A stretch of DNA of 64,000 nt. Origin: a virus (Duplodnaviria > Heunggongvirae > Uroviricota > Caudoviricetes). Numbering within the stretch: position 1 is the stretch's first letter; the number at the start of each line of letters is the position of its first letter. This document shows positions 1-64,000 of the stretch, in pieces. The notes below the pieces were generated by a model. That model ran no database searches. It worked only from the letters and a program-made list of their open reading frames with translations, and was not told the origin of the DNA. The stretch covers positions 1 to 64,000 of the IMG/VR virus record IMGVR_UViG_3300012956_000001; one strand, given 5' to 3'. Both the position numbers and the translations under genes were made by a program.

Positions 1-2877
1 CGAGTAGGCGTAATTCTTACAGCATATGCTACAGAGGCAAACAACCTTACTGGTGATTCTGGTTATGGTGTAAGATTCAACTTGCCGCTTGTTACTATGG
101 GACTAGATTGGTGTTACAACGGACTTACTGTTGCACAACGTCGTCAGGCGGCCACCTGGCTGATGAATCGTGCTGATTGGGTCTGGCCTGAGAGCAATCC
201 AGCAAGACTTAATGCACACGGCACGAACAATCCAGCTATCAATTATTACTGGGGCTTCATGATGACTGGCCCTGCAGCACTGGCTGCACACGGTGATGAT
301 ACAGGCACGGGCACTGTTAGCGGTGCAGATCGTGCAAAATTTCACACAAATCTTGTGTTGTCTAGATGGAACGGCCAAGTAGCTACATTCTTTGCTGGTG
401 AAGGTGCCGGTGGCGCATGGGCAGATGGCACGGGCTATGATAGCGCATGGCGCCTTGGTGCATTTACCGACGCATTCTTTACGGCAGGAAAGCCAACACC
501 ACATCCTTTCCTGGCACAAAGCCTAGCTTGGCGTTTACATTCAACAACGCCGGGAAATCGCTTCAAGGTGCCATTTGGAATGCAGCCTCGTAGTAGCGAT
601 GGCGCATTATTTACGTATGATAGATTGTCAGCACTGTATCCACTAGCATCATCCGGTGCGTCATCTGCACTTCGTGCAAATGTATTTGCATGGCTTGATG
701 CTATCGGCCAAGTACCAGTAAGTGAATTTAATGCAACAGCAACACTAGCAGATGAGTTACTCCGATATACACCAGATTCCTCAGTTTTGCCAACGGCACT
801 TCCAAAGGGATTTGCGGCACTTGGACCGGGCCACGTAGTATATCGTCAAAATTGGACTGATCCAAATGCAACCCTACTAGCATTCACTTCTGGCCCAGTT
901 GCTGATGGTGGTGCTCGTGAAGCCAATGGCTTGATGATTTGGAAGGGTGGTTTCTGGATTTCTGCAAATGCCAACATTTACTCCGCAAGTGGAGTAGAAA
1001 CGGCAAGTTCTAACTACAATACATTAACAGTAGGCGGAGTCGGCCAACAGCTATATGGTGGAAACACAGGCGTTTTCAGTGGACCGATATTCTCTGATAC
1101 TCTTGTACGATTTGGTGGTCAAGCAAAAAACACGTATGGCTATCAAAATCAATGGAACAATACAAGATTTGTTGATGACTACACTCGTGAAGTAGCATAC
1201 TTTCCAACACAAGATATTATTGTAGTTGTAGATCGTGCAACCGCAAAAGTAGCTACAGCTGCAAAAGTATGGCGTTGGCACAGTAAAAATCCTGCCACAA
1301 TTAACGGTAATACCTTCATACTAAGCAATCCGGCAGGCGATCAACGATGCCATGTTACAGTGAATCATCCAACAGCAACGTTGGCCAATGAAACTGTGGC
1401 TCTTGGCGCTGGTGGTCTTTTGAGTTCACATGCCGTATCTGTAACTATGTCAGGTCAAGCAACCGATGTAGTAGTTACTGTATTTCAATGTAATGGACAG
1501 ACACCACTAGTGCCACAAATCACAACTGGCCAACAGGTCACTGTCACTATTGCTGGTCGTACGATAGTGTTACCAGGCGCAGCAGGCGTTGTCGTACCTC
1601 CTACGGAGCCACCGGCAACTCCAACTGTAGCAACAATTACATTGGATACGTTGGTACGATTCCAGACCATCTCCGGGTGGGAGGCGTCAGCACAAAATGG
1701 ACATGACTCTCCGGGCTTCGCTGGCTGGCGTGAATCGGTACTGGACTCCGCAGCGGCTATTGGGTTGACCCGACTTCGTATTGAAGTCAACAGCGGAACT
1801 GAAAATTCAATAGATTACTGGTCCGAGTGGATGGCAGGCAGAATCACGCGTGACGAATGGCGGGCCAAGAGATATACCCCGACGAATGACAACGCAGATC
1901 CTCTCACTGCCAATCCGGCCGGCTTTCACTTTGCCAAGTTAGACAGTCAAATCGATGGCAACGTAACACCGATGCGGGCACGAGTTCCGGGATTGAAGGT
2001 GACGCTCACATATGTCAACTTCGGCGGTAACCAGTTCCACCCACAATCCCCACAAGAGTACGCCGAGTTGTTGCTGGTAACATTCCAGCACATTCAGTCC
2101 AAGTATGGTTGGGTGCCAGATGCTGTTGAAGTAGTTTTGGAACCTGATAACGGCACAGGATGGACCGCAACACAAATGGGTAATGCCATTGTTGCTGCGG
2201 GATCACGCCTGGCGGCAGCAGGATTTACACCAGAATTTATTACACCATCGACTATGAATATGTCAGTAGCAATAACATGGTTAAATGGTATTCTGGCAGT
2301 TCCCGGTGCATCAACTTATGTAAAGGAATTAAGCTATCATAGATATGCTGGTGTAAGTGATGCCTCACTAGTTGCTATTGCCTCTCGTGCAGCACAGTTA
2401 AATATTAGAACTGCCATGTTAGAACATATTGGAAGTGGCGTCGATGCATTGTATGCTGATCTTACCCTAGGCAATGTATCATCATGGCAACAATATACCG
2501 TAGCATTCCCTACAGCGGACGATGGCGCACAATTATTCCCCATCACTAATGGAATAGTGACTACCGGATCAAGAACACATGGATTGCGACCATATTTTAC
2601 AACAGTTCGTCCGGGTGCGATACGTGTAAAAGCAACAAGTGATAATGGAGTAGTACGTACTACTGGATTTATAAACTCAAATGGGTGGCCTGTAGCTGTA
2701 TTGCATACCTCTGCTGCTGGCAATTATGTTGTCCGAGGTGTCCGTCCCGGCCGATATACCACCGTTACGTCCAATCCAGCCACACCATCATTGGGAATTA
2801 TTACTGCTGATGGTACTGGAACCTTGAGATTTTCAACTACCACATCTGGTATTGTCGCTCTTCGGGGTATTCCATAA
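1..2877 (+). CDS. 5'-truncated multidomain carbohydrate-active protein: heparinase II/III-like lyase region, Pro/Thr linker, then clan GH-A (GH30-like) glycoside hydrolase; possible virion depolymerase
   Basis: Frame is open from base 1. Lyase-like motifs NGLMIWKGG, YNTLTVGG, YTREVAYF..IIVVVDR..WRWH; linker PPTEPPATPT; TIM-barrel motifs FQTISGW, LEPDN, ELSYHRY, MLEH. Confidence 0.6.
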   Translation, partial: RVGVILTAYATEANNLTGDSGYGVRFNLPLVTMGLDWCYNGLTVAQRRQAATWLMNRADWVWPESNPARLNAHGTNNPAINYYWGFMMTGPAALAAHGDDTGTGTVSGADRAKFHTNLVLSRWNGQVATFFAGEGAGGAWADGTGYDSAWRLGAFTDAFFTAGKPTPHPFLAQSLAWRLHSTTPGNRFKVPFGMQPRSSDGALFTYDRLSALYPLASSGASSALRANVFAWLDAIGQVPVSEFNATATLADELLRYTPDSSVLPTALPKGFAALGPGHVVYRQNWTDPNATLLAFTSGPVADGGAREANGLMIWKGGFWISANANIYSASGVETASSNYNTLTVGGVGQQLYGGNTGVFSGPIFSDTLVRFGGQAKNTYGYQNQWNNTRFVDDYTREVAYFPTQDIIVVVDRATAKVATAAKVWRWHSKNPATINGNTFILSNPAGDQRCHVTVNHPTATLANETVALGAGGLLSSHAVSVTMSGQATDVVVTVFQCNGQTPLVPQITTGQQVTVTIAGRTIVLPGAAGVVVPPTEPPATPTVATITLDTLVRFQTISGWEASAQNGHDSPGFAGWRESVLDSAAAIGLTRLRIEVNSGTENSIDYWSEWMAGRITRDEWRAKRYTPTNDNADPLTANPAGFHFAKLDSQIDGNVTPMRARVPGLKVTLTYVNFGGNQFHPQSPQEYAELLLVTFQHIQSKYGWVPDAVEVVLEPDNGTGWTATQMGNAIVAAGSRLAAAGFTPEFITPSTMNMSVAITWLNGILAVPGASTYVKELSYHRYAGVSDASLVAIASRAAQLNIRTAMLEHIGSGVDALYADLTLGNVSSWQQYTVAFPTADDGAQLFPITNGIVTTGSRTHGLRPYFTTVRPGAIRVKATSDNGVVRTTGFINSNGWPVAVLHTSAAGNYVVRGVRPGRYTTVTSNPATPSLGIITADGTGTLRFSTTTSGIVALRGIP

Positions 2878-2963
2878 CGCATAAATGTCCCTAGATGGAC
2901 ATAAACACCCCTCTAACCACTATTTATGTGATTAGAGGGGTGTTTTATTATGCGAGGAATTTG

Positions 2964-4985
2964 ATGAGTACATATGCTAATCTAGCAGAAGAACTATTCT
3001 TTGAAAAGTTGTCCAACCGTCCTGCATCTAAGGCCCACCAAAAAGCATTGGAGATGGGTTTATTTTGGCTTGCCGGTCCTTATTATAGTACAAAAAAGGG
3101 CGGCGAGACCACACACAAAGCAGAAGATGATAAAATTGTACCCGTGGCAGAAAAAGAAAAGGCAGCACAAAAGACTACTTCAGCAGACACACCAGAAAAA
3201 TCTACTCCAAAAAGTCCCGGCGAACCAACTCAAAAATTAGGCGGGCCGGAAAAAACAGCGGTTAGAAAGAAAATTAAAGCACCGCTTGGATATGACACTC
3301 ATCAATTTTCTGTTGCGTTGTCTAAACGTCGTGATGATTCCATCTCTAAGTTTGAACGGTCGCCTAACTTAAAGGCCATTCAGTCAGAATTGGAGCCAGA
3401 ATTTAATAAGTTTTACGGTGAATTAGATGCTATATCTAAGATGCCAAAGGGCAAGCGCCGTAAAGCAAAGTTAGAAAACTTTGTGGCTAATTTCTCTATT
3501 ACCGTTGGTGATAAAAAGATTTATGCAAATCACTTTACTAGTATGGGCGAGTTATACAAGGTATTTGGTAATACACTAAGTAAAGAAGCACAATACTTTT
3601 TGTATATGCTAGAATCAGAAGGCATTGATGTAATTAAATCGACAAGCAAAAAGAAAAACGTACGATACCAGTTGGCCGGCCAGAGCAAGCCAAATTATGG
3701 TAGAATACACAAATACACCGACCCAACGGTAGCAAAAATATTCTCTACAAATCCTATTTTGAATGATTTGACAGAAAATTTCAAAAGCGTATTCGGACCA
3801 ACAGCCCCAGATGGAAATCTACTACGGTCTGGTGGTAAAAATGCAAATGAATATTTTGCACATTCTGTACAATCCAACAAGAGTGTAACGAACACTATTA
3901 AAGCATTAGAATCTTTTGCAGAAACAGCAGGCCAGATGCCCGATGATCCCAGAGGTTATGCTGGTGTGGCAACTGCTTTGCGACAATATCGTAAACATAT
4001 GGAAACTCTTTCTATTGCGTTTGAGGGTATGCCGCCTAAAGAACGTGCAGAACTCGTCGGCCGTATATATGAAAAATTGACGCATGACATGCACGTTGCA
4101 GACAAAGAAGTTGCGTCAGCGATTATGAAAAATATGGCAGAACAAGCACTATATGATACAGAAATTGCTGCGGGCGAGGAAGTCTATCTACCATCGGCGG
4201 GTAACTTCCCATCTGGTGACAAAATTGTTGTTAACAGAAATGGCTCACAGATAGAAAAAATAGAAACCATTAGTGTGAAGTATGGAAAGAATTCAAATAG
4301 AAGTTATGGTATGCCCAGTGAAGCTGCCAAGGTATGTTTGTATCATCCCGATGAACAAATGCGTGATATTCTTGATGGTAGAGCGGGCCGATCCGGCTAT
4401 GAACTTGGTGTCAATGGTACCATTATTCATGACCAAGGTACATTTCAAAAGATGGCTACTCTCTCGGGGGTGTCAGATGCCTTTGAGCCTGAAATACTAG
4501 AACAAATTCGTACACTGGGCATTGAGATGACGCTTATTACCAGAAAAATAAAGAGAGCCCACCCAAAGAGCAAAAATGGTGAAGTACCCGCCGCTGATCT
4601 TGGATCAATTCAAAACCACCCAGATATGCAAGCTGCGTGGAGTAAACTTCACTCGTTAATAAAGCGAGGCGATCAACAGATTATGTTGGATGTCATGGGC
4701 GAATACAACTATAAAAACATGATGAGGCCCGATGTTAACGCTATGGCGTTTTATTCTCTCATGACCTTTGGCGCAGCACTACGTACATCAAATGGGTTTC
4801 CTACTCTGTTACACAATCACCAAGAATATGCAGACGGTGAATTTATATCTAAAACCGTAGAAGGTACACCAGATTTAAAACATTGGCCTGCATTGTGGCA
4901 GCCATATGGTAGTCGTGCCGGCGGACTAAAGGTTGGATATAACCGCAATGCAAACGACACGCCAACAACCAAGAGAAGAATATGA
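2964..4985 (+). CDS. large hypothetical protein with shared N-terminal MGL..G.Y..THK module; C-terminal region possibly PD-(D/E)XK nuclease-like
   Basis: ATG 2964 follows GAGGA; KALEMGL..YY..GETTHK..KIVPV; C-terminal PSAGNFPSGD...ISVK. Confidence 0.6.
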   Translation: MSTYANLAEELFFEKLSNRPASKAHQKALEMGLFWLAGPYYSTKKGGETTHKAEDDKIVPVAEKEKAAQKTTSADTPEKSTPKSPGEPTQKLGGPEKTAVRKKIKAPLGYDTHQFSVALSKRRDDSISKFERSPNLKAIQSELEPEFNKFYGELDAISKMPKGKRRKAKLENFVANFSITVGDKKIYANHFTSMGELYKVFGNTLSKEAQYFLYMLESEGIDVIKSTSKKKNVRYQLAGQSKPNYGRIHKYTDPTVAKIFSTNPILNDLTENFKSVFGPTAPDGNLLRSGGKNANEYFAHSVQSNKSVTNTIKALESFAETAGQMPDDPRGYAGVATALRQYRKHMETLSIAFEGMPPKERAELVGRIYEKLTHDMHVADKEVASAIMKNMAEQALYDTEIAAGEEVYLPSAGNFPSGDKIVVNRNGSQIEKIETISVKYGKNSNRSYGMPSEAAKVCLYHPDEQMRDILDGRAGRSGYELGVNGTIIHDQGTFQKMATLSGVSDAFEPEILEQIRTLGIEMTLITRKIKRAHPKSKNGEVPAADLGSIQNHPDMQAAWSKLHSLIKRGDQQIMLDVMGEYNYKNMMRPDVNAMAFYSLMTFGAALRTSNGFPTLLHNHQEYADGEFISKTVEGTPDLKHWPALWQPYGSRAGGLKVGYNRNANDTPTTKRRI

Positions 4986-5659
4986 GCGTTATAGAAAAAA
5001 TCAAAACAGTACCGTTTGCGACAACAAACTACATTAATGAATCATCTCCAAAACGGCAGATATACATTCATCATACTGCATCGTCGCCAAATCCGTATGG
5101 TGTAATTAAGTGGTGGGAAAGTACACCGGAAACTGTTGCTACATCATTTGTCATAGGCGGCACCACAGGACCGCAATGGAAGGATGGTGATATTGTACAA
5201 GCCTTTGGTAGTGCAAAGTGGGGGTGGCATCTTGGATTGGCAGCAAAGCATCTTAAGGCGGGTGGTCCTACTGCCTGGTCAAACAAGGAATTGAACCGAC
5301 AAAGCATTGGGATTGAAATTTGTAATTGGGGTTACCTAACCAAAACAAGTAAGGGCTTCAAAAACTATGCGGGTGGCATCGTTCCCGACGCAGAGGTAGT
5401 AGAATTGGAAGTCCCCTATAAGGGATACAAATACTATCAGAGATACACCACTGCTCAACTAGACAATACTGCAGAATTGCTGAGATACCTATGTGACAAA
5501 TGGAACATCCCATCGGCCTTCAAGGGATCTCGTATATTTGACATCTGTCCAGATGCACTACAAGGCGCACCGGGCATTTGGACCCACACATCGGTTAGAC
5601 CCGATAAGTTTGATTGCTTCCCTCAAAAGGAATTAATCTCAATGTTGTCATCTTTGTAA
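4982..5659 (+). CDS. N-acetylmuramoyl-L-alanine amidase (Amidase_2), probable endolysin
   Basis: IYIHHTA, SIGIEICN, YTTAQLD, IWTH...KFDCFP zinc amidase motifs. Confidence 0.9.
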   Translation: MSVIEKIKTVPFATTNYINESSPKRQIYIHHTASSPNPYGVIKWWESTPETVATSFVIGGTTGPQWKDGDIVQAFGSAKWGWHLGLAAKHLKAGGPTAWSNKELNRQSIGIEICNWGYLTKTSKGFKNYAGGIVPDAEVVELEVPYKGYKYYQRYTTAQLDNTAELLRYLCDKWNIPSAFKGSRIFDICPDALQGAPGIWTHTSVRPDKFDCFPQKELISMLSSL

Positions 5660-5665
5660 ATATTT

Positions 5666-6436
5666 ATGATTAAGCTAGGCACCTTGGTAGAATCCATTAC
5701 GAATGAATCAACCGCATCTGAAGAAGCAAAGAAGATGGGGCTGACGCATGCTGGATGGGGCCGATATAAGGACAGCTCTGGCAAGATCACGCACAAAAGT
5801 GTTGATAACAAACTTGTAAAAATTGGTGGGTCTGATCCTGTTGCTGACCCAACCCCACGAACGGATCGCCCACAACGCCGGCGAACTAAGACAGCTAAGA
5901 AAGCGTCAGTAGCAACAACAAAGATTGCTGTGAATCAGGCCGATACCAAACCAGATCCGTCATTTGATGAACTACGTGCCGTTGCAAAACAGCATCGTAA
6001 TGTTATCATGACCGAGAAGCCGTTAACTGCTCTTAACTTTCCTTCTGGTGGTGTTCCACAACGAATGGGTGTTGCTGGCAAGCCAGAGGGTCTGTGGTAT
6101 GGTATTGGATCATCGTGGGTGGATTGGACTTCGTATGAAATGCCCGGATGGAAGGGAAACAATCTATACTCTGTCGAGATAGATTATTCGAATGTTCTTG
6201 TATTGGACACCATTGAAAAAATGAAAAAGTTTGAACGTCAATACAAAAAACAAAATCAGTACGGTCTTAAGTCTATAGATTGGACTGAGGTGAGTGCAAA
6301 ATACGACGGCATAGAGATTCCTATATACCAGAGTTCTATGCGATTTACGGATTGGTATTATCCGTGGGATGTTGCCTCTGGGTGTATATGGAACCCCAAA
6401 GCCATAAAAAACGTGGTCCAACTACCCATAACCTAG
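5666..6436 (+). CDS. hypothetical protein with shared N-terminal module and conserved-looking C-terminal domain
   Basis: EEAKKMGLTHAGWGRYKDSSGKITHK; C-terminal KPEGLWY, YDGIEI, WDVASGCIWN. Confidence 0.7.
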   Translation: MIKLGTLVESITNESTASEEAKKMGLTHAGWGRYKDSSGKITHKSVDNKLVKIGGSDPVADPTPRTDRPQRRRTKTAKKASVATTKIAVNQADTKPDPSFDELRAVAKQHRNVIMTEKPLTALNFPSGGVPQRMGVAGKPEGLWYGIGSSWVDWTSYEMPGWKGNNLYSVEIDYSNVLVLDTIEKMKKFERQYKKQNQYGLKSIDWTEVSAKYDGIEIPIYQSSMRFTDWYYPWDVASGCIWNPKAIKNVVQLPIT

Positions 6437-6503
6437 AAGTTTATATTGTTGTGGCTCCTGCCAAACTAGTTATATACAGTACACTTTTACCAGAGAATGT
6501 AAT

Positions 6504-6983
6504 ATGATTCGGATGCTTGGTATTGTAGGTCAGCAACCACTCGGTACAGATAAATCGACGTATGATCGCATGGTACGTCATACAGAGCGTATGTTTGGGT
6601 TAACCGAAGATACCTTTGATAAGCCCGTGGTGTCTGAAACTCTTGTAAACACAGAGTCTAAAATTACTCGTAGCACCCTACAGAAGCTTGTCAAGGAAGA
6701 ATACACAAAGATTCTTGATGAAGCTCGTAAGGCCGCTCCAAAGATTGAAAAAAAGCTTGAAGAATGTCGTAAGGAAATGATGGCTGAATTTGTCCAACGT
6801 GAACGTATTGGTAGCACCTTTGATCCGGTCATGGAAAAGAGAATTCAGATTAATACCGTATCAGAAATGATCGATGTACCAGTCAATGAACTGGTCTTGT
6901 ATTTCATCAATAACGTAAAGACTTCTAACACTCGAAAGATGGTAGAATACCGTCTAGGACATGTGTACTTCTATGCCCTCTAA
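6504..6983 (+). CDS. hypothetical protein, possibly head-associated
   Basis: 159-aa ORF in the gene run; KITRSTLQKLVKEEYTKILDE helix. Confidence 0.6.
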   Translation: MIRMLGIVGQQPLGTDKSTYDRMVRHTERMFGLTEDTFDKPVVSETLVNTESKITRSTLQKLVKEEYTKILDEARKAAPKIEKKLEECRKEMMAEFVQRERIGSTFDPVMEKRIQINTVSEMIDVPVNELVLYFINNVKTSNTRKMVEYRLGHVYFYAL

Positions 6984-7725
6984 GCGTATCTCTCTAGCAC
7001 AGATGCTAACCGAGGCCGACGCTGGTGAAGAAGCCAAGCGTATGGGCTTGGATTATTTGTCATTTGGTCGATATGGTAAGGACGGCAAAGTTACCCATAA
7101 AAATCAAAACGGCAAACTTGTTCCGATTGATCCAAAGGTGGATAGTGAAGACGAAGAAGATTACGAGGATTATGCACGTAATCGATATATCTCCACCGAC
7201 GACGAAGGTGATGCAGCATACGAAGAACCAGCACAAGGTCAATCGCTTAAGAATACTGCACGTAATGAACCACCCAATGGCATCAAGGCAACTCCTGCAC
7301 AGGGCAAGCCTGCTACGGATTTTGGATTTGAAGATGATCCAGCAGATAAGTTAAGTTCACCAGAAACACTTACCAAGATTATTCAATGGGCAACTGCTCG
7401 GTTGTCTAAAATGAGCAATCCAGCTGGCACTGATCAAACCGACCGTGACGCACGAAAGTGGGGATCTGATCCTATGGATATGGGTACGAGCAAGTTGGCG
7501 TCGGACCCCAATGATCCGTTTAGCCCCTATGCCGAACCAGAAACATCACATTCCTCACGAGGCAAGCCATTGCCTAAGAGCAACGATCCAGAGGAAGATG
7601 CATACTACAACAGTTTGAATAATCCTGATGAAACAGATTCGTATCACTTTAGACCCGATGAATCGGTCAATCTAAGTAAGATGCTAAAAATCGAATCAGC
7701 AAAGAGTCGTAAAAAGAAGAAGTAA
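6973..7725 (+). CDS. acidic hypothetical protein with shared N-terminal module
   Basis: EEAKRMGLDYLSFGRYGKDGKVTHK..KLVPI. Confidence 0.7.
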   Translation: MPSKRISLAQMLTEADAGEEAKRMGLDYLSFGRYGKDGKVTHKNQNGKLVPIDPKVDSEDEEDYEDYARNRYISTDDEGDAAYEEPAQGQSLKNTARNEPPNGIKATPAQGKPATDFGFEDDPADKLSSPETLTKIIQWATARLSKMSNPAGTDQTDRDARKWGSDPMDMGTSKLASDPNDPFSPYAEPETSHSSRGKPLPKSNDPEEDAYYNSLNNPDETDSYHFRPDESVNLSKMLKIESAKSRKKKK

Positions 7726-7786
7726 CTATTGCCAAACGTTTTACAGTTGAGTATATTTTGTGTTTACCTCAACAACCAAAGGTCTT

Positions 7787-8443
7787 ATGAAAAATACAGT
7801 TGAATTGGTAGGAACTTACGGGGGTGACTTGGAGCATGCATTGAGTGCATGGACAAGCACCCATCGTGATTTAACGGATGAAAAGATTGCACGTATTCCA
7901 AAGCTATTGGAATTTCTGGTTAAGGGATCTGATGGTAAGTCTCACGAAACGCCATTTGAAAAATCGGCATTGCACTTCCTAGTACGAACGGACATTGCCA
8001 CTCACATTCACATTATCAAGCATCGTATTGCTGTGTCCGTCAATGGTGAGTCGGCACGATATCGTGAGCTCGCCAATCCATCGGCGTATATTCCCGAAGA
8101 TTGGCCACAAGAATGGCAAGACAAGCTGGCCGAACATACCAAGACTTCGTTTAGTTTGTATTCTGCGGCGGTTGACGAGTTACAGTCAAAGTATGGATTT
8201 GATGCCAAACGAGCCAAGGAAAGTGCCCGATTCTTCAATCCGTATGCCACACAACTCACAGCAGATGTACAATTCAATTTTCGTAGTTTTGTACATTTTT
8301 GTAAACTTCGTGGTGTCGGCGGTGCTCAAAAGGAAGTACGTGAACTAACTCACGAAATGATTCGACAGGTTATGTCCATTGAGGGCGATCCATTCCACCA
8401 CAGTATTCGGGCATGGAAGTTACATGAGTTGGTCGATGGATGA
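7787..8443 (+). CDS. thyX: FAD-dependent thymidylate synthase
   Basis: HETPFE, KHRIAVSVNGESARY (RHRx7S-like motif), ESARFFNP, NFRSFVHFCKLR..AQKEVR. Confidence 0.92.
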   Translation: MKNTVELVGTYGGDLEHALSAWTSTHRDLTDEKIARIPKLLEFLVKGSDGKSHETPFEKSALHFLVRTDIATHIHIIKHRIAVSVNGESARYRELANPSAYIPEDWPQEWQDKLAEHTKTSFSLYSAAVDELQSKYGFDAKRAKESARFFNPYATQLTADVQFNFRSFVHFCKLRGVGGAQKEVRELTHEMIRQVMSIEGDPFHHSIRAWKLHELVDG

Positions 8444-8663
8444 AACTGTATTGTATGTCCCCGATGGTGAACGTATGTTTTCCATGTGTCTTCGATTAGA
8501 ACGTGCTGGCTATCGTCTGGTAGATGTACTACCACGACTTCGAATCATTACTATATTGATGACCGATGAACAACGTAAACAATCTACCAAATACGCGGAA
8601 GAGCAAACATGGACGAACGTAATGAACACATTGAAAAACTCCAAGTCGAATTACATAATGTAA
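8436..8663 (+). CDS. hypothetical protein
   Basis: ORF overlapping the thyX stop codon. Confidence 0.5.
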   Translation: MDETVLYVPDGERMFSMCLRLERAGYRLVDVLPRLRIITILMTDEQRKQSTKYAEEQTWTNVMNTLKNSKSNYIM

Positions 8664-8849
8664 ACAAACGACTTGCGTTGATGGAACGAAAGATGCGTGA
8701 AATGGAAGTGAATGTTCGACGTACGGCACGAATGGCAGAACAAAATAAAGCTAGGGTTCGATAATGTTATCCAACAAACTAGATACCGTGCTAGAATATC
8801 TGTCGATTGTATGTGAATTCATCTCTGGATTATTTGAAGGATTATCATA

Positions 8850-9524
8850 ATGGTCAATAAATTGATTGGTGTGTATAAAATTACATCCAAGTCTACTGGT
8901 AAGTTTTATATAGGATCGTCCAGTACATCTATTAAACGTCGATGGGACGCACATCTTAGATTAATGAAACATGGCACGCATCATAATTCTGGACTTCAAT
9001 TGTTGTATGATACATACGGAGACGATGATTTTTTGTTTGAAATTATTTCTTCAAATTTTAGCGACGCAATATCTATACAACACGAAGAGCAACGTCTATT
9101 AAATGTATACTATGGATCATCACATTGCATTAATGAATGTTTGCAGGTTTCTACTAGACTTGGAAGTAAGCAATCAGATAGAGCTAAAGAATTGATTTCC
9201 AAGGTACATAAAGGTAAACCAAAGTCTAACATACAAAAACAAAAGATGAGCCAATCACAAAAGGGACGAGAATTTAGCAAAGAAACTAGACATCGTATGT
9301 CTGAATCAGCAAAAACTAAAGTGTTTTCTGATTCACACAAATCTAATATCTCTGATTCTTCTAAACGGATGTGGTCGAGTAGATCTAAAGAACAAAATCA
9401 ATTAATAGCCGACAAAATCAGACAATCTAATACAGGAAAGTCATTTTCGGACGAACGAAGAGAAAAAATTAGTATAGCTTTAAAGGCATATTGGAACAAT
9501 AAAAGAGGACTAAATGACCGATAG
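8850..9524 (+). CDS. GIY-YIG homing endonuclease with NUMOD3-type repeats (Seg-like)
   Basis: GVYKITSKSTGKFYIGSS..RRW..H; repeated S.E.+.KMS/KIS units. Confidence 0.9.
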   Translation: MVNKLIGVYKITSKSTGKFYIGSSSTSIKRRWDAHLRLMKHGTHHNSGLQLLYDTYGDDDFLFEIISSNFSDAISIQHEEQRLLNVYYGSSHCINECLQVSTRLGSKQSDRAKELISKVHKGKPKSNIQKQKMSQSQKGREFSKETRHRMSESAKTKVFSDSHKSNISDSSKRMWSSRSKEQNQLIADKIRQSNTGKSFSDERREKISIALKAYWNNKRGLNDR

Positions 9525-10095
9525 AATTTGTGTAAATATGTTGGGTGGTCCTAGTTCTGGTAAATCGGTGGCAGCAGCTGCGCTATTTGTTAATCTAAAA
9601 AGATTACATGTAGATTGTGAATTAGTTACTGAGGTTGCAAAAGATCTTGTGTATGAAAGTAATAAAACTGCACTATCAGATCAAATTTTAGTATTTGCAA
9701 ATACTTTGTACAAAACACGTAATGCCTATAATAACACGAAGGTCGCAGTCGTAGATTCTCCACTTCTTCTATCGGCAATTTACAACCCAAACACTTCAAA
9801 ACATCTTGTTGATCTGGTCTTTGAGCAATATAGAAAGTTCAACAACTTAAACATTTTTGTAAATCGTGATCCGTCATATCCACACAGTATGAATGGTCGA
9901 ATTCATTCCCTGACCGAGAGCATCACGATTGATAATCAAATTATTCGGTTACTAGAAACGCATGATATTCCATATATCCGATATGATATGATTGACGAAT
10001 CTGGACTGATTGATCTCATTTGTAAGGAGATTGGTCATGCAGAAGCTACAGCTGTTCAACAAACAAGATTGGAAAGAGGGTCCGTGGCAGCGTGA
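9514..10095 (+). CDS. NadR/Ttd14-like (AAA_28) P-loop kinase/ATPase
   Basis: GGPSSGKS Walker A, ELVTEVAKDL, VVDSPLLLS. Confidence 0.75.
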   Translation: MTDRICVNMLGGPSSGKSVAAAALFVNLKRLHVDCELVTEVAKDLVYESNKTALSDQILVFANTLYKTRNAYNNTKVAVVDSPLLLSAIYNPNTSKHLVDLVFEQYRKFNNLNIFVNRDPSYPHSMNGRIHSLTESITIDNQIIRLLETHDIPYIRYDMIDESGLIDLICKEIGHAEATAVQQTRLERGSVAA

Positions 10096-10471
10096 AGCCG
10101 ATTTGATTCGATGGATTGATCCATTGACACATTTGCCATGTAGTATTATACGCAGCGAAGAAACAGGTGTTTGGTGTGGGTATGTTGCCATTGATTACCG
10201 ACATCCCCTGTATATGGTCAACAAGCGTGATGCGACCTATGAGTATATTGATGTACACGGCGGCATTAGTTTTGCTGATTTTTTGAAACATCACGATACA
10301 TGGATCGTACCAATGGAACGTCGGTGGTGGATTGGATTTGATTGCATGAAGAAACTGGATCTTGCACCACGAGTGTTACACCAGAATGAAGACATCTTGG
10401 AGTATCGTACAGAAGATTATGTACACACCGAGGTTTCATTCTTGGCACAACAACTCCAATTGATGGAATGA
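10037..10471 (+). CDS. conserved phage hypothetical protein
   Basis: RBS AAGGAG; WCGYV, DVHGGISF, WWIGFDC motifs. Confidence 0.7.
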   Translation: MQKLQLFNKQDWKEGPWQREADLIRWIDPLTHLPCSIIRSEETGVWCGYVAIDYRHPLYMVNKRDATYEYIDVHGGISFADFLKHHDTWIVPMERRWWIGFDCMKKLDLAPRVLHQNEDILEYRTEDYVHTEVSFLAQQLQLME

Positions 10472-10472
10472 T

Positions 10473-10733
10473 ATGACAGATTACAATGACTATGACGAGT
10501 GGCCCGATCTGATAACGCCACAAAACGTATATCGACTACTGGATATTTTTCCTGAGTCGAAGCTGTTGCAGGTGTATGCATTACCAAAAAACTCAACCGA
10601 ACGTGCTGCTGCGTGGTCAGACCTTGGTGTTACTGATCCGTTAAAGCAACAAGCACTTGAAGTTGAGTTAGACAATCTAATTGCTGCATTAGCCAGCAAA
10701 AGAGGCACTAATGAAGAACATGGGTATCATTGA
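10473..10733 (+). CDS. hypothetical protein
   Basis: ORF tightly packed in the gene run. Confidence 0.5.
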   Translation: MTDYNDYDEWPDLITPQNVYRLLDIFPESKLLQVYALPKNSTERAAAWSDLGVTDPLKQQALEVELDNLIAALASKRGTNEEHGYH

Positions 10734-11001
10734 TCAATGGACGGGTATAGATGGTGACGTACATTATCAGGTTGATGTAGAACTACAAGAATCGTATGCA
10801 CCAACTGGTTCACATGTCTTGACACATGTATTACATGTGAAAGCTGTAGATCATGTGACTCACCAGATGGCAACGAACCAATATATTGTATTGACTCCAC
10901 CCGAACGTATCGATGGTCGTATGCGATATAGTGAGTCGGACTGTCATGGCATTGCAAAAGTAATTAAAGAAACCATTGAGTCGGCAAAAATTAATGGCTA
11001 A
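10711..11001 (+). CDS. hypothetical protein
   Basis: RBS AGAGG; ORF in the gene run. Confidence 0.5.
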   Translation: MKNMGIIDQWTGIDGDVHYQVDVELQESYAPTGSHVLTHVLHVKAVDHVTHQMATNQYIVLTPPERIDGRMRYSESDCHGIAKVIKETIESAKING

Positions 11002-11530
11002 ACCGTTGTTGTCGAGAGATATCAAATACGCTCAGAGTCAGACCAAATCGCATGCCGAGGCGGCCCGATACCTAAACGTATCCTTTAGCACCTATAAACG
11101 ATATGCCACCGATTATGGTCTGTATGACACAGACCACAAGAATCCGTCTGGCAAGGGCATCAGTAAATTAAAGAGTAAAGGACTGTTTGGTATTCAAGAG
11201 ATTCTGGACGGGAAACACCCAAATTACGATAGAACGAAATTCAAAGAGCGTCTGATACGTGCCAAATACCTGACGCACGCCTGTGCCTATTGTGGACACA
11301 GCCAGACCCGTCCTAATGGTCGGGGACCGTATACCTTGGACTACCGGGATGGGGATAGAACCAACCTACAATTAGATAACCTACAATTGATATGTTACAA
11401 TTGTACATATTTAACCAACGGTCGAATCACGGTCGAATCCGAGGATGTTCCCTTCTCACCACACGATTACAACGAGGTACTAGGTGACGATGAAATGCTT
11501 GAGTTACGTAAGGAGTTGATGGGTATTTAG
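10994..11530 (+). CDS. HTH plus degenerate HNH-fold protein
   Basis: SHAEAARYLNVSFSTYKRY HTH; CAYCG...LDYRDGDRTN...NLQLICYNC. Confidence 0.7.
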   Translation: MAKPLLSRDIKYAQSQTKSHAEAARYLNVSFSTYKRYATDYGLYDTDHKNPSGKGISKLKSKGLFGIQEILDGKHPNYDRTKFKERLIRAKYLTHACAYCGHSQTRPNGRGPYTLDYRDGDRTNLQLDNLQLICYNCTYLTNGRITVESEDVPFSPHDYNEVLGDDEMLELRKELMGI

Positions 11531-12208
11531 TTACATACATTTAGTACATTGACATTTGGAAGTCTCCTCATTAGATTTGTGTATCACTAATGAGGAGATT
11601 TTGCTTGTCCAGTATTCAGATGTTGCTCATCGCATACGCCATTGTTCATACATACGTTGCCTATCAAATCCGAGAAGGTCTACGCATCCAGTATGGATTA
11701 GATAATTGGTGGTGTGTTTTGCTTGCCGTTTTTTGGCCCATTAGTGCAGTAATGGGTCTGGTGGCCGTGAAGATGGGCATTCCTCCTAAGAGAGATTGAT
11801 AATGTCTGAACTAACAAACGTCAAGATGATAGCTCTCACAGATGTTGGAACGGGCAAGGTAAATATTTCGTTATTGACCACGAATAATAGATTGTTTCTA
11901 TATACCGGATCAACAAATACGATCCAATTTAAAGGGGTTTCCGATACGGGAGGGTGGAGAGAAATTGAAATGCCTGTAGAACGTGATGGTTCCCCTATTA
12001 TTCAACAACCTATCGGAGTATGACATGACTTTACCCGAACTGATAGAAGCCCTTGCCGATGAAGTCGAGAAACTTCAGGCAAAGAACACCGCCCTCGAAG
12101 CCGAGGTGGTTCGACTACGAGAAGTTGCATTATCCGCATTTCGAGAAGGACGAGACGAAGCATTGCGACTTACCAAACATTACACCACTCAACAATCGGA
12201 CATATAAA

Positions 12209-12541
12209 ATGATCGCTCTAATGATTTTTGTCATTTATGGACTTCTCGGCGTGTGTACTCTTGCTTTGGCAATCCGGTTTGCACCGGGGATGTACTACGA
12301 GTGGGAAAGATCGAATAGCAACCCGCCTGGCCGATGGGTTCGGTCGAGTTATGATGCTGGATTCGATTTTGTGCTGACTGCGACGCTCTGGCCATTGGCC
12401 ATCTTCGCCGTGTTGGGCTACAAAGTCGCAAACAGCGCGAAGGATTCTCTCAATTCTGGCATTACACTTCGAGCACAACTGGAAAAGGATTTGGCTAAGG
12501 CCAATAAAGAAATTGACGAACTCTTGAAGCAGGGTAAGTAA
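12209..12541 (+). CDS. membrane protein
   Basis: Two hydrophobic segments, LWP motif, C-terminal coiled coil. Confidence 0.55.
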   Translation: MIALMIFVIYGLLGVCTLALAIRFAPGMYYEWERSNSNPPGRWVRSSYDAGFDFVLTATLWPLAIFAVLGYKVANSAKDSLNSGITLRAQLEKDLAKANKEIDELLKQGK

Positions 12542-12889
12542 ATGACTGACCTGACAGAGCGGCTGGCGGCGAAGCTGGGAACCGCGAATGTGTCCGGGAA
12601 TGGCGGCTGGCTGATCGCCCACGATGCCCCCATCCTCCTCCCCCTCCTCCTCTCGGAGCCGGAGCTGGTGGCGGGGTTGCCGGAGAAGGTGCGGGTCGCG
12701 GCGTTGCAGTCGCTGTTGAAGGCCGCACCCGTGATGGAATCGGCGTTCGTGGATGCCGCCGAGGTGCTGGCTCTAGCGCCGGAGGAGTTGCGGCTGTCGG
12801 TGCTGACGCCGATGGAACGGGAGCAATTACGGCACGGAAAATCAGCCCTCGCCAAAGCCGCGTTCACACAGGAGGAAACTGATGACTGA
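12542..12889 (+). CDS. hypothetical protein, GC-rich relative to its neighbours
   Basis: 115-aa ORF abutting both neighbours. Confidence 0.55.
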   Translation: MTDLTERLAAKLGTANVSGNGGWLIAHDAPILLPLLLSEPELVAGLPEKVRVAALQSLLKAAPVMESAFVDAAEVLALAPEELRLSVLTPMEREQLRHGKSALAKAAFTQEETDD

Positions 12890-13367
12890 TTACGGACATG
12901 GGTGTTCAGAAGATCCAACCGTTTCTTGCACTTTGCATAATTTGCATTGTGGCTATCCCAAATGTGCAAAGGGAAAACGTGACGAGGCCGCTAAATTAGA
13001 AAAGTTGAAATCACGAATGCCGTCAGGTGGGGATCTAAAATGGATTACATTCGAGCCAGGCGATCCATGTGATACATGGGAAGAACAATCGTGGCGGTGG
13101 CATAGAGAAGCAATGGCACAACGTAGCCGTGCTAATAATCTAGAAGATGAACTTAAACAAATGACTAGTGAACGAAACTACCACGAAGCTGATGCTGCGT
13201 TGATCCGAAAAGAAGATGACGTAGAAATTGCAGGATTAAATCGGGCATTGGAACTAGCACAAAAAGCAGGGGATGCTAAAGTGCCACGCGATTGGTATAG
13301 TACCATTGAAGCTCTCCGTGAAGAAAACCATAAACTAAGAAGTGAGCGTTCAAACAATGACAAGTGA
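12882..13367 (+). CDS. hypothetical coiled-coil protein with Cys/His-rich N-terminus
   Basis: RBS GGAGG; GC..D..C..H..HCGYP.C. Confidence 0.6.
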   Translation: MTDYGHGCSEDPTVSCTLHNLHCGYPKCAKGKRDEAAKLEKLKSRMPSGGDLKWITFEPGDPCDTWEEQSWRWHREAMAQRSRANNLEDELKQMTSERNYHEADAALIRKEDDVEIAGLNRALELAQKAGDAKVPRDWYSTIEALREENHKLRSERSNNDK

Positions 13368-14031
13368 ACAGAAGAATTACATTGTAGGTGTATGCATGGG
13401 AATTTTGATCGGTGTGTTGATTACTCTTATCGTGAGTTCCTATTAATATGACGCCTTTTGAACGATCAATTTTGATCAATGAAATTGCAAATTCCATTGA
13501 ACGATATGCAGAACGGTTAGATACTGCCTATGGAAGTGAAACCCACGATGAATATCGATTGGGTCAACGCCGAGCCACACACGATGTTGCCAAGATGATT
13601 CGTGACTTTGATGGCGAAGTATTTCAGAAATTCCTTGACTCACGGAAGACTACACATGCATAAGCTTACTGATTTCAAGATTCGTATGATCTCCGTTGGT
13701 ACCGGCGTCACAGACGACTATCCAGACGGTGGTTGTGTCATTCTGTATGCCTTGCTCGAGGATGGTCGTATTTTTGCCAAGTCGGGATATTCCAATGCAA
13801 CAGACTTGTGGGATGAGATCGATCCCGCTATTGGCGAAACCCACACACCGATGGAATAATCTATGTGCGCTATTGTGTCTTCCACCGGAATAGGACAACT
13901 GTTCCCTATTATTGAACGTGGAAGAAAACTTAAAGCAACATGGACTGTGGAACTCTCCAAAGATTTAAACGCATTTTATGGAAATGATGTCCTCGAAGAT
14001 CTGGTCCAAATGGTAAATAAGGAGTTGACGC

Positions 14032-14379
14032 ATGACAACAGGTGAAATTATCTTTATCACGTGGATTGTTACGGCAATTGCAACCGTGCCGATTGTTTCA
14101 TATCTCTATGCACAGGACAAAATCAGTCAATATGATGCGCCAATATATCTAATTGGTGGTATTTTTCCTATCTTTGGTGTGATTTTTTTGATCATGACGG
14201 TACTAGACAAATATGTTAACTATATCAATCGTATTAGAGATGAGAACATCCACAAAAGAGAAATACTTCGATTTGAAGCAAAGCAAATTAAAAAGCCCCA
14301 AGATCGCAATTTCATTGCCGAAGCTACACAAGAGGTTGATGATCTCTTGAAACAACCAAATAACGAATCAGAAACTTGA
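14032..14379 (+). CDS. membrane protein
   Basis: RBS AAGGAG; two TM segments. Confidence 0.55.
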   Translation: MTTGEIIFITWIVTAIATVPIVSYLYAQDKISQYDAPIYLIGGIFPIFGVIFLIMTVLDKYVNYINRIRDENIHKREILRFEAKQIKKPQDRNFIAEATQEVDDLLKQPNNESET

Positions 14380-14405
14380 ACAATAGACGAAAGGTAACAT
14401 AATCT

Positions 14406-14651
14406 ATGTTTGTAAACAAAACGGTCCATGTACTTGTCAGTCAATATGCACCAAAGACCATGTGCGGTCGTGATCCAACAAATTTTAATATCAGTCATGG
14501 TATGCGATCCAGAGGACCACACAATCCGTGGATGGTGATGGAAACAACCAAATTGAATCTAGCAAACAAACTTGGTAAGGGCGTACTATGTAAACGATGT
14601 CAAAAAAGTTGGAATCTTAGATACCCCGATCATGCCTTTTTGGAATATTAA
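14406..14651 (+). CDS. small Zn-finger protein, paralog 1 of 4
   Basis: VH..KTMCG...CKRCQKSWNLR. Confidence 0.65.
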   Translation: MFVNKTVHVLVSQYAPKTMCGRDPTNFNISHGMRSRGPHNPWMVMETTKLNLANKLGKGVLCKRCQKSWNLRYPDHAFLEY

Positions 14652-14833
14652 ATTACACACAAGGAATTTCTTATGAAAGAGTATATGCGGGTTTTGCCAA
14701 CGGGTAGCTGGGACATTCTCATGAATAGAATCAATGCCCATGCCGAAGAGGGGTGGGTGGTCGTTGGTAGTATCATTGTAGGCCAGAATGGGCCTATTAC
14801 TGAGACGTATTCTGTGCTCATGGAACGAGATAA

Positions 14834-15085
14834 ATGATAAAATCACAAAAAACCACACATCTGCTAGGTGATCCATCTACAGTCAAAACCTTGTGTGGTA
14901 TAGAAAGTGCTAAATTTGATACCGCGCATATCTTATACGCGACAGAAGATCGGTCACCACAAGCAGCATTATTGGTCATTTATAACAAGGGAAGGCATCC
15001 AAGTAAAACAGTACGAAAAGAAGTATGTAAGAAGTGCAGAACATACTGGAATCTTCGTCATCCGTCTCAACTGGTGGTTATATGA
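14834..15085 (+). CDS. small Zn-finger protein, paralog 2 of 4
   Basis: TH..KTLCG...CKKCRTYWNLR. Confidence 0.65.
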   Translation: MIKSQKTTHLLGDPSTVKTLCGIESAKFDTAHILYATEDRSPQAALLVIYNKGRHPSKTVRKEVCKKCRTYWNLRHPSQLVVI

Positions 15086-15339
15086 AAGTTCATATCTTCG
15101 AAACCAACCATGCTCCCGTCACCTATTGTGGTATTCCCAGATCATCCTTTAGGCAATTTGTAACAGATATATACCACGAAGATCCAAACATGCCAGGTGT
15201 AGAACTTGCAACTGGTAAGACTGATCGGCTACTATATGAAACTCGTGCATCGGTAACATACTGTAAATCATGTGCCCGACTGTATAATCTGTATGTAATG
15301 CATGGAACTCAACATCCTTTATTGCCAGCAATTCAATAA
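15082..15339 (+). CDS. small Zn-finger protein, paralog 3 of 4
   Basis: MKVHI..VTYCG...CKSCARLYNL. Confidence 0.65.
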   Translation: MKVHIFETNHAPVTYCGIPRSSFRQFVTDIYHEDPNMPGVELATGKTDRLLYETRASVTYCKSCARLYNLYVMHGTQHPLLPAIQ

Positions 15340-15340
15340 C

Positions 15341-15583
15341 ATGAAAGCCCACATCCTACCAACCGAACATTCGTCGGTCACCCATTGTGGTATTAAAAGA
15401 TTAGCAACACATGAAGTAGGATATACCACCACACCAGATAACTCTATGCCAAAAACATATTGGATAAACCTAAACGTACATACCTTTATCTGTGAACGAT
15501 GTAAGATATCGTATAATCTACGAACGCCAGCTGTGCCATTCTACGATGGTATGCAACTGCACCTAGAGTATACTGAGGTGTGA
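15341..15583 (+). CDS. small Zn-finger protein, paralog 4 of 4
   Basis: MKAHI..VTHCG...CERCKISYNLR. Confidence 0.65.
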   Translation: MKAHILPTEHSSVTHCGIKRLATHEVGYTTTPDNSMPKTYWINLNVHTFICERCKISYNLRTPAVPFYDGMQLHLEYTEV

Positions 15584-16329
15584 TATACCAGTGATATCAA
15601 AGTAGTAGGAAAGAACATATATCTTTGATTATCTAGATTTTGATCAACATAAATACCCGGTTAGAGAGCTACTATGGCCACGCCACGCCTGAGTAGCTCT
15701 CTTTGTGCGTTCATCGAGCTTTTAGGTATTTTAACTGGCATGATCTGGCAGGTGTAAGTGTATAACTCCCGCAGAAAGAGCGAACCTGCTCATTCTCTAC
15801 TATGTGATGGCGGAGTTGCTCGTTCTCTACTACTAGCATGTATGTGTATGCCATGTGTTGTATACTGTGTATGTGTTCCTGAAGGAGTAAGCGATATCGC
15901 CCGTTAGATTATAAAAGGCTTTTATAAAGTGGTAACTAATATTAAGCAAGTTACTTAGCCTGAACTGCCATTAGATATGACCGAAATGAAACTTAGATGC
16001 CTTGAATGTGTACAAGGCTATTAGCCACATTAAGCTTATGCAACTTATATGTCGTGTATAGGCCTTTTAAAGCCTTTTAAACGGCCGAGAGGCGTTATCG
16101 CTCACGCCCCTGGGTGTTTGTAAAATTATGTACAAACTTTTATAAGCTTGTTACAAGGTTTATAAAGACTTGTACAAGTACACGTCTGCGAGCGAAGTCG
16201 CTCGTCGGGACGTGGCTTATATGTGTTATATATGTTTACAACGGTATTACACACATTTGTTACAAAGAAGACACTTGACAAATGGGTGCTTATGGTGTAT
16301 CTTTATACCATACTCAAACGGAGACACCT

Positions 16330-16722
16330 GTGAATTGCTTCTTCTGTAAGACCGAGGTTAAGCGTACGAATGCCGATGTACGGGCTGTCCTGTGTGACCG
16401 CTGTGTACAACGGTGCCTTGGCGCCCCGGAGATCAAGGAGCCTGTCAAGAAGGTTACCTATGAGGAAAAGAAGGTTCGTAAGGCGGAACGGCTGGCACGT
16501 AAGGCTGGGAAGCTCGAGAAGCTCAAGACAGCCACCCGTGGAAAGGGACGCGGCTGGCACTTGAAGAAGCTCTTTCATTATGAGGGCACCTTCTATTCCT
16601 TTGGTGAGGTGATCGACGCTGCACAGGCCGAGCGGTTGAAGAAGGAACTGGCCAAGGCCGAGGGTGCTGACCCGTTTAAGGTGAAGCGCGGCCGTGGCCG
16701 ACCGAAGAAGGTTGTAGCCTAA
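16330..16722 (+). CDS. Zn-ribbon protein with C-terminal AT-hook
   Basis: GTG after GGAG; CFFC...CDRC; KRGRGRPKK. Confidence 0.7.
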   Translation: MNCFFCKTEVKRTNADVRAVLCDRCVQRCLGAPEIKEPVKKVTYEEKKVRKAERLARKAGKLEKLKTATRGKGRGWHLKKLFHYEGTFYSFGEVIDAAQAERLKKELAKAEGADPFKVKRGRGRPKKVVA

Positions 16723-17255
16723 TATGCGAGACGCCTATTCGGATCTTGGTCACGCTTACGCCGAATGGCGGGTTGTCAAGGAATTGATCGAACATGAGAT
16801 TCGTGAGAACAACATGCGCCGGACCCGAGAGAACATCCAACACTGGGAGCCGGCGCCACGAATCATTGAGGAGCTTGGCGTGATTGAATCCAAGAAGGCC
16901 TCTGCTATCAATCTCGCATACGACCGAGTGCGTCAACTGGAGCGATTCCGTGTTAGTGAACAAGCAGACGGCTGCTCTAATTGAAAGTGTACTTCAGCAG
17001 GTTTCTAATTCAGCACCTGTAAAGCAGGCTGAGCCCGAGCCGGTAATTGAAGAACCAGCATTCCGGTCAGTTGAATGGACGCCCTTACATGGAACTCCCA
17101 CCATGCTTAAGGATTTGCCCGATGATTATCTTCGGAATGTCATCTTCTTCATTCAGCGCCGTTCAACAGGCGCTGATCCACTGCAGGATAATATAAAGGG
17201 CCACCCATTGTGGGAAGCGGTCACTGCAGAAGCAGATTACCGCAAGCTCTCGTGG

Positions 17256-17410
17256 AGTTAATTCAGCAGCTATAGAAGACCCATCCTCCCAAGTTAATTC
17301 AGCGAGAGTTCCCCGGTCTTCCAGAGGAGTTAATTCAGCATCTTCCATATAGCGGTCATATATGGTAAAGTTAATTCAGCATCGCCTATACCATAGGAAG
17401 TTAATTCAGC
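17256..17410. repeat. five direct repeats of AGTTAATTCAGC
   Basis: Copies start at 17256, 17292, 17328, 17369, 17399. Confidence 0.95.
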
Positions 17411-18393
17411 ATGTCTACTAAAGAGCGTTTGATCGGGTATATTCTGTTAGCCCTCATGGGTCTATGGATGGGCATGGCCATGGCTGACGTAATGATGCAC
17501 GTATACCGACATGCTGAATTAGTGGACACCTATCGGATCTTCATGCTCGCTCCTCTCGTGTGGTTCGTGGTATACCTTGGTGCAAAGTTCTATTCAAAGG
17601 CTGAAACGGCCATCATCGTCATGGCGACAGCCATTCCATTCTCTTTAGCGCTCATCGATATTAAGAGCTATCTATCGCTAGCGCTCATTCATAGCGCTCT
17701 CGCATACCACGTTTACAAGCTTCATAGAGACATCCCCGATGACCCTTGACATCATGCAACTGCTCGCCGGTCTTGCAATGGTTCACATCGATGACGAAGA
17801 ATTCACTTTAACGTTCCCCACTGTAACACCAATCATGGAAAGCTTTACTAGTGAAGTACCTGACCCACCCGAAGAAACACCGAACCGAACAGAAACCGAA
17901 TAAAACCCGAACAAACCCCGAAAGGGCCAAAATTCGTAAAGTGTTGCCACGCAACAACTTAGAGCTTCTCAAGTCACTTAACTTGAGAGGCTCTAAACGC
18001 ATATGGCCCAAGCGCTTACAAAAAGCATGCGTCACCTCAGAAGATGCTTTAACTCACCTCACATATCACGTTATATCAGATATTCCAAATGGTGGTATAT
18101 ATAGACTTAGCGAGAAGTATAATATAAAGGATGAGGCATAAGCGTTAACGCTTTTGTTTTCAACCATTTAGGGAGCTTTCGGGACATGTTCGGGAAAGCC
18201 CCAGAAAAAACAAGCACGGAATATACCGCCAGGTACGCACGCCCACAAGTGCTAGCAGCCGAATGTTACACAATCGTTACAAACCGGGAATTGTAACGAA
18301 CAGATTACAATTCGCCAGGAGACTTGTGGATCGCCCTCGAGCAGTCTATATTACGGGGTTACGACAATAGACTCTAAAACAGGAAATCGAAAA

Positions 18394-19260
18394 ATGAGCA
18401 CTACTCTCCCGGTCAAGCGTGGTCGCGGTCGCCCGAAGAAGGCGGATGCTCTTGCTATGGAAGCGGCTCGGATTGCCGCCCTCCGCAAGACGAACGAAAC
18501 TCCGGCGGAACGTGTCGCTCGCATCGGTGAGCGGTTTACCGTTATGTATCGCCTCGCGCAGGGCGTCATTAACGGAATGGTTCGCTCGCTCATTGTCTCC
18601 GGTGCTCCGGGTACGGGCAAGACGCACACTCTTGACCACCTGCTCCAGACTGCCGCGGATCGTGATACGATTCGGTACACCGCCATCCGCGGTAACGTGA
18701 CGGGTGTTAACCTTTACAAGTTGCTCTTTCACAACAGCGGCGCCAATTGTGTCGTGTTGCTTGACGACACCGATTCGATTTATGAGGACGAAGATTGTAT
18801 GAACGTTCTCAAGGCGGCGCTCGACACTTCCGCCGTCCGCAAGATTTCCTGGCTTTCGGAATCGTCCGCGTTGAAGTCTGAGGATATCCCGACTTCGTTT
18901 GTGTTCGAAGGCGCGATGATCTTTATTACCAACAAGGATTTCCAGGCAATGATTGACGACGGCCGTAACAAGATGGTGCCGCACTTCCGGGCACTTATGT
19001 CGCGGTCAATCTATCTTGACCTGAAGCTCCACACTCTTGACGACCTTATCGCCTGGGTGTCGCATATGGTGCTCAAGAATCACATTCTGGTCCAGCGTGG
19101 TCTGAGCAACGCGCAGGAGTTGGAGGCGGTTCGTTGGTTGCAGGACAATCATACGCAGGTGCGGACTCTCGACATTCGCACCGCCCTGCTCATCGCGGAC
19201 TTCATTAAGACGGACGCGACCAGTTGGGAAACGTTCGCCAAGGTGACTCTGCTCCGGTAG
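18394..19260 (+). CDS. P-loop AAA+ ATPase with N-terminal AT-hook
   Basis: KRGRGRPKK; GAPGTGKT; VVLLDDTD; IFITN; ALMSR. Confidence 0.8.
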   Translation: MSTTLPVKRGRGRPKKADALAMEAARIAALRKTNETPAERVARIGERFTVMYRLAQGVINGMVRSLIVSGAPGTGKTHTLDHLLQTAADRDTIRYTAIRGNVTGVNLYKLLFHNSGANCVVLLDDTDSIYEDEDCMNVLKAALDTSAVRKISWLSESSALKSEDIPTSFVFEGAMIFITNKDFQAMIDDGRNKMVPHFRALMSRSIYLDLKLHTLDDLIAWVSHMVLKNHILVQRGLSNAQELEAVRWLQDNHTQVRTLDIRTALLIADFIKTDATSWETFAKVTLLR

Positions 19261-19283
19261 TATTCACCAAAATTCAAAAATGG

Positions 19284-19315
19284 AAAATGCTCCTTTCGGG
19301 GAGCATTTTTCTTTC
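19284..19315 (+). terminator. intrinsic terminator
   Basis: AAAATGCTCC-TTTCGG-GGAGCATTTT followed by T-rich tail. Confidence 0.75.
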
Positions 19316-19443
19316 CCCAAATCCTGGAGCTCGGTCCCCAATTGTAACGAAATTTTGGTCGCTTGACATTTGTGATTCATGGATGTATATTTTATCCATG
19401 TTGAGAGCAGGACCATACGCAGTTAAACCACACAGGAGGTCAC

Positions 19444-19698
19444 ATGTCCGTCAACAAGCCCAAGTCCACGTTCAAGGCCCTGCAGGTGCTCCGTACGAAG
19501 GTTGCCACTCGCGTCAAGGATTTCCGCCTCGGCGTCGGCACCCGAATCGTCGTGGTCAACTTTAAGGATGGTGTCATCACGGCCCGCGTCGCCGATCCCG
19601 CGAAGGAGAAGGCGAAGGGTGTCCGGCTGACGCTCAAGCCTAGTGAGGTCGAGACCACCCAGCGCGGCCGGCCTCGTAACCCGGAGGTGACCGCCTAA
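19444..19698 (+). CDS. small basic protein with RGRP (AT-hook-like) tail
   Basis: RBS AGGAGG; QRGRPR. Confidence 0.65.
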   Translation: MSVNKPKSTFKALQVLRTKVATRVKDFRLGVGTRIVVVNFKDGVITARVADPAKEKAKGVRLTLKPSEVETTQRGRPRNPEVTA

Positions 19699-19870
19699 GG
19701 TCAACTACTAAACCAAAACGAAAGAAAACAAAGATTAGGATCAAATGATACGGGGGCCCCGGCAGAAATGTCGGGGTTTCTCGTACTCCCCGGTTTGTAA
19801 CGAAATTTTGACCCGCTTGACTGATTATGTACTTGACCCTATATTACGTCAACTTCAACAGGGGAACACA

Positions 19871-20260
19871 ATGGCGGTTACGACGAAGGCAGTCAAGGTC
19901 ACGAACATCGACCGGGGATCGGTCAATGCCCTTCGTGGTGAAATCAACACCGCGCTCAAGAACGTGCTCGACAAGCATGGACTGATTGGTGTTATCGGTA
20001 ACATTACGTTCTCGCCTGGGGCCAATTTCCGTTGCAAGTTGACGGTTTCTCAACCCAAGGCGCCGCGTACTGGCCCCGTTGCAACGCCGAAGGTCGGGGA
20101 TGTGTGGTTGTTCGGCGCCAAGAGCTACACTATCGCCGAGGTTCGTGGTGCTGACGTTGTGGTGGAAAACGTCAACGCTCGTCCGAAGTGGGGCCGTCCG
20201 GCCAAGCGGTACCGCATCACCATCGCCAAGTTGCAGTCTGACGGAACCTTTCTCCGGTAA
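19871..20260 (+). CDS. hypothetical protein
   Basis: Own promoter and RBS; MAVTTKAVK start. Confidence 0.6.
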   Translation: MAVTTKAVKVTNIDRGSVNALRGEINTALKNVLDKHGLIGVIGNITFSPGANFRCKLTVSQPKAPRTGPVATPKVGDVWLFGAKSYTIAEVRGADVVVENVNARPKWGRPAKRYRITIAKLQSDGTFLR

Positions 20261-20266
20261 TCAACG

Positions 20267-20767
20267 ATGAAGCTCAACGTCTATCTCCGGTATTACAAGG
20301 CATTCGAAAATGTGCCCGATGAAGTAATACCGGAGCTCGCCAAGCTCAACCTCGGTCACTGCGGCATCATGAAGGAATATGTGCCCGTCTGTGACGGCAA
20401 GATTGTAAAAACGAAGGTGCCCTGCTATTGGAATAACGACGGGTACTATTACGAACATCGGTGTTCCAAGTGCAATGGCGAACACTACAATCAGAGCATG
20501 ACGGCCAAGCGGCATATCGTCGTCGCGTATGATGGACGGACTGACAAGGCCGTAGGCTGGTCAATGGTGGACAAGCACGATCATATCAACATCTTTGTTG
20601 CACGTCGGTGGCGCAAGAAGGGCCTCGCCACGCGGATCGTGGTCCACGGCTGTAAGTACCTGCCCAAGACGATTAAGGTCCACACCGAGAAGGCCCGAAA
20701 CGTGGTTATCGAGGCGTCAAAGCGATCCAAGTTCAAGAAGGTGGTTCCGGGCTGGGATTGGTGTTAA
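20267..20767 (+). CDS. GNAT-like acetyltransferase
   Basis: AVGW, IFVARRWRKKGLAT (acetyl-CoA binding motif A). Confidence 0.65.
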   Translation: MKLNVYLRYYKAFENVPDEVIPELAKLNLGHCGIMKEYVPVCDGKIVKTKVPCYWNNDGYYYEHRCSKCNGEHYNQSMTAKRHIVVAYDGRTDKAVGWSMVDKHDHINIFVARRWRKKGLATRIVVHGCKYLPKTIKVHTEKARNVVIEASKRSKFKKVVPGWDWC

Positions 20768-20941
20768 AAGGATATTCCCCTTAACCGGGGAATAATCCCC
20801 GGATTGTAACGAAAAAAGCATACTATAGTATCCCTTAACCGACTTAAGCGATAGTATAGTATGCTTTTCCCCGGATTGTAACGAAATTTGCCAGGCACCG
20901 GACACTATAGTATATTAGATCATACTCAAATGGAGACACCA

Positions 20942-21184
20942 ATGCTCGCCAATGACATCAAGAAGGGCACCGCCGTCAGGCTTAGCAACGGATGGGAGGC
21001 CGAAATCCTCGACAACAAGAAGGGTTCCATTCGTATGGCTAAGGTTTACGGTGACTACACCGAAATTGGCAGCGTGTATGTCAAGGACATTAAGATGGTG
21101 TGGTCGGTCGATCACTGGGTTCCGGTTGAACTCTCCGATGCTCAGAAGAAGGCAGCGGCCGCTCAAGCTGCTTGGGGATTCTAA
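20942..21184 (+). CDS. small hypothetical phage protein
   Basis: Cassette promoter, GGAG RBS; MLANDIKKG. Confidence 0.6.
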   Translation: MLANDIKKGTAVRLSNGWEAEILDNKKGSIRMAKVYGDYTEIGSVYVKDIKMVWSVDHWVPVELSDAQKKAAAAQAAWGF

Positions 21185-21287
21185 CCGTGAATCACGTAAT
21201 CGAAGTAATCGCGTTTTTCCTTATCACCTTCTGGGCCCAGCGGGAAGATTGTCGCTTGGCTCTTATCGCCAACCGAGGAGTATAATC

Positions 21288-21611
21288 ATGCCGTGTAATG
21301 ATGGTGGGATGTTTCGATCCGACGAGGATCAGGCCCGTGGTTTGATCACTACGGCTCGTGACTTCGAGGCGGTGCTGTGTGGGATTCTCTCCGCCATGAT
21401 TACCACCGACGAAGTAAAGTATTGGCTCAATGAGGTCGATTGGAAGGAAGTCGGAGTGTCCCGCAAGCGTGTTGAAAAGTGGTGGAAGGAACACCAGAAG
21501 GAAGATGCAGAGCGTCGGAAGCGTGAGGAAGCGTTGCAAGCCAAGCTTGCTGCACGTGAATCTGCTCTGGCCAAGCTCACTCCTGCCGAGCGTCATGCTC
21601 TGGGGCTGTAA
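21288..21611 (+). CDS. hypothetical protein
   Basis: RBS GAGGAG; MPCND...WW.EH..ED..R...ALAKLTP.ER.ALGL. Confidence 0.6.
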   Translation: MPCNDGGMFRSDEDQARGLITTARDFEAVLCGILSAMITTDEVKYWLNEVDWKEVGVSRKRVEKWWKEHQKEDAERRKREEALQAKLAARESALAKLTPAERHALGL

Positions 21612-22030
21612 TGAGATATCACAACGGAAAGTGGTCGCCCACCGATATTGACCCGACCGTGTTCGTCTTCGGGTCAAACCTTCTCGGACAACATGCCGGC
21701 GGAGCCGCAGCATTTGCTGAACAGTTTGGATGTGCCATTCACGGAATTGGTCAGGGATATGTTCCGGGCCACGGGCCACAGGGATGTAAGTCTGGTGGTT
21801 ATGCTCTGCCCACGATGGCCATGCCTGGTGTACCTCTGACGCTCAGGGGTGTGGAAGCCGCTGTAACGCTCTTCGTGGCATATGCTGTCGTTCGGAACGA
21901 TTTGACCTTCTTTGTCACTCGTGTCGGATGTGGAATCGCCGGATTCGCCGACGGGGACATTGCTCCGCTGTTCGCTGGTGCTCCCGAAAACTGCATCTTT
22001 CCCCCGGAGTGGAAGAGCATTCTCGGGTAA
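21611..22030 (+). CDS. macrodomain-like phage protein
   Basis: VFVFGSNL.G.H.GGAA, YALPT, VTRVGCGIAG, IAPLF. Confidence 0.7.
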   Translation: MRYHNGKWSPTDIDPTVFVFGSNLLGQHAGGAAAFAEQFGCAIHGIGQGYVPGHGPQGCKSGGYALPTMAMPGVPLTLRGVEAAVTLFVAYAVVRNDLTFFVTRVGCGIAGFADGDIAPLFAGAPENCIFPPEWKSILG

Positions 22031-22178
22031 TCCAAAATGTACAAATTACCAGAAAACCGGGATTTGTACACCCCAATTGTAACAAAACACCCCGTTTGTA
22101 ACGAAATCGGGTCACCCCTTCCCTTTTGAGCGTTCCCGTTGTATAATTCCCGTATAACCTAAACGGAGTTACACGGTA

Positions 22179-24470
22179 ATGGAAATCAAGGTCGAAACGC
22201 ACGATGTGTCCACGGCTGGTCTGCTCGAGCGCCGCAAGTATGGCGTGGACGCGGGTGCCGCGATGTTCGCACTGACGAATCTGTACCGTAATCCGATTGA
22301 CGCCATTGTGCGGGAGTACGCGACGAATATGTACGACGCGTGGCTCGCACTCAAGCGTGAACGTCCCGACGCCACCTTCAAGGCGCCGGAGATTGTGCTG
22401 CCTGGGCCGTTGGATTCGTCCATCGTGTTCCGTGACTACGGCATTGGTATGTCGGTGGACACGGTTTGGAATAAGTTTATGTGGTTCGGTGGGACCACTA
22501 AGAACCTGTCGAACGATGAAGTCGGCGGGTTCGGTCTGGGCTGTAAGACGGCGAACTGCTACAATGGTGGGAGCGCCTGGACGATTGAGAGCCGCTATGA
22601 CGGCGAGCTCCACAGCTTTATGTGTTTCCTCGCGGAAGATGGATCGCCTGACGGTGCTCACGTTTCGACGGTCCCGACGACTGAGCGAAATGGTATCACG
22701 GTGACGATTCCCATTCGTCGTGAGGATCACCAGAAGGTGCGGGATGCGGTGGCGAAGTACCTGCCTTTTTTCCCGACTGATGTAAAGCTCGTCGGCGGTA
22801 CGTTCGACCGCCCTGCCTATGTGCTCAAGGGTAACGGGTGGGGCATCCGTGCGACCGTCAAGAATTACCATAATTCGGATATTACTAATATCGTAATGGG
22901 GAACGTGCCGTATCCGCTCCCGATTTCCGAAATGGAAAGCTTCGGAATCGTTCGCCCGACTGGTATTGACCGTGACGCGTGGGGCCGGTTTCTGGGACAG
23001 ACGCCGATTGACCTGACGGTGCCCATCGGTTCGATTGACATTGTTCCGTCGCGGGACAATATGCGGAATACGGACAAGACCAAGGCCGCCGTCAAGTACG
23101 CGTGGGACGCGATGATGGACGATCTGGTGAAGCAGTTTAGCAAGGAGCTCGACAAGGCGCCGACCGCGTGGGACGCGATCAAGATGTATGACGAGCTCAC
23201 GAATAAGTCCGGCACGGGCAAGATTCTGCCTGCCGTGATTTACAAGGGAACGCGGTACGAGGGTCGCGCCATTCGGGTCACGCTGAAGGAACTCCTGGCC
23301 GCCGATCCGACTGCCACGGTCACGCGGTACACGATCACAAACTCGGACATTGCTACGCCCGAAGTTGCGGACCTGACGAAGCTCGATGATGTAATGTGGG
23401 TCCGTCCCCAGCGTGGGAACGAATGGGACCATCGGGTTTTGCTGCCCAACGAATCGTTGCTGATGATTGACGATCTGGGTGCTCGTGGCGGTGTCGCCGC
23501 TGCTCGGGCGGCCGTCCACAACGCCTTTGTGTCCAAGACGGCCAACGGTCGGGCTCGCCGGTATGGTCACACGGTCGGACAGGTGTACGCCATCACGACG
23601 AAGCTCACCGCCGATGAATTGTCGGTGCTCTTCGGTGGGTGTCCGTCAAACATCGTTCTGACTGCCTCGGTGGTTCGTGGAACGATGAAGGCGGTGCCCG
23701 GTGCTAAGGTTGCGGTGGTGGAAAACATCTACCGCTGGGGTGGCAGCTGGGGTGCACGTGTCAACATTCCCGACGACGGCACGGCCCGTTACTACGTCAC
23801 GCTCACAAAGAATAATGCGGGAAAGTGGGTTTATCGGGACAAGGCGTATAGTCAGGCAGAGGAAATGCGGAGTGTCGCACGCGCGATGGAAGTTATGAAG
23901 CTCGACAAGGATACGCCTATTTATGGGTGTCGCCCTGACGATGTTAAGAATCTTCCGACGAGCTGGGTCAATCTCGAAACTCTCGCCGTGAAGATGTTCA
24001 CCGACTTTGTGACGACGAACGCCACGGCGATTGCTCGGTCGCGGCAGAAGGTGTCCGATGAAGTTACCGCCCTGGCGACGCTCGTGTACCATATCTCAAG
24101 CGATAAGACCAGCGGGATGGGCGGCCGGTATTCGTCGGTGTCCGCCGCGGCGAATCTGCACGGTATGCCGTCTGATCTGGTGGACTTCTACAACGCCTAT
24201 TGTGTCGGTCACTCCGCTGAGACCTCAAAGATTGTTGCAACGACCGATCTGTATGGCGGGTTGGTTGACAAGGACATTCGCGCCGCTCGCATTAACGTTG
24301 CGGTGAAGGATGAGAAGATGCCCAACTTGTCCAAGACCTATATTGCCCTCGCGTCGAAGTATCCGATGCTCCCGGTCCTGGCGTCCCTTAACCACAATTC
24401 GTATAATTCAATTTCCTCGAATAATCACCACAAGAAGATCACGCTTGACTATATCGCTACACTCGCTTAA
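22179..24470 (+). CDS. rIIA: RIIA-like protein with N-terminal GHKL ATPase
   Basis: LY.NPIDAIVREYATNMYDA, RDYGIGMS, TTK..SNDEVGGFGLGCK; adjacent to rIIB. Confidence 0.85.
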   Translation: MEIKVETHDVSTAGLLERRKYGVDAGAAMFALTNLYRNPIDAIVREYATNMYDAWLALKRERPDATFKAPEIVLPGPLDSSIVFRDYGIGMSVDTVWNKFMWFGGTTKNLSNDEVGGFGLGCKTANCYNGGSAWTIESRYDGELHSFMCFLAEDGSPDGAHVSTVPTTERNGITVTIPIRREDHQKVRDAVAKYLPFFPTDVKLVGGTFDRPAYVLKGNGWGIRATVKNYHNSDITNIVMGNVPYPLPISEMESFGIVRPTGIDRDAWGRFLGQTPIDLTVPIGSIDIVPSRDNMRNTDKTKAAVKYAWDAMMDDLVKQFSKELDKAPTAWDAIKMYDELTNKSGTGKILPAVIYKGTRYEGRAIRVTLKELLAADPTATVTRYTITNSDIATPEVADLTKLDDVMWVRPQRGNEWDHRVLLPNESLLMIDDLGARGGVAAARAAVHNAFVSKTANGRARRYGHTVGQVYAITTKLTADELSVLFGGCPSNIVLTASVVRGTMKAVPGAKVAVVENIYRWGGSWGARVNIPDDGTARYYVTLTKNNAGKWVYRDKAYSQAEEMRSVARAMEVMKLDKDTPIYGCRPDDVKNLPTSWVNLETLAVKMFTDFVTTNATAIARSRQKVSDEVTALATLVYHISSDKTSGMGGRYSSVSAAANLHGMPSDLVDFYNAYCVGHSAETSKIVATTDLYGGLVDKDIRAARINVAVKDEKMPNLSKTYIALASKYPMLPVLASLNHNSYNSISSNNHHKKITLDYIATLA

Positions 24471-24507
24471 GTTTGTACCATACCACTCACCACAAAGGAA
24501 CGAACAA

Positions 24508-25710
24508 ATGACTACACACAACGCTTCACTCGTCACCGCCGCTGGCATTCTGATCTTCACCAATGGTCAGATGATGACGATTGCCAACGACCACCCGAAC
24601 GCCGGGAAGATTCGTGATGCACTTTCGTCTGGGGATTACACCCTGGCGCTCGATCTTGCCGACACCAAGGCCGTCGCACGCAAGTGGCTGTCCAAGGACA
24701 AGGACTTCGCCCTTGACGGTTCGACTGTCACGCTCCACGGCGATCCGTTCTCGGTCGCGGTCACGGAGAAGGTTCTTTCGATGATCGAGGCCGGCTCGAA
24801 TCCCGATCCGCTCTTTAACTTTCTTCGGAAGGTTCGGAAGAATCCGTCCCGTACCGCTCAGGAAGAGCTGCTGCTCTTCTGTGTCGCCAACGGCTTTATG
24901 ATCCACGAAGATGGCGACATTATCGCCTACAAGTCCCTTCGTGGCGACTACAAGGACATTCACTCCGGTACTGTCCTGGCGAAGCCCGCTCACCTGATGA
25001 CTCCGGCGGAACTCACGCAGTATGGTTCGGGCGTCAAGCAGGGCGATGTGACCACGCAGGTTGTGAACGGTGTCACGACCATTTCGATGGCTCGTCACAA
25101 GGTTGACGACCGCCGCGATGTGACCTGCTCGGTCGGTCTGCACTTCGCCGCTCACAAGTATGCTTCGACTTGGGCGGGAGCGATTGACGGCGTGAACCGT
25201 CGCCTGATCGTGATGAAGGTCAACCCGGCGGATGTGGTTTCGATTCCGTCCGACTATCACAACGAGAAGGGTCGCTGCTGGTCCTACCAGGCGATTGCCG
25301 AACTGGGCAACGCCAACCCGATGCCCAAGAAGGAAGTCTATACCCCGGCGGATTGTGGGTGTCCTCCGGGCGTCTGTGAGGCCGCTGCCGATCACTCGGT
25401 CATCGTGACGATCACGTTTGATGACGATGCCACGAATCGTGAACACCAGCGCGCAGACCTTCGCACGGAGATCGCCGACCTTGACCGTGAGATCGCCAAG
25501 AAGGATGCCACGTTCAAGAAGTTTGATGCGGAGCGTGTCTCGCTTGAGAATACAGCCCAGCAGGTTCGTGACCTCGGCGGCTATCCGGGCGGCACCATCA
25601 CCGGACGGCTCGCTCGGGTTCGGGAGATTCTGCAGGATGTTAGCGCGGAACTGTCTGAACTCCTCGCCGACCGGCGTGAGGCCGCGCAGGAGTTGGCTGA
25701 CCTCCGTTAA
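24508..25710 (+). CDS. rIIB: RIIB-like protein
   Basis: DGDIIAYK..RGDYKDIHSG, CSVGLH, KVNPADVVSIPSDY..KGRC. Confidence 0.88.
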   Translation: MTTHNASLVTAAGILIFTNGQMMTIANDHPNAGKIRDALSSGDYTLALDLADTKAVARKWLSKDKDFALDGSTVTLHGDPFSVAVTEKVLSMIEAGSNPDPLFNFLRKVRKNPSRTAQEELLLFCVANGFMIHEDGDIIAYKSLRGDYKDIHSGTVLAKPAHLMTPAELTQYGSGVKQGDVTTQVVNGVTTISMARHKVDDRRDVTCSVGLHFAAHKYASTWAGAIDGVNRRLIVMKVNPADVVSIPSDYHNEKGRCWSYQAIAELGNANPMPKKEVYTPADCGCPPGVCEAAADHSVIVTITFDDDATNREHQRADLRTEIADLDREIAKKDATFKKFDAERVSLENTAQQVRDLGGYPGGTITGRLARVREILQDVSAELSELLADRREAAQELADLR

Positions 25711-25846
25711 TCGGATAAACCAATAATGGGACTTTTGGGGCCAGAAATGGTCCCAAAACCCCCGTTTGTAACGAACCTAAGCGCTTATGGGGCACCAACT
25801 TAGGTGACCCCTTGACTTTTGGATACAACTAGGCTATATTCAATCT

Positions 25847-27961
25847 ATGACAAATAACAACCCGCACATCGCCGCCCGTATTCAAGAGAAGGTTGACCGC
25901 ATCAAGAATTCCCACTCCGCGTTCTGGATTGGGTCGGATGTGGAAGATTTGACGCGTAAGGTGGAGGTCGGTTCGCTCGACTACCTCGATCGTCTCCGTA
26001 CCGTACAGCGTGCCGTCGGCAATTTCGTGAAGATTGTCACGGGCGAAGAAATCCCGGTATTGTACTCGAGCGGTAAGTCGAGCTATACGACGGGGAAGGA
26101 AGTGGTGCTCTCGGCGGATATTGATCCGACGAAGTTGGACTCTATGGTAGGCGTGGCGTTGCACGAAGGTGCACACTGCCTTCTGTCGGGCCAGTCGTTG
26201 GAGTTTCTGCAGGAGATGCACAAGCGGTTCGATCATATGGTGGGCGGTCATCCGATTGTGGTGCACGCACAGCGGTTGAACATTCCGCTCACCGAAAAGA
26301 ACCTGACGCCTGCGATGGGCACTGGCGGAGATACCGTCATCGGTCACGTGCAGCTCGTGATGAACGTGCTCGAGGATCGGCGCATTGACTTGTGGATGTA
26401 CAAGAACGCGCCGGGGTATCGTCCGTATTACGAGGAAATGTACAACGAGCACTGGCACAGCAAGGATATCGACAAGGCACTGCAAGATCCGAAGTTCCGT
26501 GAGCTGGCGGTCCGCAACTATTTCTTGTTTGTCATTAATCTGACAAATACGAATTTTGACGAGACTGCACTGCCCGGTTTGGCGAAGATCAAGCAGATCG
26601 CCAACCTGACGGAGAAGGGTTTGTCTGCCCGTGGTAATGATGATCCGGGCTTCCGTAATTGGAAGGCCGGACTGCCGACGAACACGAGTCCGGTGTCGGA
26701 TTTGACGAAGTTCCCGAAGCTCTTTGCTGATGCCGTTGCAATTGTGACGGCGATCTATTCGGGTTCGACTATCGTGGAACCGCCGAAGTCCGACAAGGAT
26801 GATGAAGGCGAGGAAGGTGGTGAAGGCGACGGTGAAGGTGAGGGCGATCAGCCGGGCGATTTGCCTAACCTTGATGGCGGCATCCCGCGTAAGGTGTCGC
26901 GGTCGGCGATGGAAAAGGCTCTCGCCAAGCAGATTCAATTCGCCAACGGTCAGTTGACGAAGGAAGAAATTAGTGCCGAAGTGAAGGCACAGCTCGATCA
27001 GCTCGAGCAGACTTCCGCCTCGATTGTGGACGTTGAAGGAGACTTCCTTCCCCGCAACGTGAAGGCGCGAGTGATTGTGTACCGGGATATCACCAAGGAA
27101 ACGGTCAAGAAGGATGCATTTCCGTTTAAGTATAATTCGTATTATAGTCGGAACGGTGCTGCACAGATCAATCCCGACATGACCAAGGCGTTGAAGGATG
27201 GAATTCGGTTGGGTGCCATTCTGGCGAATCGTATCCGCGTGATGCAGGACGAACGTCCGCTCACGTTCAATCGTCAGGAGCACGGCCGTTTGGACAAGCG
27301 CCGCGTGGCGATGTTGGGTACTGGTGCAATGGATGTGTTTTCCTTCACGATTACCGAGCGTCGTAAGCCCGCCAATCTGTGGATGGACGTTGACTTCTCT
27401 GGTTCGATGAACGGTGAGAAGTCGGGAAAGGCGATGACTGTCGCGGTGGCGATTGCCTACGCCGCAGAACAGACCCGGACGTTGAACACCACGATTGCCG
27501 TCCGTGACGGTGGGCATGACTGTGCTCGAGTGGCGATTCTGTATGACTCGCGTAAGCACCAGTTCAACAAGTTGCGTCATATCCTGCCGTATATCGGGGT
27601 TCAGGGTGGTACGCCTGAGTCGCTCGCCTTCGAAGCGATCAAGGATGAAATGATGCAGATGTACAAGGATGAACGGAAGTATTTTATCAATCTGTCGGAC
27701 GGTGAACCGGGTCACGGTTTCACGTACAAGGGTAAGGGTTACTCTTACGGCGGCGAGGAGGCGTACAAGCACACGCGGCGCCTGATGAATGATTTCCGTG
27801 GAATGGGCATTAAGGTATTGTCCTATTACATCGGCGATTCCCGGTACGAGCACGAGGGTTTCAAGAAGATGTACGGGCAGGATGCTCGGTTTATCGACCC
27901 GAAGAACATCGGTCAGATTGCCGGTACGATCAACAAGCTGTTGATGGGTGATGACAAGTAA
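25847..27961 (+). CDS. CobT-like protein: HExxH metallopeptidase-like domain, acidic linker, VWA domain
   Basis: ALHEGAH, NVLEDRRID, GRLDKRR, DVDFSGSM (MIDAS), GGTPE, NLSDGEP. Confidence 0.85.
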   Translation: MTNNNPHIAARIQEKVDRIKNSHSAFWIGSDVEDLTRKVEVGSLDYLDRLRTVQRAVGNFVKIVTGEEIPVLYSSGKSSYTTGKEVVLSADIDPTKLDSMVGVALHEGAHCLLSGQSLEFLQEMHKRFDHMVGGHPIVVHAQRLNIPLTEKNLTPAMGTGGDTVIGHVQLVMNVLEDRRIDLWMYKNAPGYRPYYEEMYNEHWHSKDIDKALQDPKFRELAVRNYFLFVINLTNTNFDETALPGLAKIKQIANLTEKGLSARGNDDPGFRNWKAGLPTNTSPVSDLTKFPKLFADAVAIVTAIYSGSTIVEPPKSDKDDEGEEGGEGDGEGEGDQPGDLPNLDGGIPRKVSRSAMEKALAKQIQFANGQLTKEEISAEVKAQLDQLEQTSASIVDVEGDFLPRNVKARVIVYRDITKETVKKDAFPFKYNSYYSRNGAAQINPDMTKALKDGIRLGAILANRIRVMQDERPLTFNRQEHGRLDKRRVAMLGTGAMDVFSFTITERRKPANLWMDVDFSGSMNGEKSGKAMTVAVAIAYAAEQTRTLNTTIAVRDGGHDCARVAILYDSRKHQFNKLRHILPYIGVQGGTPESLAFEAIKDEMMQMYKDERKYFINLSDGEPGHGFTYKGKGYSYGGEEAYKHTRRLMNDFRGMGIKVLSYYIGDSRYEHEGFKKMYGQDARFIDPKNIGQIAGTINKLLMGDDK

Positions 27962-28034
27962 GTTGCTCACATTTGGTGGGCTTGACAAACGATCACTAAT
28001 GAAGTATCTTTAAGCTTCAACAAAGGAGTTAGTA

Positions 28035-28388
28035 ATGTCACGAATCGTTAACAAGGATCGCTCGATTTTGCTCCAGCGATTCATTACCCTTATCGGTGAC
28101 GCCCGAGAGCCATTCGTGGAAACGGGCCGAAAGTTCGATAAGGTATATGTCGAAGGTCGTGTCCGATACTTCGTCGCTCGGTCGGATCAGGGCGCCGAGG
28201 TTAAGGAAGGCGACATCTACGGCGCCAAGTCGAAGCTCGCTCCCAACTTCCGCTGGTATTTTGGGAATTTGGCGAATGCAGGAAATTGGGATTGGTCGGA
28301 CTTTCACGGCCGCCCAGTGGATGACAAGAGTGTAATGCCTGTGAAGGGTTACGGCCGATATACGCATTACAAGCGAATCGAGGCCTAA
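28035..28388 (+). CDS. hypothetical protein, paralog of 32495-32863
   Basis: GRKFDKV..VRYFV..GDIY..PNFR.YFG. Confidence 0.7.
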   Translation: MSRIVNKDRSILLQRFITLIGDAREPFVETGRKFDKVYVEGRVRYFVARSDQGAEVKEGDIYGAKSKLAPNFRWYFGNLANAGNWDWSDFHGRPVDDKSVMPVKGYGRYTHYKRIEA

Positions 28389-28610
28389 GTGTTCAAGGAT
28401 TACCGGGGGACTGAGTTGGTGCCTGGTGTCCGAGTCGCTTACAATCGGTCAGGCGAAGTGAAACTAGGTACGCTGGTGTATATCGCACCAAGTTCGAAGA
28501 AGTGGACATTCACCTATGCTCCGAATCCACTGGCGACGATCAAGGTACTTGGCGACGATGGTAAGGAATCGACGCTCGCCAGAATCACGAACCTTGTAGT
28601 ATTGGAGTAG
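28389..28610 (+). CDS. small hypothetical protein
   Basis: GTG start directly after the upstream stop. Confidence 0.55.
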   Translation: MFKDYRGTELVPGVRVAYNRSGEVKLGTLVYIAPSSKKWTFTYAPNPLATIKVLGDDGKESTLARITNLVVLE

Positions 28611-28886
28611 GTTTTTCGGTCAATCTAACTACGTATGGAGATACGAATGAGATGACCTCATCCTGAACACGGTTTGTCTGTACCGAAAACAGACCCATCG
28701 CCCTAGTCAATTTGTGGGCGTCAACGATCAAGGGCGTTGACTGGTTGAGTTCCCTGCTCAACGATGCGAATTAAACTTATAGATAAATTATTGTATAGTG
28801 GAATAGGTCGGGTGACACATAACTCTTGAGTCCAGCCCGATAGCGCTTGGTCAGAACGGATGGTGTACAGCGCACAACGTTCTTTC

Positions 28887-28958
28887 TAGTCTGAGGTGTA
28901 ACGGCATACACGCCCAGCTTTGAACTGGGAGAAGCGGGTTCGATTCCCGCCTGACGGG
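28887..28958 (+). tRNA. degenerate tRNA-Gln(TTG)
   Basis: CCCAG-CTTTGAA-CTGGG anticodon arm, GCGGG-TTCGATT-CCCGC T arm; acceptor stem has two mismatches. Confidence 0.55.
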
Positions 28959-29309
28959 GCTTATACCCCTAAACCGAAACGACCGTGACTCCTTTCCGGT
29001 ATGTACCGCAAATGGATAGTCGTTCGGTGAAAGAATCGTAGAGCCGGTGAATAAATTATAGAATGATAGATATGTAAGTTTTGTACTTAATATCTATACG
29101 CTATTCCGGCACCTAATGACCTTGACTTGTGAAGCATCGCAACCCCCCTGAAAGGAAACCGTCTATCCCTCCCGACGGCATCAAACCTTTCAGGGGGTTT
29201 GTATTTACCCCAATTGTAACGATTTCGGCCCTTGACAAACCCCTTTAGGGGTATTAAGTTTCCCGAAGTCAAGTAATCAACCTATTCGCTAAAGGGAGCG
29301 AAAAAACAA

Positions 29310-30503
29310 ATGGAAAAGGATACGGTTTTTGCGCCGAGCATCGGCACAGTGGTTCGGGTGGAGAAGTTCGGGGACACGTACCGGGCGACTCTGCCTGATG
29401 GTGCGGATGTGACCGAGCATTTCGAGAATTATCAGTTGCGGAATGCCGTCAAGGAAGGCATGGCGCTCAAGCTCGTGGAGACGAACACGGGTTCGACGCA
29501 GTGGCGGAAGGTGTCGCCGGCGGAGTTCACCGAACGTGCCAAGAACGCCCTCCCCGACCAGGCATCGGCGACGATGGATCACGACAAGATTGTTCAGTTC
29601 CTTCGGAACGCCTCGGCGGTTCGCCCTGAGTCGTACAAGATGGACGACCTCAAGTGGCGCTTCTCCGTGCGGACGGTGCTCCGTGGTAAGAATATGATGA
29701 TTACCGGCCCGAAGGGTACGGGCAAGACGGTGCTCGCGTTCACCCTTCGTGATACGCTCAATCGTCCGTTCTTCAACATTCCGCTCGGCGCTACGCAGGA
29801 CCCGCGCTCGACGCTCATCGGTAACGTACACTTCGATCCCGAGCGTGGCACGTATCTGGGTGAGGCCGAGTTCATTCGGGCGATTCAGACTCCTGACGCG
29901 ATCATCCTGCTCGACGAAATCACCCGCGCCCATCCTGACGCGTGGAACATTCTGATGAGCGCCCTCGACTACAAGCAGCGGTTCGTCCGTATTGACGAGG
30001 CGCCGGATTCGCCCGTCATCAACGTTGCTCCAGGCGTGACGTTCATCGCCACCGCCAACATCGGTTCGCAGTACACCGCGACCCGTACCCTTGACGCCGC
30101 ACTCACGGATCGTTTCATCGTGGTTGAGGTTGAGTATCTGGGCAAGGAGCAGGAATTCGAGCTCCTCCGTCAGCGGGTGCCGGGTGTTGACGAGCGAGTG
30201 TTGAACTCCCTCACCAACGCGGCGATTGATCTTCGGAAGGATGCCCGCTCGAGTGACCCGCGTATTACGGAAGGTCTGAGCACGCGGTCCACAATCGAAA
30301 TGGCCGAGCTCATTTACGACGGGTTCACCTTTCAGGAAGCGGCCGCGCTGGTCATCTATCCGCAGTATTCTGAAGCGGGTGGTGCCGACTCCGAGCGTGC
30401 CTATGTCAAGCAGATCGTCCAGAAGCACATTCCGACGAACCTTGACGACAAGGCTGCACCGTTCAATCTTGACCCGAACAATGGGGAATTGCCTTGGGCG
30501 TAA
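29310..30503 (+). CDS. MoxR/CobS-like AAA+ ATPase
   Basis: GPKGTGKT, ILLDEITR, FIATAN, LDAALTDRF, STR; near the CobT-like VWA gene. Confidence 0.9.
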   Translation: MEKDTVFAPSIGTVVRVEKFGDTYRATLPDGADVTEHFENYQLRNAVKEGMALKLVETNTGSTQWRKVSPAEFTERAKNALPDQASATMDHDKIVQFLRNASAVRPESYKMDDLKWRFSVRTVLRGKNMMITGPKGTGKTVLAFTLRDTLNRPFFNIPLGATQDPRSTLIGNVHFDPERGTYLGEAEFIRAIQTPDAIILLDEITRAHPDAWNILMSALDYKQRFVRIDEAPDSPVINVAPGVTFIATANIGSQYTATRTLDAALTDRFIVVEVEYLGKEQEFELLRQRVPGVDERVLNSLTNAAIDLRKDARSSDPRITEGLSTRSTIEMAELIYDGFTFQEAAALVIYPQYSEAGGADSERAYVKQIVQKHIPTNLDDKAAPFNLDPNNGELPWA

Positions 30504-30643
30504 TTCATTAACGCCAATAAGGTAATAATCGTGGTGGGGTGGCCCTTTCCGCTCCACCACGATTCGGGGAATTGTAACGAAATTACTCCTATTGACTTTG
30601 ACAAATAACAGGGTATATTGAGTCATACACCAACGGAGTAGAT

Positions 30644-30991
30644 ATGAGCAAGTATAACCAACCGATGAAGCGGAAGCCAGCCGAACCATTGGCTCTCATC
30701 AATGTCTCGGGCTCTAAGTCGGTGCCCGTAGGTACGAAGGTGTGGCCTGTGTGTAGTCTTACCAAAGACCTCACTACAAAGTCGTGGCTGTTGGTTTCTG
30801 TCAAACTGACCCAAGAGGTTTCGCCGAAGTGGGCTGCCCACATTCCCGATACGCCTGTTTTTAGTACGTGGAAAGTGCCTGGTGTAGCCAGGGCGGCTAT
30901 CGTTTGTCTTGAGAAGCCTGTCAAACGTGGTAATCATTGGGTGGTGGGATTCCTTGCCGACTTTGGCATTCCGGGGCATGGCGATGGGTGA
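30644..30991 (+). CDS. hypothetical protein of the expanded P.G..V.P family
   Basis: VPVGTKVWPV..SVKLTQEV..WVVGFL. Confidence 0.6.
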   Translation: MSKYNQPMKRKPAEPLALINVSGSKSVPVGTKVWPVCSLTKDLTTKSWLLVSVKLTQEVSPKWAAHIPDTPVFSTWKVPGVARAAIVCLEKPVKRGNHWVVGFLADFGIPGHGDG

Positions 30992-31361
30992 CTGGTTTGA
31001 TCCGTCTGTACCCCTGAGCATGTTTAAGCTGGGCGGTGGTCGGACATACGAAATTGTGCCTGGTGTAGAAGTTTGGCCTGTATATGGTCATACTGAAATG
31101 CTTGACGGCACGATATTTGTTGTTGAACCTGCGAAGCTGCAGCGGCGGCTTCGGGTGAACACGTATTGTGAAATGCCCTACACGGTCGGCATGCAGGCTG
31201 TCTTGCCGGCACGTAATGATCCGCGCCACGATCAGAAGATGTTGTCAAATATCATCATCCCATTGCCTGCTGCTGTAATGGTTGAGGGGTGGGAACCTAA
31301 GCTAACATTCGCATTGGGCTTTGTCATTCACACTAGCTATCTTCAACAGGTAGTGAGATGA
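30984..31361 (+). CDS. hypothetical protein of the expanded P.G..V.P family
   Basis: IVPGVEVWPV..PAKLQRRL..FALGFV. Confidence 0.6.
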   Translation: MGDWFDPSVPLSMFKLGGGRTYEIVPGVEVWPVYGHTEMLDGTIFVVEPAKLQRRLRVNTYCEMPYTVGMQAVLPARNDPRHDQKMLSNIIIPLPAAVMVEGWEPKLTFALGFVIHTSYLQQVVR

Positions 31362-31681
31362 GCTATACCCTTAGAGCACAAGCGTTCGTCATGCCTATTT
31401 ACGCGATCATAGGTTCTGATCGAGGCGTGTTCGTGGAGGCGGAAGCGCCTGCTCGCCCGCTGCGAAAAACACAGGTAGTCGAACCTCACGAGATACAGAC
31501 AGTAAAGAATACATTTCCAGATTTTTTCTGTGAAACGATACTTGAGTTAAATCAAAGCCGGCTAGCCATGAATCGGCCTCCGTATATGGCGGTTCTTTTC
31601 GATGATGGCGTTGAAGTAGACGGTAAGTTCTATATGGGTTATGTTTTCGACTCATGGATATATCCAAGTACACCGGAGTAA
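31358..31681 (+). CDS. hypothetical protein, probable divergent member of the same family
   Basis: AFVMPI..PARPLRKT..FYMGYV. Confidence 0.55.
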   Translation: MSYTLRAQAFVMPIYAIIGSDRGVFVEAEAPARPLRKTQVVEPHEIQTVKNTFPDFFCETILELNQSRLAMNRPPYMAVLFDDGVEVDGKFYMGYVFDSWIYPSTPE

Positions 31682-31778
31682 AATCCCCCGATTGTAACGA
31701 AATCTTCACACTTTCCTATACCCTTGCCGGCGTGACCCGGTGGGGGTATATTTGGTTATAACCTTTTAGGAGAGTCGC

Positions 31779-32483
31779 ATGAAGCTGTTGACGGTAGGCA
31801 ATCCCAAGATCGCCAAGGGCGAGAAGCTCGGTTATATGACTTCCATCCTGCACCTGGCGCCGTCGTGGCTGTCCGGCTTCAATACCTGCCCGATGGCGAC
31901 CGCCGGCTGCTCGGCCGCTTGCTTGAATACTGCCGGTCGGGGTGGGATTATCAAGCGTGGGGAGACTACCAACGCAATCCAAAAGGCTCGGATTGCTAAG
32001 ACGCTTCGCTTTTTCAACGAACGGGATGCGTTTATGACGCAGCTCGTAAAGGAAATTAACAACGCGATCAAGCTCGCGGCGAAGCACGACCTGATTCCGG
32101 TTTTCCGGTTGAACGGTACTAGCGATATTCGCTGGGAGACTATCGCTGTCGCCGGGGCGAGCAACATCTTCGAGCTGTTCCCGACTGTACAGTTTTACGA
32201 TTACACGAAGATTCCAAATCGTCGGAACATTCCGGCGAATTACGACCTGACGTTTTCTCTTGCTGAAGATAACGACCGGAAGGCTCTGGCCGCTCGCAAT
32301 CTGAAAATGAATATTGCCGTAGTGTTTAAGTCTGTTCCCTCGCACTTCCTTGTCGGCAACGTAATGGTGCCGGTAATCGACGGCGACGCAAGCGACCTTC
32401 GTTTTCTTGACCCCAAGGGCGTCATCATCGGATTGAAGGCCAAGGGTAAGGCCAAGAACGATACCACCGGCTTTGTCCGGTAG
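31779..32483 (+). CDS. Gp88-like Cys-motif protein
   Basis: CPMATAGCSAACL, RLNGTSDI.WE, FYDYTK, D.SDLRFLDP..IIGLKAKG. Confidence 0.75.
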   Translation: MKLLTVGNPKIAKGEKLGYMTSILHLAPSWLSGFNTCPMATAGCSAACLNTAGRGGIIKRGETTNAIQKARIAKTLRFFNERDAFMTQLVKEINNAIKLAAKHDLIPVFRLNGTSDIRWETIAVAGASNIFELFPTVQFYDYTKIPNRRNIPANYDLTFSLAEDNDRKALAARNLKMNIAVVFKSVPSHFLVGNVMVPVIDGDASDLRFLDPKGVIIGLKAKGKAKNDTTGFVR

Positions 32484-32494
32484 GAGAAATCAAA

Positions 32495-32863
32495 ATGTTT
32501 AATCATGTCATGCTCGAGAATTGGCGCGAGACAATGCAGGAGCAAATGCTCGCAGACCTGAAGACAGCGGGGCTCGATTGCCCCGCCAATCGTGACGGTT
32601 GCAAGGTCCGGCTGAAAAAGGGCCGGAAGTATGTTAAGGTAATCGTCGGTGGTGGCGTCCGATACTTTGTCGAGCACGCGACGGGCTCTGGGACTATCTT
32701 CGCCGCCTCTGGGCGTGACAAGCCGAATTTCAATCGTTCGTTCGGCACCGTTTCTGATTACCCCATGTTTCACTGGGGCGGATACGAGGGCGTTGCTAAG
32801 CCCGGTTCCGGGTTCACCATGAAGGGCACCGCCGGCGGATACCAAACCGCAATTAAGGATTAA
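32495..32863 (+). CDS. hypothetical protein, paralog of 28035-28388
   Basis: GRKYVKV..VRYFV..GTIF..PNFNRSFG. Confidence 0.7.
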   Translation: MFNHVMLENWRETMQEQMLADLKTAGLDCPANRDGCKVRLKKGRKYVKVIVGGGVRYFVEHATGSGTIFAASGRDKPNFNRSFGTVSDYPMFHWGGYEGVAKPGSGFTMKGTAGGYQTAIKD

Positions 32864-32981
32864 TCGATATTCCCTCGGAGCAATCCGGGGGAACGTCGTG
32901 CGGGGGATTGTAACGAACGGGTGGACCGCTTGACCTCGCTCCTACGCGGTGGTATATTAGGTCATCTCAAATGGGGGTACT

Positions 32982-33521
32982 ATGAACTTTAACAAGGTGT
33001 ACGGCTCGCCGGAGTTTCCGACGATTCCAGGCGATGAATTGGCCATCCTCGCGGAGTCTGCTCGGCGGTCATCTATTCAGTACCACACGCTTCAAGGGTA
33101 CATTTCGGAAAATCGGGTTATTCGGTATTTGTGTGACCTCGCGGGCGTAACGCGGGTTACGAAGATTCCCGATTACGCGGAAGGCCACGGCGGGGACGTT
33201 TCCTTCAAGTATCGTAACAATGTCTGGTCCGTTGAAATCAAGACCGTTACGATCAAGGACAATGGCGTGGGCTCGGTGAGTATCAAGCCCACGCGGAAGT
33301 CCGATGTGGTACAGGCATATCGTCGTGGACATTTCGATCTCCTGGCAGTCGCCATTACCAATCGTGGAGAAAACGGATTGCTCTTCGTCCATACCGATGC
33401 ACTACCGAACCACAAGGTCAATCCGCTGTTTCTTCAAGGGTCGCTCACGATTAAGGAAGTAAATGACTTTTTTCCTTTCTCGTATTCTCTTGGGAAGGCC
33501 CTGGCGAAACCGTCAGGTTAG
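32982..33521 (+). CDS. putative PD-(D/E)XK nuclease
   Basis: GYISE...GD...VEIKT, FDLLAV. Confidence 0.55.
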   Translation: MNFNKVYGSPEFPTIPGDELAILAESARRSSIQYHTLQGYISENRVIRYLCDLAGVTRVTKIPDYAEGHGGDVSFKYRNNVWSVEIKTVTIKDNGVGSVSIKPTRKSDVVQAYRRGHFDLLAVAITNRGENGLLFVHTDALPNHKVNPLFLQGSLTIKEVNDFFPFSYSLGKALAKPSG

Positions 33522-33640
33522 GAGCCGGGTGGCCCAGTGAAAACTGGGTCACACGCCCCGGTTTGTAACGAAATGTTTTTCCGCTTGACGAATACCAGAA
33601 AACCCGTATATTTGGTCATAACCTTTACGGAGTATCACCG

Positions 33641-34240
33641 ATGGTCAAGAGCTCGATTCCTCGTTCGATTCGCACCAAGGTTCGTGAACTGCTCAAAGAG
33701 CTCGCGGCTGAGCTCCCGCCGAAGACAAAGCCGGGTGATGCGATCCCGTACTATGCTCGTAGCGAAGCCTACTACAAGCACGTCGATACGGCGCCGGCGT
33801 TGCTTCGGCGGGTTCGCAAGCACGGCATCAAGGCGACCAAGACTGCCGCTGGTGTTGCGCGTCGCGCGGTGATCTCGGATACGTTCGTCATCAAGTTCAG
33901 TCGGTATGAGGGCGACCAGCGCCGATTGGTGTCCGAGGCAAACTACATCAAGGAAATGTGTGATCGGGGATATGAAATCAATTTTCCCGAGACGCACGTG
34001 GTGAAGATTGCCGGCGTGATCGCGCTGGTGCAGGAAAAGATCGATATGTCGCACGCCTGGGCAGGGCGGAAGTATTCTCGGAATCGCACGGATGCTTATG
34101 ATATTGCCGAGAGTCTGGCGTGTGAGCTTGGAATCGATGACATTCACGAAGGCAACTTTGGTTGGCGGACTGCCGGCAACGGCGAGAAGATTCCGGTGTT
34201 CGTGGATGTTGATTTCCGTTACGATAATAGTCATTCGTAA
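33641..34240 (+). CDS. minimal protein-kinase-fold protein, paralog 1
   Basis: FVIKF, E, VQEKI, DDIHEGNFG, VFVD. Confidence 0.7.
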   Translation: MVKSSIPRSIRTKVRELLKELAAELPPKTKPGDAIPYYARSEAYYKHVDTAPALLRRVRKHGIKATKTAAGVARRAVISDTFVIKFSRYEGDQRRLVSEANYIKEMCDRGYEINFPETHVVKIAGVIALVQEKIDMSHAWAGRKYSRNRTDAYDIAESLACELGIDDIHEGNFGWRTAGNGEKIPVFVDVDFRYDNSHS

Positions 34241-34362
34241 AATCCAATAATGTGACGACTCCGAGAGGAGCGTCACCCCGGTTTGTAACGAAATTTTGAC
34301 CCGCTTGACGGGGTTGAGAAATCTTCTATATTTGGTCATAACCTTTACGGAGTGACGTACCA

Positions 34363-35019
34363 ATGGCGAAGTCCTCGATTCCCCGCTCGGTTCGGACGCA
34401 GGTTCGTGAGTTGCTCAAGAGTCTGTCAACCGACATTCCGCCTATCCCGAGGTCGAAGTCTTACGACAAGACTTGGCGCCAGTGGAATGAACGGGCCTCG
34501 GCGTGGAATGCAAAGGTGGACACGCCGCGGTCTATCCTCGCTCGGGCTCGGACGCACGGAATCAAGGCGAGCAAGACGGGTGCTGGGGTTGCACGTCGAG
34601 CGGTCATCGCGGATACGTTCGTCATCAAGTTCAGTCGGTTTGGTAACGATCAGGAGCGTCTGATTGCTGAGGCGAAGTTCATTCAGGATATGCGAAATGC
34701 GGGTGGGTTTCCTGACAACTTTCCTGAGACGCATGTCGTGAAGGCGCCTGGTGTGACGGCGCTGGTGCAGGAAAAGATCGACATGAACCACGCATGGGTC
34801 AATCGGAAGGGATATCTCGAGCGCCGTCAGATTCTTAACCGGGTTGAACAACTTGCTCGTGATCTGAGGATCAGCGACCTGCACGATGGAAACTTCGGGT
34901 GGCGTGTTGTGGATGGCGAAAAGGTGCCGGTGTTCGTGGACGTTGACTATCGCAACAGCGATTACAACGATGGATGGGGCGATCCCTCGGATTCGGAGAG
35001 CTATCATTCGGATTATTGA
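34363..35019 (+). CDS. minimal protein-kinase-fold protein, paralog 2
   Basis: FVIKF, VQEKI, SDLHDGNFG, VFVD; highly similar to the upstream gene. Confidence 0.7.
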   Translation: MAKSSIPRSVRTQVRELLKSLSTDIPPIPRSKSYDKTWRQWNERASAWNAKVDTPRSILARARTHGIKASKTGAGVARRAVIADTFVIKFSRFGNDQERLIAEAKFIQDMRNAGGFPDNFPETHVVKAPGVTALVQEKIDMNHAWVNRKGYLERRQILNRVEQLARDLRISDLHDGNFGWRVVDGEKVPVFVDVDYRNSDYNDGWGDPSDSESYHSDY

Positions 35020-35143
35020 ATAATTCAAATAGGGGCGCTCTTCACCGGGCGCTCCACGCCCCGGTTTGTAACGAAATGTTTGCTCCCTTGACGGATCGCC
35101 AGTGTACCTGTATATTACATCATAACCTTAACGGAGTAACACA

Positions 35144-35335
35144 ATGAAGAACGCCTCGGCCCTGTTTCTCATCCTGCTCGTTGTGGCAATTGTCATCGGT
35201 GGCCCGCTGGCCACGATCTGGTCGCTCAACACGCTCTTTGGGTTGACCATCGCGTACACGTTCAAGACTTGGCTGGCCGCGCTCTTCCTCGGCGGGCTGA
35301 TGTCCAAGTCGGCAAGCTCTTCTTCCTCGAAGTAA
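35144..35335 (+). CDS. small membrane protein
   Basis: Cassette promoter; two hydrophobic helices, IWSLNTLF. Confidence 0.65.
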   Translation: MKNASALFLILLVVAIVIGGPLATIWSLNTLFGLTIAYTFKTWLAALFLGGLMSKSASSSSSK

Positions 35336-35345
35336 GGAGCGTCAA

Positions 35346-35726
35346 GTGGCCAAGCTGTATCTGATTCGTGGACTGCCGGGGTCTGGGAAGTCCACGATGG
35401 CACGGGCTCTCGCCGAGGAAATCGGCGCGGTACATTACGAGGCCGACCAGTATTTTATGGTGGACGGAGACTATCGCTTCGATCCGTCTAAGCTCGGTGC
35501 AGCACACGCCGAGTGTCAGGCCAAGGCAGAAACCGCCCTGGCGATGGGCAAGTCAGTCGTGGTGAGCAACACCTTCACCACGCACAAGGAGATGGACCCG
35601 TATCTCGGGTTCGCGGAGTATCACGGGGTTCGTGCCGAGATTCGCACGGCGACGGGCTCATTCGGTTCGGTCCACGATGTTCCCGCTGAGACGCTTGAGC
35701 GGATGCGGGCTCGCTGGGAGGATTAA
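35346..35726 (+). CDS. AAA_33 polynucleotide-kinase-like P-loop protein
   Basis: LIRGLPGSGKST, EADQYF, AHAECQ, VVSNTF, HDVP. Confidence 0.8.
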   Translation: MAKLYLIRGLPGSGKSTMARALAEEIGAVHYEADQYFMVDGDYRFDPSKLGAAHAECQAKAETALAMGKSVVVSNTFTTHKEMDPYLGFAEYHGVRAEIRTATGSFGSVHDVPAETLERMRARWED

Positions 35727-37173
35727 TCCAATTGTGACAATTCCAGATAATCGGAATTGTTACAAACGGGGAATTGACCCTTGACAGGTGATGTACCATA
35801 GGGTATATTTTATCAACTTCAATAGGGATCTATCAATGCTTGAACTCGTCAACGTCTGTTATAGCTGCAAGATTCGACTGAATATCAACGTCGAAGCAAC
35901 TAAGCGCAGGTCGGGTGGATGGGTGTGTGAGCATTGTATTGTCGAGATGGACATTGCGGAACTCCGCAGTGATCTTGCACATTATCAGGCGGCTAATCAA
36001 TACCCGACATTTAATTATGCTGGGGAGATTGATGTTCTGACCACAAAGTTAGCGACTATGGGTGACAGAATTCCGCTGGACATTCAATAGACTTTGTGGT
36101 ATATTCTGTCATACGATTTAACGGGAGCAATCAATGAAGTTTGATCATCGGGTGGGTCGCAAGATTTTGGGTGGGTTCTACATCCCATTCATTGGCCGCA
36201 TTACTACCACACAGCGATATGCCACGACGCTCAAGTATCTGGGCGATTGTGGCTGGAATCTGAAGCGGTGGCCCTATCGTGACAAGCATATGTTCGGAAT
36301 CTCGCTTGTCGTTCCTGACACCAAGGGGAAAACAACCAATGTTGTGTAATAACTGCAACGAACCGCATACGGACGAATCTTTCCGTAATCCGCCGTGTGT
36401 CTTGCACGCCCTGCTCGCGGTGGCTATCGAGGGTGACCACTGCACGGTGGAACAGGCACAGGACATTCTGGATCGGATCGCTTCCGATGCCGTGTGGATG
36501 GAATTGGGCGAACTGACCGACCGCATCCTGCAGGGTGACTTCAATCTCACGGACGAAGAACTGGGGCGTGTGTAATGATTCGCAAGTCTATGTTCACCAA
36601 GTCGGCTGACTTTGAGGCACGAGTCATCAAAGCAATGTCGTTTGCTACCGGCTTTGCTGCGGGCGTTGAAGTTCTCACGCCGATGGAAGTGGCCGAAACC
36701 GTCCTCAATTGCACCGAGGAAACCGAGGGCCAGACCGAGAAGTTTCTTATCTGGCAGGAAGCCTTGGATCGACTGTCGATTCTTGCCCACGGCGCCTAAA
36801 TAAAAAACGACTATTCCTTCGCGGAGTAGTCCCCCGTTTGTAACGAAAGTTGCCAGAATTGGGCACACGCAGTATATTGGATCATACTCAAACGGAGCAC
36901 TACCAATGTCTACGTTCGCTGATCGCAAGACCGAAGCTCGCCGGAAGGGATTTGCCAAGTGGTTTTGTAACGTGGTGGCAATCCATCCGTATCTGGGTGT
37001 GATGGTTATGATTTTGATGGCTCCTATCCTTCTACTGGCAACCGCTGGCATCGGTGCCGTGGAAGCTGTCGGTGATGGTCTGGGGTCCGTGCGGTCTTCG
37101 ATCCGTTCTATGCTCAATATTGCCCGGAAGGACTAGTCTGGGTATATTTGTAAATCGTTAAACGGAGAAACAA

Positions 37174-37545
37174 GTGAGCAAGGTCACGATTCGGGTGTAC
37201 GAACGGATGAGCAAGGTGCCAGCGGGCTATGTCCCCAAGCTCCATAAGCTCACCCTGCCGAATGGCCTAATGAAGGCGAGGTCTATCCGTCAGCGGCTGG
37301 TCAACGCGCCGGGAATCGTGAGCGTGGCGTTTCTCGGTCGTACCATTGTCGGCTGGAATATGGTGGACAAGCACAAGAAGGTCGAGCAGTTTGTCAATCC
37401 GAAGCATCGCGGGAAGGGTATCGGGTCCAAGCTGTTGCTCACCACCACGGACGTTGCAGGTCTGCCATTAAACAAGAATACGGTATATGACTATATGCCG
37501 GCGGCTCTCAAAGTGCTCAAGCGAGCAAGGGGGATGAAAGGATGA
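37174..37545 (+). CDS. GNAT-like acetyltransferase
   Basis: IVGW, FVNPKHRGKGIGSKLL. Confidence 0.7.
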   Translation: MSKVTIRVYERMSKVPAGYVPKLHKLTLPNGLMKARSIRQRLVNAPGIVSVAFLGRTIVGWNMVDKHKKVEQFVNPKHRGKGIGSKLLLTTTDVAGLPLNKNTVYDYMPAALKVLKRARGMKG

Positions 37546-38120
37546 CCACACACGCAGAGTATGTGAAGATGCAAACCGACTTGATTGCTGATGCAAACAA
37601 GGCATTTGCACCCATGCAGGCGAAGATCAACGCTGCGCGAACCAAGCTCAGGCTCCAACTCGCCAAGAATAACGCCGTGCTCAAGGCGCGTGCGACCGCC
37701 AGCATCAAGGCAATGAACCTCAAGCAAAAGCCCAAGAATCCTGTTGGCAAGACATGGCGACAGTTTCATTTTTCGGGCTTTCGTTCCGCCTATCGTAAGT
37801 TTGCGGGTACGGATGTCTGGTTTGCATCGGGTTACACGATGTCGTCTACGTGGTATGCTCACGACGGCAAGACAGTTAAGAAGTTTCTTGGGTGGCAGCA
37901 CAGCGACGCTGAGGCATGGGCTGCACGTGGTCGCAAGGCCGAACCCACGGAACTCGCTAAGACTCGGAAGGAAATGGCGGAACTCCGTAAGGAACTCGCC
38001 AAGGCCCTCAAGGCGTGTGAGCGGAAGGCGGCCAAGAAGCCTGCCAAGAAGGCTGTGAAGAAGGCGGCCAAGAAGGCGCCGACCTACTTCGAGGACTCGG
38101 ACATTCGCAATCGGTACTAG
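37542..38120 (+). CDS. basic protein with histone H1-like AKK-repeat tail
   Basis: KAAKKPAKKAVKKAAKKAP. Confidence 0.65.
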   Translation: MTTHAEYVKMQTDLIADANKAFAPMQAKINAARTKLRLQLAKNNAVLKARATASIKAMNLKQKPKNPVGKTWRQFHFSGFRSAYRKFAGTDVWFASGYTMSSTWYAHDGKTVKKFLGWQHSDAEAWAARGRKAEPTELAKTRKEMAELRKELAKALKACERKAAKKPAKKAVKKAAKKAPTYFEDSDIRNRY

Positions 38121-38891
38121 ATTAATCGAATATCCTTTAACCGGGATATTCGCCCCCGTTTGTAACGAAATTCGATCACGCTTGACGTTAATCAGAAATG
38201 ATGTATATTAGATCATACTCAAACGGGGACACGAAAATGAAGGCGTTCAACATCTGGCTCAGCGGCAACCTTCTCGATACCGTATTCATGACCGATGATA
38301 TGGATGAGTCGGATGTGTACTTTCAGCTCACCAACAGTGGTGAGTTTGACGCCGAAATCACCGTCGAAGAAGTGGAGATGTAAATGCTCAAGCTCATCGC
38401 TGTTGGTATGATCGCTCCGCGGTCGCAGAACAAGGAAGTCATTCAGGACTTCACCAAGCGCCATTTCGGTCCTGGCGTTGGCACGTACACGGGTGTCTCG
38501 AGCACGCACTCAGCGGTCGTGTTTGTGGACCCCTCGGCTCCTCTCGGCAAGATGGAAGGCGTATGCTAACAATGGACACCGGACGAAAGTCCGGTCAGTC
38601 CCCGGTTTGTAACGAAAGTTGCCATATTTTTGATTACTAGGTATATTCATTTAACGTCAAATGGAGATATCGATGGAAGATGCCCTGGCTTCATTCTTCG
38701 CAGAAATTCTTTGGGCGATCCTTAGCAACCTACCCAGCTGGGTCTTTGTCGAGGTAGTGCTGGGCATCATCATCGGGACGGCCATTCGGGCAATGCTGGA
38801 TCGGTATGCCGAGTATCGCCACGACAAGCTTCGGTCTTGACAGATAGGGCACCACGCTGTATATTAGATCATACTCAAACGGAGCCACACA

Positions 38892-39266
38892 ATGTACGGA
38901 ATGGTCAAGCTGTCGGTCGATGAGAACACGGGACGTATCACTCGCCAGCTCCAGCGTCGGGATGGCATTCCTACTCTGGCCCAGATGCAGGAGGCGGTTG
39001 GTGGGTACATCACCACGGGCTTTCGGATTCAGTCGGCCACTCGCCCGAACGTGTCAATCGACTATTACGTGGATGACGAGGGGTTGCTGATGAGCGGTAA
39101 CCCGGTGGCAAAGTATCTGCTCGAGGATGGCCGGGTGTATGAGCTGGCCGGGTCGGGCATCTTCGTCGGTGGTGACGATGACACGGGCGACGCAGTGGCC
39201 CTGACGGCGGAGGAGTTCGGCCAGATTGGGGGCGTTCAGTTGTTCCCCATCGGAATCACGGAATAA
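38892..39266 (+). CDS. DUF3846-like protein
   Basis: LAQMQEAVGGYI, VDDEGLL, LAG..IFVG. Confidence 0.65.
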   Translation: MYGMVKLSVDENTGRITRQLQRRDGIPTLAQMQEAVGGYITTGFRIQSATRPNVSIDYYVDDEGLLMSGNPVAKYLLEDGRVYELAGSGIFVGGDDDTGDAVALTAEEFGQIGGVQLFPIGITE

Positions 39267-39299
39267 TAAAAACCTCGCCCCACTCGATGGGGTCCGGTT

Positions 39300-39325
39300 C
39301 CTCCACCTTCGGGTGGAGGTTTTTT
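39300..39325 (+). terminator. intrinsic terminator
   Basis: CCTCCACC-TTCG-GGTGGAGG-TTTTTT. Confidence 0.85.
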
Positions 39326-40394
39326 CGTACCCCCAATTGTAACGAAAGTTGCCATATTTTTGATTACTAGGTATATTCATTCAACTTCAACAGGGAATCA
39401 ACAATGTCTGCTCCTCGCTGCTGTGACTGGTGTGATGTGGAGATGCCCAACGGCGCTTTGATTAATGCCGACCATGGCGATTTTTGTTCACAGGATTGTG
39501 AGCAGGACGCCGAGTGTGAGATCGCCGAGGAGGAGTATGATGGCCAGCCCTCGGAAATGGATGAATGGCTGAGTTTCGATCCCGATTGCTGATATTCATT
39601 TAACCGGAGATTTACAATGATCGAAGACGGCGAAGTGTAGTTTATCGGAATTGTGGCCGTGTTTTTCCTGGCACTCATCGGGTTCAAGGTGACCGAGGTC
39701 GTAAAACAGAATAGCACGGAGAGGTTCTGCCTCGCCCATGGCTATTCTCGGGCCGACTGGCGGTTTGTCGGCGAGTCGTATTGTATCACTCGAACCGACC
39801 AGACGGACATCGTGGTTCCGCTGAGCAAGGTCAAGTAACTAGAAAGTGCTCTAGAGGAGCTTAATGGGGCCTGATCGGGCCCCACTTTCAGTTATCCCCG
39901 TTTGTAACGAAAATTTTGGTCGCTTGACGGATAGTGCCAGTAAGAGTATATTATATCATAACCTTAACGGAGTATGACGATGGCTCGCACGGTCTCGACG
40001 TTTCAGGATGTGTCCACGGGTGCCCGCACGGTGATTATCGCCGGCGAGTGTGTGTTCGGTGGTGGTCACTACTCCGTTGAGGTGACGGAGCAGGCGTGGA
40101 ACGATTACAAGGGCGGCATGCTGGTTCAGAATGCCTTCCCGAATCTCTCGGCGGATGATCGGGAGTTTATCATCTCGGGCATTTCGCCCAAGGGCTGGGC
40201 CGACACCTTCGGAGGCGAGTCGTGAAAAACGACAGATTGTTGGCCGCGAGCTGCTTGATGCTGAGCGTCATCTGCATGGCAAGTGTAGTCGCGGTGCCGC
40301 CGGGAACCAGCCTGGTTGTCTGTGGGGCGTTGGGCTACGCAGCGGGAATGTTGCTTGTGTCCGGCGGCTTTCTCGCCTGGATGACTCGCCCCTA

Positions 40395-40796
40395 ATGTGG
40401 CGCATGACCGCCTTCGCCCTAACCTTTGATCTGGTATCCAAGGGACTGGCAACTCGTATGCTCACCGATGTAGTATATAACGTCGGTGAGCCGCGATTTG
40501 GCATGGGCTGGTCTGTCCAACTCTTGCTAATGATTTTTGTGATTATCGGATATATTCTGATTGATCGCAATTTCAAGGTACCTGACCTTGGGCTGGCGTC
40601 TGGTATGGTGATCGGCGGGGCATTTGGCAATCTGATGAGCATGATGTTCGGCCCTCCGGGCGTCCTTGACTGGATTCCATTGGGCGACACGGGCCTTATT
40701 GCCAATGGTGCCGATTTCTTCATTTGGTTTGGCGTGGTGCTTACGTGGTATGTGGTGGGTAAGGCAGCGTGGCATGAGGCAAGAGCCAAAAAGTAG
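40395..40796 (+). CDS. lspA: lipoprotein signal peptidase II-like protein
   Basis: DLVSK, N.G..FG, GGAFGNL, VLDWI, NGADFFI; four hydrophobic segments. Confidence 0.7.
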   Translation: MWRMTAFALTFDLVSKGLATRMLTDVVYNVGEPRFGMGWSVQLLLMIFVIIGYILIDRNFKVPDLGLASGMVIGGAFGNLMSMMFGPPGVLDWIPLGDTGLIANGADFFIWFGVVLTWYVVGKAAWHEARAKK

Positions 40797-41318
40797 GTCG
40801 GGGAATTGTAACGAAAGTTGCCAACGCCGGATCATTGTAGTATATTGAGGTAACGAATCAAACGGAGTGTTACCGTGATGTGGAATCCGATGTCAACAGC
40901 GCCGAGGGATGGGACGTACTTTCTTGCCAAGATCGAATGGGAAGATGTGCCTGTCGTGGCGTGTTGGCTTGAGGGTCGCAACAGTCCGTCAGTTGATTCG
41001 ACGGGGTTGGATGCACAAGGCGGCTGGGATGGGGCGATCATCGTTCAATGGCAGTCAAATGTATTTATTGGTTGGCTCCCACTGCCGGAATACACCGGAA
41101 CGGAGAAGTTCTAATGAAGCTCGTCACCGAATATCGTAATTTTTCGATCTATCTTACGCGTGATAACGAATACTTCGCGCCTGCTCTTGATCGACTACAT
41201 ACTCGAAAGACGCTCAAGACCACCAAGAAGGATATCGACCGGCGGATCGCCATAGAAAATCGACGACTTGCCAATGACGGGACATTGTAGTATATTGTAG
41301 GACGTTCATTGAAAATCT

Positions 41319-41393
41319 GTCGCTATCTTCCAACTGGTCTAGGAACCCTGGCTTTCAACCAGTGCAATACGGGTTCGAATCCCGTTAGCGACG
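41319..41393 (+). tRNA. tRNA-Glu(TTC)
   Basis: Cloverleaf; anticodon loop CTTTCAA. Confidence 0.9.
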
Positions 41394-41399
41394 TATCTT

Positions 41400-41473
41400 A
41401 CCCGCATAGCTTAGCGGTCTAAAGCGCTGCCCTGTCACGGCAGAGATCGCGGGTTCAAATCCCGCTGTGGGTG
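41400..41473 (+). tRNA. tRNA-Asp(GTC)
   Basis: Cloverleaf; loop CTGTCAC. Confidence 0.92.
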
Positions 41474-41702
41474 TAAGGTCGGTGGGCTCGAGCTACGGAT
41501 CATCGGTAACGATGCCGTCAGGAAAACGCTACACTGCCGACTAGTTTTGAAGCTGTTGCCGATCAGCAAAGACGGAGTGAGTGTGGCTCGCCGTCAATCA
41601 AAATCGGACACTTGCTACTGTTTACCAATTCAGGAACGCTCCCGCAACTCCGGCGTAAGCTGGCGCAATGTGGGGTTATGGCGATAACAAAAATTGGATC
41701 AT

Positions 41703-41775
41703 TCACCATTAGCTCAATTGGCAGAGCTCGGAGCTGTTAACTCCGTGGTTATAGGTTCGAGTCCTATATGGTGAT
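41703..41775 (+). tRNA. tRNA-Asn(GTT)
   Basis: Cloverleaf; loop CTGTTAA. Confidence 0.92.
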
Positions 41776-42262
41776 TTTAGGGTATAGCGGCCGACCAGGC
41801 CGTTGAGATCGGGTGACTCCCCCTCGGCATGTCTCGTCAACTTGCTTATGCCCAATGCTTCTTAGTGACCTATGTCATTCAGGCATAGCGTTTAACGGTG
41901 AACGAGATCACCGTGATAGGAGAAGTATATGATTTCAGTTGAATGGGAAACCTCACCAGCCGGCACAAAGCACAGTGCCGCAACTCTCAAGCACAACATC
42001 GCTGAGGCAAAAGTACTCAAGCAAAAAGGTGACATGGCCAAGCTCGAGCTACAAGACGATCAAGGCAATGTCTATCGGTTGTGGATGGATCGTGACGTTA
42101 TCTCTAAACTTGATAACGAGCTAAACCAGTAGGGTAGGACTCTCTGAATCGATCCGACTAGTGAACTACCGGATAAGCATGCCCACATCGACAGAGAGGG
42201 GTTGAGGTACTCTAGAGCCTCATTCCGGCAGACCGGCACATCTGACCCAAAAGTGCCAACTA

Positions 42263-42334
42263 TGCTCCTTCGTCTAATTGGCAAGACTGCGGACTTTGGA
42301 TCCGCGTATGAAGGTTCGAATCCTTCGGGAGCAG
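42263..42334 (+). tRNA. tRNA-Gln(TTG)
   Basis: Cloverleaf; loop CTTTGGA. Confidence 0.92.
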
Positions 42335-42387
42335 CTCGTCAAGCCTAAAGACGCTAAAACAGGCAATACTCTAACAAAGGATAATTC

Positions 42388-42681
42388 ATGAAGACATTGT
42401 TCAAGGTCGTGGCGCCTCTTGCGCTTCTTTTTGCTGTTGCTTGTAGTGAAGCCACCACGTTGCCTGAAATGGCAGTCAAGCCAAGCATGACTGAGGAAGT
42501 AGCAGGATGTTTCCATTCGGTCGGCGGCACTGCTTGTGGTGAAATTGGCGGTGATCGTATGTGGATCAACTGTCCGGTTCACACCGCCAACGACCATTGG
42601 TACGAAGATGGACACACCATGTATTACACGGACCAACACTCGGTATCGTGGGCAACTAGCAAGTGTATGTTGGAAAGCTAA
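42388..42681 (+). CDS. putative lipoprotein
   Basis: Signal peptide with lipobox-like FAVAC. Confidence 0.6.
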   Translation: MKTLFKVVAPLALLFAVACSEATTLPEMAVKPSMTEEVAGCFHSVGGTACGEIGGDRMWINCPVHTANDHWYEDGHTMYYTDQHSVSWATSKCMLES

Positions 42682-42749
42682 CACTCGGGGAATTGTAACG
42701 AAATACCCTATGGCTTGCCCACACCGGAGCCATAGGGTATATTAATATA

Positions 42750-42846
42750 TGAACGTGACGGCCGAGGGGGCCTTCGAGAAGTCCGAGACGCGAAAGCGGA
42801 GTAGGCAACCAAATGCTCGAGTGGGGTTCGACTCCCCAACGTTCAC
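42750..42846 (+). ncRNA. tRNA-like small RNA with non-canonical core
   Basis: TGAACGT/ACGTTCA terminal stem, TGGGG-TTCGACT-CCCCA T arm, own promoter. Confidence 0.55.
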
Positions 42847-42865
42847 TCAACACTTAGGAGGATGT

Positions 42866-43201
42866 ATGTCGCGGAAGATGATTCAGATGTTCGCAGAAAT
42901 TCGTGGTCCATCGTCTGGCACGATTGACGAGCTGATCAAGCACGTTGAGTCGTTGAAGAAGAAGTACGGCGGCGACGCCGGCGTGTCCGAGGATGAGGAC
43001 GGGATGTGGACCATTGCCTACAAGCGGCCTGAAACCGACGACGAGTACGAGAAGCGGATGGCTCGTGCCGAACGGAACAAGGAAGCGAACGACAAGCGGA
43101 AGGCCACCCAGGCGTTGCAGAAGGAGCGGGCAGCCAAGATCGCCGAGGCACAAGAGAAGAAGCTATTTGAACGGCTCAAGGCCAAGTACGAGGGGAAGTA
43201 A
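42866..43201 (+). CDS. hypothetical protein
   Basis: RBS AGGAGG; RPETDDEYEKR..ERLKAKY. Confidence 0.65.
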   Translation: MSRKMIQMFAEIRGPSSGTIDELIKHVESLKKKYGGDAGVSEDEDGMWTIAYKRPETDDEYEKRMARAERNKEANDKRKATQALQKERAAKIAEAQEKKLFERLKAKYEGK

Positions 43202-43762
43202 CATGAAAATGGAAAAGCGGTATTTCATTTACACCGAAGACTTCGACGCCAAGGGCGAGTTTGTTATGTCCCTGCAACGTCCGTGGCGCTGGTCGTCAAG
43301 TAAGTGAATTGCTCCTTCGGGAGCGCTCACCCGGAATTGTAACGAAATGTTTGCCAACGTTCGTACTCTCGTGTATATTAGATCATACTCAAATGGAGTT
43401 AATCGTGACCGAGCTTGACCAGTGTAAGAGTGTTGCAGATCGGTGGGAACGGGCTGCCATTCGGGCTCACAAGCGGCTGTTGAAGTGGGCCGAGGATGCC
43501 GAGATGATAAAGCTCGCCCATGACGACTTGGCCGAACATATGCACGGCGTGAAGCTCCTTCGTAAGGGCAAGATCGTTGAGGCATACAACTACGCGTCCT
43601 ATATGGACACGGCTTCCCGCGAGGACATTCCGGTAACGGTGTGGCGATACCTCGAAACGCGGGGTTGACAACAGACGGACCAGTATGTATATTGTTGGTG
43701 TGACGGGGAAGTTCCCAATGTTCCGGGTCATAGACAGTTACGGCGGGCCCTCGTCACAATTT

Positions 43763-43835
43763 GCTTCGATAGCTCAGATGGTAGAGCACCTGATTTGTAA
43801 TCAGGATGTCATCGGTTCGATCCCGATTCGAAGCT
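43763..43835 (+). tRNA. tRNA-Thr(TGT)
   Basis: Cloverleaf; loop TTTGTAA. Confidence 0.93.
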
Positions 43836-43838
43836 TAT

Positions 43839-43909
43839 GTTCTCGTGGCCAAGTGGCAAGGCAGGAGTCTGCAAAACTCCAATCGTCGGTTCGAATCCGA
43901 CCGGGGACT
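43839..43909 (+). tRNA. tRNA-Cys(GCA)
   Basis: Cloverleaf; loop CTGCAAA. Confidence 0.92.
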
Positions 43910-44071
43910 CTTGACAAGTAAAGAACAAAGATGTATATTGTAGGAGTTGGGGATTAGGAAAGTGGTTAATCTGCTTGGTTCGGTAAGGCCAAGAGACGTG
44001 GGTTCGATTCCCACATTCCCATTAAGGTCTTGACAAGTAAAGAACAAAGATGTATATTGTAGGAGTTGGGG
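43909..44071 (+). repeat. exact 44-bp direct duplication of a promoter (43909-43952 and 44028-44071)
   Basis: TCTTGACAAGTAAAGAACAAAGATGTATATTGTAGGAGTTGGGG occurs twice. Confidence 0.92.
43948..44022 (+). tRNA. atypical tRNA with enlarged anticodon loop
   Basis: TGGGGAT/ATTCCCA acceptor, CTTGG-TTCGGTAAGG-CCAAG, GTGGG-TTCGATT-CCCAC. Confidence 0.6.
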
Positions 44072-44459
44072 GTCGCTCGGCTAACTAACCGACTGTCATC
44101 TAAGCAATAGCGATGACCGACCCCAGATCGAGGGCCTTGTACGTTCACCCGCTAACTAACGAACGTACACCAATCTTTGACAATCGAAGGAACCGGGGCG
44201 AGTTGGTGTAATGGGAGATAACCGAGCGAGTTAAGTGGCGATAAGGGATTAGGTTTCACTCGAAAGAGTGTCAGGGTGAGCGAAAAGCAACCTCGTAATG
44301 ACCGAAGTTCCTAGTTTCGTCCTCGTAGAGTGAAGGCCTGATGGGTGAATGGACACCCTGCAACACATCCGACCACTGTCTGCAGGCAACTCGGAAGTTA
44401 GGGCTACGGCCCGCTCACCCAGGCAAGGGGAAGTCGCCCTTGCCTTTGAATCCCCGGTG
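44068..44459 (+). ncRNA. large structured ncRNA candidate
   Basis: No credible ORF, dedicated promoter, several local and long-range helices. Confidence 0.6.
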
Positions 44460-44477
44460 AAGTATATTATTAGTATA

Positions 44478-44552
44478 ATCAACATCGTCTAATGGCTTAG
44501 GACACTCTTCGGCGGACGCCGTGAAATGTGGGTTCGAATCCCACTGTTGATT
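44478..44552 (+). ncRNA. tRNA-like RNA with a 4-nt loop in place of the anticodon loop
   Basis: ATCAACA/TGTTGAT acceptor, normal D and T arms, CGGC-GGAC-GCCG. Confidence 0.6.
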
Positions 44553-44784
44553 TGTCAGTTCAATAAGGGTGACTGACTGGGAATCGGGTGAGGTAGGCAT
44601 ACCTCATTACGTGAACCGAAAACGGCCCTACGTCAGTAGCGAGAGTAAGGTGGCACGCCAAGCCACCGAAACCAATACGGCCAGGCACTGTATTGGCTTC
44701 TGACAAGAGTCGGGTGGAGCCGCCGACTTAAATCCACGGCCGCCAGGCGGGGCATGATGTGTTGTCACACAGATTACTCGCCTG

Positions 44785-44829
44785 AAAAGGTCGAAATTGC
44801 CAAATATCGGTGATTTCGACCTTTTGTTG
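44785..44829 (+). terminator. terminator hairpin
   Basis: AAAAGGTCGAAAT...ATTTCGACCTTTT. Confidence 0.7.
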
Positions 44830-45720
44830 TGCCCGGGATTGTAACGAAAGTGTACAATTGAACTGACCCCTTGACAGGCATTTCTGAGCCCTTATATTTC
44901 ACATATCTTCAACAGGGAACGATACGATGGGCTTTCTTCTGATTCTTGGTTCGATGTTCGGTGGCGCGGTGGTCATCAGCTGGTTGTCTGACCTCGCCAG
45001 GGCACGAAAGGAGGCAGACCTCCAACATCAGTTGAACATCGTCAAGCTCGCCTTTGAGAAGGAGGCGGTTGACAAGGCTGTGACCGTCAAGGAGCTTAAC
45101 CGTTGTATCTGTGGTGCCCCACTAGGAGCGTGTGATGATGAGTAATTGTTCTGAGTGTAACGACCTTGAAATCGATCTGAGCCGAGCGAACGCTCGAGCC
45201 GATGATGCCGAACACCGAGCGATGATGGCAGAGATGGATCTTCTCGCTGCCGAGCGGAGAATCCGAGAACTTGAACATGAGATTTTTGATCTCGAACGGC
45301 GTATCGAGCAGACTGATGACTGATTCAATTGACGCCGAACAGGCACATCGCCTGGCCCTGCACTTCGAAGCCGAATATGGGCTCGCCAAGGGCTTGGAAG
45401 AGGCAACAGCCAGGCTATCAAAGAGCTGGACCTTGGTGGCTCGCCGGCGTTTGGCTATGGCCATCGAGCTGCTCGAGAAGCGACTCGACAGCGTGCACAC
45501 GATCACTTGACAACCTAATGGGAATGGGGTATATTCCCATTAACCAATAACCCAAGGTATCTGACGATGGCTACTCAGGATGACGCACAGCCAGTGACCA
45601 GCCAGGACGCCCCGGCACCTAGCCAGGCCACGACACAGGTACCTTTTGACGAAGCTTGGGACGAGGCCGACTTGGAAGCCGAAGTGCGTCTCTTGCTTGA
45701 AATCGATTAAGGAGAATATC

Positions 45721-45954
45721 ATGCTTGACTTTGATGATTTGAAGGTTCGTTCGGCTGAGCTCGAAGCCGAGGTTGGTGACGACGACGAGGCATATGTCTT
45801 GGGCGATTCGTTGCTTGATGAGCTTGAGGACGACGAGCCTGAATTCGACACCGAAGACGAAGATGATTTCGTTGACGATGAAGACGAAGATGATGAGCGT
45901 GACGAAGATCCGCTCTATGAACCCGATTGGGACAGTGAGGATTACGAGAGCTAA
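45721..45954 (+). CDS. extremely acidic small protein
   Basis: RBS AAGGAG; roughly half the residues are D/E. Confidence 0.65.
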   Translation: MLDFDDLKVRSAELEAEVGDDDEAYVLGDSLLDELEDDEPEFDTEDEDDFVDDEDEDDERDEDPLYEPDWDSEDYES

Positions 45955-47110
45955 TGCTTGCACCTATTCTCTTAATCCTGTGTCTAACGATGGTAGGCTG
46001 CAATTCTGCCACGTTGCCTCCAACCGATAAAGAGCAATGCGAACAGTCCGGTGGAATTTGGTCTAATACCGCTCGGTCTGAATGGGTGATTGTTGACTCC
46101 ACAACGATCAGTCACAGACTTTTGCCTGGTTGTCTATCTGTTGCCAAATAACCCAATATTGGGTATATTCAATTATGAAATTCACCCCGGCCAAAAAGAC
46201 TGAACGCTCTGCCTTGGCCAATCATAAGGATTGGCACCTGACACTTGCTCGGCAGGGCACTAAGGTATTGATCAAATGCACGTGTCATCTATCCATCGAT
46301 CCCAAGAGTGATCTCCGATGGGTGGAAGAATCTCAGCTGTTGGGGGACCAATGAAGCTTCGTGTTGCAGTGTCCAATTGGATGGCGGTTCGATGCTATCG
46401 CATTGGCGCGTGGTTTGATGAGGCATCTAAGCGCCTGTCTCTTTGTCCCGATTGTGGTCGGAGTCGGTACTATGGTAAGCCCTGTGAGCCCCCGGCCTGT
46501 GGGTCGGTATCAGGCGATCAACTTGCCTGGCGACAGCAACTAGTGTAGATTTAGGAACTTCAACGGGAGCTCCAAATGTCGGATCGTAAGCGTACCTACA
46601 CGTTCAAGGTGGAATGCCCCATCCCCGATACGAAGACGGGCGAGACGCGGCAGATGACCACGTTTGTCTATGACGTGCAGGGTATCGGGAATGCACGTCG
46701 AATCTGGTTCGCCAAGTATCTCAAGACGGCCCGGAAGAACGGCCTTCGTGGCTCGAAGCGTGAGTTGAATGAGTCGCTCGCCCTACGTATTACTCGGCAG
46801 GCAAAGACTACCTTGCTTGCCAAGTAACCCTCAATCAACTATATTGGATATATGAAAATCACGAACTATGACGAACTGGATGAGTTGTACGATGACTCTC
46901 CGGCCGTCGAACGGATCAAGGCCAAGGGAGCGCCGATCAACTCCCAGCACAACCTCCAGCGTCAGACGGAGAACGCGATCAACCGGCATCGTCGTCAGGC
47001 GCGGCGTGCCAAGGATCGGATGCGGAATGGCGACGAGTAAGGACGGTGTTCGTGGGCTAGGGGCGGTTGGTCTGTTCCTGCTCATTATCCTCTTTTTCCT
47101 GTGGTGAATT

Positions 47111-47416
47111 ATGCGGCTGTACCTTGATGATGTGCGACCGACGCCCGAGGGGTTTGACCTTCGGGCGTACACGGCCCAAGAGGCGATTGCCTATCTCAAA
47201 GCGGGCACGGTCACCTTTATCAGCTTTGACCACGATCTCGGACCACCTGAGGCGGGCACGGGCTATGATGTGGCCTGTTGGATCGAACTGGCCGCGGTCG
47301 GCGAGGATATCGTTGTCCCCACTTGGGACGTACATTCCGACAATCCGGTTGGACGAATGAACATCATTCGGGCGATGCAGAGCGCCGAAAAGTGGGAACA
47401 GCAATATATCGATTAA
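47111..47416 (+). CDS. cyclic-phosphate-processing receiver-like domain protein
   Basis: LYLDDVR, ISFDHDLG, TGYDVA, VHSDNPVG. Confidence 0.8.
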   Translation: MRLYLDDVRPTPEGFDLRAYTAQEAIAYLKAGTVTFISFDHDLGPPEAGTGYDVACWIELAAVGEDIVVPTWDVHSDNPVGRMNIIRAMQSAEKWEQQYID

Positions 47417-48375
47417 TTGAGTTGTAAACAAACGATAACCCCTTGACTGGCAACGGTTGAGGGGTTATCTTTTGGCATCCCTAAGATGGAGGCGTGACGC
47501 CTAATGCTAGAATTCCTTGTCGGCTGGTTGGTCGTTGCCATTTTCTTTGTGGCCGCTGTCTGGACCGCCGTGGCTCGCTTCCTGTTCTCCGCCAAACCTA
47601 TTGAGGTCACAGATGATGAAAATCTATCTTCGTGAGTTGTTCACCCGCTGGTATACATCCCTCGTCTCCGCTCTGCCTAAGGTAGGGACCAAAACGTGGG
47701 TGTAGCTCGCCACCATCTTCCTAACGTCACGCCCGGTCCACCAGCGAATAATCGGTCACAAGCCAACTCGCCTAATGCCAATTGGACGCCGGTGCCCCCA
47801 GTCCCCGTGCCAGGTGGCTTCACGCCAAAGTATGGCATCCGAGCTGCTCAAGCCTATGATGATATCGTCGCTGACTATTGGAAAGAGAAGAAGCGAGCAG
47901 ACAAAATCATGCGGATATATCTGATTTCTATGATGATCCTGGCAATGGGGGTCACGACCGCGGCCTATCTTCTCCAGCGTGCTGGGTGACCTATGGGTGC
48001 ATTTCGACTTACCCAAGCTGAGAAGACTGCAGAGTACCATGCTCAGCAAGAACTGCTTCGCCGCAAACAGCAAGCTACTATGCAAGCGTATCAAGAAGAA
48101 TCTCTGGCTCGTGAAAGGCTTCGCAAGGCACGAAATCAGACAATCCTTCTTCGTATTGGTATGGGATTTGGTGTGCTGGTGCCTCTGATCGGACTGGCGA
48201 GGATTCTAGGCTGGTTGGGCTAGGCGAGCAGAAGCAGCCGGCTTGATGCATCATCAGACTCATCGATGAATATTTAGGACCCAAAAAAGAACTTTTCGCG
48301 TTTTGACCCGACCTAGTGCGTTTTGGTGGGCGACAAGGGTAAAATCACAAATAACAATAGTAGAAAATTACTAAA

Positions 48376-49002
48376 ATGATACCATCGATATTTCCACCAC
48401 GTTTGTATTGTAGGGTATATGACACCTGGCGTCATCTATCCCCTCTTAGGTTTGTATCGTTTCATGGCGCATGTGAAATAGAATGCCCACAGTGCAAGAT
48501 GATGACGGTAGTTGGTATGCCAAATGGGTATAAACAAACGGTTGGATCGGCACATAGTATTATCTATGCAACCGAGTATACCCGGTGGTACAATAGTGGG
48601 TTGCCCGAAAATTATGATTGTACAGAACATATGTTATGGACAGTTAGGTTTGATAAGCGAGAACATCTAGCTCTCAAAATAGGTACATTAGTTCGACCAT
48701 TGTTTACAATTAATACACCCCCACCATATGACCCTATCGTGACAGGCATTCAAGAAGCGTTTATATCAGTCCCTTTGACGAAGGATGTATTGATAACTGA
48801 GACTCTAGCACACACCACAAATATTCATAATGTATGGGGCAATGTTCGTGGGTATGGCCTTATGACCGCCGATGATGTAACCGACTTTAAAAAGTGGTAC
48901 GCGCCGTACAATTTACAAATTTGGTGGAAAGAACCCATTCATGCACCGTCTAATAATATAACGTATTATGGCATGACCATTCGGGACGAGAATATACTAT
49001 GA
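48376..49002 (+). CDS. tandem paralog 1 of 6 (Zn-ribbon plus P.G..V.P domain)
   Basis: YC..W, CPQC, YATEYTRW, VRPLF, GIQEAFI, IWWKEPI, YYGMT. Confidence 0.8.
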   Translation: MIPSIFPPRLYCRVYDTWRHLSPLRFVSFHGACEIECPQCKMMTVVGMPNGYKQTVGSAHSIIYATEYTRWYNSGLPENYDCTEHMLWTVRFDKREHLALKIGTLVRPLFTINTPPPYDPIVTGIQEAFISVPLTKDVLITETLAHTTNIHNVWGNVRGYGLMTADDVTDFKKWYAPYNLQIWWKEPIHAPSNNITYYGMTIRDENIL

Positions 49003-49637
49003 TAAACTCATCGATCTATCCACATCATGTATATTGTGATTCGTCTGAATTCTGGTACCGGACTCCGCCCCAATCGGTTTCACCACACGTATCAATGCGG
49101 ATAGAATGCCCGGGTTGTCATTCGGTATATTTTAGAAACAGCTTTGTGGGCGAGTATCATTCATTGGTTGGAGTACACCATAAGATCGTGTATGCTACTG
49201 AATATACCCGATGGTCTATCTCATCATCACAAGGGCATGAAATGCACACCGACTGGTCGATTAACAACAATTGGAACATTCCTATCACGTTGGGGAAAGG
49301 TGAATTGGTTCGACCATTGTTTATGATGCCATTGCACAATAAGGTTGATGGTAGTGGTCCAGAAGGTATTCAAGAATCGTTTATTCCGGTGCCGTTGACC
49401 AAAGAGTTGCGACTAACACCAGACGATGTAACAATTTGTAGTATTCGTAGCTTTTGGGGCAATTTGCATGAGTCCGGCCACGGATCACTTCCAATCGTGT
49501 CAGCAGAACAGGCGCCGGAGATCCGACGGCAACACGATCCGTATAACTTGGAAATATGGTGGAAGCGGCCCATTTACCTCGTCAAGCATAACTTGATTTA
49601 TTGTGGTATGACCCTTCGTGACGACCCAAGATCATGA
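48999..49637 (+). CDS. tandem paralog 2 of 6
   Basis: CPGC, YATEYTRW, VRPLF, GIQESFI, IWWKRPI, YCGMT. Confidence 0.8.
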   Translation: MINSSIYPHHVYCDSSEFWYRTPPQSVSPHVSMRIECPGCHSVYFRNSFVGEYHSLVGVHHKIVYATEYTRWSISSSQGHEMHTDWSINNNWNIPITLGKGELVRPLFMMPLHNKVDGSGPEGIQESFIPVPLTKELRLTPDDVTICSIRSFWGNLHESGHGSLPIVSAEQAPEIRRQHDPYNLEIWWKRPIYLVKHNLIYCGMTLRDDPRS

Positions 49638-50278
49638 AACTAGAACATCATTTATATTGCACGGTAGATAATATGTGGCGACTGATGCCGCAGACCCCAC
49701 CACTTTGTTGGAACTGTCGGCACGACGATTCATCTCTTTGTGACGAAGCGACAGGGGAACTCGTCACGAATGTTAAACTTAACGAATATGCACTGTACGA
49801 TACGACACCACGTTCATTGGTATCGGCGAGCGGCGTCTCACATGTGTTTAATGCAGCACAAACATATACCCAATGGCGTTCAGAGCTTGGCATATTCCAG
49901 CAAACAACAGTGGATCGTCACGCTGAATGGATACGAAAAAATAGGTACACACATTATGATGTATTAGTGGATGGTTGGGTCGTTCCCGCCACCACATCGG
50001 TACTACCAATCTTTTCGTATCATTCTGTTGACGGGTCAACGGCACATACGCCATTGTATCAGTTGCGACACCGATATACGTTCAGAGATTACAAGTTTAA
50101 TTTGCATGATGCCTCGATTATTCGTTTGCCGCGGGATGAAACTGGTACCATGTTGAAGAAGCCACGTTGGGCAGAAATATGGTTTCATGACCCCATTCAT
50201 ATGCCATCACAATATATGACATATCACGGCATGACCGTCGAAATGACATATATTATTAACCCACAGATGAACATATGA
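49634..50278 (+). CDS. tandem paralog 3 of 6
   Basis: YC..W, CWNC, YTQW, VLPIF, IWFHDPI, YHGMT. Confidence 0.75.
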   Translation: MKLEHHLYCTVDNMWRLMPQTPPLCWNCRHDDSSLCDEATGELVTNVKLNEYALYDTTPRSLVSASGVSHVFNAAQTYTQWRSELGIFQQTTVDRHAEWIRKNRYTHYDVLVDGWVVPATTSVLPIFSYHSVDGSTAHTPLYQLRHRYTFRDYKFNLHDASIIRLPRDETGTMLKKPRWAEIWFHDPIHMPSQYMTYHGMTVEMTYIINPQMNI

Positions 50279-50940
50279 ATGATAACGGCTATCCAATCAG
50301 ATACTATTGTAGCAAATATAACACATGGTATCTCGTGGAAAATACCACCCTGCCGCGTGGCAAGGAATATGTGTGTCCGGGGTGTTGTTACATTGCACGG
50401 CCTGGCATACAAATGGGACCGTGGTATCTGTATCATATCAACGATATGGGAAATGGTCACAAATTGGCTCTAGCGACGGAATATACTCGGTGGGCGCCAA
50501 ATCCGTTACCCACAATGTATAAGGCGTATTCGCATAAGGATTGGACAATTTACACCAATGTTCTCAAGTCAGGCGACAGAATGTTCTTACCCAAAGGCAC
50601 CTTAGTTCGACCGTTGTTTCGTATGGGTGTGGGTATGGTGCCGGGCACCGCGAACGTATCGAATATTGCTGGTATTCAAGAAGCATTTATCCCGGCACGG
50701 TTGACGCGTGATATTCTAGTAAAACATATGGTTGCAAATATATCACCTATCGATGGCCGCTGGGGCAATGCAGCCGGTCATGGCCGTATGCCAGACTCGT
50801 ATGACGAACCGAATACTGTTGATGCTACAGCCAATATGCATGACTCATATAATATGCAAGTGTGGTGGTATGCGCCGATTTATTCTATCGAAGATCGGGT
50901 GACGTATTATGGCATGACTGTTTGTAAGTTAGACGAATAA
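50275..50940 (+). CDS. tandem paralog 4 of 6
   Basis: CPGC, ATEYTRW, VRPLF, GIQEAFI, VWWYAPI, YYGMT. Confidence 0.8.
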   Translation: MNDNGYPIRYYCSKYNTWYLVENTTLPRGKEYVCPGCCYIARPGIQMGPWYLYHINDMGNGHKLALATEYTRWAPNPLPTMYKAYSHKDWTIYTNVLKSGDRMFLPKGTLVRPLFRMGVGMVPGTANVSNIAGIQEAFIPARLTRDILVKHMVANISPIDGRWGNAAGHGRMPDSYDEPNTVDATANMHDSYNMQVWWYAPIYSIEDRVTYYGMTVCKLDE

Positions 50941-50944
50941 TCAT

Positions 50945-51595
50945 ATGAACTACATTAATCTGTTTGTACAATGTGGTCTAAGTAGAAATTGGCGGTCAGC
51001 CGGCTGGCTCTCCGAGAATCATCCACTTACCTGTCCGAGCTGTGATTATAAAATTAACTACGACGCCATAACGCTTCTGTATGATTGGCATCCTACGTCA
51101 ATGGCGGTTGTGACTTCGGGACATTGCTTCGTATCGGGAGCGGTCTATAATAGATGTCGAATTGATACGTGGCATCCGACGCTTAATGCAATTCGTGACA
51201 CGGCAATAGCCGAACGACTATTTGGCGATTTTGATCATTTGTATATTCCACAAGATACACCAGTACGACCGCTCTTTCTATTAGATGATTCATCGATGGC
51301 AAAAAGTATGGGTCTCGTCGCGCCGTTAGAAAGTATTATGCCCGTTCGATTGAATAAACCGTTTGTGAGTGATCCGCGAACGGATTATGTAACACAAATT
51401 TCGGGCATTTGGCAACCGGGTAATGTGGTTACACAAAAATTGCCCGATATTGAAAATCAAATGAATCAAACATTACAAGAGTTTAATATGCAAATTTGGT
51501 GGAAAGAACCAATTCATTCGGATCAGTACCACGCGACCTTTTATGGTATGACTGTCCGAGCATCGTCTGTACAAATTTACACACTGAGCTGGTAA
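50945..51595 (+). CDS. tandem paralog 5 of 6
   Basis: CPSC, VRPLF, IWWKEPI, FYGMT. Confidence 0.78.
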   Translation: MNYINLFVQCGLSRNWRSAGWLSENHPLTCPSCDYKINYDAITLLYDWHPTSMAVVTSGHCFVSGAVYNRCRIDTWHPTLNAIRDTAIAERLFGDFDHLYIPQDTPVRPLFLLDDSSMAKSMGLVAPLESIMPVRLNKPFVSDPRTDYVTQISGIWQPGNVVTQKLPDIENQMNQTLQEFNMQIWWKEPIHSDQYHATFYGMTVRASSVQIYTLSW

Positions 51596-51600
51596 ATCCT

Positions 51601-52242
51601 ATGTTACGTCCTGCTACGATATACTGTCATAATGCGTCCGATGGTCCGTGGGCACAGCTTGGGTGGTTGAATCCACCGATGGCCACCCCCGGCGCCGGCG
51701 GCTTATGTCCAAAATGTAAAAGTATGTTAATGGTTGATACCTTTACGAAGACAGAACTTACTGATCACATTGATAGTGGTCACACTGCGGTATATGCATC
51801 ATTGTATAGTCGATGGTCAAGCAAAATAGAAACAAAAGACGAATATCCAATGTCCAAATTGGTACATCACGAACATTGGATGCATGCAAATAAAGACCGA
51901 CAGATCATGTTGAACCGTGAATTGATGTTGCCTCGCGGTGCACGATGTAGACCCATTTTTAGCATGCACGCCGATAGTGAAAGTCTCGCAGAATCATTTT
52001 TCTCTATGCCAGTAAAAAACGACATACTAATATCAGGTCTGTTACATCGACTTACACGTATTTCTGGTATATTTGATGTGACTGTAGGCGATCACCGTGT
52101 AATAACCGACCACAATGACTTTAATATAGAAGTATGGTGGAACAAACCAATCGTTCATGATATTGAACCGGGCGACGGCGCACTATTATTTCATGGCATG
52201 ACGATTCGTGAAGAAAACTTAACAATACCACCGAGACTATAA
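51601..52242 (+). CDS. tandem paralog 6 of 6
   Basis: YC, CPKC, YSRW, CRPIF, VWWNKPI, FHGMT. Confidence 0.78.
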   Translation: MLRPATIYCHNASDGPWAQLGWLNPPMATPGAGGLCPKCKSMLMVDTFTKTELTDHIDSGHTAVYASLYSRWSSKIETKDEYPMSKLVHHEHWMHANKDRQIMLNRELMLPRGARCRPIFSMHADSESLAESFFSMPVKNDILISGLLHRLTRISGIFDVTVGDHRVITDHNDFNIEVWWNKPIVHDIEPGDGALLFHGMTIREENLTIPPRL

Positions 52243-52245
52243 TCA

Positions 52246-52650
52246 ATGATTGATAAATTGACTCTTCGTGATTGGTGTAAACGAGAAACTCTTGTACCAT
52301 ATGATATGGTATTTTCCAAACGAGCCGATGTGGATGATGATTGGGATGGTATGTTGTGGAGATTGAATCCTCATACAGCGGTATATCCCATTCATATCAT
52401 AACACAAGACGATCAATTAATGTGTCAAATACAACATCCAATTGAAATTTCCAAAGAATATTTTTGTCATGATGCATTGTTATACGACACCACAAAATTT
52501 CTAACTTCGCCGAATTATCTTGCATATCATTTTTCGTCGGTAACATTCAAGAATAATAATTACGTGGTTGGGTTTATTGTTTCCGGTCACTATCTCGATG
52601 CACACACCTATTTGCCCGATGTACACTATAATGGAGATGCTGAATGTTAA
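52246..52650 (+). CDS. hypothetical protein, probable P.G..V.P family member
   Basis: LNPHTAVYPI..PIEISKE..YVVGFI. Confidence 0.55.
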   Translation: MIDKLTLRDWCKRETLVPYDMVFSKRADVDDDWDGMLWRLNPHTAVYPIHIITQDDQLMCQIQHPIEISKEYFCHDALLYDTTKFLTSPNYLAYHFSSVTFKNNNYVVGFIVSGHYLDAHTYLPDVHYNGDAEC

Positions 52651-53246
52651 ATCTATCTGAGTCTAATTCACAATCGCCGACTCTTCGTGGTGTGTTGCGA
52701 GATGTTCGATCTATGCCGCCAGCGGAACGATTGTTGTTTGTAAAAACAGCATTGTGCCCATGGCAATCCACCAAGGATAATGTAATCATGTGGGCGAAGA
52801 TCATCGGTACATTTCTTGTTCTTATTGTCGCCGGTGTTGGGTTGAACTCACATCTAGTATATGGACCCACCGAAGTATTCTCGGCGTTCATCGGCCGTAT
52901 ATTTTTGAGCGTGTTAATCGGTTATACGACAGTCTCGTACATGATTATCGAACTTGGTAAGGGATTGCGAGATACAATACAACACGAACGTCGAAAGCAT
53001 GTTAAGGAAATGGAAGCTGCTATTGATGCCCTTGGTAAGCAATTGTTAGGCCGACTACAAGAGTCGTCTGGCCGAACCGACATCAATGCCAATCCGATTA
53101 GCATGGCCGCAGCGGCACTTGATGCTGCCGATGTGAGCCGTACACGACGAAAGACCGACAATCCACTTCGATTGGCACTAGATGGTACGTTACGCCCAGA
53201 AGATATTGCACCAGATCCAATCGATGATGACGAGGAGAAGTTCTAA
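52644..53246 (+). CDS. membrane protein
   Basis: Two TM segments. Confidence 0.6.
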   Translation: MLNLSESNSQSPTLRGVLRDVRSMPPAERLLFVKTALCPWQSTKDNVIMWAKIIGTFLVLIVAGVGLNSHLVYGPTEVFSAFIGRIFLSVLIGYTTVSYMIIELGKGLRDTIQHERRKHVKEMEAAIDALGKQLLGRLQESSGRTDINANPISMAAAALDAADVSRTRRKTDNPLRLALDGTLRPEDIAPDPIDDDEEKF

Positions 53247-53247
53247 T

Positions 53248-53793
53248 ATGGCAATGCCAACAAGTCAACAGAATAATCATGCCGAACTTCTTAAAAAGAA
53301 AGTGTTTCTGGCTAAGGAATTGGGCAGAATCGATTCTGAGTTACATGAGGTAGAACGTCAACTCACATTAAGCGGTGGATTCAATAGAGTGAATCCGCCC
53401 ACGATATCGCATGTTACTGCCAAACCAGAAGACGGTGCAATGACCGATCACTTTTTTGGTTCACTTATGACAGATAAAAATGAATTCGACCAAATGCCCC
53501 ACAACACTGCGGTCTTATTACTGCCGGGTGATAAAGTATTTCCGGTTAAAAAAGACGACTCAAGCGTTGCGGTCTATATCAAGCCCGAAGTAACATGGAC
53601 AAAACATACGTTGTTACGAACCTCAGCGTGCACCAGTATGAAAATTCCACACATCGTTACCGATGATAAAGGTACGACAACTGGTATAACAAACGATAAA
53701 ACGCAAATGTGGATGCTTCCGTATAACGTAGCCGGTTATCTGGGGGTACTGGTATACCCACTTGACAACTCACGAATTGTGAGATTGCCATGA
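53248..53793 (+). CDS. hypothetical protein, probable P.G..V.P family member
   Basis: LLPGDKVFPV..YLGVLV. Confidence 0.6.
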   Translation: MAMPTSQQNNHAELLKKKVFLAKELGRIDSELHEVERQLTLSGGFNRVNPPTISHVTAKPEDGAMTDHFFGSLMTDKNEFDQMPHNTAVLLLPGDKVFPVKKDDSSVAVYIKPEVTWTKHTLLRTSACTSMKIPHIVTDDKGTTTGITNDKTQMWMLPYNVAGYLGVLVYPLDNSRIVRLP

Positions 53794-54350
53794 GTGGTGG
53801 AACGCCGTTGTCAGGAGAACTCATAAATTACATTGTGCAACATGGTAAATTGCCTGAAATATCGGCCGTCACGTTTTCCGAAGAACGCGCGGATGAGTTT
53901 TTGCATATTGTTCTGGACATTATGGTACCAAGAACATGGAAATCTACAGAAGCTTTGTATACCGATAGTTTAGATTTTATAGATGATCCAGACACTATAA
54001 AACAAGTCTTGGAGTATAACAAATTAGCCAACGCAAAAATCAATCTCAAAAGATGTTCGTATCAAATACCAGAAGGTGCTGTAACATTCCCGGTATGTAA
54101 AATTACACCAGCTGATCAACCAACTTACTTTAGACGTATCGAACCAAAAAAGCTAAGCAAGGCGTGGATCATATCAGATTATTCGTATATTTTTCCCGTG
54201 CGACATTCAGAGGTTAATGATAATGGCAGAGATCCCAAGATTATATTTGTAGATTTTGGTGCGGAGTATGACGTACAAGAAAACAAGTTCGGTCGCGGGT
54301 CGGTGATAGGTTTGTGTACACATATTTCGAATCTAAAGATTACACTTTAG
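53790..54350 (+). CDS. hypothetical protein, probable P.G..V.P family member
   Basis: IPEGAVTFPV..EPKKLSK..VIGLC. Confidence 0.6.
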   Translation: MSGGTPLSGELINYIVQHGKLPEISAVTFSEERADEFLHIVLDIMVPRTWKSTEALYTDSLDFIDDPDTIKQVLEYNKLANAKINLKRCSYQIPEGAVTFPVCKITPADQPTYFRRIEPKKLSKAWIISDYSYIFPVRHSEVNDNGRDPKIIFVDFGAEYDVQENKFGRGSVIGLCTHISNLKITL

Positions 54351-54425
54351 TAGAACATCCATCAACACCTAGAAAATTGATACTTATTGTCAGGTTATGT
54401 CTCCGTAGATTGGAACACTGCAATA

Positions 54426-54806
54426 ATGACAATTTCAACTATAGATCCAAATGTACTAGCGGGCATCGCTGCCGCCGGTGGTGCAATTGTGATTAAAATT
54501 GTCGAGAAGTGGATGTCTAAAGACACCGAGGATGAAGCAGAAGCAAAAAACATCCGATCAGAACTACGAATGGAAATTCAACGGCTACATGATGAAAATA
54601 TTCGATTGGAAAAGGACAACCAGCAATGGCGACACAAATATTGGGAGCAAAAAAATCTGCATGATTCGGATGAAGTGGAAATTACATCACTTCATGCTCT
54701 TAAAGAGGAACGAATTAAAGAAATAGAAGATTTAGAAACCGTAGTAAAGCAACTCAATATAGATGTAAGCAAATTGCGTGATCGACTTAAAAATATAATT
54801 GAGTGA
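54426..54806 (+). CDS. protein with N-terminal TM helix and coiled coil
   Basis: VLAGIAAAGGAIVIKIV followed by a heptad-rich tail. Confidence 0.55.
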   Translation: MTISTIDPNVLAGIAAAGGAIVIKIVEKWMSKDTEDEAEAKNIRSELRMEIQRLHDENIRLEKDNQQWRHKYWEQKNLHDSDEVEITSLHALKEERIKEIEDLETVVKQLNIDVSKLRDRLKNIIE

Positions 54807-54968
54807 TACGACTATGACGGTTAATGTTGACAATCCTAAATCTAAATTACAACAACTTGCAAAGCGTCATCTATGGTGGATGGCGCCCATTTGCATCATC
54901 ATTCCACTGAGCGTGCTGTCGGGCGATCCTGTTAATCCGACTGTCGCGTATATAGGAACCACTGGCAT

Positions 54969-55439
54969 ATGGACGTTTCTAGAGAGATTGGCGGATCTAG
55001 GCTGAGTTTTGTAACTGGTGATATTTTAGAATCTACTGCACAGTGTATTGTAAATCCTGTCAATACAGTTGGTGTAATGGGCAGTGGGCTTGCCCTGAAG
55101 TTCAAAAAGCGTTATCCTTCCATGTTCGACGCATATAAGATTCAATGTAAGAATGGATCGTTGAATACAGGCCGTCTTATGTTCTATAAAATGTCTGACG
55201 CTGATCGTATTATCTGTTTGTTTCCAACTAAACAACACTGGCAAAATCCATCTACATTAGAGTATATTGATCGTGGATTAGATGCGTTTATCCAACATTA
55301 TGCCGAGTGGGATATCACGAGTGTTGCATTTCCTAAGCTTGGTTGTGGGTTGGGTGGGTTGAATTGGGACTATCATGTAGGGCCGTTACTCACTCGTAAG
55401 TTGTCCGATTTACCGATTGACGTACAAATTTACATCTAA
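54969..55439 (+). CDS. macrodomain ADP-ribose hydrolase (DarG/Poa1p-like)
   Basis: GDIL, IVNPVNTVGVMGSGLA, FPTK.HW, SVAFPKLGCGLGGL.W; start codon uncertain. Confidence 0.88.
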   Translation: MDVSREIGGSRLSFVTGDILESTAQCIVNPVNTVGVMGSGLALKFKKRYPSMFDAYKIQCKNGSLNTGRLMFYKMSDADRIICLFPTKQHWQNPSTLEYIDRGLDAFIQHYAEWDITSVAFPKLGCGLGGLNWDYHVGPLLTRKLSDLPIDVQIYI

Positions 55440-55447
55440 GAGGTTAT

Positions 55448-55975
55448 ATGGCGGGTCCACCAAAAGCTGGTCAGTTGCCCATATCTGAAACACATAAGAT
55501 TATCACACGGTATCTTGTGCCTGTAGGTACAAAGGTACAAACCGTACGAGTGCAAGACACTTCGGCTAATCCAGAAATGGCTTTTGATAAAACAGTAGTA
55601 ACATTAACATCAGAGATGATTTTTTCTGATGATGATGTTGTTGTCATTGAAAGTGTTGATGGTCGTCGGTTGCCTGGATCGATGTGTGATGCACCTAATC
55701 ATGCCAGATATGTAAGATTCAAGTTTAAACATAATGACTGTGACTATATCATACGAGTTCGAATGGGTGATATATTAGAGGGTGATTTTATTGCTCGAAT
55801 TGTATTATCTGACGATGACTACAAAACCTTAGAAGATATTCTGGCCGAACAATTGAGAAAGTCTATTGATGAAGAAATTATGAAGGAACTTCAAGCAGAA
55901 ATGCAGAAAAATTTGTTAGCAAAGATGTTTGCAAATTCCAAAGCAAGGCCGTACATACCGATATCTGTCGTATGA
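55448..55975 (+). CDS. hypothetical protein, probable P.G..V.P family member
   Basis: VPVGTKV (identical to the 30644 protein)..VTLTSEMIF. Confidence 0.6.
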   Translation: MAGPPKAGQLPISETHKIITRYLVPVGTKVQTVRVQDTSANPEMAFDKTVVTLTSEMIFSDDDVVVIESVDGRRLPGSMCDAPNHARYVRFKFKHNDCDYIIRVRMGDILEGDFIARIVLSDDDYKTLEDILAEQLRKSIDEEIMKELQAEMQKNLLAKMFANSKARPYIPISVV

Positions 55976-56017
55976 TCCTACCTATGTATAGATGTACATT
56001 TTTGTCCAAGAGGTCGT

Positions 56018-56401
56018 ATGAGCACTGATACATTAGCAATACTATTGGTAGGCTTGATTGTCTCTATTACAGGCTTTCTGACAATGGGTGGCCTGATTCT
56101 ATTGGCCTCTCGGGATACTACAAAGATTCCCGAACTGATCGCCCGTACCACGAACATAGAGAAGATGCTTGAACATCTTTCTGCGGATGTTGGGGTTGAG
56201 ATGGCCGGTGGTGCTGTGCGTGAAGTCTGGCGGTCAGCCGATGGCAAATATGAGGCATCATCATTTGAAGAATTGTTGACCAAAATGACAAATGATCCCA
56301 ATTCTCCTCTGACTGCCGACGAGATTGAAAGCATCAAGTCTATTTTTGATAAGATTCTGGGTGAATCAGACGATCCAGAAAAGGAAGATTGGCAGAAATG
56401 A
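56018..56401 (+). CDS. membrane-anchored hypothetical protein
   Basis: RBS GAGG; N-terminal TM. Confidence 0.6.
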   Translation: MSTDTLAILLVGLIVSITGFLTMGGLILLASRDTTKIPELIARTTNIEKMLEHLSADVGVEMAGGAVREVWRSADGKYEASSFEELLTKMTNDPNSPLTADEIESIKSIFDKILGESDDPEKEDWQK

Positions 56402-56946
56402 GTACTCTGGCATCACTTAAAGCATCTTTAGTTGCGACATTAGATCGTGAATTACAAGATACGGGTAATGGCAAGTTTGAAACAGCACTTGCTGAATCCA
56501 TTGATCTATACACCACACAAAAAATTGCAGCATACGATGTGGCAGCTATAAATCCAATTCGTCAACAAATTGCGGCATTGGATACCAGAGTTGCCGCCAT
56601 AGAAGCATTAGTGGCCAATATTCAAGCACAGTTTGCTACGATTCAACAGCAAGTTGATTCCTTGCCTGGTAGTATTTCAGCACAGATTGCCACGGCACAG
56701 TCACAATTGTCTTCACAAATAACAGCAGCACAAATATCAAGTACGACTACAGTACCAACAACTACAACCACAGCAACATCTACGCAGGCTCCAACAACTG
56801 GCGGCCCACCGCTTCCAGATCAAGATTTTGCACGAGAAGTACCTACGAGTCAGATCATTGCACCTCTTGTACTTGATCCGCTCAAAATTGGAAAATTTGA
56901 TTTGCCTGATGATCTCAAAGTAAAACCCATAGAAGGTGATCTGTGA
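56398..56946 (+). CDS. coiled-coil protein with Thr-rich linker
   Basis: Heptad pattern; STTTVPTTTTTATST. Confidence 0.6.
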   Translation: MSTLASLKASLVATLDRELQDTGNGKFETALAESIDLYTTQKIAAYDVAAINPIRQQIAALDTRVAAIEALVANIQAQFATIQQQVDSLPGSISAQIATAQSQLSSQITAAQISSTTTVPTTTTTATSTQAPTTGGPPLPDQDFAREVPTSQIIAPLVLDPLKIGKFDLPDDLKVKPIEGDL

Positions 56947-57998
56947 GTAAGAGAAAAACCAAAACAAAGATGAAGATTGATCCGCTCACCCGGTTGGCAC
57001 AAAAGAATATAGCCGCATCGTTAGATGCAGCAACATATAGTAACAATGAAAAAACCATTCGTAAGAATGTACACGATGAATTTCAACGAAAGAAAGTAAC
57101 TCAGTATGAGGATACAAATGTTGAAGCACATCGTTTGTTTCAAGATATGAAGCGCAGACCATACTAAATGGCAAACATTGTACGGTATATACATTATGGT
57201 GAAATCACACATAATAATAAACGAGTAACATCTGTCTTTGCTCATTCTAAGCAACAGGTAATATACCAGTTGAATTCTTGGTTTTTTGATTACTTCTACG
57301 CCAATGGTATAACCGTACAACAATTACCTGCAATAGATGATTGGACTCGATCCGACGAAGACGTTCGGTATGAGTATGTTACGTTTCCAGCCGAAGGATG
57401 GTTAGTATCAATTAATTATACTGATTTACTGTTGGATGTTTAATTGATATGATGTATTTGTATCTACTTTCGTTTTTTGGTAGGCTCGTTGGTTTTCTAA
57501 CGGGCAAGAACTGTGGAACGTACAGTGGATCATATTACATTGGTATGGGCGGTAAATATACCAGGCGACCGTGTGTTCTTGCGCCTGGGCATTTAACTCC
57601 TTGTGTAACTGACTGGGAATGGAACAAATCCTTAAATCGCCACGTTCGATTCTGGTTTGATTATGATGGTGTAGGCATAATCGGCCGTGCTGAATTAAGC
57701 TAAAATACAACTGATCTCTATTTTCTAGAAATGTGAGTCAGCAAAGGTTATTGGAATGAATGTATGTAATTCATATCCCAGACTTGTCTTGCGTTTCTTT
57801 CCGGGCTCCAAGAAAGAAAAGGTAAGGCCAAAAGAAAGAACACTCTAATACAATAAAAGCAATCTCCTACTCAATATCCAGTAAAAGCTGAAGATATTGA
57901 GTTTGTCATTTAATTGCTCATATAGTAGTAATTCTCAGAAACAAGCTGAAGATATGATGTTAGGTTACTTATGGGCACCTTCTACCATTGAGAACCCT

Positions 57999-58310
57999 AT
58001 GACTTTTGATACAAGAGAACAGGTCAATAGGTTTACAAGCAAACTGTATAAGTTTTTAGATGATGGCCACAGATTAGAATTCAGACGTATGCGAGGATAT
58101 CGAGGTTGGATCTTTACAGACAAAAATCCCACTCATGTACTACTTAATCCAAGCGATAATCTTATTCCTACGTTGATTCACGAAGCGTTGCATTATTTCT
58201 ATCCTAAAGCATCTGAAACATGGGTGCTTAAAATGGAAGCAAAGATTGCAGGTAAACTAACCGAAAGACAAATACGTAATATCATCAGGCGTCTAGCGAA
58301 AAACATCTGA
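57999..58310 (+). CDS. small HExxH metallopeptidase-like protein
   Basis: TLIHEALH...E..V. Confidence 0.55.
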   Translation: MTFDTREQVNRFTSKLYKFLDDGHRLEFRRMRGYRGWIFTDKNPTHVLLNPSDNLIPTLIHEALHYFYPKASETWVLKMEAKIAGKLTERQIRNIIRRLAKNI

Positions 58311-58350
58311 CGCTTGACTTTTAAGCAGGATTGTAGTATTATGGTGTCAT

Positions 58351-58424
58351 GCGGCATTAGTGTAACACGACAGCACGTATATCCCACCAGATATAAAGAA
58401 CCGTCAACTCGGTGCGCCGCTCCA
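58351..58424 (+). tRNA. atypical tRNA-Gly-like RNA with encoded CCA
   Basis: GCGGCAT/GCGCCGC-TCCA; TATATC/GATATA anticodon stem; non-canonical T loop. Confidence 0.5.
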
Positions 58425-58425
58425 C

Positions 58426-58498
58426 GGGAACATAGCTCAGCTGGGAGAGCATCACGCTGGCAGTGTGAGGGTCAGGGGTTCGATCCCCCTTGTTTCCA
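58426..58498 (+). tRNA. tRNA-Ala(GGC)
   Basis: Cloverleaf; loop CTGGCAG; G3:U70 pair. Confidence 0.92.
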
Positions 58499-58628
58499 TA
58501 ATTCAATATAACTCAAAGTCAAGATGTAAGCAATTAAACTTACTCTTGACTTTTGCGATTACTTGTGGTATATTACAGGTTCAAGAAGTACAACGGTTAT
58601 GTTACATTTCTTTAAAAACGAGGTTTGC

Positions 58629-59303
58629 ATGCGTAAGTTGTTTATGATTTTCGCTTTGATGTTGGGTCTGACCACCACAGTCGAAGCGCAGTACACCAAT
58701 TTGACCGGCGGGTATGAGTTTGCCGGTACTTCGGGCGACAGTTACGAAGTCACCTATCTTGGTTCGGGCGGCGCGTCTTACTGGCATAGCTTGTGGGCCG
58801 TTGACGCTTCTAATTTGAATACACGCACCCTTTTGTTCTGTAAGGTGGCCGATTGTGTATCGAATAGCTTTTACGGTGTTGCACAGACCCCGTATGTATA
58901 TTCGTCGCCCTCGCAATGGGTGTTTGGTTTGTATGTTGAAACAAGCGGAACGGCTGATGTTACACCGGACGCCTCTGGATATTGGCTATACAGCCTTGCT
59001 GCACTAAATGGCGGCAACTCATTCCTCCGTGATTTTGGTACGGCGAACGGCGTACGTCAGGATGATCGAACCACCATTGTCCCCGGCACAGTATCGCCAT
59101 TGTCTGGAACGGTTCTAGGATTTGAGGATATTCGTACGAATGGTGTTGCCGGCGGCGACCGAGATTTCAATGATGCGATCTTTACATTGGAAAAGCTCGA
59201 CAGCGGTACTCCACAGGAAGTCGTTCCTGAACCTGCCACGATGACACTTTTGGCAACTGGTTTGGTTGGTCTTGCTGGAGCTCGTCGTAAGCGCAATAAG
59301 TAA
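58629..59303 (+). CDS. secreted PEP-CTERM (exosortase substrate) protein
   Basis: Signal peptide MRKLFMIFALMLGLTTTVEA; GFED..GGDRDFND; VPEPATMTLLATGLVGLAGARRKRNK. Confidence 0.9.
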   Translation: MRKLFMIFALMLGLTTTVEAQYTNLTGGYEFAGTSGDSYEVTYLGSGGASYWHSLWAVDASNLNTRTLLFCKVADCVSNSFYGVAQTPYVYSSPSQWVFGLYVETSGTADVTPDASGYWLYSLAALNGGNSFLRDFGTANGVRQDDRTTIVPGTVSPLSGTVLGFEDIRTNGVAGGDRDFNDAIFTLEKLDSGTPQEVVPEPATMTLLATGLVGLAGARRKRNK

Positions 59304-59459
59304 GGTTTCTGAATAAAAACAATGTCGAACATGGAAGAAATTCTGTGTTCGATTTTGTTTTATCTAAAAGCCATTAAAGTAGTAAACTTAATGGGACTAG
59401 ATAATCGTGTCACGCTGCTGTATATTACTGTCATACGATAACACACCAACGAGGAATAC

Positions 59460-60041
59460 ATGACAAAGGTCACTCTACGCAAGGCTTCAAAGATCCGTAA
59501 CCGTTTGATGTCAAACCTAACGGACCTACAAACGAAGGTGAATAACGTTCAGCTGGCTTTGAACGTTTATAACCCAAATGTCGTGGGTGAGTTGGATGCC
59601 GAACTTGCTAAGTTTACCGAATCGTATGTTCGGTACTCTCAGGTCAGTCGTGTGCTATTTTCCATTCGTGAGAAGATCAGCGCAGCTGGCAATGCTCACA
59701 ATGTCAGTGGTCTATTGGCTGATCGTGAGGCGCTATCTGGTCAGTTGCGTACCGTAACCCGTGTACTAAGCCTGGCTCGCCCACGGCTTCCAGATGCCAC
59801 GTTGTCTGCCCAGATTGCTGGCGTAGTGTCACGATTGGAAAAGTCCGATTACGGACATGATCAGTTGCATGTCTCGTTCATCCAAGAAGAAGTATTGGAA
59901 GGCATTCGTGCCGACCAACTGGTACTTCAAACTGCGTTGGACACGGTGCAGGATAAGCTCGAGGCCATTAACACATCGGTTACGATTGAGTTGACCGACG
60001 AAGAACTGGCGTTGCTAAAGGCTGAACGAGTCGCGGTCTAA
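59460..60041 (+). CDS. coiled-coil hypothetical protein
   Basis: Own promoter and GAGGA RBS; 193 aa. Confidence 0.65.
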   Translation: MTKVTLRKASKIRNRLMSNLTDLQTKVNNVQLALNVYNPNVVGELDAELAKFTESYVRYSQVSRVLFSIREKISAAGNAHNVSGLLADREALSGQLRTVTRVLSLARPRLPDATLSAQIAGVVSRLEKSDYGHDQLHVSFIQEEVLEGIRADQLVLQTALDTVQDKLEAINTSVTIELTDEELALLKAERVAV

Positions 60042-60660
60042 ATTACTGTCTGTGAGATAGAAATAGATAGGACATTATTTCGACAAGTAAAATGAATGCC
60101 GAGTAACGTACTCCAACTTCTCAAGATACGGCCAATCCAGGCTGTTATTCGTTTGATGTGAGTGAAACCTAACAATATCTTGCCAATTGATATTTGTTAC
60201 TCACGATTCTACGATATGCTATTGGAAACTGTGCCATATGTCACTTGCTTCCGTACATTACCCATCATTCAAATTATTTCTCACAGACTATGACACATAT
60301 AATTAACGGATTTCTATCTGCTAGTGTTAAGTCAAACGTTAGCGTTCAACTAGATACCATATTACGACTATTGCCGCCTGGGTGGACAACCAAATTTGCA
60401 TCGGATATTACGGCGATGTACGTTAAGTTGTCACCATTAATTTCTAGGGTTGCCATTGCTGATGGTGTGTTGTATCTTGATGATAGTCCTATCTCGCCAA
60501 ATCATTCCTTAGTAAAATATATCACACGATCATTTGCACAGGAATCGGCGAGAACGTGCATGGTCTGTGGTGCCCCCGGCCGCCGACGTAAAGAACAACT
60601 TGGTAAACCTCCGTTGTGTCGGCCACATTATCTAGAATTTATCAATTCGGTAGAGGATTA

Positions 60661-60924
60661 ATGTATAACGAAGATACGCAGGATCACGCCGCAGCTATTA
60701 TGGTGTCGAAGGGCTTCTCTATGGGCCGTATGGTATATCCCATCACCGACGCTATTACGCCTAACGCGATTGTGTCCACCGTAGAAGATGGTCCATTTTG
60801 GTATGGCGACCTTGCCGACGGTGATGTGGCTGGTTTGATGGAAGTCGCCAATCAGCTCAAAAAGGATCTAGAGGTCCAATCACAGACTTCTTCTAAGTTC
60901 TACGTAGTTTCAGCGTCTATTTAA
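60661..60924 (+). CDS. hypothetical protein
   Basis: RBS GAGGA; WYGDL motif. Confidence 0.55.
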   Translation: MYNEDTQDHAAAIMVSKGFSMGRMVYPITDAITPNAIVSTVEDGPFWYGDLADGDVAGLMEVANQLKKDLEVQSQTSSKFYVVSASI

Positions 60925-60975
60925 TCGCGGTTTCTCTATTTATGGATGCCATTGTGTCATCCGTATCGGAGAAAC

Positions 60976-61341
60976 ATGCAAGAAAAAACTTATATCTGTG
61001 ATTGTGGAAATGTTTATGTTCCCAAGCAGAAATATAAAGATGCACGTGTCAAATGTTCGAGTTGTATTTCTAAGACTCGATCATCTGATGTAAAAGCAAA
61101 AGCAATCAAATATCTTGGTGGCAAATGTATTGATTGTGGATATAAAGGTCACCCCGTTGCATTTGACTTCGATCATAAAGATCCAAGTCAAAAAGAATTT
61201 AAGATCAGTGGAAATTACATTCTTCGATGGGCTGAATTGCGTGCTGAATTAGATAAATGTGAATTACGATGTTCAAATTGTCATCGTATTCGACACTATC
61301 TGATAGAATTTCCAGATAACGGAAGTACAACAATCAAATAA
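60976..61341 (+). CDS. HNH endonuclease
   Basis: LGGKCIDCGY, FDFDHKDP, KCELRCSNCHRIRH. Confidence 0.88.
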   Translation: MQEKTYICDCGNVYVPKQKYKDARVKCSSCISKTRSSDVKAKAIKYLGGKCIDCGYKGHPVAFDFDHKDPSQKEFKISGNYILRWAELRAELDKCELRCSNCHRIRHYLIEFPDNGSTTIK

Positions 61342-61350
61342 AGGGTTACT

Positions 61351-61698
61351 ATGTCAACGATTAAGGAAGTAGTTACAGAGAAGTTGGGTGCTGTGGGACC
61401 GGCAGTTCGTGAACAGGTTATTGTTAACTTGGTAGCGTCTGAAACGGATCGTAGAACACAGGCATCACTCACGGTCGTTAAGAAGCTTGACGAGGCAAAT
61501 GCTTCGTTGAAAAAGATCAACCGTGCTGACAATGAAACCTTCAACGAGGATGGGTCCGTTGCAACCGCAACGTTTACCAAGTCACGACTTGAAGAAATCA
61601 AGAAGCTCAAGGAAACCATCCAGAAGCTTGAGACCGCGTTGGAGACTGCTTTTGAGAAGAGTGATTTCACCAAGCTCTTTGAATTAGCAAACAAGTAA
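61351..61698 (+). CDS. hypothetical protein
   Basis: 115-aa helical ORF. Confidence 0.6.
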   Translation: MSTIKEVVTEKLGAVGPAVREQVIVNLVASETDRRTQASLTVVKKLDEANASLKKINRADNETFNEDGSVATATFTKSRLEEIKKLKETIQKLETALETAFEKSDFTKLFELANK

Positions 61699-62021
61699 TG
61701 TCAATATACCAAGAACTACAAGATGAAGTTAACGCACGCGTTAACAATCAAGTAATTCTTGATAAGTTGGTCACAGAATTGATCTTTTCAGAGAAAAGAA
61801 CAATCGATGTGGCAGTAGGTCGTGACCGACCAATAAATTCTCCATACGAATATGCCAAAAAACTGAAACGTTATGTGGCAGAGAAAATTTCACTACATAG
61901 AAAGTTTCGTTATGAGTCACAATCGTATGTTGTGGAATGTGATTGGAAGTGGCACGATCTACAAAAACAACGACTTCGTGAAGTTCGCGCTGGTATAAAA
62001 CAGGAATTAATGTCGTATTGA
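61698..62021 (+). CDS. hypothetical protein
   Basis: Translationally coupled (TAATG overlap). Confidence 0.55.
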   Translation: MSIYQELQDEVNARVNNQVILDKLVTELIFSEKRTIDVAVGRDRPINSPYEYAKKLKRYVAEKISLHRKFRYESQSYVVECDWKWHDLQKQRLREVRAGIKQELMSY

Positions 62022-62354
62022 TAACGCAATATCGGGTAATTTGGAGGGGGTTGCCAAAAAACAACCCCTCTATTACCTTTAGGACATGATGAAATACGGC
62101 GGTTTTTGAACCGACCACACTATGTATTAGAAATCCCAACAGGAATTTATTATGACTCATTCACAACGCTGGTTTAAGCAAGCCGATACGAAAGCCACAA
62201 AGCCTAGCTTTGTGTTGCATAATGATCGCTATGCGCTGAACGGCGTAACGATTACTGGTGATAGGGTCACGGATACAAATGGTTGGTAAATAAACCACTT
62301 TAGTATCACGATGTAGACCCCACCAGATGAAAAGTCGGTGGGGTTTTTGTTTTT

Positions 62355-62428
62355 GGGCTGTCGGATGCAAGGTGCGTCGCCTCCCTGTCACGGAGGACAT
62401 CGGGCGGGTTCGATTCCCGTACGGCCCG
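62355..62428 (+). tRNA. tRNA-Asp(GTC)
   Basis: Loop CTGTCAC; T arm. Confidence 0.85.
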
Positions 62429-62431
62429 TAC

Positions 62432-62506
62432 GTCATAGTAGTGTTTAACGGTATAGCACATTACGTTGCCAACGTAAGAGTGTGGGTTCGACTCCCACTT
62501 ATGGCT
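62432..62506 (+). tRNA. tRNA-Gly(GCC)
   Basis: Loop TTGCCAA. Confidence 0.88.
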
Positions 62507-62528
62507 TGAAAATATATGTAGAGGCTAT

Positions 62529-62897
62529 ATGGCAAGTAAAGAATGGATTGCAAAAAACAAAGATAAGATGAAAGAATATCGTCGTATGTGGTATCACAAA
62601 AACAAACAAGAAGAACAGAAAAAGGCCAGACATCGACAAAAATCTAGACGTTCAAATATAAAAGAATGGTTAGATAATTATAAAGCAACATTGAAATGTG
62701 AACGATGTGGATTCTCACATCCAGCAGCATTAGATTTTCATCATAGAGATTCTAGCACAAAAGAATTTACAATAGGATCTCGTAGAACTTTACCATCTAA
62801 TACTAAAACACTAAAAGAAATTGAAAAATGTGAAGTGTTGTGTTCTAATTGCCACAGAATACATCACTATGAAGAACGAAGGGTAGGATCTGTGTGA
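62529..62897 (+). CDS. HNH endonuclease inside the tRNA cluster
   Basis: CERCG..HPAALDFHH, KCEVLCSNCHRIHH. Confidence 0.9.
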   Translation: MASKEWIAKNKDKMKEYRRMWYHKNKQEEQKKARHRQKSRRSNIKEWLDNYKATLKCERCGFSHPAALDFHHRDSSTKEFTIGSRRTLPSNTKTLKEIEKCEVLCSNCHRIHHYEERRVGSV

Positions 62898-62948
62898 TCA
62901 GACCGAACTCCAAATCCGGTCAGCTCAGTTCGATTCTGAGCTACCCTG
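62880..62948 (+). tRNA. tRNA-Trp(CCA) with short D arm
   Basis: AGGGTAG/CTACCCT acceptor; loop CTCCAAA. Confidence 0.7.
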
Positions 62949-62955
62949 TATAATT

Positions 62956-63030
62956 GTCTCTCTGGTGTAGCGGGATTCGCACGACTGTCTGAAAAGCAGT
63001 AGGCTAACGGTTCGACTCCGTTGGGAGACG
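62956..63030 (+). tRNA. tRNA-Phe(GAA)
   Basis: Loop CTGAAAA. Confidence 0.88.
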
Positions 63031-63068
63031 CTTGACAAAATAGAAAATAGGGTATATATTGTAATCAT

Positions 63069-63140
63069 GCCTCCGTAGTGAAATGGATATAACTACGGTC
63101 TTCGGAACCGTCATTGGGGGTTCGAATCCCTCCGGGGGCA
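63069..63140 (+). tRNA. tRNA-Arg(TCG)
   Basis: ACGGT-CTTCGGA-ACCGT. Confidence 0.9.
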
Positions 63141-63146
63141 CTAATT

Positions 63147-63234
63147 GGAAGGTCGGTAGAGACGGTGTGCTGCACCAGTTTGCTAAACTGGCTTACGGGA
63201 AACTGTAATAAGGGTTCGAATCCCTTGCCTTCCG
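63147..63234 (+). tRNA. tRNA-Ser(GCT)
   Basis: Loop TTGCTAA; long variable arm. Confidence 0.88.
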
Positions 63235-63372
63235 TAGATATTATCACACGAGGATGTGGCAAAGCGTTACGCACGGACCCGACGCTGACGTAATTGAATT
63301 TAAACATTAGTATGTCCTAATGTACTTTCAAAGAGGCGCGTGGCAATATCGGGACAAGTAGTGTGATAGTTT

Positions 63373-63461
63373 GGAAACCATCCGGCTGGATGAGGAGCTT
63401 GTTTCGAAAACAAGTAATACAATATTAATTTGTATTGTGGGTTCAAGTCCCACGGTTTCCG
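63373..63461 (+). tRNA. tRNA-Ser(CGA)
   Basis: CTTGT-TTCGAAA-ACAAG; long variable arm. Confidence 0.82.
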
Positions 63462-63473
63462 CTGTAAAATTAT

Positions 63474-63555
63474 GGTGAGTATGCTCGAGCGGACGAGCAC
63501 CGGTCTGTAAAACCGACGACTTATGTCACGGCAGGTTCGAACCCTGCACTCACCA
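63474..63555 (+). tRNA. tRNA-Tyr(GTA)
   Basis: Loop CTGTAAA; variable arm. Confidence 0.88.
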
Positions 63556-63634
63556 CTTGTAAAGCTCATTGATAATAGATGTATGGATGTTAGCGCCCGA
63601 TCATTCCGAGGCGTGTATACAAATATCGGAATTT

Positions 63635-63706
63635 GCCTTGGTCGTTCAATGGATAGGACGATGGTCTACGAAACCATAAATGCAAGTTCGACTCTTGCCT
63701 AGGGCA
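63635..63706 (+). tRNA. tRNA-Arg(ACG)
   Basis: ATGGT-CTACGAA-ACCAT. Confidence 0.9.
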
Positions 63707-63710
63707 TATA

Positions 63711-63784
63711 GAGCAGCGACGTTGGTTCGAATCCAACCGCATGGCGTCCGCGCCGCGTGTAGCATAGTGGTTAGTGCACTGCTC
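63711..63784 (+). tRNA. circularly permuted tRNA-like gene (3' half precedes 5' half)
   Basis: Order: GAGCAG, T arm, 3' acceptor strand, linker, 5' acceptor strand, D arm, CTGCTC. Confidence 0.7.
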
Positions 63785-63794
63785 GTTGAGTCTC

Positions 63795-63867
63795 ACCCCT
63801 ATGGGCGTAATTGGCAACGCTGCTGGCTTTTAACCAGCTGATCACAGTTCGAGTCTGTGTGGGGGTA
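63795..63867 (+). tRNA. tRNA-Lys(TTT)
   Basis: GCTGG-CTTTTAA-CCAGC. Confidence 0.9.
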
Positions 63868-63920
63868 TATTAAGACGATCTACTTAACTAGTTATAGATA
63901 AACTGTAACTGGGAGTATCA

Positions 63921-64000
63921 ATGAACAGTAAAAGTAAGTTAGTGATGGAATCACAACGCAGAAAGAAACTCTTTGCAGTTGAACAATTTGGCGGAAAATG
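63921..64000 (+). CDS. 3'-truncated ORF, probably another HNH endonuclease
   Basis: GGGAG RBS; RRKKLFAVEQFGGK resembles KAIKYLGGKC of the 60976 protein. Confidence 0.5.
   Translation, partial: MNSKSKLVMESQRRKKLFAVEQFGGK

Follow-up and report, generated by a model that had tools for sequence, protein, structure and literature searches.

The genome of an uncultured, T4-like phage from activated sludge (217,729 bp) carries a short repeated sequence, exact TTGTAACGA (hereafter, the box), and the comparison of its copies supports the view of one invariant element lying on the same helix face, from one to four turns upstream of the -35 hexamer. The box matches an HLR1 unit common in Cyanobacteriota; the first genes of the phage are therefore probably linked to a response regulator of the host. 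For the more specific reading, in which this regulator is RpaB-like and works at whole-turn distances, we see an even chance; if true, the early accessory genes of the phage would be wired to host signalling through that regulator.

The window, i.e. the whole 64,000-nucleotide stretch that was analysed, contains 24 exact copies of the box, 23 on the plus strand and one on the minus strand (18274-18282), while dinucleotide shuffles gave a mean of 0.68 copies and a maximum of 5. A previous sequence-only reading of this DNA had described about 23 boxes in a block at 18291-44880. Both the number and the block held when the motif was searched over the whole genome: 24 of the 26 copies fall within 18,274-44,847. 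The box points in the direction of transcription in 23 of the 24 window copies. Its core is longer than nine bases, TTGTAACGAAA, with A at +9 in 22/23 and A at +10 in 19/23 copies, and the CCCCG/CGGGG prefix already described is visible in the box logo as a G/C-only run at -7 to -3. The box had also been called a near-palindrome of TTGTWACAA, and 8/9 positions do agree with it; the site is nevertheless used asymmetrically, as shown by its 23:1 strand bias and by a CGAAA tail that does not vary.

Genome-wide, strict TTG(A/C)C-N16-18-TATATT promoters number 38 on the plus strand and one on the minus strand, and an independent scan of the region 18-38 kb returned 32 promoter-like sites versus 14.5 expected. 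The box is present on 22 of the 38 strict promoters and absent from the other 16, including the tRNA promoters at 41291, 43688, 43934, 44053, and 63055. Thus, the box is not obligatory for promoters.

The distance from box start to -35 start (d) falls into four clusters: 12-14, 20-24, 32-34, and 43-46 bp. Except for the leftward promoter described below, all the sites are on the plus strand. The distance is 12 bp, always with TTGCCA as the -35, at 36838-36878 (-35 at 36850, -10 at 36873), 38607-38647 (38619, 38642), 39337-39377 (39349, 39372), 40806-40846 (40818, 40841), and 20804-20916 (20888, 20911). In the last of these, two boxes surround a long hairpin: d is counted from the proximal one at 20876, and the one at 20804 is an additional copy 72 bp 5' of it. 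At 43337-43379, d is 14 (TTGCCA at 43351, -10 at 43374).

In the second cluster, the distance is 22 bp at 19795-19845 (TTGACT at 19817, -10 at 19840), 32908-32958 (TTGACC at 32930, 32953), 42693-42743 (TTGCCC at 42715, 42738), and at five sites with TTGACG: 33563-33612 (33585, 33607), 34283-34332 (34305, 34327), 35066-35116 (35088, 35111), 38160-38209 (38182, 38204), and 39902-39952 (39924, 39947). It is 20 bp at 30572-30619 (TTGACT at 30592, spacer of 16, -10 at 30614) and 21 bp at 19342-19391 (TTGACA at 19363, TATATT at 19386). The rIIA promoter (22077-22147) has a variant box, TTGTAACAA, at 22077 and a box at 22096, with CCCCTTCCCTTT in the -35 place at d = 23 and the -10 TATAAT at 22142. 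A degenerate box, TTGTTACAA, precedes the promoter at 35757-35809 (TTGACA at 35781, -10 at 35804, d = 24).

The third cluster includes the promoter of the GP88-family gene at 31692-31752 (TTGCCG at 31724, -10 at 31747, d = 32) and the site at 44839-44898 (TTGACA at 44871, -10 at 44893, d = 32), a tandem form in which TGTACA follows the box 11 bp later. It also includes the divergent control region heading the block (18243-18352, both strands), where boxes at 18274-18282 (minus) and 18291-18299 (plus) are arranged as TCGTTACAA-N8-TTGTAACGA, then TTACAA. Its rightward promoter (-35 TTGTGG at 18324, -10 TATATT at 18347, d = 33) drives an AAA+/AT-hook gene (18394-19260). The leftward promoter, headed by the minus-strand box at 18282, is its mirror image, TTGTGG-N17-TATATT (-35 at 18248-18243, -10 at 18225-18220, d = 34).

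Each of the distances given by the sequence-only reading was reproduced, including 14, 18, and 46 bp, which it had listed as outliers. The value of 46 bp (25766-25840, TTGACT at 25812, -10 at 25835) is better placed as a fourth turn, because one relative has four sites at 43-44 bp. The value of 18 bp does stand out: at 29214-29260, upstream of a MoxR-type ATPase gene, the box TTGTAACGAT has TTGACA 18 bp 3' of it, off phase, and no clear -10. The distance remains 22 with a promoter spacer of either 16 or 17, so the box is registered to the -35 better than to the -10. The best period was 10.25-10.75 bp, with Rayleigh p values of ~2e-7 (22 sites, source phage) and ~3e-4 (9 sites, relatives), which overstate independence because the promoter cassettes are partly duplicates of one another; a permutation test using each distinct d once per genome gave p = 6e-4. 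A single element on one helix face at whole turns is the hallmark of a factor contacting RNA polymerase. The proposal of one factor working at integral turns is thus favoured by geometry and by the comparison between phages, which also add the fourth turn to it.

The spacing constraint holds in independent genomes. The box core is identical in phages whose rIIA proteins are only 33-36% identical, while its 5' flank differs by phage: CCCCGG in the source phage, TGTGG in L099, and CGGACGA in L101. At the orthologous rIIA promoters, d is 23 in the source phage, L105, L106, and L191, 13 in L099 and L100, and 33 in L101; the CTTCCATTC element of this promoter is conserved in L105, L106, and L191. 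In L099, L102, and L191, too, clusters of boxes precede the orthologous AAA+ gene. Tandem boxes in a 10- or 11-bp register were found in L099 (3793 and -1014), L102, and the source phage (18282 on the minus strand, and 44839), and in G004/L191 nearly all sites are tandem, TGTAAC(G/A)-N4/5-TGTAAC(A), and their proximal unit stands at d = 22-23. OmpR-family sites are built in this way. Judged by DNA polymerase, the closest cultured phage is one of Microcystis (39.6% identity).

RpaB, an OmpR-type response regulator of cyanobacteria, binds HLR1, a pair of (G/T)TTACA(T/A)(T/A) units 2 nt apart, which acts as an activating element between -66 and -45 (Riediger et al. 2019, PMC6525291; 10.1101/2023.12.07.570523). 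The consensus of WalR/VicR is TGTWAH-N5-TGTWAH (PMC4168254). At 23/23 plus-strand sites the reverse complement of (A/T)TTGTAAC, GTTACAA(A/T), is one HLR1 unit, which weakens the idea of an undescribed switch. The exact tandem form, TTGTAACGAAATGTAA, occurs in 26/121 genomes of Cyanobacteriota (the phylum of G005), with 40 hits versus 3 for the control, and in 0/101 genomes of Bacillota (the phylum of a Lactococcus) and 0/61 of Pseudomonadota (the phylum of an Alteromonas). In five small genomes that lack photosystem reaction-centre genes, the 11-mer has 48 copies versus 6 for the control, and 17 of 30 sites are intergenic. In L199, L204, L220, and L221 the distances follow the phage grid: 23 bp between the box and a -35-like TTTAAA, and 46 bp between the box and CATAAT. 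In a Pseudanabaenaceae genome it stands at d = 13 before TTGCCA-N17-TATATT, ahead of a high-light-inducible-protein (hli) gene. The 11-mer alone is not enriched in 80 larger Cyanobacteriota genomes (183 versus 350 for the control), and in one search cyanobacterial sequences were 5 of 30 hits, which is at most suggestive.

The same data bear on the idea that the switch belongs to the phage, as the sequence-only reading had proposed. The over-representation of the tandem in Cyanobacteriota, its absence from the two other phyla sampled, and the cyanobacterial hli promoter all speak against it, and HLR1 sites in cyanophage genomes had already been mentioned (PMC6525291). Coherently, no phage-encoded candidate factor with a MotA C-terminal domain, AsiA, a winged helix (Trans_reg_C), or sigma region 4 was found.

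Under the host-regulator reading, the box would be a cis-regulatory site that represents a single 11-bp, high-affinity unit of a direct-repeat operator of the OmpR/PhoB type; TGTAAC would probably be contacted through the major groove and GAAA through the minor groove next to it. In about 22 early cassettes, the phage would have placed this HLR1-like unit after the terminator stem-loop and before the sigma70-type promoter. If transcription starts ~7 nt past the -10, the core centres would lie near -42, -52, -63, or -74. The regulator could then contact sigma region 4 on the 12-bp class and the alpha C-terminal domains on the 22-, 33-, and 44-bp classes. The bound regulator would most likely activate the box promoters, and the early accessory block would consequently follow the host signalling state, while box-less early promoters, such as the tRNA ones, would fire regardless of the host signal. 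Against this reading, on the 12-bp class an 18-bp site would be centred near -39, beyond the published activating window, and photosynthetic cyanobacteria are rare in activated sludge; the lack of enrichment of the lone 11-mer in the larger Cyanobacteriota genomes, the single-unit sites, and the other sequence differences from HLR1 given below count against it as well. Given this source, the host, presumably in Cyanobacteriota, is possibly a non-photosynthetic member of the phylum.

A phage protein of an unrecognised family, virion-borne or made early, could instead bind the box and, in a timing role, turn box promoters up or off, as a functional analogue of T4 MotA or SPO1 TF1; we consider this rather unlikely. 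One candidate would be the conserved AAA+ protein with the N-terminal AT-hook (18394-19260), because its own promoter has the only multi-box, two-orientation cluster. Its gene is the best conserved in the block (59-65% identity) and lies always behind clustered boxes in four phages, as expected under autoregulation; more generally, the box is limited to one 27-kb phage block and a small clade of relatives, and more than 80% of the block proteins have no family assignment. A second TGTAAC at +/-9 to 12 bp was not detectable at most sites of the source phage, and single-unit sites with invariant "spacer" bases are easier to reconcile with a protein that binds as a monomer than with a dimer of the OmpR type. 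On the other hand, the AT-hook was the only DNA-binding domain found among the phage proteins, the predicted AAA+ structure is poor (pLDDT 53), and an early-promoter factor has to be there at injection. A phage factor also leaves unexplained why the 11-mer and the tandem are enriched upstream of genes in one bacterial phylum, at the same spacing.

With clearly lower probability, the box may be a passive part of mobile promoter-terminator cassettes (promoter-early stem-loop, PeSL), kept alike by duplication, gene conversion, and recombination, with the spacing classes being families by descent. The cassette order, i.e. stem-loop (in 17/23 regions 5' of boxes), box, sigma70-type promoter, conserved leader, and Shine-Dalgarno (SD) site, is indeed PeSL-like (PMC4122927). 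Members of one spacing class share the -35 variant and the leader, and gene modules are shuffled: the GP88 module is upstream of rIIA in L099, L105, and L191 and downstream of rIIB in the source phage. Yet the core of 9-11 bp does not vary, although the stretch from box to -35 is free to diverge inside a class, and the core is unchanged, with flanks changed, across phages at 35% protein identity. Moreover, orthologous promoters switched spacing class but kept phase, 11 bp is too short as a recombination substrate, and descent alone does not predict a 10.5-bp period.

The sequence-only reading had also mentioned alpha-CTD or UP subsites. The box as an unusually sequence-specific UP-like element, read by host alpha C-terminal domains with alpha possibly phage-modified, seems to us very improbable. 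The proximal and distal UP subsites lie at ~-42 and ~-52, so this alternative fits two of the putative core centres, and the G004 tandem units one turn apart would fit two alpha subunits. It clashes with the sequence, since UP elements are A/T-rich and sequence-tolerant while the box contains G and C at fixed positions and is flanked by G/C only; in addition, -63 and -74 are distant for unaided alpha binding, and many equally good promoters have no box. Finally, a DNA-level event apart from initiation (strand-specific nicking of the T5 or phiKMV type, a replication or packaging protein binding there, or a stoperator-like roadblock) is also very improbable. The copies in intergenic DNA are numerous, asymmetric, and co-oriented, and the block has an iteron-like repeat cluster and an AAA+ gene of the initiator clade as neighbours; yet such roles predict neither a fixed helical register to the -35 nor its conservation across phages.

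Several known systems resemble this arrangement of box and promoter. At CRP class I/II promoters one site type also works at whole-turn offsets; unlike the asymmetric phage box, CRP sites are palindromes bound by dimers, located near -41.5, -61.5, and -71.5, with -51.5 unused. The Pho box of PhoB shares the unit architecture of 7 bp plus 4 bp, but it replaces the -35, while the phage promoters usually keep a good one. Cyanophage promoters carry sites for host regulators (NtcA and PhoB boxes), which likewise wire early or auxiliary phage genes to a host global regulator, although the regulator family and the candidate host lineage are different and the sites here are mostly single-unit. T4 MotA/AsiA shares a short asymmetric box, probably read by a monomer, at prereplicative promoters including those of rIIA and rIIB; the Mot box, however, replaces the -35 at -30, whereas the box here is upstream of it, and MotA and AsiA homologues were not found in the phage. 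PeSL units, also of T4-type phages, are repeated composites that combine a stem-loop, a sigma70-type early promoter, an SD site, and a start codon; they precede small genes without known function, in a plastic region with modules rearranged between relatives (Arbiol 2010, PMC2839356; Comeau 2014, PMC4122927). They generally have an AT-rich stretch 5' of the -35, in contrast to the invariant G/C-containing box, G/C flank, and helically quantised distances of this phage, for which the analysis yielded no sign of mini-circle or indel junctions.

The comparison with HLR1/RpaB is the closest, with some differences. A pair of units defines HLR1, as it does other OmpR-family sites, while most phage sites are single-unit; the positions (CG, A) that are "random" spacer in HLR1 do not vary in the phage boxes; the G004 tandems have an 11-bp register instead of 10; and the phage sites occupy four discrete turns, including ~-42 and ~-74, at about 22 promoters of one phage whose host may be non-photosynthetic. 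In common, besides the 8-nt unit itself, the AA after the phage box matches the W-W end of the second HLR1 unit, activation has been reported from sites centred ~50 nt upstream, and Cyanobacteriota genomes are enriched in the exact tandem form.

The sequence-only reading had pointed to a set of short boxes in the early accessory-gene block, and this observation is borne out: the window has 24 copies of TTGTAACGA, where 0.68 would be expected. The whole genome holds 26 copies, 24 of which lie between 18,274 and 44,847, and the transcribed strand carries 23/24. The conserved core of the box is TTGTAACGAAA, in which positions +2 (G), +6 (C), and +7 (G) do not vary, and the 3-7 nt upstream of the core form an all-G/C stretch. 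Downstream of each box we found a sigma70-type promoter, composed of TTGAC(N) or TTGCCA, 16-17 nt, and TATATT, followed at most box promoters by a Shine-Dalgarno (SD) site and a start codon 24-31 nt 3' of the -10. A strong stem-loop usually lies 5' of the box (17/23 upstream 60-mers fold with z <= -2). Genome-wide, the strict promoter pattern had 38 plus-strand matches and a single minus-strand match, and an independent consensus scan gave promoter-like sites at twice the shuffled expectation; this strand bias and this excess make the promoters credible. The tRNA-gene promoters (41291, 43688, 43934, 44053, and 63055) share the block's -35/-10 type and have no box, so the genome has both box-dependent and box-independent early promoters.

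The 5' leaders after the -10 fall into two or three near-identical families (window 20917-20950, 33613-33640, 36879-36905, and others), exemplified by AGATCATACTCAAA(C/T)GGAG and GGTCATAACCTTTACGGAG, and every one ends in a GGAG-type SD site. GGAG is the motif cleaved by T4 RegB in early mRNAs. On the minus strand, at window 18120-18282, a box heads a leftward promoter (TTGTGG-N17-TATATT), whose transcript would cross two hairpins in ~100 nt, with no ORF. Such a transcript could be a small RNA; alternatively, it could run antisense to the 3' end of the gene at 17851-18141.

The window covers the initial 64 kb of a virus record that is complete at 217,729 bp and has terminal repeats, and nearly all the genes of the virus lie on the plus strand. 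It is a deep-branching T4-like jumbo myovirus, encoding rIIA (22179-24470), rIIB (24310-25710), a MoxR-type ATPase (29310-30503), a family B DNA polymerase, baseplate wedge proteins, a ribonucleotide reductase, and many tRNAs. By its polymerase, the nearest cultured phage is Microcystis phage Mel-JY01 (39.6% identity), and near-identical DNA is present in activated-sludge and wastewater metagenomes. The G+C content is 52-55% at 17-48 kb vs ~42% across the rest of the 218-kb genome, which could reflect a horizontal origin or a differing constraint on early DNA; the fragments of relatives homologous to the early block likewise have 49-55% G+C.

We evaluated the distance from the box start to the -35 start (d), and every value listed in the sequence-only reading was reproduced. 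In this genome d was 12 bp at five sites and 14 bp at one; 22 bp at eight sites and 20, 21, and 23 bp at one each; 32 bp at two sites and 33 and 34 bp at one each; and 46 bp at one. The sole clearly off-phase site is 29214 (18 bp). Among three related phage contigs (L099, L100, and L101) the values were 13, 13, 13, 24, 33, 43, 44, 44, and 44 bp. The best-fitting period, found separately in the genome and in the relatives, was 10.25-10.75 bp (Rayleigh p ~2e-7 and ~3e-4, respectively). Because the cassettes are partly related by duplication, we put most weight on a permutation test that covered periods of 9-12 bp and counted each distinct distance once per genome (p=6e-4), and on the comparison of the rIIA promoters. 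The phasing is real and reaches a fourth turn. The register of the box is constant to the -35 and not to the -10, as d stays 22 with a 16- or 17-nt spacer, and the box shares with class I/II-type activator promoters the placement of sites at integral turns.

At the rIIA promoter, this genome and the related contigs L105, L106, and L191 have the box at 23 bp; L099 and L100 have it at 13 bp, and L101 has it at 33 bp. The orthologous promoter has switched distance class and kept its register. In four phages a conserved element, CCCTTCC(C/A)TT, replaces the -35 hexamer of this promoter, 23 bp after the box (window 22077-22147; L105 1830-1870; L106 897-960; L191 15397-15470), and such a promoter without a -35 may represent a second, more box-dependent promoter class.

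The box system extends to other uncultured phages. In 9.9 kb, L099 bears seven plus-strand and four minus-strand boxes; L100, L101, L102, and L106 are also box-bearing, and the 5' flank varies by phage (CCCCGG, TGTGG, CGGACGA) around an identical core. The closest rIIA relative (P0002, 59% identity) is encoded on a 197-kb contig, and the box is present in metagenome contigs whose rIIA is 33-36% identical. The module order in the genome is unlike that in L099, L105, and L191, as would be expected under shuffling of promoter-early stem-loop (PeSL) cassettes. In the 105-kb IMG/VR fragment L191 (IMGVR_UViG_3300044998_000260; also G004), the element is mostly a tandem, TGTAAC(G/A), 4 nt, TGTAAC(A), in 11-bp register, with the proximal unit 22-23 bp from a -35-like element. 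Tandems in 10- or 11-bp register are also found at L099 3793 and -1014, in L102, and in the genome at 18282 (minus strand) and 44839. The same L191 fragment carries, at 2380-2720, a dense ~340-bp tandem array of 14- and 15-bp units, AGTTCTGAGC... and TGATCCAATCCGAGC. Neither megablast with the block nor tblastn with gp1 found a match among cultured phages, and rIIA gave only distant matches (<32% identity). Mel-JY01 has just three boxes in 190 kb and therefore lacks this box system. An IMG/VR pattern scan for CCC-N4-box gave 82 single matches and no further multi-copy contig, and IMG/VR single-protein searches found no relatives.

Head-to-tail TGTAAC/GTTACA hexamers one helical turn apart correspond to the site architecture of the OmpR/PhoB family, of which the WalR/VicR consensus is TGTWAH-N5-TGTWAH (PMC4168254). 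HLR1, the binding motif of the cyanobacterial OmpR-type response regulator RpaB, consists of two (G/T)TTACA(T/A)(T/A) units with 2 nt between them, and activates from 45-66 nt upstream of the start while repressing elsewhere (10.1101/2023.12.07.570523; PMC6525291); HLR1 sites are mentioned in cyanophage genomes (PMC6525291). The reverse complement of box positions -1 to +7, GTTACAA(A/T), is a perfect HLR1 unit at 23/23 plus-strand boxes. Furthermore, the AA conserved after a two-base gap fits the end (W-W) of a second HLR1 unit. For an assumed start 7 nt downstream of the -10, 15 sites (the 22- and 33-bp classes) would fall within -66 to -45. The interpretation in the sequence-only reading is partly supported: whole-turn phasing stands in the genome and in its relatives, whereas the description of the switch as undescribed is weakened by the HLR1 unit match and the HLR1 sites mentioned in cyanophages.

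Several features speak against RpaB. The sites in this genome are mostly single units: a second TGTAAC-like hexamer was unenriched at offsets 6-30 on either side of the boxes, and two repeats in the 10-bp register of HLR1 were found at L099 3793 and in bacterial genomes. The spacer bases, nominally random in HLR1, are invariant in the phage box, and some tandems (in L191 and at several phage sites) have an 11-bp register vs the 10-bp register of HLR1. With the same assumed start, the 12-bp class would lie outside the published activating window, as would the 44-bp class. Finally, the 11-mer alone is unenriched in larger cyanobacterial genomes.

Counts in bacteria bear on this last point. The exact 11-mer occurred 223 times (control 137) in 41 Cyanobacteriota genomes of <=2.3 Mb and 183 times (control 350) in 80 genomes of >2.3 Mb. 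Five small genomes hold 48 copies vs 6 of the control, and they are non-photosynthetic Cyanobacteriota because photosystem reaction-centre genes are absent. Among the sites inspected in small genomes, 17/30 are intergenic and 8/30 are extended as TTGTAACGAAA-TGTAA. This 16-mer gave 40 matches (3 control) in 26/121 genomes of Cyanobacteriota (the phylum of the genome G005), and neither motif nor control matches in Bacillota (0/101 genomes) and Pseudomonadota (0/61 genomes). Four small-genome promoters reproduce the phage grid, with the box separated by 23 bp from a -35-like hexamer and by 46 bp from CATAAT. An Rfam search downstream of the bacterial box sites returned nothing. A scan for box plus promoter in one genome per species gave 30 matches, roughly as many as expected by chance, 5/30 in cyanobacteria. 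One of these 30, in a Pseudanabaenaceae genome, has the box at 13 bp before TTGCCA-N17-TATATT, and the product of the gene behind it has the chlorophyll-binding signature of high-light-inducible proteins.

A 6.7-Mb genome of the cyanobacterial phylum (G106:C1) has three arrays of 3-4 copies of TTGTAACGAAA, 21-103 bp apart (2147348-2147482, 5770390-5770504, and 6103756-6103889). The rumen MAG contig JAFXNA010000009.1, probably another phage-like element, has three cassettes (at 1544, 5935, and 7402) made of a stem-loop, the 9- to 11-mer of the box followed by CTTTACACAAAAA, and TTGACA-N17-TATATT at d=38-39. As a relative it was set aside as a probable coincidence, being half a turn off the phage grid and having no proteins in common with the genome.

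Considering the motif, the box is a putative unit site recognised by an RpaB-like response regulator of the host. The site would lie on one helical face at about -42, -52, -63, or -74 (starts assumed), positions from which the regulator could make contact with sigma region 4 or the C-terminal domains of alpha, and the effect of its binding would most likely be activation. The RpaB-type host link is supported indirectly, in that Cyanobacteriota alone showed motif enrichment and the nearest cultured relative is a Microcystis phage. We tentatively consider it possible, though rather less than an even chance, that a large T4-like phage clade of sludge, sediment, and lake metagenomes infects Cyanobacteriota, possibly non-photosynthetic Vampirovibrionia, and gates nearly its whole early accessory block via a host RpaB-like regulator, using single-unit sites on a four-turn grid. 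To our knowledge, such a site grammar is undescribed for OmpR-family regulators.

A serious rival is that a phage-encoded protein reads the box. The block opens with a gene for an AAA+ ATPase (window 18394-19260; phrog_1250, with weak Cdc6/Hda-type matches) in which we recognised by eye an AT-hook, KRGRGRP, at the N-terminus. Of all proteins in the block this ATPase is the best conserved (59-65% identity among this genome, L099, L101, and L191), and a box cluster in both orientations always lies 5' of its gene; its AlphaFold model, built on a 3-sequence alignment, had a pLDDT of 53. Against a phage-encoded reader, the complete genome has no MotA C-terminal domain, AsiA (PF09158 and PF09010 are both absent), OmpR-type winged helix, or sigma region 4, and Pfam, PHROGs, and NCBIfam scans of ~35 block proteins found, AT-hook apart, no DNA-binding family. 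PDB sequence searches with four conserved proteins gave nothing useful. The GP88-family gene (PF17338; window 31779-32483) was dropped as a clade-specific regulator because the family is very large and widespread: at E<=0.001 it comprises 4,983 clusters, of which many share ~50% identity and some are fused in proteins of 1,000-1,460 aa.

Immediately left of the box block, at window 17290-17415, GTTAATTCAGCAT is present four times as direct repeats 30-40 bp apart, the last overlapping the start of the ORF 17411-17749, and a cluster of this repeat occupies the syntenic place in L099 (135-371) and L101 (456-1596). Together with the adjacent initiator-clade AAA+/AT-hook gene, these repeats look like an iteron-type origin or operator.

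The remaining readings were rejected: an ECF-sigma -35 has no matching -10, NtcA (GTA-N8-TAC), TyrR, and LexA boxes fit at most one palindromic site (18291), and IHF, DnaA, and boxA/nut fail on sequence. A literature search with the 9-mer returned only a primer, located at the Acinetobacter ddrR-umuDAb promoter, which was judged coincidental.

If a host RpaB-like regulator does read the box, the first minutes of infection would be conditional on a host two-component signal, with ~22 promoters affected and the tRNA promoters exempt, which would make a large and clean natural case of a virus wiring its early programme to a host regulator. The strict four-turn grid, kept across divergent genomes as well as at orthologous promoters, would be a natural experiment on an OmpR-type protein contacting RNA polymerase from varied distances. 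The motif would also be a sequence-based host clue and the first regulatory handle for an uncultured phage clade, as well as a candidate marker of a regulon in the non-photosynthetic Cyanobacteriota, which are poorly studied. Should the reader of the box instead be a phage protein, T4-like phages without MotA/AsiA would have an early-gene switch of a new kind.

Among known systems, the PeSL cassettes of T4-type phages share their anatomy with those described here (stem-loop, sigma70-type early promoter, SD, and start codon), but upstream of the -35 they are AT-rich (PMC2839356, PMC4122927), whereas here this place is taken by a specific box with invariant G/C and a G/C-only flank. The T4 MotA/AsiA middle promoter has its box centred at -30 in place of the -35, while the present box precedes a usually good -35 by 12-46 bp. 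UP elements are A/T-rich, sequence-tolerant, and located at -40 to -60, unlike a box with invariant G/C and a G/C flank, some sites of which are centred near -63 and -74. The stoperators of cluster A mycobacteriophages are many asymmetric, co-oriented intergenic sites, bound by a phage repressor anywhere in transcription units. The boxes are likewise co-oriented and intergenic, but their register relative to promoters is fixed, and we identified no repressor gene. In general, phage promoters with sites for host regulators are a known kind of arrangement; new here are the scale (~22 promoters), the grammar of single units on a four-turn grid, the retention of this grid at orthologous promoters, and possibly the link to non-photosynthetic Cyanobacteriota.

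What the first reader, a model, noticed from the sequence alone, without database searches (positions are those of the whole stretch)
63711..63784. Circularly permuted tRNA gene in a phage tRNA operon
Seen, in order: 3' anticodon-stem strand GAGCAG, variable CGAC, T arm GTTGG-TTCGAAT-CCAAC, 3' acceptor strand CGCATGG, a GGCG-TCCG-CGCC hairpin capping the acceptor end, 5' acceptor strand CCGCGTG, TA, D arm GCAT-AGTGGTTA-GTGC, A, and 5' anticodon strand CTGCTC. This is a full cloverleaf opened at the anticodon loop, placed tightly between tRNA-Arg and tRNA-Lys. The anticodon cannot be read unambiguously (flanks are ..TATAG and CGTTG..). Established: permuted tRNAs are known in Cyanidioschyzon merolae and Thermofilum, matured by a splicing endonuclease that bacteria lack; I know of no phage example. 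Inference: either a ligase-dependent maturation route through a circular intermediate, or a sealed-acceptor tRNA decoy against anticodon nucleases or tRNA-sensing defences. With five other aberrant tRNA-like genes in this window, this suggests a tRNA-mimic system.
Basis: partly seen in the sequence, partly recalled or inferred. Interest (0 to 1): 0.85.

Follow-up and report, generated by a model that had tools for sequence, protein, structure and literature searches.

The report
Back-to-front tRNA look-alike in phage
Between two ordinary tRNA genes of a 218-kb phage lies a small RNA gene shaped like a tRNA with its acceptor end sealed and its anticodon end open. This design is already known from bacterial and phage Y RNAs, but here it lacks the usual protein-binding stem and the partner protein Ro60.

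Summary
Window 63711-63784 (+) holds a 6-bp closing helix, a T arm, a 9-level acceptor helix capped by a UCCG loop, and a D arm. The two halves fit each other far better than halves of unrelated tRNAs do (1 of 3422 control chimeras). An independent assembly of the probable source sample reproduces the sequence.

It is not a new kind of permuted tRNA gene. [quoted passage not shown] I found the same module next to Ro60 (TROVE) genes in other phages. I also found it in a Ro60-less jumbo phage, G053, that is distantly related to this one.

What differs here:
- There is no Ro60-binding stem or handle; the neighbouring tRNAs lie 4 nt and 10 nt away.
- The complete genome has no Ro60 gene.
- No RNA ligase (RtcB, Rnl2) or splicing endonuclease was detected.

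The element cannot decode. The most likely reading is a non-decoding tRNA-elbow mimic cut out of the tRNA operon transcript. A functionless leftover remains a serious rival, because a near-identical relative has other sequence in place of this block.

This scan has reported YrlA-like permuted tRNA mimics in many other phages before.

The parts
63032..63060 (+). Promoter-like site (TTGACA-17-TATATT) heading the tRNA run that contains the element
   Evidence: 11 of 12 consensus matches. No terminator-like site on the + strand before the element. This is a consensus match only.
63634..63707 (+). tRNA-Arg(ACG), the upstream neighbour. Its 3' processing would set the element's 5' end.
   Evidence: ARAGORN. 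Rfam RF00005 57.5 bits at 63635-63706.
63707..63710 (+). 4-nt 5' tail, TATA
   Evidence: It does not pair with the 3' tail.
63711..63716 (+). Closing helix, 5' strand GAGCAG (tRNA positions 38-43)
   Evidence: 6/6 pairs with 63779-84. Two pairs covary with the G050 homologue.
63717..63720 (+). Variable region CGAC. Its last C is placed to pair with G15 (Levitt pair).
63721..63737 (+). T arm GTTGG-TTCGAAT-CCAAC
   Evidence: Identical to the T arm in the G050 and L238 Y-RNA modules.
63738..63759 (+). Capped acceptor helix: 7 acceptor levels (one A.C mismatch, two G.U pairs), then 2 further pairs, then a UCCG loop (63747-50)
   Evidence: Helix 3 of alignment A5 covaries across 10 modules.
63760..63778 (+). 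U8 A9, then D arm GCAT-AGTGGTTA-GTGC, then A26
   Evidence: 19/19 identical to the D arm of the G050 normal-order tRNA-like RNA.
63779..63784 (+). Closing helix, 3' strand CTGCTC (tRNA positions 27-32)
63785..63794 (+). 10-nt 3' tail GTTGAGTCTC. Its first 5 nt may be the remnant of an anticodon-like loop (C-G-TTG-A-G).
   Evidence: The comparison with the C-TTG-G loop of G050 is only suggestive.
63795..63867 (+). tRNA-Lys(UUU), the downstream neighbour. RNase P cleavage at its 5' end would set the element's 3' end.
   Evidence: ARAGORN. RF00005 56.3 bits.

Best explanation
The stretch encodes a non-decoding, circularly permuted tRNA-shaped RNA module. Its order is closing helix, T arm, loop-capped acceptor helix, D arm. 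[quoted passage not shown] Here it is reduced to the bare module: there is no Ro60-binding stem or handle, and the phage has no Ro60 gene.

Inferred steps:
1. It is transcribed as part of the tRNA operon from the promoter-like site at 63032-63060.
2. It is released as an RNA of about 87 nt (63708-63794) by the 3'-end processing of tRNA-Arg and the RNase P cut at the 5' end of tRNA-Lys.
3. It folds into a tRNA L-shape. All the usual tertiary-contact nucleotides are present: U8, A14, G15/C48, G18 G19, U54 U55 C56, A58, G53-C61.
4. It works by presenting a tRNA elbow to a tRNA-binding factor of the host or the phage, as a mimic, competitor or tether.

It cannot read codons. It cannot be charged unless RNase P opens the cap, as happens with Mycobacterium smegmatis YrlA.

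Shown here: the anatomy, the fact that the two halves form one unit, the recurrence and covariation of the module class, the absence of Ro60 and of a handle, and that the stretch is not a misassembly.
Inferred: transcription, processing, folding in vivo, and any function.
For: Anatomy and fold.

One unit rather than two unrelated halves: 1 of 3422 control chimeras matches it, and there are 0 hits in reversed DNA.

Same order of parts as the Rfam YrlA consensus.

The literature describes YrlA as a permuted tRNA with a closed acceptor stem and a tRNA-like crystal structure. YrlA occurs in phages near Ro60.

Homologous or analogous modules elsewhere:
- G050 scores 41.5 bits, L238 35.8 bits and L240 28.2 bits with a model built from this element alone. 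Each lies beside a TROVE gene.
- The G053 module scores 44 bits. G053 is a complete 210.6-kb phage without TROVE, and its MoxR protein is 49% identical to this phage's.

Across 10 modules, 97% of pair cells are paired and 18 of 23 pairs show double changes. Slid controls give about 40%.

The D arm (19/19) and the variable region plus T arm (20/20) are identical to a Ro60-adjacent tRNA-like RNA of the unrelated phage G050. Two anticodon-stem pairs differ by fully compensatory changes.

The cap continues the acceptor helix and closes it with a tetraloop, as in the other modules.

A promoter-like site lies upstream. The phage has its own CCA-adding enzyme.
Against: - Only one copy is known. No close relative carrying it was found in any collection.
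- In a lake-water run, a contig near-identical on both flanks has 188 other letters in place of 63597-63860, which holds tRNA-Arg, the element and tRNA-Lys. The element is therefore dispensable or recent.
- There are no expression data.
- It lacks the Ro60-binding motif, the handle and a Ro60 gene, so the known mechanism of YrlA cannot apply.
- The acceptor helix is imperfect (an A.C mismatch and two G.U pairs), whereas the other modules have clean helices.
- The Rfam YrlA score of 18.1 bits is no better than that of ordinary tRNA-tRNA junctions in this genome.
- The folding energy is not exceptional.
Confidence: 0.5

Rival explanations
1. It is a functionless leftover. Either it is a fragment of a Y-like RNA that lost its handle, or it is the product of a tandem duplication and deletions of a tRNA-like gene. 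In both cases it would be carried along in a recombination-prone tRNA array next to homing (HNH) endonuclease genes. It may be transcribed and cut out, but it does nothing.
For: - It is present in one genome only.
- The nearest relative has a different 188-nt block in its place, with flanks 99.7% and 95% identical.
- The slot between tRNA-Arg(ACG) and tRNA-Lys(UUU) holds a small ORF in relative G024.
- HNH genes flank the block (ORF from 63922).
- There is no handle and no Ro60.
- The acceptor helix is imperfect.
- The 3' tail starts with what could be the old anticodon-like loop, as a permutation by rearrangement would predict.
Against: - All tertiary-contact nucleotides and all four helices are intact.
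- The cap extends the acceptor helix into a tetraloop hairpin, as in functional modules.
- The D and T arms are identical to a Ro60-adjacent RNA of an unrelated phage, which suggests constraint on those arms.
- No parent tRNA or second copy exists in the genome.
- Relative G053 also carries a bare module right after a tRNA.
Confidence: 0.32
2. It is a processed two-piece tRNA-like RNA. RNase P cuts between 63752 and 63753, the 3' side is trimmed, and the phage CCA-adding enzyme adds CCA, as reported for M. smegmatis YrlA. The product would be a split, possibly chargeable tRNA-like molecule that resembles a tRNA nicked in the anticodon loop.
For: - It has a 7-level acceptor plus a 5-bp T stem, which is the RNase P measuring unit. 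M. smegmatis YrlA, with a 7-bp acceptor, is cut by RNase P and receives CCA in vivo.
- The phage encodes a CCA-adding enzyme.
- Two-piece (permuted) tmRNAs set a bacterial precedent (own knowledge; the Rfam family is listed).
Against: - The helix runs on for two more pairs past position +1/73 into a tetraloop, with no single-stranded 3' end, which makes it a poor RNase P substrate.
- Most YrlA RNAs are not cleaved.
- The acceptor has an A.C mismatch.
- There are no data.
Confidence: 0.1
3. It is a true circularly permuted tRNA gene. The ends are joined, rebuilding a C-G-UUG-A-G loop by a break at 37/38. The cap is then removed to give a decoding tRNA-Gln-like molecule.
For: - Every nucleotide of a 79-nt cloverleaf is present exactly once if the 3' tail GTTGA is counted. 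ARAGORN then reads tRNA-Gln(UUG).
- Position 37/38 is the classical break and intron site in archaeal and algal tRNAs (own knowledge).
Against: - G33 in place of the near-universal U33.
- The predicted ends leave 4 and 5 extra nucleotides, and there is no bulge-helix-bulge motif.
- No splicing endonuclease, RtcB or Rnl2 in the genome.
- The phage already has six ARAGORN-called tRNA-Gln genes (four UUG, one of them embedded in a larger RNA per an untested scan note, and two CUG).
- The homologue in G050 has a 5-nt loop and so is itself non-decoding.
Confidence: 0.03
4. It is a chance junction of two unrelated tRNA fragments, or an assembly artefact.
For: tRNA-tRNA junctions give similar YrlA-model scores.
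Against: - Neither half belongs to a complete tRNA.
- The halves are mutually complementary in two helices.
- An independent assembler gives the identical sequence.
Confidence: 0.02

Closest known systems
YrlA (Y RNA-like A; Rfam RF02553). Sources: Chen et al. 2014, PMC4201824; Wang et al. 2018, bioRxiv 10.1101/312249.
   Same: The order of parts is the same: stem, T arm, closed acceptor-like hairpin, D arm, stem. The tRNA tertiary nucleotides are retained. It sits among tRNA genes. It occurs in phages.
   Different: There is no Ro60-binding stem and no GNCGAA motif. No rsr/TROVE gene lies next to it or anywhere in the genome. The conserved YrlA T-stem and D-stem sequences are not shared. The Rfam score is 18 bits against a gathering score of 69. 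The element is only 74-87 nt and is bounded by tRNAs.
Phage Y RNAs beside Ro60 found here: G050 (IMGVR_UViG_3300017650_000001), L238 and L240. This includes a Yrn1-type normal-order tRNA-like RNA at L097:1062-1228(-).
   Same: The T arm is identical to the G050 and L238 modules. The D arm and T arm are identical to the G050 normal-order RNA, with a covarying anticodon-type stem. All of them lie in tRNA arrays.
   Different: Those RNAs are about 135-170 nt, with outer stems and conserved handle motifs, and they lie next to a TROVE gene. The element here has neither.
Bare or composite YrlA-like modules of the Ro60-less jumbo phage G053 (L210:2066-2144 and 1869-1994, minus strand)
   Same: G053 belongs to the same broad phage group (MoxR 49% identical). 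It has no TROVE. Its first module starts 16 nt after a tRNA gene. HNH genes lie nearby.
   Different: The arm sequences differ. The 5' half of the G053 module can also pair with a second, downstream T arm and acceptor strand. The neighbours are different, so it is not syntenic.
Circularly permuted tRNA genes of Cyanidioschyzon merolae, some green algae and Thermofilum pendens (Soma 2007, Maruyama 2010, Chan 2011, as cited)
   Same: The 3' half comes before the 5' half, and a short linker joins the acceptor ends.
   Different: Those genes carry a bulge-helix-bulge motif, are circularised by the splicing endonuclease and a ligase, and become decoding tRNAs. None of these features is present here.
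Phage T4 stable RNAs species 1 and 2 (rnaC, rnaD) in the T4 tRNA cluster (own knowledge)
   Same: They are small non-decoding RNAs co-transcribed with phage tRNAs and released by tRNA-processing enzymes. Their function is still unknown.
   Different: They have a different fold and are not permuted cloverleaves.
Two-piece (circularly permuted) tmRNA genes (own knowledge; the Rfam family tmRNA_permuted is listed)
   Same: A bacterial precedent for a gene in which the 3' acceptor and T-arm part comes before the 5' acceptor strand.
   Different: tmRNA carries a tag reading frame and pseudoknots. No such match was found here.

Membership tests
Canonical tRNA (RF00005) | A contiguous cloverleaf with a 7-nt anticodon loop and a free acceptor end | tested here: not met
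   ARAGORN makes no call at 63708-63794. RF00005 matches only the T arm, at 11.4 bits.
YrlA (RF02553) | Order of parts: T arm, then closed acceptor-like hairpin, then D arm, enclosed by a stem | tested here: met
   Alignment to the model consensus. Fold.
YrlA (RF02553) | Score at or above Rfam's gathering threshold (69 bits) | tested here: not met
   18.1 bits. tRNA junctions in the same genome score 19.5-21.9 bits.
YrlA (RF02553) | A Ro60-binding stem with the GNCGAAN0-1G motif | tested here: not met
   The flanks are the ends of tRNA-Arg and tRNA-Lys, and no such motif is present.
YrlA (RF02553) | Encoded near an rsr/Ro60 (TROVE) gene | tested here: not met
   No PF05731 match in the complete genome. 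No hit with three phage Ro60 proteins or an HMM built from them. The VWA protein at 25847-27961 is CobT-like.
YrlA (RF02553) | The conserved YrlA T-stem and D-stem sequences (GCGGG/CCCGC; GCUC/GAGC) | tested here: not met
   The stems here are GUUGG/CCAAC and GCAU/GUGC.
Permuted tRNA genes (C. merolae / T. pendens type) | The 3' half lies upstream of the 5' half, joined by a linker | tested here: met
Permuted tRNA genes (C. merolae / T. pendens type) | A bulge-helix-bulge motif at the termini and a splicing endonuclease | tested here: not met
   The tails TATA and GTTGAGTCTC do not pair. No PF01974 match in the genome. The host could not be tested.
Permuted tRNA genes (C. merolae / T. pendens type) | Joining the ends gives a canonical 7-nt anticodon loop with U33 | tested here: not met
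   The predicted ends give a 14-16-nt loop. The best case is C-G-UUG-A-G with G33.
Permuted tRNA genes (C. merolae / T. pendens type) | An RNA ligase is available for circularisation | tested here: inconclusive
   No RtcB or Rnl2 in the phage. The Rnl1 search had no positive control. The host ligase is unknown.
Phage Y-like RNAs with a stem-plus-ACAGCAA handle (uncatalogued; a lead from earlier scan notes) | An outer stem followed by an ACAGCAA-type motif around the module | tested here: not met
   No ACAGC within 900 nt of the element. Such motifs do flank modules in L136, L147, L230 and L231.
Permuted tmRNA | A match to the permuted tmRNA models, or a tag reading frame | tested here: not met
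   No such hit at E <= 10. The phage's tmRNA lies at 81658-81995.

The most novel reading that the evidence does not exclude
The element is more than a passive mimic. RNase P and the phage's own CCA-adding enzyme would open the capped acceptor, as in M. smegmatis YrlA, or the ends would be joined at position 37/38. Either route would yield a two-piece or re-circularised tRNA-Gln-like molecule made from a permuted gene. That would be the first permuted tRNA maturation pathway in a bacterial virus, working without Ro60.
Probability: 0.08. Interest if true: 0.85.

Novelty: new variant of a known kind. Interest (0 to 1): 0.38.

Why it matters
YrlA-type tRNA mimics are thought to act by tethering Ro60 to an unknown factor that binds the tRNA elbow. 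A bare module in complete phage genomes that lack Ro60 (this phage, and relative G053) would show that the tRNA-like domain can be used on its own. It would also give a minimal 74-87-nt bait for finding that unknown factor.

The element also resembles the intermediate proposed in the model that Y RNAs arose from dimeric tRNA transcripts.

If it is only a leftover, it still shows how permuted tRNA-like modules move and decay in phage tRNA arrays next to homing endonuclease genes.

Tried and rejected
**Searches for close relatives**
- GenBank phages, near and distant modes: no match.
- Exact-pattern scans of viral contigs with the element and with the tRNA-Tyr flank: nothing.
- A scan with the downstream AGTCGTG motif: only chance hits in coding DNA, with no tRNAs.
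- The neighbouring 107-aa protein: no relatives.
- Metagenome scan with the flank: nothing.
- Metagenome scan with T arm plus D arm: one hit, which is an ordinary tRNA-Ile/tRNA-Ile junction.
- No RNA holder was listed among the sequencing runs. Contigs of runs X3 and X4 gave no cover over the element.

**Model searches**
- The Rfam YrlA hit is not specific, because tRNA-tRNA junctions score as well.
- My single-sequence model R1 found only junctions in 49 MoxR relatives.
- The broader model R2 is swamped by junctions scoring up to about 40 bits.
- The apparent 'extra 3' half' in L091 is a tmRNA 3' end followed by tRNA-Ala.
- The second R1 hit in this genome (66414-66487, 19.6 bits) has four mismatched pairs in the closing stem and one in the D stem, and its D-arm part overlaps the tRNA-Thr that ARAGORN calls at 66456-66534; I read it as a junction-type hit rather than a second module.

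**Search for a hidden partner**
- The 704-aa VWA protein next to MoxR is CobT-like, not Ro60-like.
- The only gene shared between the G053 module locus and this genome is an HNH endonuclease.

**Search for a parent tRNA**
- No tRNA of this genome resembles the halves.
- The D-arm sequence occurs in tRNAs of several identities elsewhere, so it does not assign an identity.

**Handle motifs**
- The G050 handle motifs and ACAGCAA are absent near the element.

Full report
**1. What is there**

The window is the first 64 kb of a complete 217,729-bp virus record with direct terminal repeats. The record carries 59 tRNA genes and a tmRNA gene. The finding lies in a dense tRNA run on the + strand, between tRNA-Arg(ACG) at 63634-63707 and tRNA-Lys(UUU) at 63795-63867.

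The 74 nt fold, as the minimum-free-energy and centroid structure, into a four-way junction:
- a 6-bp closing helix (63711-16 with 63779-84);
- a T arm (63721-37);
- an acceptor-type helix of seven levels, continued by two more pairs and closed by a UCCG loop (63738-59);
- a D arm (63762-77).

The folding energy is not unusual (z about -1), as is normal for tRNAs. The nucleotides that make the tertiary contacts of a tRNA are all present when the sequence is numbered as a cloverleaf: U8, A14, G15 with C48, G18 G19, U54 U55 C56, A58, G53-C61.

**2. Is it more than chance or an artefact?**

With the two halves swapped and any 5-nt filler, ARAGORN calls a 72-nt tRNA. That test is lenient, because 7% of chimeras between halves of different tRNAs of this genome are also called. 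The mutual fit of the halves is not lenient: 6/7 acceptor pairs and 6/6 closing pairs are reached by only 1 of 3422 such chimeras.

A 29.5-kb contig made by a different assembler from the probable source run (activated sludge) is identical over 62900-64000. So the element is real and is one unit. It is not two unrelated tRNA fragments.

**3. What kind of thing it is**

Rfam gives a weak global match to YrlA, the tRNA-like Y RNA (18.1 bits; gathering score 69). The score alone means little, because junctions of adjacent normal tRNAs in the same genome score 19.5-21.9 bits. Chen et al. already noted this pitfall.

The order of parts, however, is exactly that of the YrlA consensus. [quoted passage not shown] They were reported near Ro60 genes in more than 250 bacteria and phages. 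A subset of jumbo phages is known to carry TROVE proteins with a tRNA-like partner.

**4. Related sequences**

No close relative carrying the element was found (see the field on what was tried). A covariance model built from the element alone (R1) gave these results:
- A 41.5-bit full-length hit in the tRNA array of an unrelated 103.6-kb phage, G050. There the module sits inside an RNA of about 140 nt with an outer stem and shared handle motifs. G050 encodes a TROVE/Ro60 protein directly downstream of its cluster of such RNAs.
- Two further Ro60 phages have a module just upstream of the Ro60 gene: L238 at 35.8 bits and L240 at 28.2 bits.
- A pattern scan of viral contigs with filtering showed that about 11 of 124 matches are such modules. 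Most sit on larger scaffolds, several with an ACAGCAA-type motif.
- Ten modules aligned together keep 97% of pair cells paired, with double changes in 18 of 23 pairs. Slid controls give about 40%. The alignment is fitted to the model, so this leans towards the structure.

The D arm (19/19) and the variable region plus T arm (20/20) of the element are identical to a normal-order tRNA-like RNA beside the Ro60 gene of G050. That RNA has a 5-nt 'anticodon' loop and is clamped by a 24-bp stem (z = -7). Two pairs of the anticodon-type stem differ from the element's by fully compensatory changes. The two phages otherwise share only one tRNA, at 75% identity. This points to common descent from, or common constraint with, phage Y-RNA tRNA-like domains.

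**5. What is different here**

- The element has no handle. Only 4 nt separate it from tRNA-Arg and 10 nt from tRNA-Lys. It has no Ro60-binding motif, no ACAGCAA and no G050-type handle motifs.
- The complete genome has no TROVE gene by Pfam, by tblastn with three phage Ro60 proteins, or by an HMM built from them. The VWA protein next to MoxR is CobT-like.
- It is not alone in this. Two complete jumbo phage records with modules also lack TROVE (G053, G054).
- G053 has a MoxR protein 49% identical to this phage's, so it is a distant member of the same group. Its first module starts 16 nt after a tRNA-His and matches the YrlA model locally at 36 bits. A second, full-length YrlA-like RNA follows.
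- Among 50 records of this group, only G053 had true modules.

**6. Can it become a tRNA?**

Processing of the neighbours would leave tails of 4 and 10 nt, so joining the ends would give a 14-16-nt loop. If the first five tail bases (GTTGA) are counted as the old loop, every cloverleaf position is present once and the loop reads C-G-UUG-A-G, but with G33. There is no bulge-helix-bulge motif. The genome has no splicing endonuclease, RtcB or Rnl2; the Rnl1 search was inconclusive. The phage does encode a CCA-adding enzyme.

A decoding role is therefore very unlikely. Opening of the cap by RNase P with CCA addition, as in M. smegmatis YrlA, is possible but disfavoured, because the helix runs on past the cleavage site.

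**7. Function or leftover?**

A strong promoter-like site at 63032-63060, with no terminator-like site before the element, suggests co-transcription with the tRNAs. Release by tRNA end-processing would follow. Both steps are inferences.

Against function:
- In a lake-water metagenome, a contig that is near-identical on both sides (1 mismatch and 1 gap over 63208-63596; 7 mismatches over 63861-64000) has 188 other letters in place of 63597-63860.
- The Arg(ACG)-Lys(UUU) slot holds a small ORF in relative G024.
- HNH endonuclease genes flank the block.
- The acceptor helix is imperfect.

For function:
- The intact tertiary set.
- The tetraloop cap, designed like that of the other modules.
- The conserved arms shared with a Ro60-associated RNA.
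- A second bare module in G053.

I put a functional non-decoding elbow mimic at about 0.5 and a functionless leftover at about 0.3.

**8. Verdict**

The headline interpretation, a novel permuted tRNA gene in a phage, is not supported. The element is a stripped-down, Ro60-less variant of the known YrlA-type tRNA mimic, and this scan has already reported that class in many other phages. It is of moderate interest as a minimal, possibly Ro60-independent form. It rests on a single occurrence with no expression data.

Noticed in passing
L097:1062-1228 (minus strand; IMGVR_UViG_3300017650_000001 = G050): A 167-nt RNA with a normal-order tRNA-like core: D arm, a 5-bp stem with a 5-nt CTTGG loop, and T arm. 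The core is clamped by a 24-bp outer stem in place of the acceptor (MFE -68.4 kcal/mol, z = -7.07). It lies just upstream of a TROVE/Ro60 gene and has a Yrn1-like orientation. Its D and T arms are identical to those of the window element.
   Followed up: partly
L210:2020-2145 (minus strand; G053, a 210.6-kb record): One 5' half (acceptor strand plus D arm) can pair with an upstream 3' half, giving a permuted module (YrlA model 36 bits). It can also pair with a downstream T arm and acceptor strand (RF00005 41 bits, with 20 nt in place of the anticodon arm). This could be an alternative-pairing device or an evolutionary intermediate. A second full-length YrlA-like RNA follows at 1869-1994, then an HNH gene.
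   Followed up: partly
window 63597-63860: In a lake-water run, a contig near-identical on both flanks replaces this block (tRNA-Arg, the element, tRNA-Lys) with 188 other letters. This is a cassette-like variable slot next to an HNH gene. The replacing letters could not be read.
   Followed up: partly
window 63236-63372: A 137-nt spacer between the two tRNA-Ser genes whose ends pair (ATTATCACAC with GTGTGATAGT, 10 bp). It is almost unchanged in the lake and freshwater relatives. The folding energy is not exceptional (z = -1.2). It may be another small RNA.
   Followed up: partly
window 62880-62947: A tRNA-like stretch directly after the HNH ORF. It gives a weak match to the tRNA-Sec model (22.6 bits) and is not called by ARAGORN.
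   Followed up: no
G000:C1 whole genome (tRNA list); 77592-77667; 81658-81995: ARAGORN finds no tRNA-Trp among the 59 tRNAs. It does find a CUA-anticodon (amber-reading) tRNA, labelled Pyl, and a tmRNA with tag AEYALPLAA.
   Followed up: no
L096:1608-1859 (G024): The same tRNA-Arg(ACG) ... tRNA-Lys(UUU) neighbourhood holds a small ORF of about 65 aa instead of an RNA module.
   Followed up: no
L184:2761-3122 (G054, a 233-kb record without TROVE): Three tandem permuted tRNA-like modules (33-35 bits with R1), each on a repeated scaffold beginning ACAGAGCCAATGCTTATTTCTT.
   Followed up: no
G000:C1:105741-107321: A phage-encoded CCA-adding enzyme (PolyA_pol family, 75 bits). This fits with tRNA genes that lack an encoded CCA.
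   Followed up: no
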